A stretch of 64,000 bases of DNA, filler included, from Sanchytrium tribonematis (Eukaryota), in the NCBI GenBank assembly GCA_018985235.1. It is 12 parts of 12 records of this genome, joined end to end, with 100 filler letters (N's around TTAATTAATTAA, not from the genome) between each part and the next. Parts side by side here need not be neighbours in the genome. Positions count along the whole stretch, not along the records: positions 1 to 22,759 come from JADGIG010000079.1; positions 22,860 to 26,609 come from JADGIG010000808.1; positions 26,710 to 30,449 come from JADGIG010000809.1; positions 30,550 to 34,288 come from JADGIG010000810.1; positions 34,389 to 38,126 come from JADGIG010000811.1; positions 38,227 to 41,962 come from JADGIG010000812.1; positions 42,063 to 45,796 come from JADGIG010000813.1; positions 45,897 to 49,627 come from JADGIG010000814.1; 4 more parts are not named here. One strand, 5' to 3'. The notes under the pieces are model-generated. The model saw nothing but the letters and a program-made list of their open reading frames with translations, was not told where the DNA came from and made no database searches. The translations under genes and the position numbers were made by a program. How positions within the stretch are numbered: the stretch's first letter is position 1; each line of letters begins with the position of its first letter. Of the stretch, positions 1 to 64,000 are shown piece after piece.

Positions 1-783
1 GTAACTTTCTAGTCCATATAAATATCCTTTAAATGTATCATCAATGAATCCATCAAAATAAGTGTCTTTAATTTTGTGAAAACAATTTGCTGTTAGCAAA
101 GCATCTGATCCAGCCTGGTGTTGTATCCCAATTCTAGGAATTTTCATCTCATCTCCCAAGTCCTGAAGACCACCTTTCAAATTTTTACAATACCTCATAA
201 GGTACTTAATATCATAAAAATTGGGAAAGAATTTGTGCATTGTGTCAAAGAAAGAGTCATGGTGTTTCGATAAGGGAGAGTCAGTCAATACTTTCAATAA
301 ATAGCCAATATCGTAGCTCGCGTGAAAACCAATCCAATAAACTTCATTTTGCAACACCAAACCACTTGAAATCAAGAGAGATCCAAATTCTAATACATCA
401 ATCCCATAAGTGTCATGTTTACCAAAATGTAAACCGGATTTTGTTAATAAATCAATTGAAGTTTGTGAGTACATATCATTGTCCAGATTAAATTTAAAAT
501 TAAATTGCCAAGCTGCAGGTATTTTTGGATTTCTTTCATGTGGGGTTCTTCCCTTTTCATCTGTAAGTGTGACACCTAGTTGTATTAATTTTAGCAAGTC
601 TACATTTAATCTTAAAGTCTGATATTGAAAATTTAATTGAGTATCAAAATCAGCAAGTGGCCTAGCAACGGTTCCTGGAAATTCAGTATCCATTGTAATA
701 TAAGGGTAATCAAGGACCAACTCCATAATTACTTCTAACTGCTCTTCGCAATTATGCGCGTACACTTCTTGAATCATTGCCAT
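1..783 (-). CDS. POP2: CCR4-NOT deadenylase CAF1/POP2 (CNOT7/8), 3' end runs off the window
   Basis: Not in the ORF track; my translation from ATG 783 gives MAMIQEVYAHN...ITMDTEFPGTVARP...YQTLRLNVDLLKLIQLG...WQFNF...FHASYDIGYL...LKGGLQD...RIGIQHQAGSDALLT, the DEDD CAF1 motifs. Confidence 0.95.
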   Translation of the reverse strand, partial: MAMIQEVYAHNCEEQLEVIMELVLDYPYITMDTEFPGTVARPLADFDTQLNFQYQTLRLNVDLLKLIQLGVTLTDEKGRTPHERNPKIPAAWQFNFKFNLDNDMYSQTSIDLLTKSGLHFGKHDTYGIDVLEFGSLLISSGLVLQNEVYWIGFHASYDIGYLLKVLTDSPLSKHHDSFFDTMHKFFPNFYDIKYLMRYCKNLKGGLQDLGDEMKIPRIGIQHQAGSDALLTANCFHKIKDTYFDGFIDDTFKGYLYGLESY

Positions 784-830
784 GACAAATCTCCGAAGTT
801 TCACAAACGAAAATTTTAAAATTGAATTTA

Positions 831-3062
831 CTATAATATATATCCTTTTTCTTTCAGTAGCTTCTCATTATCTGGGTCATGCACATCTTGCCATTGCTGA
901 AGTGGTAATGGTATTTTTTCTTTGACTTGCTTAGCTCTTTCAACAATATCTGTAGCCGGAGTAAAGTAACTTTGATAATAAAAAAACATGACAGGTATGC
1001 CATGTAGCGCTTCCCAATAACTTCTAGATGTGTAAAAAAAGGTCATGTATCTTCCAGTTATGCCTTGTAGCCAGTCAAAACTTTGAGTCCGAAGTGGCCT
1101 CAACAAAGGAGACCAATTATTGGTCACATCTAAGGACCAGGCAGTCGATTGTATGAACCACATACCAGACTGTCTATAATCATTCCAATGCACTCTTCCT
1201 GCCATAAGTTTAATTAAATAATACACGCCATAGGTTTGAGGCACACCAAATGCGACCGCTTTGATATTTTCCCAGACAAGTTCCAAGGCATGTCCTGGTT
1301 TACCAAATCGATGGCCTGCTCCAGCCAGAAGACCCGCTTTGTCGGAAAGCATTCCAAAAGGCCTTACCAAAACAAACAGGCTCATTAGATTCCAACCATA
1401 ACCAATAATAAAGCCAGGCACAAAGAATTTATCAAGTTGCTTGAACCTGTCCTCGTTAGTTTCACCTTCGATCATATCAATCGGAAAAGCCGTAGGAACA
1501 AACATGGCCGCATTTAGTGCCAAAAATATACGAGGGATTAAACTTTCGGAATACGAATCGGCACCACCAAACAATTCAAACGCTATTGTAATGTAAACCA
1601 TCAATAGACCAAAGTATAATCTTGGAAACCAATCGATAATTGACCTAATTCGATACTCTTTCCAAGGCGTAGGTTCTCCAGAAGCTGGGTCTTTCAGCCA
1701 AACATGCATTATATTCATTGCATTTGGCGCTTTTTTAAACGACACGACATCTTCTTTAGTTATTGGGACTTCTTTGTAATTGACGTAGAACATGTGGTAA
1801 CAAGCGATTGCTGTCGCCAAATGATAGATGTTAGCAAGAGAGACCTTAAAGCGCCCTTGAAATACAACGTCTTTCATAGTTTCAGCAAATGGAAACTTGA
1901 GCTCATAATCCATTGCACGCTCAAAGTATCTGTTACCAATTTGCACATATTTAAAAGATTTCATGATAATCAATGACGAGGCATTTAACATAGCGTCCCC
2001 TGAGTTGTCCAGAATAGAGCCAATGCCAGATATACCATGTTTTTTAAGTTTTCCGACTATATCCAGATTAACCACTTCAGTCATATCAGGTAAATCATTA
2101 TAGAACGGCAATAACTGTTCATACAAATCGCCCGTGTCTCCCAACGTTTCATTCCACGAGTTTTCTTTGACAGCAGCCTTAACTAAATGTTGTCCAAATA
2201 ATTCTCGCATGTCTTTCGCATGGACAGTTTCATTAAGTTTTTTGATTTCTTCAACAGGATTTTTAATATTCATAAGTTTATCAATAGTAGAATTAATCTT
2301 GACTTTTCTCTGATCGTTCAAAAAGTTGGCAATTTTGTTTTGCATAATTGGAAATGTTTGCCATACTACTGCCCAAGCCTTGTCGTAGTAAAATTTGATA
2401 AATTCCATAGTGTTCAAATATGCAGACCAGTCTAACAACAATTTGCTTTTTAAAAAAAGTTGCTTAGTTCCGTATCCTAAATTTCCAAGAAATCTAACGA
2501 TTCTATTTGTTGTAAATTCAAAGTCATTCATAGGGCCAACTTCTCTTTTTTGAAGCTTTCTTCTTTTGTATATTCTAGTTGCATGTGTGGCTTTATCATG
2601 ATTGGCATTCTTTAAGACAAAATCATGACCATTTGAAAAAAGAGTTAATTGGCGCCTCTTACCAGGATAATTTCTGTGGTTCTTCATTTTTTCCAAGTCT
2701 GCAGTGATGCCTGACTTTATTTGATGAGGCAGATTCAAATCCAGCAATCGATTAAATGCATCCAAATGCGGATAAATTACAAAAGTCTCATTGTTTCTAA
2801 TCAGTTCTAATTCAAAAAATTGATTTGAATTTTGCTCTATTGGAATGTGTAAATGAATTTGATTCGCAACGGGTTTAACTATCTGTCCATCAGAATGTAA
2901 TCGGTTACACGAGAACAAATCCTGACAAATCAAATTGTTGTTGCCAGCTTTAATATGCAATTCTTTCGAGGTGTGTATGGTTACATAATGAACCGTTTCC
3001 CCAAATAAATCCATTAAAGCAGATTGAACATGGAACCCAAAGACACAATAGAAAGCGAACAT
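831..3062 (-). CDS. Orphan multi-pass membrane protein with possible signal/pro-region (LQKR dibasic site)
   Basis: Long ORF, first ATG at 3062 (MFAFYCVFGFHVQSA), several hydrophobic segments in the C-terminal third; no family recognised. Confidence 0.6.
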   Translation of the reverse strand: MFAFYCVFGFHVQSALMDLFGETVHYVTIHTSKELHIKAGNNNLICQDLFSCNRLHSDGQIVKPVANQIHLHIPIEQNSNQFFELELIRNNETFVIYPHLDAFNRLLDLNLPHQIKSGITADLEKMKNHRNYPGKRRQLTLFSNGHDFVLKNANHDKATHATRIYKRRKLQKREVGPMNDFEFTTNRIVRFLGNLGYGTKQLFLKSKLLLDWSAYLNTMEFIKFYYDKAWAVVWQTFPIMQNKIANFLNDQRKVKINSTIDKLMNIKNPVEEIKKLNETVHAKDMRELFGQHLVKAAVKENSWNETLGDTGDLYEQLLPFYNDLPDMTEVVNLDIVGKLKKHGISGIGSILDNSGDAMLNASSLIIMKSFKYVQIGNRYFERAMDYELKFPFAETMKDVVFQGRFKVSLANIYHLATAIACYHMFYVNYKEVPITKEDVVSFKKAPNAMNIMHVWLKDPASGEPTPWKEYRIRSIIDWFPRLYFGLLMVYITIAFELFGGADSYSESLIPRIFLALNAAMFVPTAFPIDMIEGETNEDRFKQLDKFFVPGFIIGYGWNLMSLFVLVRPFGMLSDKAGLLAGAGHRFGKPGHALELVWENIKAVAFGVPQTYGVYYLIKLMAGRVHWNDYRQSGMWFIQSTAWSLDVTNNWSPLLRPLRTQSFDWLQGITGRYMTFFYTSRSYWEALHGIPVMFFYYQSYFTPATDIVERAKQVKEKIPLPLQQWQDVHDPDNEKLLKEKGYIL

Positions 3063-3210
3063 CCGTTTACCCCACTCTCCCGCTCCTTTAATCAAAATCA
3101 AAGTCACACAAAACACGCACCAGTATATTTGTATCACAATGATCTAATTTCCTAGAGATTGGTAGAAAATTATTTTTGAGTGAAAGAGGACGGCAAAATA
3201 TCTGAAACCC

Positions 3211-3621
3211 ATGCTTTTTTTGATTAAATTATTCGCATTACAGTTCAAAATATTTGAGAATGATCTTGACATTTGTCCTGAAGGCAGCATGAAAGTAGAT
3301 TACTTTAATATCGGCAGAATAGAAGCTGGCCACTCTTTACAAGTTACTGCTAAAGGAGTATTTTCGAAAAAAGTTACTTCAGGGCAAATTCATACCCAAC
3401 TGCTTTTCGGAGTGATTCCAATTGTTAACAGACATGACGATTTATGCTCTGCGGTTGGAGAAGTGGATTTACATTGTCCATTAGAAGGTGAGAAAATTAT
3501 TGATAAAAGTTTTGAAATTCCTAAGGAGGTTCCTAAAGGCCATTATGTATTACGTGTTGATGCAATAGATCAAGACAGACAAAAGGTCACATGCATTTCT
3601 GGAACTGTGACAGTAAATTGA
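3211..3621 (+). CDS. NPC2: ML-domain lipid transfer protein (NPC2 / PG-PI transfer protein)
   Basis: Signal-like N-terminus, DDLC...CPL, IPKEVPKGHY, VTCI ML-domain pattern. Confidence 0.88.
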   Translation: MLFLIKLFALQFKIFENDLDICPEGSMKVDYFNIGRIEAGHSLQVTAKGVFSKKVTSGQIHTQLLFGVIPIVNRHDDLCSAVGEVDLHCPLEGEKIIDKSFEIPKEVPKGHYVLRVDAIDQDRQKVTCISGTVTVN

Positions 3622-3667
3622 TAAATTAAATAAAGATTATGGAACTAAAATTTAATTTTTGTTGCAG

Positions 3668-4633
3668 ATGGAAAATCAGTTATTTCCTTGGATATTTTGC
3701 AACAGTAGAGAGTGTCCAATAACGGAGACTGACTATGTAATGGAATTTGATGGAGTTGACTTGGAAGATATCTATCCAATACTTAAAAAGAAGACATTAA
3801 ACCCAAAAAAAACTTGGACAATAATTATTAAAAATAGTGAGATTTACTTCACAACAAGAAAAGACGAAATTCTCAGGGTTATCAATTATGTCCACATTGT
3901 AGAAAATATACAACTCGTCACTATGTCTCCTGCAAATTACTACAGAGTTAAATTAAATGAATGTTGGTTTTATCCGAAAATTTTGGACTTAAATGAAGAG
4001 CCGTTCAAGCCAGAAGGTGGTTTAGAAAGCCTGATATTCCAAACATTTAATCCAATTGGCGTTAAAAAAACAGATATACAAATGTTGTGTCACTTTTGGA
4101 ACACAGTTATTGATCAATACAGTATTTATCCTAGGGAACTTCTATCGAGCAAATGCTATATGTCTATATCGAAAATATTGATTGAAAAAAAGAGCACGCC
4201 TGATATTTGTTTGAGAAAGTTTGCAGATTATAGCGATATTGAGAAAAAAGACTTTCCAAAATTACCATATTATCAAAGATATCTAGTATGTGCAATATTT
4301 ATTGGCTGCTTTATACCTGAGGATAATGACAAACATTTATTTGTTAGTGACTCTCGTAATAGGCGATCAAAAAGGCGAAAAATGACAACAAATAGATTAG
4401 AATTAGGACCATTGCCTTGCGGAGTCCCTAGAATTGTAGCGCTATATAGAATGCTTCTTTCGGAAAACTCAGGTCATTCCGCGATTTTAAAGATGTTGTG
4501 GGACCTGCAAGAGAAAGAGCTTATTCATATTGACGACATTAATGTTGTGTGCCAATTTTCATTTAAATTCGCCACTAGTTGCGCTGAACAGCTGGATTTT
4601 AGTTTGCAATTGTCCAGTTATTTTTCTGCTTGA
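3668..4633 (+). CDS. ORC5: Origin recognition complex subunit 5, divergent and shortened
   Basis: C-terminal LPYYQRYLVCAIFIG...P..DKHLF...basic stretch...LGPLPCGVPRIVALY matches the ORC5_C pattern; Walker A degenerate. Confidence 0.72.
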   Translation: MENQLFPWIFCNSRECPITETDYVMEFDGVDLEDIYPILKKKTLNPKKTWTIIIKNSEIYFTTRKDEILRVINYVHIVENIQLVTMSPANYYRVKLNECWFYPKILDLNEEPFKPEGGLESLIFQTFNPIGVKKTDIQMLCHFWNTVIDQYSIYPRELLSSKCYMSISKILIEKKSTPDICLRKFADYSDIEKKDFPKLPYYQRYLVCAIFIGCFIPEDNDKHLFVSDSRNRRSKRRKMTTNRLELGPLPCGVPRIVALYRMLLSENSGHSAILKMLWDLQEKELIHIDDINVVCQFSFKFATSCAEQLDFSLQLSSYFSA

Positions 4634-4712
4634 GTAAATGTACTATTGTTTAAGAATACATTTTATTATTTTAGCTGAGACTCTCATATAATAAATTATT
4701 TCAATAGGCTAG

Positions 4713-4980
4713 TCATATCCATCTCGAGACTACTAATTCTTTGTCTTTAAACGAAATGAAATATCTCCATAGGTACCGATGACGATATAATTGAAAAAAA
4801 CCAAAAATTCCTAACCATTTATATTTTAATCCAAAAATCAACCATAAAAGATCGGAGTATCTGTTGGTAAATTGTCTTTCTATTTCGTCTTGCAATGGTT
4901 TTGTTTCTGAAGATACAATCACCTCAGTCTCAAAAGATTGAATCGCTCTCTGAAATTGAAAAAGATTGAAAACTATCATC
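4713..4980 (-). CDS. Small hypothetical membrane protein
   Basis: Fills the gap between ORC5 and the DUF423 gene; ATG at 4980; one hydrophobic stretch. Confidence 0.35.
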
Positions 4981-5007
4981 GGTTTTAAAAAAATCACCAA
5001 AATTTAT

Positions 5008-5337
5008 TCAAAAAGCCAAAGCGACCCAACCACCAATTATTAACAATCCACCGATAGGGGTAACAGGCCCGAGCCATCTGGGACCATTATTTAAAGACAA
5101 TATGTAAATACTACCACTAAATAACGTTACTCCACCGACAAACAATTTTGCAGCCACAGAATTATTCATTTGTAAAGCCAATAAAGCCATTCCAGAATGT
5201 ATCATATGGTAGTTTGTTGCGATTTTAAAAGATTGCAATTTATCTAGAGTAAGCCGATTTTTCAGTCCGTGTGATCCAATCGCCCCAAGACCAACAGCAA
5301 GGGCTCCATTTAATGCAGCAAGTAGTTGAAGAGTCAT
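5008..5337 (-). CDS. DUF423 / TMEM256 family membrane protein
   Basis: GALAVGLGAIGSHGL, YHMIH, LFSGSIY, LGPVTPIGG signature motifs. Confidence 0.92.
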   Translation of the reverse strand: MTLQLLAALNGALAVGLGAIGSHGLKNRLTLDKLQSFKIATNYHMIHSGMALLALQMNNSVAAKLFVGGVTLFSGSIYILSLNNGPRWLGPVTPIGGLLIIGGWVALAF

Positions 5338-5362
5338 TTACAGATGTATTTCAAGGAGTAAA

Positions 5363-6391
5363 TTAATTTTTTTCTAAATGTTCGTAAAGTGGTAGAGCAT
5401 CAATAAATCTTCCCAAATTGACTTGAACTGGTAATGGCCATGACTGACTTAAAAAGTAGCTATTATGAATATGGTTAGTAGTAGTGGCGACACCAAATGG
5501 AAACGTAAATACTGCATCACATGACCAACTAATTCCTACTTTGGCTACTAGCTCAAAAGTAGTTTTGATTAATTTGCTATTAACATTTGGTACACAATTT
5601 TGATTTAATTGCATTCTAAAATCCAACGGGCGATACTCGCCGCTATGAGGTGGAATATTTAATGGCTCTATCAGTTTTGCTAAATTTGTGGTTATGTTAT
5701 GTGTGGCGGTGTTGGCGTAATATATTTCTTTTCTATTTAAATAAATTTGAAAATTATTGATATGACGAACAGAATAATTTGCTATCTGTAATTCTATATT
5801 GATTACATCTCCAGGTAAATACATTTTTTGAGCGACTGTGCAATCCAAATCTATGGTTCCACCTGTACACCACAAGCAACAAATTGTTTTTAACTGGTCC
5901 ATGGATATCGGAGACATTGATTCTTTTGTCAAAGGTACCAAATCTACAATCCTAATTGGGTGCTTTTCAATGAAATCTGCACTGAATTTTTTGTGCAAAC
6001 AAACCTCCACCCAATATTCCGTCTTTCCACAATCACCGTGGAAGGTACTTGGCATGGTGGTGTATGGCAATTTAAACTCAAATTCGTGCTCATAAACACC
6101 AGCAGTCAATACACTTGATCCCGAAAGCAATCCTCTTTGGTCATCGTCCCACAGCGTGACTCGATTTGAGCAAATTGAATCTGCTTGACTGTGGTGGATG
6201 TCCTCGGACTTATTTGTTTGGCTGTTATGGCGACTTGTTGTAAAGGATGTACTTTGATTTCCCTCAAAAGCTAATGATATTGCTTTGGCCTGCAGATTTG
6301 TATTTATCGTAATTTTGCAGTAGCCTTTGACAATTTGTCCTGGATAATAAGAAGGTTCAAAGCCACCAAAAGTTATAGAGATATCATTCAT
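5363..6391 (-). CDS. Alpha-arrestin (arrestin N and C domains)
   Basis: YYPGQIVKG, AGVYEHEFEFKLP, MPSTFHGDCGKTEY, YLPGDVI, C-terminal LPLY PY-like motif. Confidence 0.88.
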   Translation of the reverse strand: MNDISITFGGFEPSYYPGQIVKGYCKITINTNLQAKAISLAFEGNQSTSFTTSRHNSQTNKSEDIHHSQADSICSNRVTLWDDDQRGLLSGSSVLTAGVYEHEFEFKLPYTTMPSTFHGDCGKTEYWVEVCLHKKFSADFIEKHPIRIVDLVPLTKESMSPISMDQLKTICCLWCTGGTIDLDCTVAQKMYLPGDVINIELQIANYSVRHINNFQIYLNRKEIYYANTATHNITTNLAKLIEPLNIPPHSGEYRPLDFRMQLNQNCVPNVNSKLIKTTFELVAKVGISWSCDAVFTFPFGVATTTNHIHNSYFLSQSWPLPVQVNLGRFIDALPLYEHLEKN

Positions 6392-6643
6392 AATGATGTT
6401 TCACTTTAATTTTCAAATGTCCCAAAAAATTATTATGATTGTTTTCGCAAATTAGTTTTGATGCAAAGTTGCCGGTAAAATCCCAAAATATTGCTAGAAT
6501 GGTTTTCATAGCCACTCTTTGATCGATTCTTATCCGATATTTGATTACCCCACAAATGATTATCTGGTGCTAGATTGAGTCACAGGCCATTAATCTTTGC
6601 GGAAGATAAGTCATTTAAATAGAGAAGACCCCCAGTCCTACAG

Positions 6644-6928
6644 ATGGAAAACAGCGCGATCAGAAAGCATAGTTGCAGATTTTGTGACAAAAGATTCAAG
6701 AGAACCGAACATTTAAAACGGCATGAGTCTTCGGTTCATTTAGGATTAAGACCTTTTGGCTGCGAATGCGGTAAAAAGTTTGGCAGGAGAGATGAGCTAA
6801 TGAGACACAGAAGAATCCACAAGTTCACCGAAATTGAAATGATTTTGAATGGAAGTGATAATCATCGGACTTTACCACTTCCTAAATTGGGTGACTTTTT
6901 AAATAGGCAGGCCTCTTTAGTCATTTAA
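6644..6928 (+). CDS. Small C2H2 zinc-finger transcription factor (2 fingers)
   Basis: CRFCDKRFKRTEHLKRHESSVH-LGLRPFG-CECGKKFGRRDELMRHRRIH. Confidence 0.9.
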   Translation: MENSAIRKHSCRFCDKRFKRTEHLKRHESSVHLGLRPFGCECGKKFGRRDELMRHRRIHKFTEIEMILNGSDNHRTLPLPKLGDFLNRQASLVI

Positions 6929-6955
6929 ATAAACTATTTACTATGATATTGATAA

Positions 6956-7705
6956 TTATCTCAATCCACAGAAACTAAATCTTGGTGATTGACCACCTAT
7001 ATCATAAATACTGAGACATAAATGAATCATTATATTCCATACTGGAATTGTTGCAACCTGAAAGACGGTGTAATAATCAGGTTCAGTAAACATAGATATA
7101 CAAGCGCCCATTAAAATAAACACTCCAATTAACAATATGTGCGCACTTGTACCTAAACTGACACCTTTAGCCAGATCCTTCTCTTCAATTAGAGCATGCG
7201 TAACAACAATATTAGTAGTACCTTGGTTGAAGCAACAAAGGTACGCTGGTACAGTTCTTCTTCTGTTGCAATCCGCAGTAAACTCAGATTTAAGACTACC
7301 TAAGCTGTAAATAGAGATACAAATACCATAAACACCGAGAAGCAAGCTCACAATTATATTAAATTGAATAATTGGAACAAACCCAGTTACCAAATATACT
7401 ATCCAAGTCGTAAAAAACAATTCCAATATGCGTAAATTGGTATTAGGTCTTCTGAAAGCAAATGTAATGACAAACATGTATGATCCCATCAAGACGGCAC
7501 AGAGCGAGCCAATTGTATATAATATAATTGAAAAATATCCAAATGGTAGTAAAACATTTAACAAAAAGGAAATACCCAATAAAATGTAAGACAGAGCTAG
7601 TCTGAATTTTCTTAATATTCTAGCTAGACCGTAAATTGCTATAATTGCATTCAACACACTGATACTTATAAAACTGTAAGAAGGAACTCCAGACGAAACA
7701 ATCAT
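6956..7705 (-). CDS. Orphan multi-pass membrane protein (about 7 TM)
   Basis: 249-aa ORF with repeated hydrophobic helices. Confidence 0.6.
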   Translation of the reverse strand: MIVSSGVPSYSFISISVLNAIIAIYGLARILRKFRLALSYILLGISFLLNVLLPFGYFSIILYTIGSLCAVLMGSYMFVITFAFRRPNTNLRILELFFTTWIVYLVTGFVPIIQFNIIVSLLLGVYGICISIYSLGSLKSEFTADCNRRRTVPAYLCCFNQGTTNIVVTHALIEEKDLAKGVSLGTSAHILLIGVFILMGACISMFTEPDYYTVFQVATIPVWNIMIHLCLSIYDIGGQSPRFSFCGLR

Positions 7706-7887
7706 CTTGTTTCAAATGACACATTCTAAATACGTTATTGGATTTTTACAAGACTGAGAAATTTGATGATTTGGCGGATATCATACAGCGCATCTTATCT
7801 TGGATGTCGACAACTTATCAGATGGTGCAATAACCTGGAGAATGGCATAATTTGCAACATCATTTTGCAAAACGACAAGTCCTCCCT

Positions 7888-9228
7888 ATGACAAGTCTTA
7901 TGTTCTTGCTCACTGTTTTCGCTGGAAGCTCACACCGTAGTGATGGCAACTCATTTATGAATCATGTAGTGGAACCTGCATTTAATACCATGGTATCGAA
8001 GTTTGATCCTGAAATATTTTATCCTAAGGTTGACCCAACGTTGAAACAAGTAGATTCTGATCTACTATTGCGTTTGCAGCGATATTATACTTATGTTGCA
8101 ATAGCGCACTGTAAATATGGGTTTGAAAATTGGAAGTGTGGAAGGTGCGAAAATACTCCAGTGACAGAGGGTACTGAATTTATAGGTAGATTTATTGGTC
8201 CGGAATATAGTCATTATGGTTATGTAGCAGTAAATGCTCGTCACAAAGAGATTTACGTCAATTTTAATGGCGCAACTACACCAACACATTGGCAACTGAT
8301 GGAGTTTGAATTAAATAAGATCGTCATACCTTTAGATCCTCAGATAAAAAAACAGTATGGAGTTAAAGGTGATATTAAGGTTCATAGAGGATTGTGGAAA
8401 TTATTTGAAGACATTTACCCTAAGGTTTTACAGCAGTTAAGAGAGGCTCGGCAAGCATATCCCGACTTCCAGGTAGTGGCAACAGGGCACAGTATGGGAG
8501 GCGTTTTTGTCGGCTACTTGGCTTTTCAAATGTTATTGGATAAAACTTTAAATTTGGGAAATATAATAATTACTAGCTTTGGTTCCCCTAGAATCGGGAA
8601 TATTCATTTTGCCAAATTAATTCCAAAAATTACAAAAGAAGCTTACCGTGTCACCCATAATTCCGATACGATTGTAAAAATACCACCCAAAATTTTGGGC
8701 TATGTGCATTACCCGGTGGAAATTTGGCTAGCAGATAAGTATATTGGTGATGGAGATCCAATTCAACCCGAGGCTTTTAAGTCTAGTCTATCAGACTCCG
8801 AATTTGACTTTTTAGAACCACATACTTACATATGTGACGATTATAGAGATGACTTTTTTCGAGGTTTCGAAGACGAACGTTGCCTCTTATCAACAAAGCT
8901 ACATTTTCAATTCAAAATGAGCTACAAAAATATGGATCCCGCCCAGGTGCTACCGTCGGTCCCGGATGACAAGGCTTCGAGGTCTCTTGTTGGCACAGAT
9001 CCGGAAACATTAGGCATTGAAGAAAAAACAGGAGCAATTGCTATGAAAAAGAAAGAAAAGCTCTTTTCGTCCTGGATCTCAGAAAATTATCCTATTACTA
9101 CGAATTCCTTTCCCAACTACTACATGCACAGTACCTTTTGGAAGATGTACAGTACTTCAGATCCCGCACATGGACTTTGTCTTGCCCATCCTACAGAAAG
9201 CGATTTACGAAATAAAAGCATCAACTAA
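7888..9228 (+). CDS. Secreted class 3 lipase (alpha/beta hydrolase)
   Basis: VHRG, TGHSMGG nucleophile elbow, SFGSPRIGN, RVTHNSDTIVKIPP, YVHYPVEIW; signal peptide from ATG 7888. Confidence 0.92.
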   Translation: MTSLMFLLTVFAGSSHRSDGNSFMNHVVEPAFNTMVSKFDPEIFYPKVDPTLKQVDSDLLLRLQRYYTYVAIAHCKYGFENWKCGRCENTPVTEGTEFIGRFIGPEYSHYGYVAVNARHKEIYVNFNGATTPTHWQLMEFELNKIVIPLDPQIKKQYGVKGDIKVHRGLWKLFEDIYPKVLQQLREARQAYPDFQVVATGHSMGGVFVGYLAFQMLLDKTLNLGNIIITSFGSPRIGNIHFAKLIPKITKEAYRVTHNSDTIVKIPPKILGYVHYPVEIWLADKYIGDGDPIQPEAFKSSLSDSEFDFLEPHTYICDDYRDDFFRGFEDERCLLSTKLHFQFKMSYKNMDPAQVLPSVPDDKASRSLVGTDPETLGIEEKTGAIAMKKKEKLFSSWISENYPITTNSFPNYYMHSTFWKMYSTSDPAHGLCLAHPTESDLRNKSIN

Positions 9229-9235
9229 GGTTTAT

Positions 9236-10736
9236 TCATTCAACTATCATTCCGCTCATTAGATCTTGCAAGTTAATGATTTGCTCGCTATCACCCCAAG
9301 CTTCAACTTGATTTGCAACCTCATTGTCTTCCTCCACATCTTGTAAAAATGCGTTGAATGTTTCTTCATTTTGATCCACTGTATTGAGTCTTTTTAAATT
9401 CCAAGATCTTTTCTTTAATTTCTTGGGATAAACTTTTCTTATTATTATTACATCTGGAATGTTTTCAGAATTCAAAAGTTCAAAGTCATCATTATTAAAG
9501 TTTTGATTAGTTAGATCGTAACACTCTATATTATCGCCCGGATGAAGAATATGTCCTAAATGAGTTCGGACAGTAAACATTTCATTGTCGCTGTTTCTTG
9601 CGATGCACACCGTCGAAAGTTGGTGAGAGTCTGTTGCCTGGTGATTCTCTTCAACATCTATTACATAAAATTGAACTAAATCCTTGACAATACACAGAGG
9701 GGGGAACCCACCACTCCCAAATGCAGCCTTTGATGCAGCCCCAGAAAATGCTCCTCCTTTAGCTTTAAATGAACTTTTGTGATGACCTTGAGTAGCACCT
9801 TGGACAGTTGGGTGACTACTCCAATATCGTTCTGCTGACAATTCGCTAGTTTTTAAAGTTTGAGGATCGAGTAGATGAAGCCATTTGCCCACTCTATTGA
9901 CTATGCATATTTGATTTATACCACCTAGCTTGTTTGCAAGCTGTTTTGGAAGGCATAATAAATCCAAACGACTGAGCGGAACGATTTCGACACTAAATGT
10001 TACTTTCACATTTGCTGTATTACTTTTCAAGTCAGCACTAATAATTTGATCGCTGGTTTGCATTCTTGCAGGAACAGCCTTCAAAACAAATTCAACAAAC
10101 TTCTGGGCATGGTGTTTGGTAACAAAATGCATATCCATTCCTTCCTGCTGAGGTGCTATGCCAACGCAATCCAAATGCATCTTATTTTTCAAAATTAGCT
10201 GCTCCAAAAACAACAAAGATCTTCCGTGCTTAGCGTGCTGCCTTAATTGAACATTTGCAACCCAAGTTTGCTAAGTGAATATATTTTACCTTTGCTGCAA
10301 GTTTTGTACACTGAGGGCATTGAGTGTATGCTACAATATATTCCACTAATTGAGTATGATGAACGATTGTGTTGTTCCCTATATCCTTCTCGTAAGTGAC
10401 CTTTGTTTTTATCCTCTTACTGTGTGGTTCAGTGTAAATAAATGACCCATCTAATAACTTCATATTTAGTCTTTTAAGGCACAATGTTAGCAGCTCCTTT
10501 GATTCCCACAACGCAAAAGTCCACGTAGAAGGATGCTGATGATACCTATCGCACTGCTTGCAAAATAATACGGTTTGAGTCGGAATTAGATCGCTTTGAA
10601 TTTGTGATTGTAGACATTGCATACAGGTGTTCGAAGGATTTGGTTCTATTGCTGTACCGCAGAGACAGCATAAAATTAGTTGCGTTTGATTTTCTGCTTG
10701 GTCTAGATCCATCATTTCAACATAATTGTCATTCAT
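9236..10736 (-). CDS. NMD3: 60S ribosomal export adaptor NMD3, two exons (10736-10290, 10270-9236), 493 aa
   Basis: CCLCG..IEPNPSNTC, ESKELLTLCLKRL, FIYTEPHSKRIK; splicing restores the conserved AAK|QTWVANVQLRQ...LFLEQLILK. Confidence 0.95.
10271..10289 (-). other. 19-nt spliceosomal intron in NMD3
   Basis: GTAAAATATATTCACTTAG; removal restores frame and the conserved NMD3 motif. Confidence 0.9.
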
Positions 10737-11309
10737 TTTTCTCCCTTGTTTTTTCCTAAATTTGAATTCAAAGTGTTTTTAATGTAACTTAATTTCATGC
10801 CGTCAAAATGCAGTCACTCCAATTAAATAACTGACAATTAAGTAAGATATGATATGACATCGAGACTACTATTTACTGATGTATAATCTTTGCTTTGTCC
10901 CTTAAAAATTAGAGTTCAAGAAAATTTACTAAATTTTAAACTGGCTAGTGGTATAAGTCCAATATCAATTTCTTCTGTATCAGTTGGCAGAGAAAACTTG
11001 GAATCGGTTTTAACAGTCGGTTTGAAATTCCGAATTCTTGGTTTCATCAATGATCTTGATTGTCCAAGCTTTTGAGAGATCAACTGATCTAACCAAATGA
11101 GCTAATTATTGAGCACCTTAAAAGTAGCAAATATGTTTTTGATCACATGGCAATATTTCACTTTTAATTATAAAAATTAATGCTAGAAAAGTTGAGGTTA
11201 TTTGACCATGGTCTGTCGTTTGATGATCATATTTCAAAAGCCCTTTATTGATTTAGAGTAATAAATTGTCCAAACATCAGGAAACGGCCAATTATGAGAG
11301 AATTTACTT

Positions 11310-11897
11310 TTACTGAAATAACTTGTGTCTTTCAACCATTTTCGACAGCATATCTACTTCTAAATTGACCTTGTCACCAACTTTTTTCTCAAAAAGTGCG
11401 GTATTTTCGGCAGTATGAGGAATCATCATAATAGAAAAGTTATCCTTTTGGACATTGCAAGCAGTCAAACTAACACCGTCTAAACACACAAAGCCTTTCT
11501 CGATTATGTATTTCGATCTTAATTTGTCAACGCTGAATTGGAACCATATTGAATTTTCCTCTTTAAATTTTTTTAGAATTTCCACTGTACAATCGACATG
11601 GCCTTGAACAAAGTGACCACCCATTCTGCTAGTTGCCATAAGTGCCTTCTCTAGATTGACCTTGCTACCTTTCCCTAGAGATCCTAATGAAGTGCATTTG
11701 AGAGTTTCTGGAGTTGTGTCAACTTTAAATAAATTGCTACTTTTATCTAAATATGTGACAGTCAAACAAGTACCGTTTACTGCAATACTGTCTCCAATAT
11801 TAACGTCAGCTAGATAGCCCGTTTTGACTTCGAATGTGTAAGTATAATTGCTTATCTCATTCACAATACCAAGTACTTCCACAATTCCAGTAAACAT
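11310..11897 (-). CDS. RIB5: Riboflavin synthase (alpha chain)
   Basis: MFTGIVE start, GDSIAVNGTCLTV, VNLEKAL, RMGGHFVQGHVD, KGFVCLDGVSLT, VNLEVD. Confidence 0.96.
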   Translation of the reverse strand: MFTGIVEVLGIVNEISNYTYTFEVKTGYLADVNIGDSIAVNGTCLTVTYLDKSSNLFKVDTTPETLKCTSLGSLGKGSKVNLEKALMATSRMGGHFVQGHVDCTVEILKKFKEENSIWFQFSVDKLRSKYIIEKGFVCLDGVSLTACNVQKDNFSIMMIPHTAENTALFEKKVGDKVNLEVDMLSKMVERHKLFQ

Positions 11898-12051
11898 CAA
11901 GGAGATTTGTATTTATTTTGGCAAATCCAATAAACTATTATGAGACAACGCTAGTATAAGCCTTGTGAAGTTTCATTTAAATTGGGTTGGGGGCGACTTT
12001 CAGTCACTTGTTGAAAGGGTTGAGTTGAAAGGCTTTCCGAATTTTCGAAAC

Positions 12052-15000
12052 ATGGATTTGGCACACGATAGGTGCTTGCTTTTAATTTCCTCAATATGCA
12101 ACCGAAGCAACATAGAGATAGAATTTTTTGAAAATCTATTTAGCTTTCAAAGCCATTCTAATTTAGAGCAAACCTTGTTCAACGTCGGTGCGCTTTTGAC
12201 GAACCAATTCAAGGTTTTTGAAGTTGTCAAGCATCAGCAAATTTGGACAAACTATTCGTTGGAGGAGGTTCTCAGAGAAGCATCTAAAGACCATTTTCAT
12301 AGGCTTGGTGACGTTGCAAGTGCTCACTCCGAGTCTCTATTGGTCCATTCTGTTGGATGTATGCTGCTCTCTACCAATTGTTCTTTACAGGAAGGATATG
12401 AAAATCCTGTATTAATTGCAATTTGTTCTCTTTTCCATGATATTGGTAAAATGGGAACTATTCAAACTACTGGAAATCCGAAAAATCCGGTGGTTGCCTT
12501 CTATTTTCATGCAGAAATGGGAGCGGGTATAATATCATTTTGTTTTTCTGAGAATGAATGGGTTTCATTTGCTCAGTGGCAAGATATGACTTTAGCTATT
12601 AATTTTCATATGTGCACTTATCACTCTCACAATCATGATCTCAAGCATAAACACCAACTCGCAGTCAAGGATCTTTTAGGCGATGAGGTTCGGAAAATCT
12701 TGTACTTTCTATCAATAGGAGACATGTCCTCCAGATTTCCTCGTCAAAATATTTCAAAATGGCTTGAGACTAGGCAATTAATACTCAATGATCACTCAAG
12801 TCATAGCAGTGAATATTTCTCAAAATATAGTGGAAATGGAATTTTGATACAACTTTTGGGTATGTCTGCTTCTGGAAAATCATATGCTAGGTCCAAGATT
12901 ATCGAGCAACTTAACATCTTAGGAATAGATTTCGAAAACATCGTGATTGTTGAAAGAGATAATTATGTATGTAAAATTGCAGCTGCATTTGCGGGAATAT
13001 CTTTTGATGATCAAGGCAAGACACCTTCTGGAAATCTATATAGAGAACTACATGAAATTTATAAAACCAATAAGCTTGGAGATCAAGTCAACAAGCGGAT
13101 GAAAAATGATATTCAGATCGGACTTATGGAGAACAAGATTGTAATACTTGACACTGTTGCTGTGTTGTTTGAGGCTGCTAAATTTATAATCCCGGACAGT
13201 GCTTCTATTGCTCTTAGAATTAATATTTTTGTTATCAGAGACCAATTTATGACTGAACCAGACGCACAACGATTGGGACTTTCATTGAAAGACCAAGTCT
13301 CGATTCACGGTGACAGATCGTTGCTTTTTTGGCTTCCTAGCGATTTCAAAAAAAGATACTCAAAAGGCTTACTCAGGCGAAGACAAATGGCAGGAAATTT
13401 TTATGGATCAAGTGGAGTTTCTAAGGCATTGATATCATCCGATTCCCCGATTTTAAATTTTGTAATTAAGTGGGGTTTTGAATTCAATTTACTTCCGTTT
13501 TACAAAGTCATTAAAATGGTTTATTTTTCAACGAAAAAAGTTGAAAATATATTTGATTTTGAACAAGATCTTACAGAATTGATTAACAAAGTTGAGAAAA
13601 GTTTCGGATTCGAATTTTTAAAGGAATTTTTTAATGGGCTCAATTTCTTGTTTCTGCAACCATTTAAGTCAAAAAGTATGGAGAAAGATGTTGTTATAAT
13701 TAAATACAAAGACAATTGCATGTTCTGGAAAGCGAAATGGGCTAGACAAGCAAGAGGAGCAGCCTTTGTAAGAATTTCCAATAGTTGGTTCTGCATCAAA
13801 TCATTATTACAACGTGGAGCTGAGGTTCTGACAGGAATACATGTCAAGGATGGGCTCACAGATAGTCAAGATTACCATTTAGGAAAATGTTCACATTTTG
13901 ACACAAATCAACAAGACACAATACTGAGATTTTTGAATGGCAGCGAAATTGACGGGTTATTGTCTAGTAAAGTAGATGGTAGTCTTCTCGGAATTTCAAT
14001 CATTCCCAAAACGCACAAGGCCTACGAATTTGCCAAAAAGTTATACAAATCTTTCCAGATTGCGTCCCACAATCATGTTTTAAATTTTGCAGAAAAATAT
14101 TTAGACTTTATTCCTTTGTTCTACTCTCAGGGAACTATCATGTTTGGGGAATTTATGGAAGACTGGTATTTCTGTGCTTTTTTGGTTGGTGTTTGTAGAG
14201 TTAGTCCCTTATATCTTGAAGAGTGCTTTTCGAAACAATATTCTATCGAAAAGTTAGTTCTCGAAAATATTGAGAAAATTTGTTTGTCACTGAAAGAATT
14301 TGTGAGTTTAAATCAAGAGAAAATTAAGGAAGATATTTGCTGTCTTTCTTTTGAATCCGTTTGTCCAATGAGAAAATCCATTTGGGGCCCTTCTCATACA
14401 GAACTAGCTTTGAGCTATGATGAGTACCACTGTAAATTCTTAGGTTGTACCTTTGGTGTTGGAGCAACATGTGGACAATTTGAACCTCATTTGGAAGTTA
14501 CTTTACCTGCTAAGTGGTCACAACCAACAATTTGGCAAATTAAAGAAGCTTCGCAAGTATCAAGTATGATAAAAGACGTCGAGTTGGTAATACATGAAGA
14601 TATGTCCATCAATTCATTTTTTGAAAAATATCCTCCAATTCATTCTGATGACCAAATTCTAGACTTTGAAGGATTTGTGTTTTTTAGAAAACATTCTGAT
14701 CATTACGATTATTCGAAAATTAAAACATTGGTATACTACAATGCACACAAGCCTAAAAAATCCACTATTGAATCATTAATGAAAATAAGTTCTAAAATGG
14801 CAAAATTTATTCCAAGTGTCTTGATTTTAAAGCAATATTTTGAAAATGTTGACAAATCTTTAATTGCGTTTAACAATGATATTTATGAATTACTGGTTAA
14901 AAATAATGAGATGTTGATCAAGGAAATGAAACCCAAAGCCCAGGAATCGTATTACCGCCAAAACAAAGACACACAGATTAAAATGTTGATGAATAATTGC

Positions 15001-15222
15001 GCATTGTTTTTGGTAAAGCTTAAAGAAATATTTTGTATGCATTTTGAGAACTCTGAATTTGTAGATCCTTTGTTTTTAAAAACATTGTGTATGAAATTGT
15101 GTGTGTGGGAAGAAGACTCTCAAACAGTTAGTCGCTTAGTTCAAGAACAAAATCAAATAATTTTCGACCTTTGGATTACTATTTTAGATTCATTGGGCAA
15201 ACAACCAAATAATGCCTCTTAA
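12052..15222 (+). CDS. Trifunctional RNA repair protein: HD phosphoesterase + P-loop polynucleotide kinase + Rnl1-type RNA ligase
   Basis: HD: HSESLLVH, HDIGK (12436-12450), FHAEMGA, FHM, GDMSSR. Kinase: GMSASGKS (12859-12882), VERDNY, VILDT. Ligase: QARG, KVDGS (13969), FESVCP (E at 14353), EGFV (14668), KIKTLVYYNAH (14716). First ATG 12052; frame open from 11965. Confidence 0.85.
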   Translation: MDLAHDRCLLLISSICNRSNIEIEFFENLFSFQSHSNLEQTLFNVGALLTNQFKVFEVVKHQQIWTNYSLEEVLREASKDHFHRLGDVASAHSESLLVHSVGCMLLSTNCSLQEGYENPVLIAICSLFHDIGKMGTIQTTGNPKNPVVAFYFHAEMGAGIISFCFSENEWVSFAQWQDMTLAINFHMCTYHSHNHDLKHKHQLAVKDLLGDEVRKILYFLSIGDMSSRFPRQNISKWLETRQLILNDHSSHSSEYFSKYSGNGILIQLLGMSASGKSYARSKIIEQLNILGIDFENIVIVERDNYVCKIAAAFAGISFDDQGKTPSGNLYRELHEIYKTNKLGDQVNKRMKNDIQIGLMENKIVILDTVAVLFEAAKFIIPDSASIALRINIFVIRDQFMTEPDAQRLGLSLKDQVSIHGDRSLLFWLPSDFKKRYSKGLLRRRQMAGNFYGSSGVSKALISSDSPILNFVIKWGFEFNLLPFYKVIKMVYFSTKKVENIFDFEQDLTELINKVEKSFGFEFLKEFFNGLNFLFLQPFKSKSMEKDVVIIKYKDNCMFWKAKWARQARGAAFVRISNSWFCIKSLLQRGAEVLTGIHVKDGLTDSQDYHLGKCSHFDTNQQDTILRFLNGSEIDGLLSSKVDGSLLGISIIPKTHKAYEFAKKLYKSFQIASHNHVLNFAEKYLDFIPLFYSQGTIMFGEFMEDWYFCAFLVGVCRVSPLYLEECFSKQYSIEKLVLENIEKICLSLKEFVSLNQEKIKEDICCLSFESVCPMRKSIWGPSHTELALSYDEYHCKFLGCTFGVGATCGQFEPHLEVTLPAKWSQPTIWQIKEASQVSSMIKDVELVIHEDMSINSFFEKYPPIHSDDQILDFEGFVFFRKHSDHYDYSKIKTLVYYNAHKPKKSTIESLMKISSKMAKFIPSVLILKQYFENVDKSLIAFNNDIYELLVKNNEMLIKEMKPKAQESYYRQNKDTQIKMLMNNCALFLVKLKEIFCMHFENSEFVDPLFLKTLCMKLCVWEEDSQTVSRLVQEQNQIIFDLWITILDSLGKQPNNAS

Positions 15223-15327
15223 ACTGGTATTTAATCTCAATTAATCCCTAAACGTTGATTTACCGAACCTCAATAAATCAATATACGTATACACACAATA
15301 GAACCACTTGAACTCCTTCAAACTTTT

Positions 15328-15837
15328 ATGACTAGATCAAATTTAGTACCTGATTACGTAAAAGCAGATTTTTATGAAAAATCTCTTGGGATTGGATATT
15401 TGACTTCAAAAATTCACAAAAAGGCAATAACAGGACTCAATGATGACGATAATGTTATATTAGTTCATCAAACAATTATTGTATCTTATTTCTATGCGGG
15501 ATCTTTGGTTCTTGATATGTCCAAAATTATTGCTTCACTAGAGGACTTATTGCTCAATGACGACTCCGGATTTCTTGGCTATTCCATTAATTTTAAACCA
15601 TTACAAAGTGCTTACGAGTCTATTACATTCTGGAATTCTGTGGATTCTATACGTTCGTTTTTTACAGGCGGCATTCATTTAAAAATTATGGAAAAATGGA
15701 AAGATTCGCTGATCGTTGGCCAGAATATACTTACTGCAAGGTTCGAGATATCCAGCAAAGACATACCCGAGGATTCAAATTCTTCAACTATTGAATTTTG
15801 GACCAAAGTTAAAAATAGAGACTTTAAAGTACTATAA
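15328..15837 (+). CDS. DUF3291 / antibiotic-biosynthesis-monooxygenase-like dimeric alpha+beta barrel protein
   Basis: SGFLGY...SITFWNSVDSIRSFFTGGIHLKIMEKW resembles the W-x-S-x-x-x-L-x-x-F...H-x-x-x-M signature. Confidence 0.55.
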   Translation: MTRSNLVPDYVKADFYEKSLGIGYLTSKIHKKAITGLNDDDNVILVHQTIIVSYFYAGSLVLDMSKIIASLEDLLLNDDSGFLGYSINFKPLQSAYESITFWNSVDSIRSFFTGGIHLKIMEKWKDSLIVGQNILTARFEISSKDIPEDSNSSTIEFWTKVKNRDFKVL

Positions 15838-15839
15838 AT

Positions 15840-16355
15840 TTATTTTTGATTCTGAATATGATTGTACAATTTATCAATCCATGTTATATACATTTGATCC
15901 AACTTTTCCAAGCATCTTTTTATTGCTTCTTGCTGCAAGTCACATTGCTGATCTGGAATTTTCGAATTCTCTTCTTCCAAAAATTTAATCTCCAAATTAA
16001 TCTTTTCTAGCTCTTCGATCATATACCGCAATTCAGCTGCATCTTTCTTAGCACTTGATTGGGGGGTAAGTTTTTTTCTTAAAGCAGCGATCCGTTGTTC
16101 ATTGGCCATTCTTTCTTTTCCAATTTCAATGGCGGTCTCCTCGAGATTTGTAATTAAAGGAAATTCAATATGTTTAAACATCATATCTGCTAAATGTTGT
16201 AATGACAAATGTAAAATTTGCGGGATGTTTGAATGAATATTTCCAGTTACTTTCTGAAGAGTCTCCATCTGATTAGCGAGAATGTGAAGGGTTTGTCGAA
16301 CATCTCTGATTGACTTAACCACGTCGGAAAATTGTACAATGGAAATTGATGTCAT
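15840..16355 (-). CDS. Hypothetical helical/coiled-coil protein
   Basis: Heptad-rich ORF, ATG at 16355. Confidence 0.5.
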   Translation of the reverse strand: MTSISIVQFSDVVKSIRDVRQTLHILANQMETLQKVTGNIHSNIPQILHLSLQHLADMMFKHIEFPLITNLEETAIEIGKERMANEQRIAALRKKLTPQSSAKKDAAELRYMIEELEKINLEIKFLEEENSKIPDQQCDLQQEAIKRCLEKLDQMYITWIDKLYNHIQNQK

Positions 16356-16375
16356 TTTAAGGGGCAGTATCACAA

Positions 16376-18949
16376 TCACAATTTTGTATTTATTTCTTGT
16401 AATTCAAAAATATTCATATGTTGATAGATTCTGTTTCGTTTTACCTCTGGAATCTTAACAATAGGCTTCGATGATATTTGAACTTCAAATAGTGGGTTGA
16501 TCTGGTAATCAAGCAACTCTTGGTGTATTTTAACTTGGCTTATTAATCGGCGACGATATACGAAGAGTTTCCATTTTTTCGCATATTTTCTACTGAGCCT
16601 ATTTTTACGGTATTCCTTTAATACATCAGAATCCGAATTTATGTTGATCATTAAATTCTTCCAACTCTCCAAATCAATGTTAGAATTATTATTTTCTTGC
16701 CCAATATCGTTTGGTACAGTAATTACATTGGATAGATCCCAAATGTTTTTGCCGAACATTCCAATTAATTCCATTTCAGTGGTCCAAAGTTTAACTTTCC
16801 CTTCCAAACAAGCTGTTATGTAAAAACCATTGTGATTACATATCGAGGTAATTGCAGAGTTATGAAGTTTGTAGCATTTTAAAACTGTCATGTTTGACTT
16901 TTCCACCTTAAATCCTCTCCCAAGAGAAGTACAAAGAATAAGAATGTGGTAAGAATCTGTAATATGTGTAATAAATTCTCGCTTTCTGAGATTTACCTTG
17001 GAATCTTCAATCAATTCCATGTTAATTTTGAATAAACAAATAGAGCCATCCGCATGAGCAGTCACTATGTTAGATATTCCGTTATAAAAACTTAAAATTC
17101 CAGTTGAAATAGGTGACGATTTCTTAAATTTTACAGGCTTGACACTTTTTTCCCGTATATCTATAATATACATACATTGCGAGTGTGTTGCTATGTAGAC
17201 AAAATTGTCTAGCATGAAGCTAAAAGAAATTTCTTCATTTGGTGCAAATTTAATCTGCTCAAATTGATCTGTTTCTTCTTCATCTGGATCATCGGGAAAA
17301 ATGAAAAGATTACCTGTTTTTCCAGTACATGCGACATAATGCGGTTCTGTTGAAAAATAATAAAGATTCATTACCTCAAATGTTCCGGGCAAAGTACAAG
17401 TTTTTAAAAGTTGACCATTGTTAAAATTCCAAATTTTAACTAAGCCATCTGTACTTGCAGTGATGAGTCTACGTCCACTTATATCAAAAATGAAGTGCCT
17501 TACTTCTTCCGAATGAACGTCACAAAATTTGAATATTTCATGACCAGTGTCAAAATCAAAGACTCTGACATCTTCACTGCAAGATACCACTTGGTGAAAA
17601 TTTGGGTTGTATTTGACTGAACAGAACCCTTTATGTGTACTGTCTTGAGAAATTCCATTTTGACTAGTATTGAAAAGTCTCAGATCTCGACCACCAATGA
17701 GAAAGTTTCCCTGACAAAATATAGCCGAGTTCCGCAATTGATTTGAACTGAAATCCAAATTGTCATATTGAATATACTGAATGGTCTGGCCATCATATAA
17801 TGACCATATTCGAAATTCATAATCAGCAGAAAGCGAATAACAATATGGTGCGGAAGGGTGGATTTTGAACAGAACAATTTCGGCTTTGTGTCCAGATAAA
17901 CAGGCGATTGAATTTTTCCAGATAAAGGTATTAAATAAATATATATTATTATCTCTGCATGCAATTCCTAATACATTAAACAATGCAGAAAAGTCCATAC
18001 ACAAGGCGTTGTGTTGTAAATTTAACTGAACAGTCTCGACATTTGACTCTGTACTTAAAAGTTGAGCGGTGTAAGGTGAGGTCGGAACAAGATCCAAAAC
18101 AATAAGTCGTTTAATTGTGGGTAAATAATCAATTGTATGTATCCAGGCTGACCCAGAATACTCAAGTGTAATGTGAAATACACTTTCTTTTTTGCTTTCT
18201 ATACTCGCAAAAGAATTCTTGTAGAATCCCTGTTCTTTTAATATGTTGGAAAATTTAGATAGTTTAGTCTGAAATTTCCAAATTCTACCAATGCAGGTTC
18301 CTACATATATCACAAATGTATCTTCTTCGATATAAGAGGTTAAAGATGTAGGCGAGGTGGGAAAATCAGATACATGGCAAAGATGTGTAAGTTTTGTAGC
18401 ATTTAAATTCGCAATATGAAGGGAGCGACCGTCAGTAATATAAATGACGTAATTGGGATCAGGAATGCTGGCTGAAGTTACCCATGAAGACGGTAGTTCT
18501 TTTGGGAGGTGAACATTACTTTTTATAGAATAATTTACAGAATCATAAATAATAAAGTTACCATCAAAGGCCATTATACCAATTAGGTTTTTTGAATATT
18601 GCTTCAAGTAAACAATTTGACTTGTCAGTTTTGATCTTTCTATTAGAATTTCCAAATGGCCTTCATGGTCCTGTTTTTGAGAACTACTAGCCAGAATAAA
18701 GCTAGAAAATTCCTCGAAAACGACTGTCCCATCACTGTTAGCATCTATTTTCATGAATAAACTAGTAAGCTGGTCATCATTCAGTTGCCCTTCGAGTACT
18801 TGGCCAAATACTTCTTTGAATTTCTCCAGGGGAAAACCCTCCGAACCATCTTCATTTCTATAGGCCTTGAATATCTTTGTAAGCTTCTCAAAATGTTGCA
18901 CATTTAAAATTTTCCTAACATCGAAGACTTTTTTAGGCGTATCAGACAT
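16376..18949 (-). CDS. EF-hand + WD40 repeat protein (WDR49/EFCAB8-like, probably cilia-associated)
   Basis: LFMKIDANSDGTVVFEEFSSF EF-hand; WD repeats (LSGHKAEI, RRLITASTDGLVKIWNFNNGQ, LHNSAITS...VKLW). Confidence 0.8.
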   Translation of the reverse strand: MSDTPKKVFDVRKILNVQHFEKLTKIFKAYRNEDGSEGFPLEKFKEVFGQVLEGQLNDDQLTSLFMKIDANSDGTVVFEEFSSFILASSSQKQDHEGHLEILIERSKLTSQIVYLKQYSKNLIGIMAFDGNFIIYDSVNYSIKSNVHLPKELPSSWVTSASIPDPNYVIYITDGRSLHIANLNATKLTHLCHVSDFPTSPTSLTSYIEEDTFVIYVGTCIGRIWKFQTKLSKFSNILKEQGFYKNSFASIESKKESVFHITLEYSGSAWIHTIDYLPTIKRLIVLDLVPTSPYTAQLLSTESNVETVQLNLQHNALCMDFSALFNVLGIACRDNNIYLFNTFIWKNSIACLSGHKAEIVLFKIHPSAPYCYSLSADYEFRIWSLYDGQTIQYIQYDNLDFSSNQLRNSAIFCQGNFLIGGRDLRLFNTSQNGISQDSTHKGFCSVKYNPNFHQVVSCSEDVRVFDFDTGHEIFKFCDVHSEEVRHFIFDISGRRLITASTDGLVKIWNFNNGQLLKTCTLPGTFEVMNLYYFSTEPHYVACTGKTGNLFIFPDDPDEEETDQFEQIKFAPNEEISFSFMLDNFVYIATHSQCMYIIDIREKSVKPVKFKKSSPISTGILSFYNGISNIVTAHADGSICLFKINMELIEDSKVNLRKREFITHITDSYHILILCTSLGRGFKVEKSNMTVLKCYKLHNSAITSICNHNGFYITACLEGKVKLWTTEMELIGMFGKNIWDLSNVITVPNDIGQENNNSNIDLESWKNLMININSDSDVLKEYRKNRLSRKYAKKWKLFVYRRRLISQVKIHQELLDYQINPLFEVQISSKPIVKIPEVKRNRIYQHMNIFELQEINTKL

Positions 18950-18983
18950 GGCCTTTCGCAAGTAAATTTAATAATATTTAAAT

Positions 18984-19724
18984 TTATTGTGATAGCTGAA
19001 CAGGTTTATAGTAAATGGATGTCACATACTTGGTTCGATATCTAGATGTAGTTGCAACTGCCATAGTACCATCTTTTATGGAGCAAGCAAATAAATGGTT
19101 CAAAGTGGCATGACTTGGTACTTGAAGAACGTGAGGCTCTTTTCCCTCCTTAGTCGATGTATTCAAAATCACTTTGGTTAAAAATGCAGGAACTTGTGGT
19201 GGTACTTGTCTTGATATCAATGAGTATTGCTGTCCAGGGCTTTCTAGACCAGGTTCCGCTATTAAAGAGGGGTTTTCTAGTACTCTTAAATAAGGAGGTA
19301 TTTCATTACTATAATTTCCAACAGGCGAATCAGGTCTTTCTGTATATTCATTATTTTGTTTCTTTTCTTTTACATGCGCGGGAAACAAGTTAATTTCGTC
19401 CATCTCTTGAACAGTAATAAAATTAACTAAATTCCCTTGATCGTCTTTTGTAGTAGGTAATTGCTGGCTACATCTCCATTCATTGTCGACAACAAATTTT
19501 AGCATGTAAGTTCCCGGCTTCAAAGGCACCGAAGCTTGAAATTCTTTAGTGATATCTTTACTTGATCTAACCATTGTTAACTTTTCCCAGCCATTAAAAC
19601 TACCACAAACAGCCACATCATTTCCTCCTTCGCCCCATGTTATTAGTACCATTGTATTGTCTTTGGGCGTAGGTTGAAAGAGTGGCGAAGGAAGCGATTT
19701 CTCATTACTTGGAATATTTCCCAT
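18984..19724 (-). CDS. SNF1/AMPK beta subunit (Gal83/Sip2-like)
   Basis: MGN myristoylation start, carbohydrate-binding module (WGEGGNDVAVCGSFNGW, KFVVDNEW), ASC domain (PPQVPAFL, VPSHATLNHL, RYRTKYVT). Confidence 0.93.
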   Translation of the reverse strand: MGNIPSNEKSLPSPLFQPTPKDNTMVLITWGEGGNDVAVCGSFNGWEKLTMVRSSKDITKEFQASVPLKPGTYMLKFVVDNEWRCSQQLPTTKDDQGNLVNFITVQEMDEINLFPAHVKEKKQNNEYTERPDSPVGNYSNEIPPYLRVLENPSLIAEPGLESPGQQYSLISRQVPPQVPAFLTKVILNTSTKEGKEPHVLQVPSHATLNHLFACSIKDGTMAVATTSRYRTKYVTSIYYKPVQLSQ

Positions 19725-19873
19725 TCGTAAAACAAGGGATTTTCGAATCCAAATCCATTTTTAGATATTTCAATTTAATCGAAGAAAAAACAAACTATTG
19801 ATTACAATCGCTCTCCATATAAATAAATTTATTTTTCAATATAAGTACAATTTCTCCTCGATTTCACTTTGAG

Positions 19874-22759
19874 ATGGACTATACCTCGTACCATTCGCAA
19901 TTAGCACCTTTATTAAAACAACTCACGAAGAAGGATATCAAAACTCAAACAAAAGCTGCAAAAGAAATTTTGGAACTTATTAAAGTAGACAAAGAAGCGC
20001 TTTACGAAACACAACGATTGTGGGTATTCATTTTTACAAATACAGCCCTGCAGCAACTTCAATTGCGGAAGGTTATTTTAGATATTAATTATTACTTATT
20101 CAGGACGCTAAAAAAGGAAATGGCCCCTACAATTAAAGATATTTTTGGTTTGTGGTTATTGAACTATGCTGATGTCGAAGTGGCCAGTACTTCATTATCT
20201 CTATTTCCAAACATTTTCAAAGTTTTGGAATTCTCTAAAGATGTTGTACCAAGTTATCTTGTTGCCAATCTATCAGACAAAGAATGGACTGGTTCCGCTT
20301 CAATAGCAATTGATTATATTTTAGATCAAAGTTCAGTGTATTTTGACCACTACATAGAATTTATTGAAAAAAATTTAAGCAAAACTAATCATATAAATCA
20401 TTATAAGCTTTTGTATAAACTATTGAAATTAAATAAGATTGAAAATCAGTCATTTTTAGTTACAAAATGTCTCAGCGACTATTCTGGTCTTGAATCACAA
20501 TACTTTTGGAATATTTTGTGCTTCGATACGCTTGTTCCTCTTATTAATAAGGACATGCTCAGATCATTTCTGAAAGGAGTTTTAGGCCTTCCGGAATTCA
20601 GGCTTAAAACTATATTTATTCAACTAATGCAATTTTTTAAGTTTTTAGAAGCAAATTTTGGGAATCAGTATATTGTAGAAATATTGGCTTCTTGTTTAAG
20701 CAGAGATAGAATACAATGCACCAGATTATATTGCGAATTTGCTTCTGATGAAGAATGTCTTCAAACAATACGAGACAAAACTCTCAACGAAAAATTAAGA
20801 TTAAATATATTGGATAAAGTTGTTGACAAAATGCCGAGTGACGTAATTTCTAATTTCGATGAATTTAAAAATGACGCTATTGTGATTTTAAGCTTGAAAA
20901 ATACTGTGGATATAGAAGATATTGCTCAATTGTTGAACCAGAACGATCCAAAATTTTTATCTGTCCAAATATCCGATAAACAAGCTGAAGTTTTGTTGAC
21001 AACTTTAAAAAATTTTAAACTCGATACAAATATGTATTTAAAGTTGATAAAAACGCAGAAGCTATGGGAATTGGTTGCACAGCTGCTACTTCCAAGTCAT
21101 TCCTCAATATTTATAGAACTTATCGACGATTGTGCATGCTTCGAATCTGGTTTCATGGTTGATTTGGAAGAAAAGATTTTAAGTATCCCTGTCAGAGATC
21201 AGTTGGTCTTTTATACATTTGAATCGCTACTGCCAATTTTGCCAGTATTAGATTTAAAAACTGATTTGGTATTAGAATTATTATTTCACCATGATAGGCT
21301 TGGGCCATTGTTTGAAAAAAGGCCCGAAGAAGTGTCAAATTTATTGCTAGTTCTTCTTAAAGATGAAGAGTTTCATGATAGTCTCGAATTTATACCTGAA
21401 GTCGTCTTGTCACATTTGAGCCCAAAACTTTGCAGCGAGGATTTGGTCAGAAAAGCATCTCAAATATTTTCGACTAAATTGTTTGAAATATTTTGCTACG
21501 AAAATTTGCCTCTGTTGGATGCAACTACTTATTATTCATATTCCATTTTAGATACCACGGACGCGTATATTCTTCATAAGCATTTCAATAAGAACTTTAA
21601 TTTTGATGAGAGTGATTATGTGATCTTACTCGAGAAAGTTCCTCTTAAAAAATTGATGTACAATTGTATGAAGCATAAAGACATAAAAATCGAATTAGAA
21701 GCCACTTTTTTTGCAAATTTGGAAAAACCTCACCAGGAAAGAGCACTTAGACAACTTAATAGCAATAATGATTACATTATATTTATTTTGGCCATGCGAT
21801 CGGGGAATTTGCCCAAATACTTTGGCACTGCCACCCAGTATGCAAAAAGTTATAAAGAAGACAAATTATTCGATGGTAAAGTTGCTTCAATTTTAGGTTG
21901 TAGTATTATCAAAGGAGAGGTTGATGTAAAAAAAGACGAAATGGTTGATTCTAAATCAATTGAAGACTTGACTTTCGAAGGATTAGTAGGTTTGCTTCAG
22001 TATTCGCAGCAGGGTCCTCTTGTCGAAATATTAAAGTTTAATAACTCAATATTTTCAAAAAAATTAGAAAAACTTCTTATTAAACGTATTAATCTGATTG
22101 ATAATATTGAAAATTACTACGATGTACTCATATCGCCAAATTTAGCATATCCCAGGGTTTGGTCCGCGCTGCTTTACAAGTGTGTTGCGATTGAAATGGA
22201 ATATTTAGCCTTAAATTTGATGAGGAGACCGGATGAAGAAGTTGATATCGGAATATTCGCACAATATCTGGGATCTCAGCTTGTCAATATGACTTCCTGG
22301 TTTGTATTATTTGACTGTTTAAAAAGATTTAATGTGCAAATTAAAAACATTTATGTTGAAAAGCTAGACCTGGGCCCTAAGATTTTTGATGTTTTACAAA
22401 AAATAATTAAAACCTTAAATTTAAATTCTCCAAAACCCTGCATTGTCTCAAAGCTCCAGAACTATTCGACATATCTCTCTTCTGAAGGTAAAAATTCTCA
22501 ATTATTGCTATTTTCCGGGCTGCTGGAGTTGTTTGGTAATGAATGCCGTGAATTTTTTGTCAACACTTCCAATATGCAGTTGAATTTAAATGCCCAAAAA
22601 TTAGTTGGAAAGACAAACATCCAGCATTTTGTCGAAAATCAAGTATCTGAGCTATCTGAAAGATTTAAATTTGACACTATACATTTGAAGGTATTGCGAA
22701 ATTCTCTTGGGGTTGATTGCCGCGTATTTCACGAAATTGATGACGAAAAATTGGAAGCA
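19874..22759 (+). CDS. LTN1: E3 ubiquitin ligase listerin (LTN1/RKR1), 3'-truncated at contig end
   Basis: N-terminal LKQLTKKDIKTQTKA matches the LTN1 NTD, followed by HEAT-like helices; ends at the start of the RWD region (HEIDDEKLE). Confidence 0.78.
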
Positions 22760-22859
22760 NNNNNNNNNNNNNNNNNNNNNNNNNNNNNNNNNNNNNNNNN
22801 NNNTTAATTAATTAANNNNNNNNNNNNNNNNNNNNNNNNNNNNNNNNNNNNNNNNNNNN
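22760..22859. other. Artificial contig linker (44N-TTAATTAATTAA-44N); also at 26610, 30450, 34289, 38127, 41963, 45797, 49628, 53457, 57271, 61085
   Basis: Identical 100-bp spacer with stops in all six frames; enclosed contigs are 3750, 3740, 3739, 3738, 3736, 3734, 3731, 3729, 3714 and 3714 bp, i.e. size-sorted. Confidence 0.98.
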
Positions 22860-23039
22860 ATGAATGAATTTGACCCCTAAATAAGTGACTGAGGCATGTA
22901 AACTGGTGAGTAACCAGGGATATTGGAAATCATTCAATAAATATTTGGAATGTAGTGTGAGGATAATACTACATGCAACATAGAGTATGAGCCATAGATA
23001 TCTATTTTGAGAGAGGGTCTCCTGTTTGGAATCACTCAT
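22860..23039 (-). CDS. Triose-phosphate / nucleotide-sugar transporter family, N-terminal fragment
   Basis: LWLILYVACSIILTLHSKYLLNDFQYPWLLTSLH TPT-family start; cut by linker. Confidence 0.75.
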
Positions 23040-23339
23040 TATTTCAAATTGGGGGAAGTTTTGATTTTTATGAAAAATTAGCCAATGATTGAGATCCAAT
23101 CAACCTTGCTTAATTGTATTAGTTTATTTTACATAGATCAAATGTATTTAAATTATCTACATCTTCGTGTCATAAATTAATAAAATATCTAGAGAAAATA
23201 CCTCAAAATGCCTGTTTCCTTCTCAAGTAAAAGTAAGGGGTATCTAAGGGACCATCTAATACTGTAAACTCAAACAGTAGATGTCGATTAGTCCCTATTT
23301 AACCATAGATCAATTTATTCACATCTCCTTATTTACAAA

Positions 23340-23576
23340 ATGACTCCAAAACCATCTAAATTGTCAAAACACAATCATAATTCTGGTAAAAGCATCAGAA
23401 GCACTCAAAAAACGGTAAATGTGAACCAACAACCCACATTGACCAAATATGATGGCGATGTTTATGCAATTCGTCATCCTCTGATTCACCAAATTAATAA
23501 AATGATTCATCCGATGTTAATTGACTATAGAATTCAAATGCGAGATGATAATAAAAAGTATCTCCATGATGATTGA
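23340..23576 (+). CDS. Orphan 78-aa protein, paralog of 24301-24624
   Basis: Shares PT...AIRHP...HP...DYR..MR...KK with the neighbour. Confidence 0.65.
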   Translation: MTPKPSKLSKHNHNSGKSIRSTQKTVNVNQQPTLTKYDGDVYAIRHPLIHQINKMIHPMLIDYRIQMRDDNKKYLHDD

Positions 23577-24300
23577 AAAAAATAAATGCATTATCTCTCG
23601 ATTTAAAACAATAGATACCCCCAAATTAGTCATTCTGCATCGAAAGAAATTGCCCCTTGTAGCACCGATTTTTGAGAATATAGTTTGAAGTTGGAAGGAA
23701 CATAGTAGCTTGTTGTTTTGCATTAGCTGTAGTAGAAAGATTGGAGAGAATACACGGGTAGTCTTGAAAAAACACGCAAACTGTCTGTTTTTGTGTTTGA
23801 TTGCTTGAAAGACCAATATAGACTGCACTCTTTAAATTGATGAAATTAAGCGATAAATAGAGCTGCTTAAGATATTTTCAATACTAAATGGCTCAAAATT
23901 GGCTTTCTCTAGCAGGTTTGAGAGCTCTTTTGAATCTTTAAAAATACGATTTCTTCAATTCTTCTTAGTGCTACATGCCTGGGATTGTAAAAATCAACTG
24001 TAGTAGTTGTATTACAGTAATTAAACGTATTTGAAATTAGGAATTAGCATCCATATCCCCATTTAACCATGTCAGCATCTGATTGGCTGTAAAATATTTC
24101 AAATCTCCGTGTGCCATCTGCAAATGCCATATTTAGTGGCGAAATAGGACAATAACAAATTAAGCCTTGGTTAATTATTTTTATTCTTTATAATTTTAGT
24201 GACTAATTAATTGCGAATCATTTAATCCGAAATTATCCGATCTATAAATATCGATTACTGATTTTACCATCGTTCCCCGTGTAAACAAGTGAAATACGAC

Positions 24301-24624
24301 ATGCCAACGCACCAAATCTATCCACAACCGCATCCCCTCCCAATTGAAGACGAAGAGGAAAGTTCAAAAAGTAATGTAGTGACATCTAAGAAGAAAGAAA
24401 ACCAAGAGCGTCGCAATTTCGCTGGTTATGCCACTTTGCAAGCAACACCCATGAAAAACGTACCTCATGAGCCTACATACGTGGTATTCTCAAATGGAAA
24501 TAGCGCCATTCGTCACCCGATTGTCTTTACTATTCATGAACACATGCACCCAGTATTTGAAGACTATCGCGTCAAGATGAGAGAAGAAACTGAGATTAAG
24601 AAGAAGCATATTTACGCGGAATAA
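24301..24624 (+). CDS. Orphan 107-aa protein, paralog of 23340-23576
   Basis: AIRHPIVFTIHEHMHPVFEDYRVKMR; stop embedded in TAAATAAA. Confidence 0.7.
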   Translation: MPTHQIYPQPHPLPIEDEEESSKSNVVTSKKKENQERRNFAGYATLQATPMKNVPHEPTYVVFSNGNSAIRHPIVFTIHEHMHPVFEDYRVKMREETEIKKKHIYAE

Positions 24625-24862
24625 ATAAATGTGTTACATTATCGAGAGCTCACCGTGCCAGTGTCTTCGATGGTCCTTGGAGATGACATCGACGATTGAA
24701 ACACAATGAAAACTCCGCAAGTCAAATTTTTTGTGACTAGATCCCCATGTCAATGACTTGAATTTTTGTTTGTTGTTTTTTAACTTTTAAATAATTGTGT
24801 TGGTTTAGTCTTCCATTGATCTGCATGGTCAGCTCATTTTCTGCATAAAATCAAAATATTTA

Positions 24863-25666
24863 TTAAACTTCATCCATTTCCATATGATCCAATGGCCTAT
24901 ATGCACTATCATGTCTTTCCCGATTACAATCATCCAATAAATCATCAAAGAATCGAATCACAAAGTAAAATCTCAAAACATACGAAAATCCCCGCAAATG
25001 TCGATCTAAATTACTCAATGCAAATTTAGATACAATTAATAAAATGTCAAATGCTACCAAGCACAACATGGAAGCAGATAATTCATTGGTTAATTTACGA
25101 CGTGCTTTGGTGCGATATTCTAAAATATCTTTAATGCGCTGTAAAAGCACCAAATACAAGTAGATTTCACCACTCGCAATTAATATACTAAATAAAATAC
25201 CAGTAATAAATGAAATTGACTTGAAAATGTCATTTAATGCGCCATTTGTGTATAATGCTAAAATACTAATGATATTCACAGGAATCATGATGAATAAGAA
25301 ATAGTATGGAATACGGTGGATTAATCTACCATGGCTATGATATCCACCTAATGATTCAATGCGTTTGACGTAAATGAGTGCAGCAGTGAAAATCATGAGA
25401 TACCATCCGATATTGCCAATTATGACGTGGTAGATATATGGGATATTGAAGTAGAGTACTAAGATTTGCATAGTTGAGAAGATCATGCTGCTACATAATC
25501 CAATGTTCAATAAAATGTAAAATGGTTTCTTCTTTGAGGGAAAGACAAAATAAGCTGTTGTGATGGATTGGACGAATAATAGCCAGTCTGCACCATAGAG
25601 TGCGAATGCCATGATCTCGTGGAAATCCATTGGATTGGGCATTTGTTTTGAATTGACTCCGAGCAT
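24863..25666 (-). CDS. Orphan ~7-TM membrane protein (GPCR-like topology)
   Basis: About seven hydrophobic segments and a short acidic C-tail. Confidence 0.6.
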   Translation of the reverse strand: MLGVNSKQMPNPMDFHEIMAFALYGADWLLFVQSITTAYFVFPSKKKPFYILLNIGLCSSMIFSTMQILVLYFNIPYIYHVIIGNIGWYLMIFTAALIYVKRIESLGGYHSHGRLIHRIPYYFLFIMIPVNIISILALYTNGALNDIFKSISFITGILFSILIASGEIYLYLVLLQRIKDILEYRTKARRKLTNELSASMLCLVAFDILLIVSKFALSNLDRHLRGFSYVLRFYFVIRFFDDLLDDCNRERHDSAYRPLDHMEMDEV

Positions 25667-25745
25667 TACCGACCATTTTAGAGAGTTTCAAAAAAGAATC
25701 AAATTTGTGTTTCATCTAAAAATTAGTCTCTCATTTTGGTGAAAC

Positions 25746-26345
25746 ATGAATGCTTCTACGACTTGTAAATTGCAACCAAAAGCAACCGCGCCTTCAACTG
25801 AGTGGCAATTTTACAACTATGAATTAAATTCAAGTATCAATAAGGAGCTGAGCCCTTTCAAGGTTTATCACTTGATGAAAACACAATCTTTAAGACCATT
25901 TTATGCTGGATTAGTCAATTGCATTTGTAAATCTGCTAATTTGGAGATGCGAGTGCCCAGGGATTATAAATATGAAATTGATATTATTTTGGCCAATTTT
26001 GATATTTCTAAAATGAATCATAAAGATGCTAGAAATCTACTTTTTGATATTCTGAATGAGAACTTTACATTCTCAAATCCATTGGACCCATATGTTTTAA
26101 TGATTTTGTCAAATGCGTTGGATCTGGAAAAAGATAAAATTGTAAAAGCTAATTTATCCCACTTTACGAGATCCATGAATCAAAGTGATCAATCACTCAT
26201 TAATCTGTATTTTGATAAGTCATTATACAAGGGAATGTTACCAGTTGTAGGCATCGAAAGAAAGTTTTTACAGCAATCTCAACGTGAATTAAAATATTTA
26301 CATTTTATAAGTAGCAAACAAGCTCATCGTCTTTATTCATTATGA
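25746..26345 (+). CDS. Hypothetical protein
   Basis: 199-aa ATG-initiated ORF divergent from the 7TM gene. Confidence 0.5.
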   Translation: MNASTTCKLQPKATAPSTEWQFYNYELNSSINKELSPFKVYHLMKTQSLRPFYAGLVNCICKSANLEMRVPRDYKYEIDIILANFDISKMNHKDARNLLFDILNENFTFSNPLDPYVLMILSNALDLEKDKIVKANLSHFTRSMNQSDQSLINLYFDKSLYKGMLPVVGIERKFLQQSQRELKYLHFISSKQAHRLYSL

Positions 26346-26911
26346 TGACAGTTGCGATGTTGTCAGAGATGCAATGAAAGTGAAATCACAAGATCGATTT
26401 ACTTGATAAAACGGCAAATTTTATCAAGGACAGAAATTTTGTGTGTCACAATATTAATGGAATATCTTTAAATGACACCAAATTGATAAATTACACTAAT
26501 ATTTACAAAGATTTAGTCATTGCAACAAATCAATGGGTTAAAAATATTGATTTTATTAAATAAATTAATTTAAACTATTTTGTGGCACTTGTAAATTTGA
26601 GTGAAATGANNNNNNNNNNNNNNNNNNNNNNNNNNNNNNNNNNNNNNNNNNNNTTAATTAATTAANNNNNNNNNNNNNNNNNNNNNNNNNNNNNNNNNNN
26701 NNNNNNNNNAGCTAATGCAAATGTCGATTGTAACATGTAAATCATACTCAATGGATGATTTTGCAGTTTAAATACAATGCAATATCGTGTGATTGGTCGG
26801 CAAGGTTGATTTTTAACCATGAAACAATCCTGATTGGCATCAATCTAATTCAAATCCACTTGCATTCCCTTGTACGCATTTGCATCAAATAATCATGTCT
26901 AGCAGTCGCAT

Positions 26912-26930
26912 GTGACGTCACGTCACGTCA
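26912..26930. promoter_or_regulatory. Overlapping TGACGTCA/ACGTC (CRE-like) repeat
   Basis: GTGACGTCACGTCACGTCA in intergenic DNA; reverse CCAAT boxes (ATTGG) near 26792 and 26833. Confidence 0.3.
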
Positions 26931-26949
26931 ATTTATTTATGTAAATAAT

Positions 26950-27843
26950 TTATTCAAATAATTGACGTTTCAATTCTCTCAATACAAATGGAAGTGCAAT
27001 TAATTCAAAGAATGCCCCAATAGATGCAGTCGCAATTGTCCCTTCTACATGTACCACATGATTTAGAGCAGTATAATAAGCATGTTTCACATCTGCATAA
27101 TCAGTTGCATCATATTCCTTGCATTGTTTCGCAGTCAATACCCCTAATTGGACTGCTGCACACGTCCCATCTTGTTTTAATTTATTACATTCTTCATTTA
27201 AATCATCAGTTAATGTCTGACAATCACCAGTAGTTGGATCTATATAATTCACATCTTCACATCCGTATTTATTGCAATATTGTCCTGGACGTACGACTTC
27301 AATACATTGAAATCCAAAGATGCAATTATCTTTAATATACTGCTCTGCTTCATTCTTTAATTGAGTGGCAGTAGATCTTCTCGTATACGCTGGTTTTAAT
27401 TTGGGAATAAATCGTTGATAACCAATGACTGTGCCATACATCGTACCACCTAATAATGTCGCATATAAAAGTGCTAATATCAATCTACCAACTCGTTTGC
27501 GTGTCCATGGTCTATTAATGAAGATTGGACCCTGTTCCAATGTATTTAATTTGCCTCTTTTTAATAATTCATGCTTTTTAATATCAATACCAAATAGAAT
27601 ATCAGTCATGGTGTGTTTAGAATCTGGATGAGTTGCAATAGATTCTTTAAATTGTTTCAATTTGATGGATACTTGATCATGAATATTTACTGGAATATTG
27701 CAAATACCATCTAAATAGATTTGTTGAATGCATTTAGCTGCAGTTTCTTGATGGCGTGTGACTGTATCGACTAGATCATTGCCAGTATCCATGACATTTA
27801 TGGGCAATTGAGTGGCGAATAAAATGGCAATTGGAATCAACAT
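26950..27843 (-). CDS. Orphan Cys-rich secretory/membrane protein
   Basis: Signal-like MLIPIAILFA, LLKR dibasic site, TM helix, Cys-rich domain, C-terminal hydrophobic helix. Confidence 0.7.
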   Translation of the reverse strand: MLIPIAILFATQLPINVMDTGNDLVDTVTRHQETAAKCIQQIYLDGICNIPVNIHDQVSIKLKQFKESIATHPDSKHTMTDILFGIDIKKHELLKRGKLNTLEQGPIFINRPWTRKRVGRLILALLYATLLGGTMYGTVIGYQRFIPKLKPAYTRRSTATQLKNEAEQYIKDNCIFGFQCIEVVRPGQYCNKYGCEDVNYIDPTTGDCQTLTDDLNEECNKLKQDGTCAAVQLGVLTAKQCKEYDATDYADVKHAYYTALNHVVHVEGTIATASIGAFFELIALPFVLRELKRQLFE

Positions 27844-28021
27844 GACATAGCAATGCACTGAATGCGTTTTGAAGATAAAATGATGTCATTTATGGTGTCA
27901 TTACAAGTATTTGACATCACATGGTTCATCACTGGTTCAAAATATGGTGTGATTTGTTAAACACGTCAATTTATTCTTTCAAATCACCAAATCACTACCA
28001 ATCATTTATATTTCTATTATT

Positions 28022-28323
28022 TTATTTCTCAAATAATGTTCTATTCAATGCTTTTAATAAAAGTGGAAGTGAGATCAATTCTGAAAATGCACTTATGGCA
28101 GCTACAGCAATAGCTCCTTTTACATTTGTTTGATGTGAAATGGCATTCAAAACTTCCTTTTGCGCAGGATTATAATTTGTTGTAAAGTAATGCATTGTTC
28201 TGCTGTATATTGTCCTAATTGGGCAACAACACAAGTACCATTCGATTTAAGAGATTCACACGTTGTGGTAATTTCATTGGATAGCGTGACACATTCACCA
28301 TTAGTTGAATCAATATAATCTAC
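28022..28323 (-). pseudogene. 5'-truncated, frameshifted paralog of 26950-27843
   Basis: VDYIDSTNGECVTLSNEITTTCESLKSNGTCVVAQLGQYTAEQC, then a frameshift into AISHQTNVKGAIAVAAISAFSELISLPLLLKALNRTLFEK; both parts align to the neighbour. Confidence 0.8.
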
Positions 28324-28369
28324 TTATCACTAGATTTTAAATCAAATCATTGGTCAAAAACACGTGAAT

Positions 28370-29348
28370 TTATTGAATAACTGCAATTTTTAATGATTCT
28401 TTGCGCATATAAGATGGATCTACAGGTAATGATTGATTCGATTCTTTAATTTGTTTGAGTAAACTATCGATATTCTTGGAATAAGTGGGATAATCCGTTG
28501 GAACACGTTCTATAGTATGGTGTTTACCAGGCATTAAATTACCCATGATTTCTTGTTCAACAGAGGCTGTTTGTGGCTATATTAATATATATTACATTCT
28601 CTATTTTATTACGTAATTCGATAATGGCAGCATCACGTCGTTCTTGAGGGATTTCTTCTTCTTTAGAAATCTTACCATCTCGTAAAGTGATGACTTTACT
28701 TGCGAAATTCTTTAAATAGACATCGTGGGTAACCATAATCATGGTCATATTCTTTTCTTGATTTAATCTGACCAATAAATCAATGACTTTTAATGTATTA
28801 TTCGTATCTAAATCACCAGTGGGTTCATCTAATAATAACAAGTCGGGATCATTACTAATGGCTCTGGCAATGGTTGTTCTCTGCATTTCTCCTCCTGACA
28901 TTTGATTTGGATAGTGATTTAATCTTTCACCCAGTCCCATTAAAGATAAATCATCAATCGCCTTCTTTTTACGCTCATTGACACTTAATTTACCTTTTAA
29001 TTCCATTGGAAGTGTGACATTCTCTAATGCTGTCATATTACCGAGTAAATTAAAAGTTTGAAAGACAAAACCCATTTTATGAAGACGAAGATACGCTAAT
29101 ACTTCATCTTTTGTAGCAGAATTGACTACTGTATTGCATATCTTCAATTCTCCCTTTGTAGGTCTGTCAATAGTCCCAATACAGTTTAATAATGAACTTT
29201 TACCTCCTCCAGAATTACCATAAATGATGAGCCAGTCTCCTCTAGCTACTTTTAAATTAATACCTCTTAGTGCTGGTACGCCCTCTATACCTAGTAAATA
29301 TGTCTTGTGAATATTAATTAATTCCACGATAGTCTCTCTTTTAGACAT
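28370..29348 (-). CDS. Stand-alone LolD/MacB-type ABC ATPase (AbcH-like), two exons (29348-28596, 28576-28370), 319 aa
   Basis: GNSGGGKS Walker A, GFVFQTFNL, HYPNQMSGGEMQR, LLLLDEPTGDLD, MVTHD; 19-nt intron extends the frame by 69 codons. Confidence 0.9.
28577..28595 (-). other. 19-nt intron in the ABC ATPase gene
   Basis: GTAATATATATTAATATAG; fits the consensus and opens the downstream exon PQTASVEQ...TDYPTY. Confidence 0.75.
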
Positions 29349-29419
29349 TTTTAGAATTTTACAAGCCACTTGATATTGACAGAAATTGGTTGAAATTGGT
29401 ATTTATTGAATTAAGGACA

Positions 29420-30381
29420 TTAAAATACACTTCCTATACTCTCAAACCAGTTAATAAATGTGGTATCTCTTTGTAATACCTTGTAAAATTCATCATAAGT
29501 AATAATCTCTTTTTTAAAAACCCGTTCAACAATTTCATCAGTCGCACTTTGACTAATTAAATCAATTGGGGGTGAAATAGGACTAGTACTTTTTGGTATA
29601 GCAGCATTAAACAGTGAACTAATGGGTTTATCTGTCCCCAAATCCGTATTTTGCAAATCATGCATTCCTAAATAAATTCATGTATACCGTGCAAAACATC
29701 TCTGACCATGGTCTGACTCAGCTTCACATACGCTTTAATCATAAATCCCATATCTTGCTTGCTAATAAACCCATCATTGTCCACATCGTACGCATCAAAA
29801 CACATTTTAGATTTCTCCATTAAATTCCCTCTGCATAAAATGCTTAATCCACTGACAAACTCAATAAATGTCAACTTATTGTCTTTATCCATATCCCATG
29901 CCTTGAATAACCGATCTACCAATAAATTCCTTTCTAATCCAAATGGGCCCACGCAACTCAAAAAGATCTCATTTGTAATCACATTGCTTTCTGCTACAGA
30001 ATTAAACTGTTTACTCAATGATTTCACTTCTAAATATGAGAAATGAGTGGCATATGTCAAATAAATCAAATCTTCTTCAGTAATTTCATTATTTTTACCA
30101 TGATAAAATGGACGTAATAAAGAGAGACGAGGATTGATTAATGGTGGAATTGGAATGGTGATTCTTCCAAAGATGTGATTGGAATTATGGGTGTCATGCT
30201 GTAAACAATTAGAGCAAGTATCATAATCTTCACAATTTAAGCATTTAAATCGAATTCCTTTGACGGGTGATTGACCACATGAATTGCAAGTAATACCACG
30301 ATGAATAATGGACTCTTTTTCAGCTTGATCTTTGGCTACCAAGTGAAAACATTCTAATAATTTATCAAGATGGGATTGCAT
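29420..30381 (-). CDS. ZZ zinc finger + NCS1/recoverin-like EF-hand protein, two exons (30381-29688, 29667-29420), 313 aa
   Basis: HRGITCNSC...GIRFKCLNCEDYDTC ZZ finger; EF-hands DMDKDNKLTFIEF and YDVDNDGFIS; exons joined by a 20-nt intron. Confidence 0.88.
29668..29687 (-). other. 20-nt intron in the ZZ/EF-hand gene
   Basis: GTATACATGAATTTATTTAG, phase 1, joins ...VLH-G-MHDLQ. Confidence 0.82.
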
Positions 30382-30549
30382 TGAAACAGTGTTTGATCAC
30401 ATTCTGAAATGATTTCAAGTGGATGGAATTCATTTCACAATCATTTTGCNNNNNNNNNNNNNNNNNNNNNNNNNNNNNNNNNNNNNNNNNNNNTTAATTA
30501 ATTAANNNNNNNNNNNNNNNNNNNNNNNNNNNNNNNNNNNNNNNNNNNN

Positions 30550-31696
30550 TCTACATAATATTAAAACTGAGGACCCATTTGAAAAGCAGCTAGAAGGGCA
30601 AATCAATGGAGATACATGGGTACACAAAGTGCTTGCCTTAAATCAAGAATATAGTCAGGCAAATTGTGACAGTGTTTTTGAGAGTCTTTATGCTGAAGGT
30701 ATTAAAATTCCGATATCGATGGCTTCTAGGTATATTTACGAATTTAAGCAAGATTCTTATTACTTTGGTTTACATCCTCGCTATGCATTGCTAAACAAAA
30801 ATTACCTATTCCCTAAAATTGAAGCATCTATTCTTGAAGAGCTCCAAAATCTTCTTTTATCCCAGTTGAATAAAAATTGATTTCACTTATCCTTGTCACA
30901 AATGGGACTGAAGGGAATGCCCAAAATTTGGGTCAAGTTTAAGAATTCTGTAATTGAAAACAGTAGAAGCAGCAAAACCATATATAATGAGGCCGGTGAT
31001 TTTGTGGTAGGCGTGATTGCTGGCAAGAATTTTGCAAAACCGGACACTAATATTATGGTGCACAAAAAAGAATTGGAAACCGCCAAGTTATTTGTGGCCT
31101 CTATTATTAAAACAATGGAAAAACAAGGATGTGTTTGTGGTTTTTGTAGAACTAGCCATCCATTGAAAACTTTTGACAATTTGGAAATTCAGAAATATAT
31201 TGTAAAGATTTGGAAATATCTTCACGAAAAATGTTTGATTGAAATGAAGTCCAAAAATGCAGATGAAAATTCTACTGAAACAAAAGATCATGATGAATTG
31301 GAAATGAAAATATTTACACAACTTCAAAACACTGCCTGGACCAGGCTCAAAGATTTATATCCATACTGCAAAAAGCACTCTTCAATTGTGGCAGCTAAAA
31401 ATGATATTAATGAAGACAACGATGATTATGGTTGTCTTGGTTGTGGTGAAAAATGCAATTTTTCTAATAAGAAAAAGAGTCTTTGCAAACTATGTCATGC
31501 GTTGGATCTTAAGGAAGCTGGCTCCAGTAAGAACGCTCTTTATCTTAATCACATTAAGATGGCCGGTATATCGGACGAAGAGGTTGAACTTCATAAGATA
31601 AAAGTGGAGCAGTACCATAAAGCACCCGCTAATTTACATGCAGGAGGGTATTCTGATGAAAGCGATGGTTATGAATCTCGATCAAGTGATGATTAA
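30550..31696 (+). pseudogene. Unknown Cys-motif protein, 5'-truncated, with one in-frame TGA at 30878-30880
   Basis: ORFs 30629-30880 and 30893-31696 are in the same frame; CxCxxC and CxxC...CxxC motifs. Confidence 0.4.
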
Positions 31697-31739
31697 TAAA
31701 TTTTGAGTTTTTGTTTTGTACTTTGACAAAGGAGAGAAA

Positions 31740-32984
31740 ATGTCAAGTTTTGGAACTATTTTCAAAGTGACCACTTTTGGTGAGTCGCATTGCAAAGGAG
31801 TTGGGTGCATAGTAGAAAACTGTCCACCAGGTCTACCTTTAAAAGAATCAGACATCCAGCCTCAATTGACAAGACGCAGACCCGGCCAAAGTGATCTGAC
31901 TACTCCACGAGACGAGAAAGATAGAGTTCAAATCTTATCTGGGACAGAATATGGAGTAACTTTAGGAACTCCTATTGGATTATTTGTGCCAAATGAAGAT
32001 TTTAGGCCAAAGGATTACTCAGAAACTGATGAATTTCCTCGACCCAGCCATGCTGATTGGACCTATTTATTGAAATATGGCTTAAAAGCTAGTTCTGGAG
32101 GAGGAAGAAGTTCTGCAAGAGAGACTATTGGAAGAGTTGCATCTGGAGCAATAGCTGAGCAATATCTCAAGCTGGTTCATGGTGTGGAAATTGTTGCTTT
32201 TGTATCGTCAGTTGGACCTTTAGAAATCCCTAATGGTATTAATCAAAACAACATTGATTATGCAAATGTTCCTGTTGGAACTGATGTTGAATACCAGAAT
32301 GTTATTGCAAAAGAATTTATGGATCTTTTGAACACTGTTACTCGTGAAGAAGTCGATGCAGACATAACACGATGTCCCCACAAGGAAACCAGTTCAAAAA
32401 TTATCGATCTTATTCGAAGAACCAGGGATGCCAAAAACAGTATTGGAGGAACTGTAACTTGTGTAATTAGAAACGTTCCAACAGGTTTGGGCGAGCCTTG
32501 CTTCGACAAATTATCTTCAAAATTAGCACACGCTATGATGTCTATTCCGGCAACTAAAGGATTCGAATTAGGATCTGGATTTAAAGGAACGGAGTTGTTT
32601 GGTAGCATGCACAATGATGCATGGGTTAAAAATGAAAAAGGTGGTTTAAAGACCGTCTCGAACAATTCTGGTGGAACTCAAGGAGGTATTAGCAACGGGG
32701 AACATGTATATTTCAGGGTGGCTTTTAAACCTCCAGCTACCATCGGAATCGAGCAGAAAACTTCAAGTTATGAAGGACAGGATGGAATTTTAGCTGCTCG
32801 CGGAAGGCATGACCCATGCGTTGTCCCAAGAGCTGTTGCGATAGTTGAAAGTATGGCTGCGTTGACTTTGATGGATGCTCTTATGTTACAAAATTCTAGA
32901 GCTTTATCATTCCAAAATATTCCGGACTCCGTAATTGAGACAATAGAGCCTCGATTGAGAGGTTTAAAGCCTACACCCAAGTAA
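31740..32984 (+). CDS. ARO2: Chorismate synthase
   Basis: TTFGESH, RRRPGQS, RPSHAD, GGRSSARETIGRVA, SIPATKGFE, GRHDPCVVPRAV. Confidence 0.98.
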   Translation: MSSFGTIFKVTTFGESHCKGVGCIVENCPPGLPLKESDIQPQLTRRRPGQSDLTTPRDEKDRVQILSGTEYGVTLGTPIGLFVPNEDFRPKDYSETDEFPRPSHADWTYLLKYGLKASSGGGRSSARETIGRVASGAIAEQYLKLVHGVEIVAFVSSVGPLEIPNGINQNNIDYANVPVGTDVEYQNVIAKEFMDLLNTVTREEVDADITRCPHKETSSKIIDLIRRTRDAKNSIGGTVTCVIRNVPTGLGEPCFDKLSSKLAHAMMSIPATKGFELGSGFKGTELFGSMHNDAWVKNEKGGLKTVSNNSGGTQGGISNGEHVYFRVAFKPPATIGIEQKTSSYEGQDGILAARGRHDPCVVPRAVAIVESMAALTLMDALMLQNSRALSFQNIPDSVIETIEPRLRGLKPTPK

Positions 32985-33022
32985 TAAAACTCTCCTTTTT
33001 TGCAATTTACTACAGCCACGCA

Positions 33023-34132
33023 ATGACTTTAGACTTCGAGCTACAAACATTGTTTTCATACAATTTTGATTACAGCTTTAAACATGTTAAAAAGCAATAC
33101 ATTACAGATATGAAGCGGATAAAAAAAGCTTCTAGCCTTGATGAAAGGATGCGAATATTCACGAAATATAAGCGCAGCAGTATTGACGATTTTTATTGCA
33201 TTCTTCTTACCTTTACTTTAAGCATTGAATTTGATAAAAATAGCGATGAAGAGTTGATTGCTTTTTTACGATATGTTCGACCACTTGCGAATCAAAAGTA
33301 TGCCCCAGCAAATGCTGCATTAATTGGATATCTTATCCTTATTTCAGATAAGCTGGATCAATTGGACTCATTGTCTAAAGGAATTTTTTCTGATTTTCCG
33401 CTTTATAATGGGGGCAGCTATCAACTATTTTACAGATTTTACTATTATCAGCGCACTATATTGCATATATCGCAACACGACTTTGAAAAAGCAGAAGAAA
33501 TGTGCAAAAGAGGTCTTGCTATTACGACAAAAAAATCTCAAGTAAAATGCTTTTTGAGCTATGCAATCGTAATAAGTTGGTTCAGAGGTAAATATTTTAA
33601 GGAAGAGTTTTTAAATCACTACATACCTTCAAATGACTGCGTTCGCGTCCTTAATTTTTATTTAAGACATATGGAATACAAAAACGCCATAAAGTTATTG
33701 GATGAATATATTTTAGAATTTAATAGGATTGGAATTTATCTGCTTTTGAAATTTCATTTAAAACATATTTGCCTTGTTCAAGTTCTTTGCCAATTGCACA
33801 AAAAATCAGGGGGCCAAGAAAAATTTCATTTTAACGAGTTGAAGTCTTTTTGGGTAGATTGTTGGGAGGAAACGGAACTCATTCAGGCTCTTTGTTACGT
33901 ATTTGGCGGTAAGATACTAAATGGATACGTTATGGATGATGTGAGTGAGTTTATATTGCAATCTTCGACTGTGAATGATCTGATTTTACCCGATTTGTAC
34001 GCTACAGAAGAAAAATTGCCCAGCGAAGCTTTACAAAAAATGTTACTACTAAAGGATCCTGACACCTTTCCGCTTTTGGATTTTGAAAATTCTTTTCTTC
34101 AGCAACATACTGAAAGCGTTTCTTTTGAATAA
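33023..34132 (+). CDS. Divergent PCI-domain-like protein (possibly Thp1/PCID2/CSN12 type)
   Basis: FYYYQRTILHISQHDFEKAEEM resembles the PCID2 helix; C-terminal winged-helix-like ILNGYV. Confidence 0.4.
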   Translation: MTLDFELQTLFSYNFDYSFKHVKKQYITDMKRIKKASSLDERMRIFTKYKRSSIDDFYCILLTFTLSIEFDKNSDEELIAFLRYVRPLANQKYAPANAALIGYLILISDKLDQLDSLSKGIFSDFPLYNGGSYQLFYRFYYYQRTILHISQHDFEKAEEMCKRGLAITTKKSQVKCFLSYAIVISWFRGKYFKEEFLNHYIPSNDCVRVLNFYLRHMEYKNAIKLLDEYILEFNRIGIYLLLKFHLKHICLVQVLCQLHKKSGGQEKFHFNELKSFWVDCWEETELIQALCYVFGGKILNGYVMDDVSEFILQSSTVNDLILPDLYATEEKLPSEALQKMLLLKDPDTFPLLDFENSFLQQHTESVSFE

Positions 34133-34388
34133 AATAGTTTTTCACAATGTTATAACTTTCATGTATCTTAGTTAAAGCATAAGAACAATCTAATCACTTT
34201 TCGTAAAAAAGTTAGTAATTGCGAAAAAGGGTATGACAGGGATAAAAGTCGAAAGATTGGATGATTTGCCACAGCACAACAAAATGATNNNNNNNNNNNN
34301 NNNNNNNNNNNNNNNNNNNNNNNNNNNNNNNNTTAATTAATTAANNNNNNNNNNNNNNNNNNNNNNNNNNNNNNNNNNNNNNNNNNNN

Positions 34389-37300
34389 CTAGCTACTTCT
34401 AATTTAGGAAATAAATCAGCAATTAGACCTAGAAAGATTGGGACATCCTCTAATACAATTTTAGGGATATTAAAATCTCTTAAAGCACGCATTAAAACTT
34501 GATCTTCTGGAACATTTGCTGTTTCACTCCGCTTCAAACTTCCGGCAACTACTAATACGCTCTTGATGGCTCTTAATCCCCAGTCATAATGATCTTGTTT
34601 ACTCAATAACTCTCTATTTAATTTATATAATGTATTAAATTTACGGGCTAGAATATTTGCATTTGTAAAACCTTCTGCCATCAACATGATTTCCATAATT
34701 AACTCCAAATTAGGCACCACCATACTACATGGTCTGAAGAGTGCTTTCAAATTATCAGGTAATTCTGCCCTTCCAGCATATCCAGGATTCATTGTGATCC
34801 AAATACCAACAGTTGATTTTAATTTGATTTCTTCCCCTAAAAAGTTGAATTTATTCTTCTTTGCTCTCAAAGCATCTTGAATACTCTTTACTTGAGTCGC
34901 AATGACACTCAATACTTCCACACTGATTCGATTAAATTCGTCAAAACAGCCCCAACTGCCACTTTGTGCCAATCCCTTGTAAATATTCCCTACAGATTGA
35001 TAATCCATCTGCTCTGAGCAATTAAAGACATAGACCATAATGGCCATTGCTTTTCCCAAATCTTTAACAGTCTCTGTTTTACCAGTGCCAGCAGGTCCTT
35101 GAGGAGATCCCCCTAATTTCAAGTGAAGTGCTTGCGAAAGCGTGATGTAGCATCTATCTGTTAATGGCGTGACTACCAATCGAGGTGTATTTCCCAAATA
35201 TTCATAATTATATTTAAAATGCGCATCACAAATATCAATTAAGCAATCTTTTTCATCTTCATCCCATTTTAACCTCAATTGAGATTGCCAGCTCCAACAT
35301 TGTGCATTAGATGCCTTTTCATTTATTAATTTACCCACGACATCTCTCGCGTGAACATCTAAAGTACAAACAGTCATAACGAGTGTTCGATCATTTTTAC
35401 TTAAATTGCCCTGAATTAATTGAATAAGATTGGTTAATTGAGCGCATTGCTTCTTATAATAATCCTTCATTGCCATTTCATTTCCCTCTTCCATTTTCGC
35501 AAATGCCAAATTAACTTCAGAAGTCCAAAATAATTGAGTCCCTGCCAATGCCAATTGCGCACAATGCTCCAATATCCACTTTTCTCTAGGTCTCTCGTCA
35601 TATTGTGTAATAGCATCATTCAATAAATGCTTTAAACTAAGCTTCATTTCCATTTCTAAATCACAAAGCCAATATTCCACAGCTCCTTTTAACTGTAATT
35701 CACTCCTAAATGGCACATATTCTCGTTCTCTACTATACATTCCTTTTACAATGTTGCAATTAGGTTCATTACTAGTAAATTCTAAATCACATAAATTATC
35801 AAATAATTTGCTCAAATGTGGACAAATAAGTTTTGGCGTATTCCCATTACTTAAAATATCTAATAAATCAGCACTAGAGATGAAATAGAATCTAGGAAAT
35901 ACTAATCTTTTCGTTTCCAAGTAATCTGCCAGTGCTTTTTCACATTTTTGTAATTCAGAATGGAAATGCTCTAATTTATCCAATAATCCATCCGTGTTGC
36001 ACAAATCCACTACCCGTGTCAAATTATCATTATAAAATGCATTTAATAATGTCATGAATGCATCTGATGTATTTGTAAATCTCAAAGTGTCATCTGGTAA
36101 TTGTTGTTTAATATCCTCACTCGTCATGAAAATGGTAGATAAATGTGACCAGGTGGTCTGCACAATGTTTAATACAGTTGTGACACTATCTACAGTCCCT
36201 AGAATGTTTTGCCAATGCATAATATCCTTTTTAAAATAATCAATATTTTTAGAATTTAACAAGTTTTGAAGCACTAATTGATTGTCTTCTAGGGATTCTA
36301 TTAGATTATCAGGCATTTTTAACAAGTGTACAGCATTTATATCACTTGGAATAAAGTGCATTTGTTGCCAAATCAAATCCACGTCATTTAATACTTTTTG
36401 AATCGATTGCTCTTTATTTGCCTTGTCAATGATGGTTCTAACATCATCTTCAAAGTGGTGAAGATTTAATTGCAATAATTCATTCAATTGAGTTCTATCT
36501 GTGATAATAAAACTAGTTTTTGAAATAATCATTAATTGGTCCCAATGCCTTTGTTTGATGAATGGGTTCTTTAATTCACTAATGAGAGATATCTGCATAG
36601 TCATATTCTTGATATATTGCTCTAATTGTTGATAAACATGCCAAGATTTAATAAATAAATCAAATTTTTTCAAATCTTTTAAAGCATCTTTGCCAAATAT
36701 CTCAATTTGGTCCATATCCACTAATTTCCACTCTGACTGTTTATAATATTGATATTTGTTGAGTATATGTGCAGTTATATCCCATGTTTGCTTCAATTGC
36801 TTGATATTTGAGATGCATAAATCTAATAAATCCATTTTTGGCACTTGTATTTGCAATACTTGACTAATTTGTGCTAATTCACTCTTTTCCTTTAATAGTA
36901 ATTGTATTTCACTATACAATACATTGATTGAGTCATAAGATTCATTAATATTGGTAGTAAATTGATAGGGTCCCTTTTTTAAGAAATCTTCTCTAAATGC
37001 CAATATTTTGCGCACTAATCTCTTCAATTTAGATTCAATGCTGTCAATAATTTGCACCTTAAGTGGCTGAATACTCTCACTTGTCTTGTATGCCAATTTA
37101 GTCAATTGGGTGTAAAATTCTTTTAATTCCTTCAAATTGGTAGTTAATTGGTCAGTTACAATATTCTGTTGCTTCAATATCAAATATTGATGTTCTAATT
37201 GTTCAAAAAATACTTTACTAGTGGTGTCAAATGCCAATAATGAATTAATTTGACTAATTTTAGAAATTAATAAATTATAATCCTCTGCATTTAATTCTTC

Positions 37301-38126
37301 TTTTAATATTTGTGATTTATTCTGCCATTCTACCAAGTATTTGTTGATATATTGACTAAATTCATTCTCAAATGTGCTTAATAGCATGGAAATAGTCTTT
37401 TTGATGTGCGTGCCCACATAATTCTTAAAATTCCTAGTATCCAATTTAACCCACCCATCTATAAATAATTCATTCTTCAGATCTTTTATTTGCACTTGCA
37501 ATTGCTGTAATTTGTCCAATTCCAAATGCACCGTGTTTGCTTTCAACACAGATTCAATAAATTGCTGTTTTGGTATTTTCCATATAAATTCATAAATGAG
37601 TAGTTCTTTAATAAACTGGTTGCCACTTACTTGCACTAATTGGATATTATTCATAATTTGAGACTGTAAATCCACTACATCAGAATATTCTGAAATCATT
37701 TGAAATACTTGTAATTCTTCATCATCTCCAAATAATGTCACATTTTTACATATATTTAGCATGTAATTGATAATAGATTGTATGAAATCAACCAATTCCT
37801 CATTAAAATTGGGTTTTACTTTAATATCATGATTAAAAACATCGACAATGATTTCCATAAATACATCAGAATCCCTTGTGGTATTGGCAAATAATAATGA
37901 GAGTGATTTAATGACATATTGGTGCATCTGATTTACTAATAATTCATCTAAATGGCTGTAAAATAAAGAATAGTCATGTTTTAGTATTTCCTGTAAATGG
38001 GTTAATTTTGATTTGAATTTGATGAAACTAGATTGAATTGATTGAGTAATTTGATTGAATTTATCACCCACATCTTGAATATCTACGCATTTCTTAACAG
38101 CATCGAGCACTAAATGATTCTGCCAT
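34389..38126 (-). CDS. Axonemal dynein heavy chain (outer-arm beta, DNAH9/11/17-like), internal fragment
   Basis: FPRFYFIS, YEYLGNTPRLVVTPLTDRCY, GPAGTGKTET, VYVFNCSEQMDY, WGCFDEFNRISVEVLSV, TMNPGYAGRAELP, HYDWGLRA; open at both contig ends. Confidence 0.93.
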
Positions 38127-38226
38127 NNNNNNNNNNNNNNNNNNNNNNNNNNNNNNNNNNNNNNNNNNNNTTAATTAATTAANNNNNNNNNNNNNNNNNN
38201 NNNNNNNNNNNNNNNNNNNNNNNNNN

Positions 38227-39062
38227 GGATGTGCTTCCACAGTCACAGGATTGAAGTAAACAAACCCAGAAATGATAAAATAAGTTAATGGTACTAAAGA
38301 CAAGGCATAATTCAATAAATATTCACCATCGTGTGACGTGGTATCATCCCCACTCACTTGTTGCACCACTACCAGTCTCTCTACAAACATGCACGCATAT
38401 CCAATATATGCAATACACAAATGAATACAAATTAATTGATAAAATCGACTAGTTGTTTGTTTAGGCCGTGAAAATAAAGAAATTACAGAAATCACTAGTA
38501 AAATACTCGTATTGACACTAATAACCACCATTCTATCCATATTATTGTTATTGCTGACTAGATACACCAATAACAAGTACCAAATCACACTCAACAAACT
38601 CAAAATACGATGAATGATAAATCTTGTTTTTGTGATTTTGAGTAATTTAATATGCTCTACAGTGCGTGGCATGACAAATAACAAGTAGGTATACCATAGT
38701 AATCCAATAAAATACCCTAAAAAGTTGTATAAATCATCGATTTGACCTGGTTTGACTTGATCTTGCGAATCAGGAGAATCATTTCTAATATACAAAACTT
38801 CCTTGTATTTTCGAATAGATATTAATGCCCAAATCAACAATTGAATGCCCCATACATAAATACCTGTTTTTAATACCATATTCAAAAGAGCATTGGATTT
38901 AAATTGCAAATACAAATAAATCATGTTTATAAATAGCAACATGACATAATTCATACAGGCACCTTGTCTATCAAAGATGGAATAGTCATTTGTATTCAAG
39001 ATCAGAGCAGCTAAAAAGAAGATGGAAGAGGCAATGGTCAAAAAAGTCCCCACATGTTTCAT
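38227..39062 (-). CDS. Orphan multi-pass membrane protein, 3'-truncated
   Basis: Many hydrophobic helices; cut by linker. Confidence 0.55.
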
Positions 39063-39109
39063 TAAGTGACGTCTTTACATTTGCAATTTATCATTTATAA
39101 TACATTTAT

Positions 39110-40183
39110 TTACAATGTTACATCACTTCTGATGATTGTCTCTACATTATTATGAGATACTTTTCTAGGCTGACCAGGTATTGATGTAAAATCAACAATT
39201 TCGGGTTCTGGCAACTCAATATCATGTCCTAATGTGTCCTGCTTATTGGATAGTGCCCATAAATCATTCTGAATGGCATGTAGATAATTCTGTTGTGGGC
39301 CCACGACACTACCAGGACGCATCAATCTTAAATATCCAATAACTTCTGATGCTGTAAATCTATATGTTTTCATCAAATACGCACCAATTAAAGTGCCTGT
39401 TCTTCCTAGACCTGCTTTGCAATGAATGGCCATGACGGATCTTTGATCTGCTAAATCTAAAAATTGATTTAAAATGTATTCTGGTGGACAACTGCCATCC
39501 GGATAATACATTTCGATGTGCTCAATACCTGCTGATTCAAATACTGCTTTATCATATAATTTATGATTTAATCTAATGACTGTTTCTACTTTATTTTCTT
39601 TAAAATATTCAGCGAAATGATTGGCTGAAAATCGTCTATAATGATCTCTATCACTAGGTGATGCAAATGCAATGAATTTTGGAGTAATCCAATTGAAATC
39701 ACCATTATCTACCTGTTCGTAATACTCATATTCATCTAATTTGAAATTTGATGGATTTACAAGCTTGTAAAACATGGCGCGTTCAAATCCTTTTAGACAG
39801 TCTAGAATAGAAATGACATAGGTAGATGGACCATTACCAGCATCTCTAAAAGGAACTAGCATTCTATCATCTAACAACGCATAAATATCATGCGGTTTCT
39901 TCTTTAATTCTATCAATAAATAAAAACTCAATAGCAGCAATGCATTGGTCTTTTTATGAGGATGAGCCTGTGAAAACAATATGAGTCGTTTATTAGTGAT
40001 TCTAGTTTTCATATACTTATTGAATTTAATGATTTGAGCAATATTTAATGGTCCAAAATCTTCATTAAATCTAAAATAAGTCAGAAATGGATCCATGTTG
40101 ATAAACTCTGAATCTTCGTCTGCTAATACGCTAATGTTTGATGCATTAGACGCGTAAAATAGATTTTCAGAGAATTTTATCAT
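39110..40183 (-). CDS. CDC14: Dual-specificity phosphatase CDC14
   Basis: DFGPLN, PFRDAG, YEYYEQVDNGDFNWI, IHCKAGLGRTG, RPGSVVGPQQ. Confidence 0.96.
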   Translation of the reverse strand: MIKFSENLFYASNASNISVLADEDSEFINMDPFLTYFRFNEDFGPLNIAQIIKFNKYMKTRITNKRLILFSQAHPHKKTNALLLLSFYLLIELKKKPHDIYALLDDRMLVPFRDAGNGPSTYVISILDCLKGFERAMFYKLVNPSNFKLDEYEYYEQVDNGDFNWITPKFIAFASPSDRDHYRRFSANHFAEYFKENKVETVIRLNHKLYDKAVFESAGIEHIEMYYPDGSCPPEYILNQFLDLADQRSVMAIHCKAGLGRTGTLIGAYLMKTYRFTASEVIGYLRLMRPGSVVGPQQNYLHAIQNDLWALSNKQDTLGHDIELPEPEIVDFTSIPGQPRKVSHNNVETIIRSDVTL

Positions 40184-40426
40184 TTCAAATGAGATGGAAT
40201 TGGCCTAGTTGGAAATCATCAATTTCTACGTTAGTTTATTCATCTCAGCGTGTTTAAATCTGTCATCATGATTACAGTGAGATTCCCACAATTACAGTCT
40301 TTGAATTGCTTACCATTTTGAGAAATGTTCCTCGTTTTATCCTCAAAATTTGTTTTTTCAAACTCGTGGGATGCGTTGAAACTGGTAAGAAATCAATCAA
40401 AATAATTTATTAAATCATTTACTACA

Positions 40427-41593
40427 TCACATTATCGTTAAAGGATAAGAATCGTATAGTCCTTCTTCCTCTCTCACCTTTTGAACGATCAATTTGCTCG
40501 CTCTTTCAAATGGAATTAACCCAACATCGGCAACCTTGTGCACTTTATTATTCTCATCCATCTCGTTGATTATAAGTGGATACGCAATACCCAATCCATA
40601 AAACGGTAATTCACGAGTCCCATATTGTAATCTCATGGTTTCTTGATTTAATGTCAAATCTGCCGCATTTAACTCCTCCCCATTAAATTGAATCGGAATC
40701 GGATTAGTTTTGAATCCTGTGGCATAAATGACAGAATCAATATCTTTAAGCATTTCCCTCGTAGCTGTTGTCACCAGATTAATTTTAATGTTCCATTTCT
40801 TTTTATCAAGAATCTCATAAGCAAATCTAGCTGCTTCACCTTTTAGTGCTCTATTCCAGTTTGAGTACTCTTTGTTGACTACCCTTAGATACGAATGCGG
40901 GCTTTTGTAAAGCAATAATACATTTTCAGCAGGTACCTTTCTGAAGTATAGGTTTCTAAGGACAAGCATGCCTGAGTGACTGTTGCCAACGACTAAATAT
41001 TTTTTCTTGTTATCTAATTTAGTGTTCATGGATTGAATGATTCCAATATTTGTTGTTTTCTCGGGAAGTAAGTCTGAAACGTTGGGCTCATTCATTTTTG
41101 GACTTGAACCTTGTGCCAAATACACCTGATTACATTTCAAGGCATTAGATTTAGATCTAATGGAAATAGTCGCGATCATATTTTTGTAGTTAATTTCATC
41201 AACTTTTCCCTCAAAAGTTTGAACTATCCCTTTTACATGCTGCGTATATTTTGACACTAATTTGTGAACAATATACAAAAACGGTTTTTCAAAGTCACCC
41301 ATTTCCTTTAATTTGTTTTGCGTATCTCTCAAATCTGGTAAGTTGTAAATGCTTTCAAATATTCTGTTGGCAATAGCCCAATTCTTATACATCCCCGCAT
41401 ACGCATTTCCAGGAATAAATCCCATATTATGCATTGCTCCGCCATCAAAATGATCAGAAATCCATGCAATTTCATCTTTATTTACCACATCAGGATTAGA
41501 TAATAGATTGGCTACCATGGATAGTCCTGCTGGACCTGCACCGATGACACAGTGCTTATAAAGTCGACTGTAAACAACTAAATGAAGTTGCAT
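40427..41593 (-). CDS. FAD/NAD(P)-dependent pyridine nucleotide-disulfide oxidoreductase family protein
   Basis: VIGAGPAG, LAQGS, VVGNSHSG, IYATGF, GLGIAYP. Confidence 0.82.
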   Translation of the reverse strand: MQLHLVVYSRLYKHCVIGAGPAGLSMVANLLSNPDVVNKDEIAWISDHFDGGAMHNMGFIPGNAYAGMYKNWAIANRIFESIYNLPDLRDTQNKLKEMGDFEKPFLYIVHKLVSKYTQHVKGIVQTFEGKVDEINYKNMIATISIRSKSNALKCNQVYLAQGSSPKMNEPNVSDLLPEKTTNIGIIQSMNTKLDNKKKYLVVGNSHSGMLVLRNLYFRKVPAENVLLLYKSPHSYLRVVNKEYSNWNRALKGEAARFAYEILDKKKWNIKINLVTTATREMLKDIDSVIYATGFKTNPIPIQFNGEELNAADLTLNQETMRLQYGTRELPFYGLGIAYPLIINEMDENNKVHKVADVGLIPFERASKLIVQKVREEEGLYDSYPLTIM

Positions 41594-41714
41594 ATTGAAG
41601 TGATTTGAGGGGATTAAAAATTGCGCAAAATATCACAGTTTTGTGACTGTGTCACTTTGTGAGACTGGTGTAATTTGCTCAAGGTAATACAGAGCAACAT
41701 GATCGCTTGAGTGT

Positions 41715-41962
41715 TTATATCTCTTTCTGAAAAATCCGCTCCCTTTTATTCTCAATATTAATTTTTATAATCTTTGATATAACAATGGCTTGAAAATGTA
41801 TAAGTTGTTGTATATACTTTTTATCAAGTTTTAATTCATTTGTCATGGATGAAATGAGTGGCAATGTCTTGACACGAGGTGAAAGTAAATTGGAAATTTG
41901 ATCATCTCGTGTTTTGGGTTGACCTCCTTGTGCCAAATACACCTGTTTGCATTTAATAGATG
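41715..41962 (-). pseudogene. Truncated tandem paralog of the oxidoreductase
   Basis: SIKCKQVYLAQGGQPK...ISNLL...IS SM...LDKKY aligns with ALKCNQVYLAQGSSPK...VSDLL...IQSM...NKKKY; similarity stops abruptly. Confidence 0.7.
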
Positions 41963-42062
41963 NNNNNNNNNNNNNNNNNNNNNNNNNNNNNNNNNNNNNN
42001 NNNNNNTTAATTAATTAANNNNNNNNNNNNNNNNNNNNNNNNNNNNNNNNNNNNNNNNNNNN

Positions 42063-42321
42063 GGTGAAATTAGTTACCCCCGTCTGCAAATTAGCACCAC
42101 TTACTATCACCAAGTGCCATAATGTCAAGCAACCAGACCGACTTCTAAATGAGATAAAAGATTTCGAAGCAAGTAAGTTGAAAAGCGTGAAATTATTGAA
42201 AAAGAATTCTTGCGCCTATCGACATGCGGAACTAGATGTACTCAAGCTTAAACTCCAAACCATTCGCCATAGATCTTGCACAACCAACTCTTCTGCTTCT
42301 GAATCCAGTGACTGGAATTAA
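42063..42321 (+). CDS. C-terminal WH2/WCA-like fragment (possible actin nucleation-promoting factor)
   Basis: LLNEIKDFEASKLKSV (WH2/thymosin-like), LKLKLQTIRHR (central helix-like), terminal SESSDWN (acidic, Trp); 5' end cut by linker. Confidence 0.5.
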
Positions 42322-42357
42322 CCAGATTTATTTAAAATAAATTGAAAATCAGTTTAT

Positions 42358-42987
42358 TTATGCTTGAGGTGCTGGGGTAGCTTTCTTTGACTTCTTCTTC
42401 TTTTTCTCAGTCTTTTCTTCTACACCCCCAAGAAGTTCAACTTTTTTCTCATCTTTACGTTTTTGTCTTCTTTCTTTAGATGCCTTCGCTTTTTGTCTGT
42501 AAACTTGAGCTTGTTCGGCAAGAGCTGCAGCTCTTTCTTTCTCAGCTTTAGCCTTGTGGATAAATTCCATAAGGACTCTCTTATTTTTAAACACATTACC
42601 CTTTGATTTTACATATAGCTCACGGTACATGTGTTTATCAATTTTTTCCAATTCACGGTACTTTCTTAAAAGTCTTCGAAGAACACGTTGTCTGCGCATC
42701 CAAACAACTTTTTCAGGCATTCTAGCATTTGCGCTACCCTTTCGTTTTCCGTGTCCCATATGTCTACCTTTTAATTTGGCAGCAGCACGAACGTGTACAC
42801 GAAATCTAGATGGTGCATTTTCAGGTTTTTTGATTACTAGTCCATCTTTAACAAGCTTTCTCACAGATGCTCTTGTCTTAGCACCAGATATATCAGTAAT
42901 TTCATTAGGATCTAACCAGACCTTTCTTTTTCCACATTTCATTACAGCAGCGGCTAGTCGTTTTTGTAATCTTAATCCAGACGTCAT
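42358..42987 (-). CDS. RPL19: 60S ribosomal protein eL19
   Basis: [49 protein letters not shown]. Confidence 0.98.
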
Positions 42988-43077
42988 TCGAGATTAATTT
43001 ATGAGCAAGATTTTACAAAACTTGGAGTTAAACACACGTGAAAACATTCTGAAACAAAATACCTAACCTTTGCGAAA

Positions 43078-43365
43078 ATGAACACAGAAAATTTGGAAGA
43101 AAATGATCCAACGTACTTAGAGCTGCAAGAAAAGTTTCTCAATTTAAAGTCTGAATATGAAAAAAATGTTAAAGGTTACAGTCAAGCAAGAAAGGAGTAT
43201 ATTTCTACCAGAAAAGATATTGATTCTATTCTTGCAACAATGGATTTTAAAAGTTTAGTAATACCTCATCCACGGCTCACTTATGAACTTCATGATCAAG
43301 AACTCGGCGCAATTCAAAAACATTTAGAATATTTTCTGGAAAAAAGTCGTTATGAACACGAATAA
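43078..43365 (+). CDS. Small coiled-coil hypothetical protein
   Basis: 95-aa ATG ORF, stop within AATAAA. Confidence 0.5.
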   Translation: MNTENLEENDPTYLELQEKFLNLKSEYEKNVKGYSQARKEYISTRKDIDSILATMDFKSLVIPHPRLTYELHDQELGAIQKHLEYFLEKSRYEHE

Positions 43366-43644
43366 ATTTCAATAAATTTAACTTCAAGGAAAACTTGTAA
43401 AAACGGCTTCTAGACATTGCAATTATGACTTTGAATCTCGGACACGTATCTGTACTAACAATACCTGCTAGCTCATCAATATCCTGTTTTAAAAATTAAA
43501 TATATCGAAAATAGGAAGTTGTTGGCATTGATTAACAGATGCGATGTAATTTTGAACATTGCTAAAATACCAACTTGTTATCTTTATGTTTTTTTTCTAC
43601 GACTTTTTCAACGCAAAATAGTCACAAGGGGTTTGATTTACACA

Positions 43645-44196
43645 ATGGAAAACTCCAAACTTACGGAAGAAAGCATTTTAAAATTAATAAAGCAATTAGA
43701 AAAGCCAACATTTAATGAGGAAGGCCTCCCATTTGTAGATATAATAGAAGAAATTAATGAGAACAATATAGATGTTGCGGATAAAGAAGAGGAAGTTGAA
43801 CCAGACTCTACATTCACAAAACCTATACCAATTATCGGAAACGTTGTTGAAAAAAACGCCGTTACAGATCATGACATTTTAAACTATTTAAAACAGCTAG
43901 AGCTTGAAGAAGAATTATCTGTCGATGAATATCCTGAATGGATGGAAAATGAAATATTTGGAGATGATGATACTGAAATGGAAACCGAAGATGATAACCC
44001 TGTTAATCAGTCACCCGTCAGGACAAAAGCTATCAGCGAAGAAGATAATTTGGGCAAAAAAGTGCGTTTTGCAGAAACCGATCAAGTTTTAGAATATGAT
44101 GTGGAAGAAGAATTTATTGATAAACCCACTAGAAAGGAGCTAGGAATCTCAAAATTTAAGGCTAGGCGCATGGGCATACTAGACGAAGAGGAATAA
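43645..44196 (+). CDS. Bud27/URI-like protein, apparently lacking the prefoldin domain
   Basis: NEEGLPFVDIIEE, acidic tract, KKVRFAE, C-terminal ISKFKARR URI-box-like motif. Confidence 0.6.
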   Translation: MENSKLTEESILKLIKQLEKPTFNEEGLPFVDIIEEINENNIDVADKEEEVEPDSTFTKPIPIIGNVVEKNAVTDHDILNYLKQLELEEELSVDEYPEWMENEIFGDDDTEMETEDDNPVNQSPVRTKAISEEDNLGKKVRFAETDQVLEYDVEEEFIDKPTRKELGISKFKARRMGILDEEE

Positions 44197-44198
44197 AT

Positions 44199-45780
44199 TT
44201 ATTTTTTAGATTTACGAGTTGAAATGTGCGATATAGATATATTAGGATCAAATCGAGCTGAAGTGTAGTCCACTGATAACCTGGACTTGAAGGAATTTAT
44301 CGTAACATCTAAACAGGATAATTCAGGAATTGTAATGCAGTCATTGTCACATTTTAGCCTCCAAGTGGCATCTAAACTTTCTTCAAGTATTGCCATTTCA
44401 TGAGCATATATTTCGCAATGCGCATATTTGGTAAGCAAATTAAAAAACAATCTACCAGTTTCTACATCCCTAGAATTGATACAATGTTTAATTGAAAAAA
44501 AGACGTCTTCAATTCGCAAATGGTCCTTAGTTAGTAAATTGTACCTCTGGATTGCTACAATGAAGGGCAATCGAAAAATGCTTAAGTGCATTAACAGAGT
44601 CATTTAAATTTTTGTATGCAATGCCCACATTATTTGCAAAATGTGGAGAGTTTTGCAAATTGAATGCAGATAAAGCGAATTTGAGCATTTCTTCGTAATG
44701 TTCCAAATATCCATGACATTCACTTAAGGCCAAATAAAATCGGGCATCGAAAGGTCGCTTTTCTACAAGTTTATCATAAAATTGAATAGCGCGACTATAA
44801 AATCTTGATTTTTCATTGAAGTATCCGAGAGCATAGAGAACCCGGTAGTCGTTTTCATCTATTCTATATGCAGTGTAATAGCATTCCAAAGCTTCGGATT
44901 TTTCATCGAAATTATAATACTCAAATCCCATAAGCAGATAAGGTAGTGGATCCTTTGGTTGCAGCCTCGAAGCCATTTGAAACATTTCTATACTTTTGGT
45001 ATGATTTTCATTCAAACTATAGTAATTTCCAAGAACAAGATAGCATTTGTAATCTTTTGGTAGTATTGAGATACGATCTACTAGATCAGACATTTCTTGG
45101 TATTCCAAACTCGCGAAGTACCGATGTGAAAATATATCGGCAAAATCCTTAAAGAACAGCGAATTTTTCACACCTTTGATATTTTCGTCGGTATGAATCT
45201 CAAGATTTTGATTTGCATAAAATGCTGCAGCCAAAGTTGAAACGTAAGAATTGCTTCGATAAGATTTTATAAAATCTTGAAGTCTCTCATATGGAACGTA
45301 AATTTGTCTCTTAGCTCCTAAGAAAAGTAAAGACAATGACTTCATAAAACATTCGAGGTCTTTTGTATAATTGTTAAAACTTTCCAGATCAGGAACAAAT
45401 GTAGCAAACAATCTCCAAATTAGGAAATTGGCGCGTCCACTTTGCCACAAGCAATTTGCCAGCAATGATAACCCTTCTTTTAAAGACCCACTTTCGATCA
45501 AAATTTTAGATCTTAGGTATATTATGTATGGATCATCCTTACAACATTTTACAAGAATTTCGCTCTGTGATAAAAGTTTGTCAGTCCACACCGACTGCTT
45601 TACCAAAGTAAGCATTGTGGAATTTAGTTCATATAAGCTGGTCAGGGAAAAGTAATGTTCCATAGATGTTTTGCAAGGCATTCGTAATAAAATTTGGTAT
45701 TTTTTGGACAAAAATAAAGACCTTCTTTCCGTGTAGGTTATAGTAAGGTTTGAAATAGGTTCTTTAATAAAAGTTGCCAT
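44199..45780 (-). CDS. CDC23: Anaphase-promoting complex subunit APC8/CDC23 (TPR), two exons (45780-44545, 44525-44199); may extend 5' past the contig end
   Basis: LGNYYSL..NHTKSIEMFQMASRL...LLMGFEY...DYRVLYALG...RPFDARF matches CDC23 TPRs. Confidence 0.85.
44526..44544 (-). other. 19-nt intron in CDC23 with a perfect TACTAAC branch box
   Basis: GTACAATTTACTAACTAAG, phase 0, joins ...SNPE|DHLRIED. Confidence 0.88.
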
Positions 45781-45897
45781 GACTTTTGCATCATCANNNN
45801 NNNNNNNNNNNNNNNNNNNNNNNNNNNNNNNNNNNNNNNNTTAATTAATTAANNNNNNNNNNNNNNNNNNNNNNNNNNNNNNNNNNNNNNNNNNNNA

Positions 45898-46056
45898 AAA
45901 GAGAATATGCAAAAAGAATTATTGAGTCAGATTTATAGGGATAGTGAAGCATTGAATTTATTGGAAGAATCTGCTGATGTGAGAGAACGTAGAGAGGAAT
46001 TAAAGAAAACATTGGGAGCATTGCGTAAAGCAGAGAAGATTGTGAATTCCGTATAA
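45898..46056 (+). CDS. Dynamin-family (Vps1-like) GTPase effector domain, 3' end only
   Basis: My translation KENMQKELLSQIYRDSEALNLLEESADVRERREELKKTLGALRKAEKIVNSV* matches the Vps1/Dnm1 GED terminus. Confidence 0.8.
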   Translation, partial: KENMQKELLSQIYRDSEALNLLEESADVRERREELKKTLGALRKAEKIVNSV

Positions 46057-46605
46057 TAAATTTGAATTTTATTTAATGGCAAACCGATATTGCAGCAACC
46101 GCTATTGCATTTTAAAAAGGTTCTTGGAAGGCATTCTGCTGGCAATGAGAAAAACCATGATTTTGGAGCTGCTAATATTGAAAATAAAAAGATCATGTTA
46201 TAAATGAGGGATTGGGTTCAATTTAAGTATTTTGAAATAATTGAATGAATTTCATTCTACCAATCACATTAATTTAACAGTGCAAAACTCAAAATTGTTA
46301 AAACCCAAGGAAAATAAATAAATAAAAAATGGCGAGTCAAATTAATTAACAAATCATCAATATATTCAAATAAATTATGCTATCTTTGAGTTTGATTTTG
46401 AATTACTAGTATTCAATACGATTCAATAAAGAGGAAAATTCCATACTAAAATTACGACTTATTTCAATCCAGAATATTTATTCAGTGCATTAGGAGACGT
46501 AACACAATAAAATTACAAACTATCCGAGATGATTCGTGTATTCTCAAGATTTTTTATTAAATGCAACAATCAATGTTTATTTTTTGACAATTTGAAACAT
46601 TTGGA

Positions 46606-48997
46606 ATGAAAAGTTATGATTTCTATATTCCAGAAAATTTTATCAGACATATATCAAAAAAAAAGAATAGTCCTAGTAACATTATTTGTGGTAGTCAGCG
46701 ACCAAATTTTGACAATTATAATTGGAAAGATGGACTCGAATTATTCCAAAAACAGATGGGGGTTTATTTTGAATATTTTGATATTCAAATAGACGATCAA
46801 TTTTACGCAAGTGTAGCAGTATTAGGACAGGCTATTAAATGGACTAATTTACAATGGTCTTACGAAGATAAGCAAAGGGTTGAAAATTATTGGGAAAGTA
46901 TCTGGAAAGGAATTGAAGATCAAAAAAAACCGGATGCCATCAAGTCACACATTAATGACAACTTTACTTCTACCACGATTCTGTCTCTTGAGATTCTTGA
47001 TCTTGCAATCAAGAAATGCGTCAATGACGGAAAGTATGACGCTTATTGTTTGGAAGGTTACTTGTTCAATGAAAACTATTTTACGTTAATTTATAATTAT
47101 AAGCTTGAACTTGTAGAAAACAAGATAATCACAAAATTTAAAAATCAAGGATCACATTCATTGGCTACAAATCGGAACACCTTAAAAGTCAATTTCGATG
47201 TAGATTATAAATTAATTTCAGGCAACAGTTGCAGTATATTTGAATGGAGTGATAATTCACCTGAAAAAGCTGACAAAATATTGAAATATTTAGATCAAAG
47301 AACGACGTTACTTTTGGTAAATAGTGTTCTGTCGTATAATATAGAAATAATATTGAGAGTCATCAAATTGGATTTAGAACTTTATTTTCATGATGTGTCG
47401 GGACTAAATACAGTAATTACGAAACTGGTGGCCATTGTGATTTTTAATCTGTTAAAGATTAACAAGGCTTCAGTGGCATATTTGCGATCATTTAAAGAAT
47501 TTGATTTCAAAAGTTCAAATTTTGATCACTTTTTAAACCAATTCGAGTGTTTTTGGTTCAATTTAGAGTGGAATACAGTTCAGCGTGGTAAGTTTAAAAA
47601 ATTAATATCAGGCTTTGGTATTTTGGATAGTTCATTCTACTATGAGGATTATGATGAAATTTTATTTCAAGGATGGAACATTGCCGATCAATTAATACAT
47701 GAACAGAGATTTAGCAGTATTAATCGCATATTTAGCACTTCTCAATTTAAAATATTTGAACTGTACTCTAATTTTTTGGAAATATTTGATGTAGGTTTAA
47801 GTAATTGGTACAAATGGTTTTTATTTTGCGTATTTCTCTTTACGAATAGTGAGAAGGCCGACTACCACAAAACTAGGACAAAAAGTATTTTTTATTAATG
47901 GAGTTCGTAACTTATTAAACTCGGTAATGATTTTTGGGTACACCTTGGATGTGCTTTTAAAATTAGAAAAGCTGAATTTAGAACTAACAGATGCTGCGAA
48001 AAAAATCGACAATTTAGTGTATCTCCAGAATGTATTTTTAAAAAAAAAGAAAACCAAATCATATTGGCGCTTAAAAAGAGATTATGTGGGTCTATTTTTT
48101 AAGATTCTCGTGATTATATTAACTGCATTATCAATAATAGGATTGACATTCATGATCAAGGACAAATTTGACGGTACAGAGCAAAAAGCTTTAATATTTG
48201 TTATGCCGCTTGTCACTACGATATTCCTATTTTGGCAATGTTTTCATGTTTGTTTTTACAGTTTTTGGAAAGAATTCAGCATAAAAACTGAGGATATTGA
48301 TTCTGATATAAGTCTCATACACCCTACTAATTTGATTTCCACTAGTACAATTAACATATATTTTCAAATGGGATTGAATGGTATTGAGTATGAAATGCGA
48401 CAAATTAGAATCGCAAATATCAAAGTAAAACACAAACATTATGTCTACATAGATCATGATGAGCAGTTCCAATATGTGTCTATAGCCTATATTATATTGT
48501 TGGTATATTCCGCCATCTCTTTCGCAAATCTTTGTGGCGGTGATTTGCCCCAAACTTTCAAACCAAACGTCACAGACGACTATGCAGATTGGAATAAGAC
48601 AATCACAAGTAACTATCCTGTCGACAAACAATATCTCTTATTTGACAAATCATGTCATTACTATCTTAATATTCCTAATTCGAATTATTCCCAGCAATCT
48701 GAATCTGTTGAAAGAATGAAAAACATGGCTTTCACAATTGGCTTTCTTTCACCCCTGGCAGTATCTAATAATCTTATTGCTTCTGTAAGTATTTTGGCTG
48801 CATTTGCGTCATATTTTTATTGGCACCAGGAAAAATCAAACTCAAACAAATTCAGAACAAAATTCAAGAAAATGTCGGAACTCATTGAAAGCGGATTAGA
48901 AACAGACGAATGCATTAAGATGGTGCTTATTTTAATACTGGAAGACAAATTATTTCCAAGCAATAGTTTTTCACTTTACAATGGTAGAAAGGGATAA
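46606..48997 (+). CDS. Orphan ~790-aa protein with C-terminal TM helices, probably two exons (46606-47884, 47904-48997)
   Basis: Two long ORFs joined in frame by a 19-nt candidate intron; degenerate coding-like sequence continues to about 49296. Confidence 0.55.
47885..47903 (+). other. 19-nt candidate intron with a GAG acceptor
   Basis: GTATTTTTTATTAATGGAG; ATTAAT box with A at -6; phase 1 gives ...TK-I-RNLLN. Confidence 0.6.
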
Positions 48998-49727
48998 TTT
49001 AAATTTGATGTTGAAGTTAAATTGGCAAATTTAGTTGATGCCGGCTTTATTTGCTACTGCCACAAAGGTCAGTACTATTTCTACTATAAAGCAAAATCAT
49101 TTTGGTAAAATACAAGAAACCTGCTTTATTCATTGTTGAAAGTAATGAAGAATTTTTTAGGGACTTGAGTTATTGTATGTCAAATATAATTCCTCTACAT
49201 TTGTCTCAAGTTAAAGTATCACTGGGAAAAATCAGAGAAGAATCAACGACTCCACAAATAGTGGACGCAATTTCATTGTCAGACTTAAGTGAATAAATTA
49301 ATTTTTTTAATAAAAAAAGCTAAATAAGGAGTACCACGGCATCCCAAATATGGATTAATCGAGTCAATAATTAAAAAGAATTTCTTTGCATTCAATTTGC
49401 TCATCATGTCTCCATCATATTTATGAAGCTTTAAAATATATGCATGGTCCAATTGAATCATCTTGTCATATCTTATGATTTTGAAATTGAATTTATTCAG
49501 GAACTGGATACCAAGAATCTCCTTCCATTCTTAAATAATGCGTGGATTTGTTAGCTAATGGCTCACAATACGCATATGCAGAATCAAAGCAATCATTTGG
49601 GTTTGAATTGCAATATTTGCTAGTGTANNNNNNNNNNNNNNNNNNNNNNNNNNNNNNNNNNNNNNNNNNNNTTAATTAATTAANNNNNNNNNNNNNNNNN
49701 NNNNNNNNNNNNNNNNNNNNNNNNNNN

Positions 49728-50667
49728 GCTCCATTTGAATGATTTTTTAGGATCGCATATTGAAAACTCATTCTTGGACAAACAAAGTATAATATTCACA
49801 TCAGAACAAGTGGAAGAAGAGGATTTGATTAAAGACAACTCAATCGAGTTTGATGGAAACATTGTACAACCTAAGGATTATCAATCTAAGTTTCTCAATG
49901 ACTACGACAAGAAACCGCGACTTATAGAGCCAAAAGAAGTTGCAAAATATTCAGATTATTTATTACCATTTATGGAACAACAAATAGTGAAGGAAAATTT
50001 AATTACTGAAAAGTTCGATTTCGAAAACGTGATTGATGTGGCTCACAAAATAGTTGAAAGAGCAGATTTTTTTAAAGGGTTTTGCTTGACAAGCATTTGT
50101 AGTTCCATTAAATATGAAAAATTGCTTCAAAAACTAGTGGATGAAGAATTTTCCAACTCCAGCATTGTAATATATTCAGATTCAAATATTTTTCAGCAAT
50201 TAGAATTCACATTACAGTACAAGTCCACTTTGGTTGCAATGCCTAGTCTCATGATAAATTCTTCGAAATCTTTTGAAAACTACAAATCATTCGAAAAAAC
50301 GGCTTTTCTTTCAATGCCCATAATAGCTTCCCTATTCAAGTCTTCGCCGCGGGATATTGTTCAGGAAGTTCCAGGTCTGTCTAACATTGCATTTTCGACA
50401 TATATGGATATGATTGACCAAAAAGTAGAGTATTCCGGAGTTAGTTGCGGAATCCCGATATATAACAAAATATACGATAGCTCTACGTTCCCAGTGACTT
50501 ATGGATTTCCTCATTGGTTCAAATCTTTCAAAGTGCCATATTCTGCAAAGCTAAGTCACGATACTGGTTTAGGAGATTATGCCAAGCAATGTTTACCAGA
50601 TTTGAAAAGTGACACTAAAGAATTAGCATTTGACATCATGGATAGATACCAGATTTCTGAAGAGTAA
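49728..50667 (+). CDS. Misato/DML1 tubulin-like protein, 5'-truncated
   Basis: YSDYLLPF, VERADFFKGF (Misato EECD..QGF), FPVTYGFPHWF. Confidence 0.6.
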
Positions 50668-50668
50668 A

Positions 50669-50953
50669 TTAATCGTATTGTATATTAAATGGTCTTAGCC
50701 ATTTTTTAATATTGCTTTCATCTGTTACCAACGAACAAGGATGAATATAATAATATGGAAGGCTCAATGTCGGATGCATCTCCAACGAAATTTTATACGG
50801 GTACCAGGAAAGATCAATTTTAGCATAAGGCAGAAAGTAAATCACATCAATATCATAGACAACTGATTTTAAAAGATGGAATTCAATATCAACATTTTCA
50901 AAATTAATAATAGCTTCCTTGTACTCTTTCCTGTCGATCCACTCAAATAGCAT
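50669..50953 (-). CDS. ATG10: Autophagy E2-like enzyme ATG10, minimal
   Basis: FHLLKSVVYDIDVIYF and ISLEMHPTLSLPYYYIHPC with the catalytic HPC. Confidence 0.72.
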   Translation of the reverse strand: MLFEWIDRKEYKEAIINFENVDIEFHLLKSVVYDIDVIYFLPYAKIDLSWYPYKISLEMHPTLSLPYYYIHPCSLVTDESNIKKWLRPFNIQYD

Positions 50954-50999
50954 GTAAACAACGTCAAGGAGTTAAATCATATGTTTTATTTTGTTAATT

Positions 51000-51464
51000 T
51001 TAACTTTGAATCGAACTAGCTATTTTATTTTTATTGCGACTTTGCTCTAATCGATCCAAATATTGAGTGTAACTTCTGCTGCAATAAAAAACGCACCCAT
51101 TGAAAGCTACAACGCAAGAAGTAATAAATGCAGTTGCCCAGACAAATTCTCTATCTGGGATAAATGTATTTTTATCTACTCCTGACCTTCTAATCAAAAG
51201 CAAAGACAAGCAGAATATTAACGTCAATATAGAGAAAAAAGTATTGACAATATATGCAGAGTGCAGTAGTCTGGAATTGCCCTTGTAAATCCCACGCAAA
51301 GCAAATGGAGCTATCAGACCATTCAAAAGGGCAGTTGGTAATTTTAAAATCCACGCAAAGACGATACTGGCAAGTATGGATATTGAATATAATGCAACTA
51401 GAAGTATTTTCAAGTCAACGTGTCCACAAATGACTGGTCTTGTCAAAGCTTTATTCTCGCTCAT
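51000..51464 (-). CDS. 4-TM hypothetical membrane protein
   Basis: Four hydrophobic helices. Confidence 0.55.
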   Translation of the reverse strand: MSENKALTRPVICGHVDLKILLVALYSISILASIVFAWILKLPTALLNGLIAPFALRGIYKGNSRLLHSAYIVNTFFSILTLIFCLSLLLIRRSGVDKNTFIPDREFVWATAFITSCVVAFNGCVFYCSRSYTQYLDRLEQSRNKNKIASSIQS

Positions 51465-51510
51465 TTTTCAATTGTAAAAGTGGCTGTGGCAAGAAAGACA
51501 TATTTTAAAT

Positions 51511-52020
51511 TTATTGGACCCATGTTTCCAGCTTTCCATTTTTGTACAACAAGGCTGCCGTCTGAGTTAAAAAAGACACGATCAATGTTGTAGTGATGGT
51601 TTGGATTGATTGAAATGCAAACATTCGCATTTGAAGATCTGAGGTCTTTTCTTTATCAGTTTCATATTGAAAAACATTGTACTTATTAAGCAATTCATTA
51701 TATATTTCGTTTACCATTAATATACAAATAGCCATACTAGAACTCTGAAAAATCTTGTAAAAAATATTAAATCGGACCATTCTCAGCGTCCAAAATTTCC
51801 TCTGAAGTCTAAAATAAACAGCTCTTATAATTATGGATAATACACAGAAAAACAAAAGTATAGTCAGAATTGTGCGCATTGGTGTCAAATAGGAAAAATG
51901 TCTAGATTTAATGTAGCCTCTGACCAGTCCTGATTCAGCATTCATGATGCTAACATAGGCAGATAGCGCTGAGAGATCCAATAATGTGGAAAGGTCTAAA
52001 ATAGATGATATCAAAATCAT
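51511..52020 (-). CDS. 4-TM hypothetical membrane protein
   Basis: Four hydrophobic helices. Confidence 0.5.
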   Translation of the reverse strand: MILISSILDLSTLLDLSALSAYVSIMNAESGLVRGYIKSRHFSYLTPMRTILTILLFFCVLSIIIRAVYFRLQRKFWTLRMVRFNIFYKIFQSSSMAICILMVNEIYNELLNKYNVFQYETDKEKTSDLQMRMFAFQSIQTITTTLIVSFLTQTAALLYKNGKLETWVQ

Positions 52021-52188
52021 TTGATTTTTATGTTTTAAAATTATTCAACGTATGGATTGAAGAGACTTTGATTAAGTAATTAAGTGTTTTCCTCAAAAGA
52101 ATGCATAATTAAGCAATTCCAATCTAGGATGAAAATTCTAGAATAATTTCAAATTAATAAAATAATTTAGGGGTTAGATTCGGAGAAA

Positions 52189-53310
52189 ATGACAAAAATC
52201 GAAAACACTCAATGCTACTTTGACATTTCTATTGAGGGTAAAAATGAAGGAAGAATACTTATGGAGCTATATACTGATGTAGCTCCTAAGACTTGTGAGA
52301 ATTTTAGAGCGCTTTGTACGGGAGAAAAAAGCACTGTTGAACAAAAGCTTCATTACGAAGGAAGTATCTTTCACAGAGTAATTCCACAATTCATGCTTCA
52401 AGGCGGTGATTTCACAAGATCTGATGGAACAGGAGGACTAAGCATTTATGGTGAAAAATTTGAGGATGAGACTTTTGAGTTGAAGCACGATAAGCCATTT
52501 TTACTTAGCATGGCAAATGCTGGCGCAAATACAAATGGTAGCCAATTTTTTATCACTACTGTACCGACACCACATTTGGATAATAAGCACGTTGTATTCG
52601 GAAAGGTCTTGAAGGGTAAAAATATTGTTCGAAAAATTGAACATTTAGAGACTGGAGAAAATGACCGCCCAGTTTTTGAGGTTAAGATTGTTAGCTGTGG
52701 AGTTATTCGATCAGGTGAACCTGATGGGTGTGATCAATTTGTGGATGCAAAAGACCCTGTGGAGGATTATCCAGAGGATTCAGATAAATATCCGTTCACT
52801 GATGGAAGCGTTGCATTAAAAATCGCTACGGATCTGAAAGTTCTTGGCAATGAATATTTTAAATCTGGAGACTTAAACAATGCCGTAACTAAGTATGAAA
52901 AATCGCTACGTTATCTGCAAGAATGCGAAAATGAGTCATTTGATGAACCTGGTAAAACTGATTTTAAAATATCAGTATTATCTTTAAAACTGTCTTTGTT
53001 TTTAAATTCATCTTTGATGTACTTTAAATTATCCAATCCCCAGAAAGTGGTGTCATTTGCTGAAAAAGCTATCAGTCTTTTGGAATCAAACGAGGCCATG
53101 GAAAATAAAGACATGGCAAAATCAAAGTACCGTTTGGCACAGGGTTTGATCATGCTGAAGCAATATGAAGAAGCGTTAAAAGTTTTACAAGCTGCTAATA
53201 GGTTGGAACCAAAGGATGGTGCAATTCTTAAAGACCTCAAGTCATGTCAAGAATCTATTAAAGCCGCTAATGAAAGAGAAAAGAAGACTTATTCAAAAAT
53301 GTTTGGTTGA
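52189..53310 (+). CDS. CPR6: Cyclophilin-40 (PPIase + TPR), Cpr6/PPID
   Basis: [47 protein letters not shown]; TPRs; ends YSKMFG. Confidence 0.95.
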
Positions 53311-53556
53311 TTTTAAATAAATCTATTTCTTTCTGAATTGAACTTAAGAATTTATGAGCAAGATTTAATGTTCAATTAAACCTTTCACTTGTTATTTTGC
53401 AATTTTTGAAACACAATCTATGGCAACGAAAGCGTCTCTGACAGCCACACAAGATGNNNNNNNNNNNNNNNNNNNNNNNNNNNNNNNNNNNNNNNNNNNN
53501 TTAATTAATTAANNNNNNNNNNNNNNNNNNNNNNNNNNNNNNNNNNNNNNNNNNNN

Positions 53557-55848
53557 TGGAAAAAGAACAACGAAATAACCGAAGAGATTCTAGACCAAGC
53601 AGCGGAAGAGGAATTTCAGGTTGACAAAATTATTGGCCATAGAGTGGAAGTGAACGATGGCAAGGCTTTTATTATGTACAATGTGAAATGGCTGTCTTTT
53701 CCTCAGCCAAGTGAAGAACCAGAAGCAAATGAGACTATTTCTGACTTTTTGGAGGAATATTATGCTCAGCGAAATATTAGTGCAGAGGATTTTAAGAAGA
53801 AAGTCTTTATGGATGTCTTCATGGATGTTGTACCTGGTTATAAATTATTGCTTGAGAAAACTACTTCTTTAAGAGTTCCGGTTGTATCGTTTAAATGCAG
53901 GTGGAAGCAAAGTAGTAATTTCGTTGTAACGAATGAAACAAATCGCACTTTAACTACGAAATGCATAAGAGAAATCGTGGAAAATACCCTTGGCTTTACA
54001 TTTGTAGAAAAAATGTATGAGCTACTACAACATGAAATTTCTGTCATTTTGCGTCACAAGAATCTTAATTCTCGAAAGCTAGAATTCACCGTAAAGATGA
54101 CTTCCCAAAAGGCACCAGTTGTGCTGTCTGAGAAATATGTTATACACACAACCGCTCTCGAAAAATATTTAGCTGATAAGAAATTAGATAAAATTGAAGA
54201 TTTGAAAATTAAAGAAGTATCTTCGACCTTAAAGGAGTCAAATAAAAGAAAAATATTGGGAAGCGAGAGTCGCAATTTTAAGAGGCCAAAACAAGAAGAG
54301 GATATAGAAATGCAGGAGCTAATTTCAAACTTCAAAATCAATAAGTCTGTTCCACAAAATTCAAAATCGGAATCCCAGACAGCTCATATTCAAGCAAATC
54401 TAATCCCGCCAGATAACATTAAATTGTCCTCAAAAGTCGAGCTTAATGAATCTATTTTGAAAAAGAGAAATGTAGAATTTTCAATATCAAAAGAAGTGAA
54501 AGAGGAGAAGCCGTCAATGGCTCAAATTCAAAAATCAAATGCTAATTTAGAACCTTCAGATTTGTTTTTAAAAGATTCAAAGTCTCAAGTGGAAAACAAA
54601 GAAGAGAAACTTTGGCGAGACTGCGGGTCGAAAGATTTTGCTCAGCTTTTGGCTTGTATAAAGATGCCGAATATATTGGGGAATGACAATTTGTCACAAT
54701 CAAGCTATAGTAGGCGCTATAGAAAAGTTCTTAAAACCAGCTATTCTCAAATTATTCCTTTTTTGGTTCAGACCACATATAGCGGAATGCAACGACTAAA
54801 ACGCCACGCAGATAAAAGTAGCATATTGGTATTGAGTTTTGATTATATGGTCGAAAAACCAGTCTTTCTTAACTTGATGTCAGAATACAAAAATAATTTG
54901 CTATTTTTCAAGTTGAAGGAGATGAATGCTGTAGGTCCTGATACTTTAGATTCTCTTATTTATGACAATTACGTTGCTGTAGATTCATTTCAAAGTAAAA
55001 CTTCCTTTACATTCCATGTTAAATTGGAAACAATTAAGTCTGTTGACACTGTGTACCAGAAAGTCCCACTAGAATGGCGCAATGATAAGACCATTTTTAT
55101 TTACTTAATGCTCTCCTTTAATGACAATGGCTCCAAATTTAAAGATTTATTTAGTTTAATGGGAAACAGCTTCAAACAAAAAAGTTCATCTCCAAAACTT
55201 ATTAAAATCGTCAACGAATTAGATTTAGAAGACCAAAAAGATATTTTGGAAAATGTTTTTTTTGACAACTTATTAGACAAATTGGGAATTTATGAGAATG
55301 TTTTTGTATACGGCTGTACATTTGAATCTATACAAATCTCACAATTGCTACGTGAAAATGAAATAGAATTGTCTGATGAATCTGTTGATAAAGCTTCAAC
55401 TGCGGTGGTGATTAATCACACTGAAAAGATTGAATTGTTGAAGCAGTCGAAATTTAGGCTTGCCAAAAATGTTTTTTCCTACAGATTAGAACGAACAGGT
55501 TTCAAATTGGAGCGATTAAACTCAAATCCGTTGATTTACATAGAATCTGAGTTTTTGATTTCAAAAACTGAAAGTGCGCTACAATTCATTGAAGCTAATC
55601 CACAATGTCAATTTCTAGCTTTCCATAGAACAATTCTCAAGTTGACCAAAAAACAGAAAGAAAAAGTAATGCTATTATGCTTTGAAGAAAAAATCCATCG
55701 TATTTTTAAAGATGACAATCTCCTACAGGTGCTAGAATATTTTTTAGAAAATACGTATACTAATTTAAGTGTCTTGGGCGAATCAGACACATTTTTACAA
55801 AATGATATAGCAAAATATCAAAATATTATGTTTATTCGTACAATCTAG
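53557..55848 (+). CDS. Chromodomain protein, 5'-truncated (possibly Chp1-like)
   Basis: Frame open from the contig edge: EEEFQVDKIIGHR...YNVKWLSFPQPSEEPEAN chromodomain followed by a long C-terminal region. Confidence 0.65.
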   Translation, partial: WKKNNEITEEILDQAAEEEFQVDKIIGHRVEVNDGKAFIMYNVKWLSFPQPSEEPEANETISDFLEEYYAQRNISAEDFKKKVFMDVFMDVVPGYKLLLEKTTSLRVPVVSFKCRWKQSSNFVVTNETNRTLTTKCIREIVENTLGFTFVEKMYELLQHEISVILRHKNLNSRKLEFTVKMTSQKAPVVLSEKYVIHTTALEKYLADKKLDKIEDLKIKEVSSTLKESNKRKILGSESRNFKRPKQEEDIEMQELISNFKINKSVPQNSKSESQTAHIQANLIPPDNIKLSSKVELNESILKKRNVEFSISKEVKEEKPSMAQIQKSNANLEPSDLFLKDSKSQVENKEEKLWRDCGSKDFAQLLACIKMPNILGNDNLSQSSYSRRYRKVLKTSYSQIIPFLVQTTYSGMQRLKRHADKSSILVLSFDYMVEKPVFLNLMSEYKNNLLFFKLKEMNAVGPDTLDSLIYDNYVAVDSFQSKTSFTFHVKLETIKSVDTVYQKVPLEWRNDKTIFIYLMLSFNDNGSKFKDLFSLMGNSFKQKSSSPKLIKIVNELDLEDQKDILENVFFDNLLDKLGIYENVFVYGCTFESIQISQLLRENEIELSDESVDKASTAVVINHTEKIELLKQSKFRLAKNVFSYRLERTGFKLERLNSNPLIYIESEFLISKTESALQFIEANPQCQFLAFHRTILKLTKKQKEKVMLLCFEEKIHRIFKDDNLLQVLEYFLENTYTNLSVLGESDTFLQNDIAKYQNIMFIRTI

Positions 55849-56984
55849 CCAACTGCATGGCGCTTGTCTGGACGTAGTTGATTGCCACTCCAGTTTGCTC
55901 ATTAATTAGATCTTCTTGGTCGGGGTTGGAGTATTGTATGCTGTGTTGCAGTAAGACTCTTATGCAATTAATAACATACGATTCGACCAACTCCTTATCT
56001 AAAGAAAAGTCCTTTTCTATCCATAGCTGCCCGATCAGCAATAAATTATTGCAAACAGCTTCTAAATGAGTTTGAATTACCAGATCCTTGGCATAAAAAT
56101 TTGAAAAAATCCTCAATTTTTTCACATTTTGGCACTTGTAATGTTAAAGGCTTAGCATTTGCAATTTTGGAATGAACTTTATCCAATAAATCTGATTGAA
56201 TGTCATCCTCATCCAAAGCAGTTTCTAAAAGCTGATCAACATCCCAGTTTAAGGAAGATTTGGAAGCGGTTACTAGTTTTCCTATGTTTTCGATATGTTC
56301 TTTTCCTTTTATATAAGTAAAATAAGTCTCCATATCTTTAAACTCTGTTTCTGTTGCTTTAACAACAGGAATTTTCTTTTGCTTTGGGGTGATTTCGTAG
56401 ACATTCTTACCAATTCCTTCTAACGTATCTATGGAAACATCCATTAGTTTAGAGGAAAGACCAACAACAGTATTTTTTAAATCTGAGCTTTGATTTTTCT
56501 TAACTTGTGCTGGTATCTCGTTTTGTGGTTTTAAAACCTCTTTCTCCGACTGCGGCTGTGGTATTATGGAACTTCTGCTCTTTTCTCCAGAAACAGATGG
56601 ATCCGGCGGTGAAAGTCCTATATTTTGAGTTAGTGACTTGGTGGTTTCAAAACCTTTATAGAGAGCGTTTCCCACAAAATCACTGGCGAAATCAAAGCCT
56701 TTGTCGACATAAGATAGAACATTTTCAGTTGTATCCATTAAATTTTTAGCTTCAAATTTTGGGGATTTGCGCGAATCTGAATTACTTTCCGAATCTAACT
56801 CTTTTTTGGGAGAACCTTCTCTTTCAGCATATTCTGGATCCAATTGCGAATACGCCAAGTCTATCGTGTCTTCAGCAACATGCTTAATTTGAGATGATAT
56901 TGTTGAGACACTATTCCAGAAAGACCAACCACCTTGATTGTCAGCATTTTCTATTGGAGGAATTTGTTTGTCATTTTCATTCAT
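55832..56984 (-). CDS. FAM114-like protein, two exons (56984-56081, 56061-55832), 377 aa
   Basis: GGWSFWNS N-terminus and SIDTLEGIGKNVYEI resemble FAM114; joined by a 19-nt intron. Confidence 0.6.
56062..56080 (-). other. 19-nt intron in the FAM114-like gene
   Basis: GTAATTCAAACTCATTTAG, phase 1, joins CQGS-E-AVCNNLL. Confidence 0.82.
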
Positions 56985-57370
56985 TTATCAAATGTATCAA
57001 AAATAAAGTCGGGGAGTTGTACTTGAGAATTTACTTCTTAGACCATGGACAAAATCTGCGTCCGCTTATGCTTCCCACTAAGAATTTATTTTCAAATTGA
57101 CTATCTGATTCCATAGCGTTAGTTTTTTCTCCGTCCAAAAAGGAATTTCCAAATTACACTGGTAATGACTGAGGATAAGGTATTTTTTGAGCTGGAAGTT
57201 TTTCGCCATAGCGTTGGAGTTAGCGGAATAATTGTTCTTGGCAACAACTTCAATTTTACTAAACTAAGAANNNNNNNNNNNNNNNNNNNNNNNNNNNNNN
57301 NNNNNNNNNNNNNNTTAATTAATTAANNNNNNNNNNNNNNNNNNNNNNNNNNNNNNNNNNNNNNNNNNNN

Positions 57371-57853
57371 ATTTTCTCGTCACTAAAAATGATTCGTCGG
57401 TGAAATTCTGGATCCTCATCAATCGCAGCAAGCATTTGTTTGCCAAAGTTATATCTTGCAACTTTGTGATGTTCTTTAAAAACAATTCCAGTCGGTCTTT
57501 GACGTTTTACAATTCCATTTTCTTTCATAAATCGCCACAAAGTTGATCGTGAATAATTCGCTTTTAACCCATTCAATCGGTCTCTAATAGATAGTTTTGG
57601 AAACTCTTGAACATTCTTTTTTATTTGAAGCATTTGTCGACCCTGAATTTTACCCTTAAAGAGCTTTACTTTCGGCGGCAAATTTGCCACTTTTCTATAT
57701 CTTTTTAGAAAGCTACGTACTTGATCACGAGTTAATCCCAAAGTCTCACTGATTACTATAGGCTGTTTATTATTTTCATCCATCGATTTTATCATTGACT
57801 TTTGCAAGTCGGAAATCGTCATTGTCTGTGTCAGAAGGGTGAGACAGAGGATA
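57371..57853 (-). mobile_element. Tc1/mariner DNA transposon, 5' part (transposase ATG 57822), cut by linker
   Basis: HTH region, SRSTLWRF, R..F motif, IIFSDEK (first Asp of the DDE triad); boundary at TA 57852-57853. Confidence 0.85.
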
Positions 57854-58183
57854 CATGGCAATATTCAATTTATTAATATTTTGTATGATGGTAAAAAATA
57901 TGTATTATCTGATTTTGAATATGCCAATAAAATAACAGATGAGGGCGTGTATAAGGATTTATCCAATTTGGGTGCCATTATTGGGCTATTCTTTTATGGC
58001 ACTGTATTAAAGCGTGATCTGCATCAACAAATTGCATTTTCTAAGGTGCGAAATTATGTTTTACAACAAATGGCTCAATTTAATGAATGTATGGCTGAAT
58101 TAGTAGAATATTTGACTACAAGTAATCCAAATAGTCAATTGAGTGCCAAAATTGCATTAAAACATTCATTTCTAAATAAATAA
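57851..58183 (+). pseudogene. C-terminal remnant of a kinase-like gene, cut by the transposon
   Basis: IHGNIQFINIL...YVLSDFEY...KDLSNLG...AKIALKHSFL; paralogous to 58297-59193. Confidence 0.7.
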
Positions 58184-58296
58184 GTTATTGCCACGTCATT
58201 ATAATTTCAATCAAATGCGTGTACTACGAGGATTGATCACAAATATCCTTGTGAAATGAAATGACACAATTTCAAATCACAAGTCATTTCCCCTTG

Positions 58297-59193
58297 ATGT
58301 TGTTCTACATTGTCATTGCAGCAATGCAGGTAGCAAGTGATGACATGCCATGGGAAGACACACTTAATCCAATTACTAGTTATGATGCAAATAGGTGCAA
58401 TACTCAAACATTTTTGAAAGAAGGCTCTAGCACTTGCGTAAATCGCATTTGTGTGAGAGATGATAGTACGTCTTACATTTTGAATAGCGTAACTACACTA
58501 CATCATCCAAATATCATTCATGGTGCCTTGAGAGACACGTTTACAAATGAAGTAGAATATGATCATATGGAAACTTGTTACTATGTTGAAATGCCATACT
58601 ATAATCGTCATTTGGATGATTTCATCAAGCAGTCATTTCCCACGCCAATTCAAGATGTGATTGCATTTGAGAATTTGATCAGAGAGATGAGTAGGGATAT
58701 TCTGAGTGCATTGGCGTATTTACATGCTTATCATATTGCACATATGGATATTCAAGGCAGAAATATTAAAAAGGTAGGTAATCGATACATTCTAGATCAT
58801 TTTGAGTATAGCACAAATCAAAATATTGTAAGAGGAAGTTTTGGCACTTTAAAATCACCAGAAATGCTTATCAGAGTGCTCTATTTGGGTGTCGATTATG
58901 AGAGTCAGAAGCCTTATGATCCAAAAAAGAGTGATTTATATTCATTTGGAATCATGGTGGCGCAGTATGCTACAGGAACATCATTGAATGATTTAACTTG
59001 TACAAAAGATATTTTCGAAAACACGACATTTTCAAAAACTTTTATTGAGTTTATTGATAAATTAGTTAAATGTGAACCAGAAGAGAGAATGACAGCTGAA
59101 GAAGCTTTAAAACATTCATTTTTAGTGAGTAAATCAAGAAATAGAGGAAAAAGAACAAGCAGAAAGAGAAAGCCAAATAGTAAATTAATATAG
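58297..59193 (+). CDS. Secreted protein-kinase-like protein (probable pseudokinase) with a basic C-tail
   Basis: Signal-like MLFYIVIAAMQVA; LHHPNII, LAYLHAYHIAHMDIQGRNI, LDHFEY, SPE, SDLYSFG, PEERMTAEEALKHSF; tail RNRGKRTSRKRKP. Confidence 0.8.
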   Translation: MLFYIVIAAMQVASDDMPWEDTLNPITSYDANRCNTQTFLKEGSSTCVNRICVRDDSTSYILNSVTTLHHPNIIHGALRDTFTNEVEYDHMETCYYVEMPYYNRHLDDFIKQSFPTPIQDVIAFENLIREMSRDILSALAYLHAYHIAHMDIQGRNIKKVGNRYILDHFEYSTNQNIVRGSFGTLKSPEMLIRVLYLGVDYESQKPYDPKKSDLYSFGIMVAQYATGTSLNDLTCTKDIFENTTFSKTFIEFIDKLVKCEPEERMTAEEALKHSFLVSKSRNRGKRTSRKRKPNSKLI

Positions 59194-59211
59194 TTATATT
59201 TACTATTTACA

Positions 59212-61084
59212 TTAAGCAGTGAATTCACTAGTGGCTCGATTTTTCAATTGTAATTTAAATGGCGTTTTAGAAGCAACAATCCCAACCAACATGGCATTTA
59301 AACACAATTTAATCGTGTAAATGGGAGACCAAATGAATTGATATGGTTGTACTTTCCATTGATATGCATGAATTACTGGTAAATCTGAAGAGATTTGAGC
59401 ATTTGTGGCAATGATTTGAGATGTTAAAACAGTCATTTGAGTACTTTGACTATTCATACGCGTAGGGCCTAAATAAATTGGAAATACGAGTAACTAGAGT
59501 AACATCTACTTGTAATGCTACAGTTTGGGTGTCTTCTCGAGTCTCCAGTTCAGTTGTATTCTTCAAAGTGGTCCATTTTGAATCAGTCTTTTGCAATTTC
59601 GTGGTTGTTGGATTAAATGTTTTACTTGGAATGTAATAGGTGTGATTAACATCCAATGGGACAATCCCACATGTCGTATTGTTACTTGAATACACATCAT
59701 CCAAATTGCAATAATTGTAAAATGTTTTACCAAACACTCCAGGTGCCATTGGATTGTTGCTCACATCACATGAAATCAAATTTGTTGGATCAACCATAGA
59801 CACATCTGTAATTTGATTATTCTGCATATGCAATTGACTTGGACTTGCGAATGAGAAAGCACCACTCAAGAAATTATTATTCAAGTCAAATGAATATCCA
59901 GTAAATTGGAAATTGATACACCCACTCAATTGGTTATATGATAAATCCAAATAACCAACATTTTGAAGTGAAATCGGGATACTTCCAGTGAATAAATTAT
60001 GGGACATGTTCAAGAATTCTGGTGAAATACTTGGAATATTGCCCATTAAAGAATTACATGACAAATCTAACCATGATAATGTACTAAATAAACCACTAGT
60101 AATATTACCGCTCAATGAATTACCAGCTAATCCAAAAGCGGTAATAGATTGAGGCAATGAAATTGGAAGTTTCTTAAATTGATTGAAACTCAAATGCAAA
60201 TACATGACTTTAGAATAGCTCATATCTATATTACCCGATAATAAATTGTAAGAAAAGTCTACCGTATAATAAGAAATTGAACTCAGCACTGGTAAATTTC
60301 CTGTAAATAAATTCCATGATAAAACTATATCTTTTAAATTTGTCAATGAAGTGAAATTTGAGATGCTACCACTCAGCATATTATAAGACAATTGAAACGA
60401 AGACAACAAGGGCGGCAATTGTGTTGGGAGACTACCTTTTAATTGATTAAATTCCAATTTCAAATATGATAGCGAATTTGGTAAATATTTTAATGTTCCA
60501 TTCAACTGGTTATTATCCAAAGATAACAGATTCAAAGTTGAAGATATATTGCTAATATCACCATAAATCAAATTATGACTCGCAACAAAGCTAGTTAAAG
60601 TTTTTGGAAATATATTTGGTAATTTATCAAATATCACATTATAAGAAATATCAAACGTTTGCAAGGTAGGTGGCAATTGAGGCATTGAAGTGAGCATATT
60701 TTGACTCAAATATATCTTTACGGTATGAGATGGAAATGACTTGGGCATTCCACTTAATAGATTTTGACGTAAATCTAATTCACTTAATTGGGGATGGCAA
60801 AGTCTCAGGAATAGCGCCATAAAGTAAATTATTATAAAGTGTCAGATATCGGATTGAATTTGGCAAGTCATTTGGAATGGTGGTACTTAATGCCGTATTG
60901 TAAATCATTAAAGTTTGTAAATTGGAAGGAATAAATTGACTTTTGATTTCACCGTCAATATTAACACTATACATATAAATATAAGTCACAAAATCGCCTG
61001 TACATTTTATTCCAAGTTCGCCTAATTTCCATACGATGGATGTTTGGCAGCAGTCGATTGGAACTTTTTTATAAAAATAGGGAT
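59212..61084 (-). CDS. LRR receptor-like membrane protein, 5'-truncated, with a +1 frameshift at 60790-60793 and a 19-nt intron
   Basis: DCC cap, many LxxLxLxxNxLxGxIP repeats, Thr-rich stalk, C-terminal TM ending KTPF. Confidence 0.75.
59469..59487 (-). other. 19-nt intron in the LRR gene
   Basis: GTATTTCCAATTTATTTAG, phase 1, joins TLVT-R-PTRMNSQ. Confidence 0.82.
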
Positions 61085-61390
61085 NNNNNNNNNNNNNNNN
61101 NNNNNNNNNNNNNNNNNNNNNNNNNNNNTTAATTAATTAANNNNNNNNNNNNNNNNNNNNNNNNNNNNNNNNNNNNNNNNNNNNCAAATAAAGCAGCATC
61201 ATTTGTGAATGACTCGCTCATCCTTTTGAATCAAAATCAAGATCCTTCGATTGGTCAATTATATCATGTGCAAGCATTGCATTTAACAGAGTTCAAATCA
61301 CCTAGTCTCTTTACCAGCCGAACAAACCTCGACTTGCAGTCAAATGGATCTTTGTTTTAAAAAATATTTGCAATGTCAAATCTATATTTA

Positions 61391-62865
61391 TTAGCTCAAC
61401 GCACTTATTTTTGGATTGTGAGTTCTTGTTGTTCTATTAATAGGTGTTTTAGCCAATACAAATCCAAAAAATATCAAATTGATCCCAATTTTACAAACTT
61501 GTCCAATTCCAAATTATACTTCGAATCCCCTCAAATGACCAGTCCATTTAGCCATCGTGGCTACAGTAGATAGCAATTGACTCTTGAATTCACTTGGTCT
61601 CACTCTAGAACTGACAATTGCTTCTGATGTATATAGTTTTGTGGTATAAAATTGACCTAAATAAAAAACAATTTACGTGTTTTCAAGGTTATTGATGCGT
61701 CAAGCACCTCGCTCGTTATTGAATGATACGCATCTGTAGTCTGGTAATTTGATAGAGTTGTCACAAATGACAATTGAGTGGCAAATGTCTGTTGATTTGA
61801 AACTGATTTTAAAATACATTGGTGATCCCAACTGCTGTTAAACAACCCCGTTGTACCACATTTAGACGCAAATGGTAGTTTATTTATGATTTGCAATAGC
61901 GGATTGTTGTCTAAATAACAATCTGTCATTCTAGAATCATCAAAAATGGTCACATTGGTGAATTGATTGTCATTCAAGTACATTTCCATGGGTTGTTGGA
62001 TCGCAATAGGTCTTTTCAACTGATTATAACTCAAGCTACAATAAGTACAATTTAAAGTAGCATTCAAACAACCTGTGAATTGGTTGGAACATCCAGTTAC
62101 TGTAATAATGAAAATGGAAATGCACCACTAAATCGATTTGAGCCAATGTGGATATGATTAACAGTTGCAGGCCATTTATTTGGTAATTCACCCGTAAATA
62201 AATTATTAAAGATTCTAAATGATTGCAATTGGGCTGGTAATCGTGAGATATTTCCAGTCAACAAATTGGATCCCAAATTGATGTTTTGCACTGAATCTGG
62301 AAAACAATTGATAGTTCCATTTAATTGATTAAATGTTGCATCAAATACTGTTAAATTGCTTGAAAATGTGGTAGGAAGAGGCCCAGATATCTTGTTATCA
62401 AAAACATTAATTTCCTTGATTGAATTGGGAAAATCTGGCATTGGTCCAACCAGTTTGTTAAATTGTGCACTAAAATAGCTTAAATTACCTGGTAATGTAC
62501 TAGGAATAGCACCACTAAGCACATTGTGGTCTAAACTCAGCGTGACGAGTGATTCGGGTAAATTACCTGGAATTTTACTCTTTAAAAGTGATTTCTAGTG
62601 TTTGGATATTCAAAGGGAGTGCAGTTCCATTTATAGTCCCATTTATATTCAAATTCTGCAATTTTAGAGATGTGATTGTGGTTGAATTGCAGGTGATGGA
62701 GATTTCCTTGTTAATACTTTGGTACCCGCAACAATTACCAGGTAGGATTTTGTATATTGAATTATCTCTCGTATTCATATTCAAATATCTGAGGAAACTC
62801 ATGATAAAAGGACAATCTGTAGCGTTTAACATGAAAAACAGAAATTGAGTTAAAACTAGTTTCAT
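61391..62865 (-). pseudogene. LRR receptor-like pseudogene, paralog of 59212-61084
   Basis: Signal + DCP...NCC cap from ATG 62865; frameshifts near 62590 and 62095; in-frame TAA at 61514-61516; C-terminal TM ending KTPI. Confidence 0.75.
61657..61676 (-). other. 20-nt intron in the LRR pseudogene
   Basis: GTAAATTGTTTTTTATTTAG, phase 1 within an Arg codon in the stalk, as in the paralog. Confidence 0.72.
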
Positions 62866-62938
62866 TGACGCGACAAAAATCAAGCCACATTTTATTAAAA
62901 CCATAAACAATTTAAAAGACACGAGGTACGACATCAAT

Positions 62939-63820
62939 TTACTCAACATGCAATAAATATCCATAATCTGTCTCCCAGTCTCTCATATTGCTATAAATAT
63001 GCACACCAGGTGCTTTATAATCATAAATACCATAATCAGAATCATGTATTTTCCATTTTGTTACAAAATAATTAGAAATTATAATTTCAGAGTTGATTTC
63101 AATCACCCGTGATTTCCCATTTAATAAATCTCTCATTAATGCTGTCACTAGTTTATCAAATGTGCCATCTTGTAATGTATTGAATATATAGTGTAAATTA
63201 GTGACATCTTTCGTAGATTGATAGGGCATGATTTCATCTTCATTTTCACTACAAATTAATAAATCTAATTTGGATGGAATTTGAAAGATGCCATCACAAC
63301 ATAATTGATTTAAATGCTTAAATGCATTGAATTGAGGTGGTTTGGTGGCATTTGACTCATAACATGCCAATTTATGACAATTTGGGAATAATTGAGCGCA
63401 TTCATTAATTTCTAATTGATTGTGTAAATAGATTTCTAATGACTTAATGTGAATCAGTGGTGGTAATAATGAGTAAGAGTCGAGTACATTAACATTGTCA
63501 TCTTTAATAAATGTCAAATCAAAGATATTTGGAAATTGATTTAAAATGGATAATTCTGGGAATATATTGTGAATGACTAGGGTTTTTAAATTGATAAATT
63601 GGTGTAAATTATTGATAAATATGAGTTGAATCGATTGATTAATGGATATATCACGGATAAAATGAGAATATGGATAAAATGGATTTGAGAGTAATATGAG
63701 AGGGAAATTGGTGGATAAAGATAATCTACATTGGAAATAATATTTGGTGAATTGCTTATTGAGTAGAAAACAGTCATTTTCAGGGATGATTTGAATGAGG
63801 ATTTCATATGGGAGTTTCAT
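62939..63820 (-). CDS. F-box-like / LRR-like hypothetical protein
   Basis: MKLPYEILIQII...LLNKQF F-box-like start; degenerate LRRs (FINLKTLVI, FPNIFDLTF, FPNCHKL). Confidence 0.55.
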   Translation of the reverse strand: MKLPYEILIQIIPENDCFLLNKQFTKYYFQCRLSLSTNFPLILLSNPFYPYSHFIRDISINQSIQLIFINNLHQFINLKTLVIHNIFPELSILNQFPNIFDLTFIKDDNVNVLDSYSLLPPLIHIKSLEIYLHNQLEINECAQLFPNCHKLACYESNATKPPQFNAFKHLNQLCCDGIFQIPSKLDLLICSENEDEIMPYQSTKDVTNLHYIFNTLQDGTFDKLVTALMRDLLNGKSRVIEINSEIIISNYFVTKWKIHDSDYGIYDYKAPGVHIYSNMRDWETDYGYLLHVE

Positions 63821-64000
63821 CCGTCTAAAAAATCAAAGATATTTATGATGCAAATGATATGAAAAGTGTTTTTCACTTCATTCTTCTGCCTGCTAAATGA
63901 TTGGTAATTGTAAATGACATCGACACTTGTAATGCTTGCTAGTTTACCAGCGAATGCTGTGATTGGGTCAAATATTTATAATTTCGGAACCAATATCAAC

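Follow-up and report, generated by a model that had tools for sequence, protein, structure and literature searches.

Introduction

Introns of Stentor coeruleus and other heterotrichs are 15-16 nt long, AU-rich and start with GUA, and their putative branch adenosine, the tenth base of 15 or the eleventh of 16, occupies -6 (PMC9505925; here and below, statements on published systems are limited to the passages cited). We analyzed a window (the whole stretch of 64,000 nucleotides, composed of 12 joined contigs) whose protein relatives place the source near Amoeboradix gromovi among the sanchytrids, which are fungi that parasitize algae. The window contains eight GTA...AG segments of 19-20 nt, which, judged from DNA and protein sequence, are likely U2-type spliceosomal introns with a predicted branch at an invariant A(-6). 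They resemble Stentor introns in their GUA start, AU richness, A(-6) and 5-nt tail, as well as in occurring in two adjacent length classes that vary upstream of the branch A (PMC9505925). In contrast, Stentor introns are shorter (15-16 versus 19-20 nt), would form a loop of 10-11 rather than 14-15 nt and, as described there, have no strong branch consensus, whereas Y-T-N-A-Y is kept here. As Stentor is a ciliate and the organism studied here a fungus, this likeness would be convergent. The proposal in the initial annotation that intron shrinkage was independent of ciliates and nucleomorphs likewise holds, because the host is a fungus. The parallel it drew with chlorarachniophyte nucleomorphs applies to the length (~19 nt) and the GT(A) donor but not to the motif: the very dense introns of these relic algal nuclei are described in the passages cited with none past GU-AG (PMC2483917, PMC6009652), whereas a branch motif is present in the window.

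Closer in taxonomy, the fungus Yarrowia lipolytica places its branch motif 2 nt before the AG, which equals A(-6), and has no pyrimidine tract, but its introns are long and carry a strong ACTAAC, as opposed to a degenerate motif within 19-20 nt in total (PMC2483917). The emphasis originally laid on the fixed -6 adenosine was thus too strong: it is found in all eight segments, but it is already present in Stentor and implied by the Yarrowia spacing. Encephalitozoon cuniculi, a reduced fungal-related parasite, shares GT-AG ends and a TAAYTT-type branch hexamer similar to the 3' end seen here, but has introns of ~25 nt with a strong GTAAGT donor, numbering a few dozen per genome (PMC6349667, PMC2483917). 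These microsporidian-type features do not apply to the window, where the segments measure 19-20 nt, G at +5 occurs in 0/8 and eight candidates fall within 63 kb (0.13 per kb). The parasite Mikrocytos mackini similarly combines two adjacent intron lengths with conserved sequence and low density, but it is a rhizarian with shorter introns (16 and 17 nt) and a strongly reduced spliceosome (PMC10245619), whereas the A. gromovi annotation retains many splicing factors. Among other parasites within the opisthokonts, myxobolids and dicyemids also combine ultra-short introns with splice motifs that are reduced, but they are animals with median lengths of 22-27 bp (PMC13644364).

Results

All eight GT...AG strings are present at the positions given below, seven on the minus strand and one (47885-47903) on the plus strand, distributed over seven of the 12 contigs rather than the six initially counted. 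Each excision fuses two long reading frames without a stop, and the joined frame has the best codon bias in 7/8 second exons. The column counts agree with those first proposed: GTA, Y(-9), T(-8), A(-6) and Y(-5) in 8/8 and A(-10) in 7/8, with one perfect TACTAAC in this register, in the CDC23 candidate. The remaining seven match TACTAAC at only 3-5 of 7 positions; the branch-site-like YTNAY at -9 to -5 occurs in 8/8 segments, exceeding shuffles. GC content ranges from 0.11 to 0.26. U12-type introns have the extended donor RTATCCTT, which none of the eight donors carries. Removal of the segment restores the frame in all eight cases, and comparison with homologues confirmed this in three (NMD3, ABC-H and ZZ/EF-hand).

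The NMD3 intron (10271-10289, minus strand, 19 nt, phase 0, gene 9236-10736) lies in an essential gene. Its removal yields a gap-free alignment to four intact sanchytrid NMD3 proteins, with exon 1 stopping at column 171 and exon 2 beginning at 172. The segment is also present in one ungapped contig (depth 204) of X1, which is a possible source of the window and therefore not independent. Removal of the 20-nt ZZ zinc finger/EF-hand intron (29668-29687, minus strand, phase 1, gene 29420-30381) gives a product that is collinear and gap-free with four relatives continuous across the site. Each of the two introns is missing from four relatives. In the NMD3 tree the window is sister to four intronless relatives (95/89), but with this topology and a long root branch the tree does not separate gain from loss, and no fork is supported in the tree for ZZ/EF-hand; both introns may represent gains in this lineage or losses in the relatives. 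We scanned metagenomes for NMD3 and, among the best 80 of 408 loci (31-41% identical, biased to unbroken genes), found no sanchytrid locus and no intron at this position. The site was ungapped in 54 of these 80, while the other 26 had small protein insertions, a table-11 stop or a different intron nearby. No recurring break at the site was seen among the fragments in 117 homologues.

Further evidence comes from the intron in the ABC transporter H-type ATPase gene (ABC-H; 28577-28595, minus strand, 19 nt, phase 0, gene 28370-29348), whose exon 2 bears a conserved R.P.DY.TYS-like motif. All four sanchytrid relatives turn, at one shared column, into a Val-initiated non-homologous tail; Val occurs at this column in 7/95 other homologues. 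The relatives' introns are decoded from these protein tails, not from DNA. On this basis, a GT...YTNAYnnAG segment of 19 or 20 nt can be decoded from three of the read-through tails; in these three, which are fully testable, the motif fits at a single length each within 12-30 nt (19, 19 and 20). The chance of such a fit is ~0.025 per tail, or ~0.10 given an AG at 19/20. The encoded amino acid dictates A(-6) in tails P0131 and P0133, and the second codon does not allow G at +5 in any of the four relatives. The P0131 tail resembles the window's own ABC-H segment and so is not independent of it. The +1 frame of the P0133 tail can encode an unbroken run of 14 residues from exon 2 of the window's gene (150 shuffles: mean 4.7, maximum 7), and of all lengths from 12 to 30 nt only 19 is both AG-compatible and gives this frame. 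The same exact-run test, which superseded an ungapped shifted-frame test (23 versus a shuffle mean of 21), yielded no signal for P0130 and P0131, whose tails are short. The A. gromovi tail, at four residues plus a stop, had a 0.85 chance of fitting the motif and would also agree with an in-frame segment of 15 nt or with a genuine stop codon. Outside the sanchytrids, one anaerobic gut-fungus record, read as protein, departs from its homologues at this phase-0 column and runs on into a long, AT-rich sequence: P0140 is identical to gut-fungus P0142 over 282 residues before a 24-residue AT-codon tail at that column. It is likely that the ABC-H intron, at least, is an old fungal intron that has since shrunk.

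The other five segments are unverified candidates, put forward on motif and frame without homology. The CDC23 candidate (44526-44544, minus strand, 19 nt, phase 0) lies in a gene running from 44199 to the contig end at 45796; exon 1 matches CDC23 (E 2e-16), and exon 2 had no PDB match, with codon bias favouring the joined frame. The 19-nt, phase 1 candidate at 47885-47903, with a GAG acceptor, belongs to a gene (46606-48997) that had no relative among 1.84 billion representatives; with a Met 7 codons into exon 2, its halves could be two adjacent genes. The gene around the candidate at 56062-56080 (minus strand, 19 nt, phase 1) spans 55832-56984 and is weakly DUF719-like; a tandem AG lies 3 nt downstream of the candidate, and exon 2 has no early Met and a codon bias no better than that of another frame. 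The last two candidates, both on the minus strand in phase 1, align with each other in paralogues of a multicopy LRR gene. The one at 59469-59487 (19 nt) has codon bias on its side in addition to motif and frame, and its gene contains a separate 1-nt break near 60791, a base omitted in an X1 contig (depth 55 of 78); the gene with the other (61657-61676, 20 nt) has two more frame breaks, near 62110 and 62580. Pfam searches with second exons gave sub-threshold matches only.

We then asked how often such repairs arise by chance. With GTA...AG alone required, eight distinct frame breaks were repaired at 19-20 nt, compared with 0-3 for each adjacent length pair between 10 and 60 nt that excludes 19 and 20. 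Of all 1024 end combinations, AAA...GT was the single other one to reach eight repairs, and 32 reached five or more; therefore the GTA and AG ends by themselves are not decisive. The interior motif, derived from and scored on these same eight segments, contains 6.11 bits compared with 2.40 ± 0.53 in shuffles, with 0/20,000 shuffles as high, and recurs in 3/176 other GTA...AG 19/20-mers. Motif matches joined frames in 6/11 cases at 19 nt, in 3/7 at 20 nt and in 1/176 at other lengths from 12 to 40 nt; one of the 20-nt joins is antisense to a 1092-codon ORF and was therefore attributed to chance. An ORC5-like ORF has a sense-strand match (3737-3755) whose splicing would break its frame, so the motif is not sufficient to call an intron. 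As originally stated, no convincing longer intron was found in the window. Nor was there an 18- or 21-nt in-frame intron with the motif, two in-frame matches having been discounted as presumably lying inside conserved lipase and cyclophilin motifs, and a GT-AG scan without motif requirement returned mostly chance joins. Origin by tandem exon duplication was considered and not adopted, with flank identities of 3-11 of 19-20 in 16 comparisons (best 11/20).

The splicing inventory covering Prp factors, U2AF and BBP could be drawn from the published annotation of A. gromovi, i.e., of a relative and not of the source genome. It includes Prp8, SF3B1, both U2AF subunits, BBP, U1-70K, Prp22, Dbr1, Cwc25 and Isy1. 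Slu7, Prp18 and Yju2 gave no match by name or KEGG number in the part of supplementary file 4 that was covered, a weak absence given this scope, the rapid divergence of these proteins and the splitting of genes that contain introns. An Rfam search of the window gave no match, to U1, U2 or U6 snRNAs or otherwise. The two published sanchytrid proteomes derive from TransDecoder run on genomic contigs with introns not modelled, and intron-bearing genes are therefore split or truncated. The expectation that gene finders would split such genes is accordingly seen in the window's NMD3, ABC-H and ZZ/EF-hand entries and in A. gromovi ABC-H.

Discussion

Altogether, the proposed ultra-short GT-AG introns are very likely real, with homology for three of the eight and motif and frame for the rest. 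We consider it very unlikely that the breaks stem from errors in assembly or amplification, or from insertions that pseudogenise the genes, with GT-AG segments chosen post hoc. True 1-nt breaks do exist in the window (60791 and two more in the last LRR gene), and one other end combination repairs as many breaks, but the ABC-H codon is broken alike in 4/4 independent relatives, the NMD3 and ZZ/EF-hand junctions match homologues to the residue and the motif information exceeds every shuffle. Essential NMD3, moreover, keeps its segment in the ungapped, though not independent, depth-204 contig. Such errors may nevertheless explain one or two of the five candidates without homology. Removal or skipping outside the spliceosome, by Ire1/tRNA-ligase type cleavage or ribosomal bypass, appears still more improbable. 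The fungal HAC1 intron of ~20 nt, cleaved by the Ire1/tRNA-ligase route, offers a precedent in length, but here unrelated genes have uniform GT...AG ends with a branch-like motif, spliceosome core and debranching enzyme are annotated in a relative, and the ABC-H position coincides with that of a putative long intron in a gut-fungus protein record.

Of more weight, although still unlikely, is the idea that the segments are true introns whose branch point lies elsewhere or varies in position, A(-6) being due to a high AT content or to a 3' motif that binds protein. Poor TACTAAC agreement in 7/8 would fit, as would the efficient splicing of equally long nucleomorph introns in which no motif is evident (PMC6009652). 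Opposed to this are the invariant A(-6) and T(-8) (two such columns have P 0.0018), the perfect TACTAAC of CDC23 in this register, the amino acids that force A(-6) in P0131 and P0133 and the same register in the cited descriptions of Stentor and Yarrowia.

In the favoured model of spliceosomal introns branching at A(-6), a linker of 2-3 nt would separate a weak donor (GTA, +5 never G) from a branch helix at -11 to -5 that resembles TACTAAC but is degenerate. The lariat loop would then measure 14 or 15 nt and the tail 5 nt, with the first AG past the branch A serving as acceptor. The extra base of 20-nt introns would sit between donor and branch site, so that branch-to-AG spacing is fixed, and total length would be kept near a steric minimum; the special ruler-like spliceosome first proposed is conjectural. 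The claimed absence of a polypyrimidine tract would be imposed by the 5-nt tail, and A. gromovi still has annotated U2AF subunits. We regard it as possible but rather doubtful that the sanchytrid spliceosome is Stentor-like by convergence, handles 19-20-nt introns only, possibly without Slu7 and Prp18, and is still gaining such introns. If this reading as a whole were true, sanchytrids would have the shortest class of introns among opisthokonts, together with precise micro-intron gain by an unexplained route.

In the literature searched, there was no earlier report for sanchytrids, and the segments appear shorter than the fungal introns we found described. While a fixed -6 adenosine is itself known, finding the A(-6) architecture with a length of 19-20 nt would be new for a fungal phylum, here one whose published proteomes were predicted without introns. 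Ciliates, mikrocytids and nucleomorphs have so far been the systems that raise the questions of the minimum length of an intron and of how 14-15 nt can be looped by a spliceosome. A GUA start and A(-6) in a fungus point to a shared steric floor for branch-to-AG spacing, and move these questions into the same kingdom as the yeast model, in which both introns and factors are directly swappable. If the window is typical, a 10-11 Mb genome at the observed density would hold hundreds to ~1,400 introns, and the resulting split genes could affect gene-loss and lineage-specific-gene counts for the phylum.

Results

The window, twelve contigs separated by N spacers, has a GC content of 33% and densely packed eukaryotic genes. 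All eight segments of 19-20 nt quoted in the initial annotation were found in it, at 10271 (NMD3), 28577 (ABC-H, an ABC transporter H-type ATPase), 29668 (ZZ/EF-hand), 44526 (CDC23), 47885, 56062, and 59469 and 61657 (both LRR), although they are spread over seven contigs and not six as had been counted; seven of the eight lie on the minus strand. Every one of the eight excisions joins two long frames. With GTA...AG as the sole requirement, a scan of the window yielded eight distinct frame breaks repaired at 19-20 nt, against 0-3 repairs for any two neighbouring lengths between 10 and 60, pairs with 19 or 20 excluded. Of the 1024 end combinations, one more likewise scores 8, therefore the terminal bases alone are indecisive. 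Unlike the terminal bases, the interior motif (YTNAY, at -9 to -5 from the intron 3' end) settles the question of chance: positions -11 to -3 carry 6.11 bits of information versus 2.40 ± 0.53 in shuffles, none of 20,000 interior shuffles reaches 6.11, and the motif occurs in 3 of 176 other GTA...AG 19/20-mers. As this motif was derived from the same eight segments that it scores, a test on other sequences was required, for which we used the ABC-H relatives.

In all four sanchytrid ABC-H relatives (85-89% identical, Amoeboradix gromovi included), family resemblance is lost at the window's break codon and Val comes next, a residue that occupies this column in 7 of 95 other ABC-H homologues. We decoded the relatives' putative introns by back-translating the protein tails, with proteins as the only input and lengths from 12 to 30. 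GT...YTNAYnnAG fits each of the three long-enough tails at exactly one length, namely 20 in P0130, 19 in P0131, whose tail is similar to the window's, and 19 in P0133 (chance of such a fit about 0.025 per tail, or 0.10 given AG at 19/20), and in the P0131 and P0133 tails the A at -6 is forced by the amino acid. In its +1 frame, the P0133 tail is able to encode 14 consecutive residues of window exon 2, compared with at most 7 in shuffles (n = 150), and 19 is the sole AG-compatible length giving P0133 that frame. A motif in exon 2 is common to full-length proteins of Sorochytrium, Blastocladiella and Spizellomyces. The A. gromovi tail, four residues and a stop, is compatible with a 20-nt intron and too short to test much. 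We consider the eight segments to be a real feature and very likely spliceosomal introns.

A protein search with NMD3 returned two near clusters at 81% and 76% identity, followed by a fall to 39% (Sorochytrium). A. gromovi, of the phylum Sanchytriomycota, sits in one of the near clusters, and its NMD3 is 84% identical to that of the window; the window DNA is therefore from a sanchytrid, and one distinct from A. gromovi. In the alignment with four intact sanchytrid NMD3 proteins, column 171 is the end of exon 1 and column 172 the start of exon 2; similarly, the ZZ/EF-hand product after the 20-nt excision is collinear with four relatives that are continuous across the site. Because both genes are single ORFs in A. 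gromovi and several other relatives, on contigs of 15-38 kb, these organisms are without the two introns. The NMD3 tree, with the window sister to the remaining four sanchytrids (95/89), is compatible with either intron gain in the window lineage or loss in the relatives. In X1, a sequence set that may be the source of the window's DNA, NMD3 lies on one ungapped contig at a depth of 204.

A Gly/Ala/Lys-rich insertion of 35 residues (about 9760-9870, minus strand; columns 324-358) is present in all sanchytrid NMD3 proteins and missing in the four other fungi aligned. Two fungal NMD3 loci from a metagenome scan (L043 and L044) have an apparent intron that precedes the site in the window by about 4-5 codons and so occupies a different position. 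Between the ZZ/EF-hand intron (29668-29687, minus strand) and the 20 exon bases after it, 11 positions agree, which is not significant alone and could possibly be the trace of a tandem duplication. P0128, which among the ZZ/EF-hand relatives is the closest (125 residues compared, 89%), and P0133 are both on records of 5801 bases, and the equal record size suggests that the ABC-H and ZZ/EF-hand genes are adjacent in that organism as well (compare window 28370-30381); there, the ABC-H break is present and the ZZ/EF-hand intron absent.

Among the other five candidates, that of CDC23 (44526) carries a perfect TACTAAC; the match of exon 1 to human CDC23 extends as far as residue 455 of 597, and no PDB match was found for exon 2. 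The halves of 47885 may be two genes, since no relative was found, the acceptor is GAG and exon 2 has an early Met. Second-exon codon bias is best in the joined frame for seven of the eight introns, the exception being 56062. The LRR introns at 59469 and 61657 occupy the same columns in a weak paralogue alignment. Both LRR genes carry further frame breaks (60780-60841, 62097-62127 and 62575-62594, minus strand) that are unrepaired by any 19-20-nt motif segment, and in the break at 60791 the X1 contigs differ from each other by 1 nt, one of them omitting the base. The LRR family is multicopy, with a summed depth of up to 2127; of the 10 X1 joints listed, none skips 59469-59487, and no listed piece spans this segment fully.

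Elsewhere in the window, a dynein heavy chain fragment (34391-38125, minus strand) runs intron-free for 1245 codons, and a Tc1/Tc3-like transposase piece with divergent copies in X1 lies at a contig end (57373-57864, minus strand). Two X1 contig variants with dense substitutions, at a depth ratio of about 2:1, cover 12081-12438 and 17822-18021, suggesting heterozygosity or mixed strains.

Discussion

The donor is GTA, with G at +5 in none of the eight. A branch helix, degenerate and spanning -11 to -5, would leave 2-3 nt after six donor bases; with branching at -6, the loop would measure 14 or 15 nt and the tail 5 nt. Introns of the 20-nt class have their additional base before the putative branch site, in P0130 as well as in the window. 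An ORC5-like ORF holds a sense-strand match to the motif, 19 nt long with GTA...AG ends (3737-3755, plus strand), whose excision would break the frame; this suggests that the motif is not sufficient by itself. The ORF is short (325 codons), with a Pfam match limited to the C-terminal domain.

The published A. gromovi annotation includes Prp8, SF3B1, both U2AF subunits, BBP, U1-70K, Prp22, Dbr1, Cwc25 and Isy1. Slu7, Prp18 and Yju2 had no match, by name or KEGG number, among the annotation entries listed, which is weak evidence of absence. A short branch-to-AG distance makes Slu7 and Prp18 dispensable in yeast, and their loss would fit with the short distance predicted here.

Judged by their sequence, the eight segments may be classed as U2-type introns. 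They resemble Stentor introns with four bases added; Stentor introns are 15-16 nt long, start with GUA and have their putative branch A at -6, as base 10 or 11 of the intron (PMC9505925). Yarrowia holds its branch motif 2 nt before AG, so that the A again falls at -6 (PMC2483917). Introns measure about 25 nt in E. cuniculi (PMC6349667) and 16-17 nt in Mikrocytos (PMC10245619), have medians of 22-27 bp in myxobolids (PMC13644364), and are described as motif-free in nucleomorphs (PMC6009652). Our search on sanchytrid introns and splicing and on ultra-short fungal introns, which covered papers outside subscription and judged most by their listing, found no report of introns like these in sanchytrids. 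In the available text of the sanchytrid genome paper, 'splic' has no match and 'intron' one, within a reference title (PMC8371127); that of PMC10459994 names introns solely in a reference. The former called proteins with TransDecoder on contigs (PMC8371127), and the expectation that gene calling would split these genes is borne out by the public protein set, where the window's intron-split pieces stand as separate entries.

Two ABC-H proteins of an anaerobic gut fungus bear on the age of the ABC-H intron. P0140 equals P0142, which clusters with Neocallimastix californiae, over 282 identical residues, and diverges at the ungapped column of the break into a Val-initiated tail, 22 of whose 24 residues can use AT-only codons. 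As one record at the protein level, P0140 may be read as a gene model that continues into an intron sharing this phase-0 site and measuring at least about 70 nt. Should this reading be true, the ABC-H intron would be old in fungi and would have shrunk in sanchytrids.
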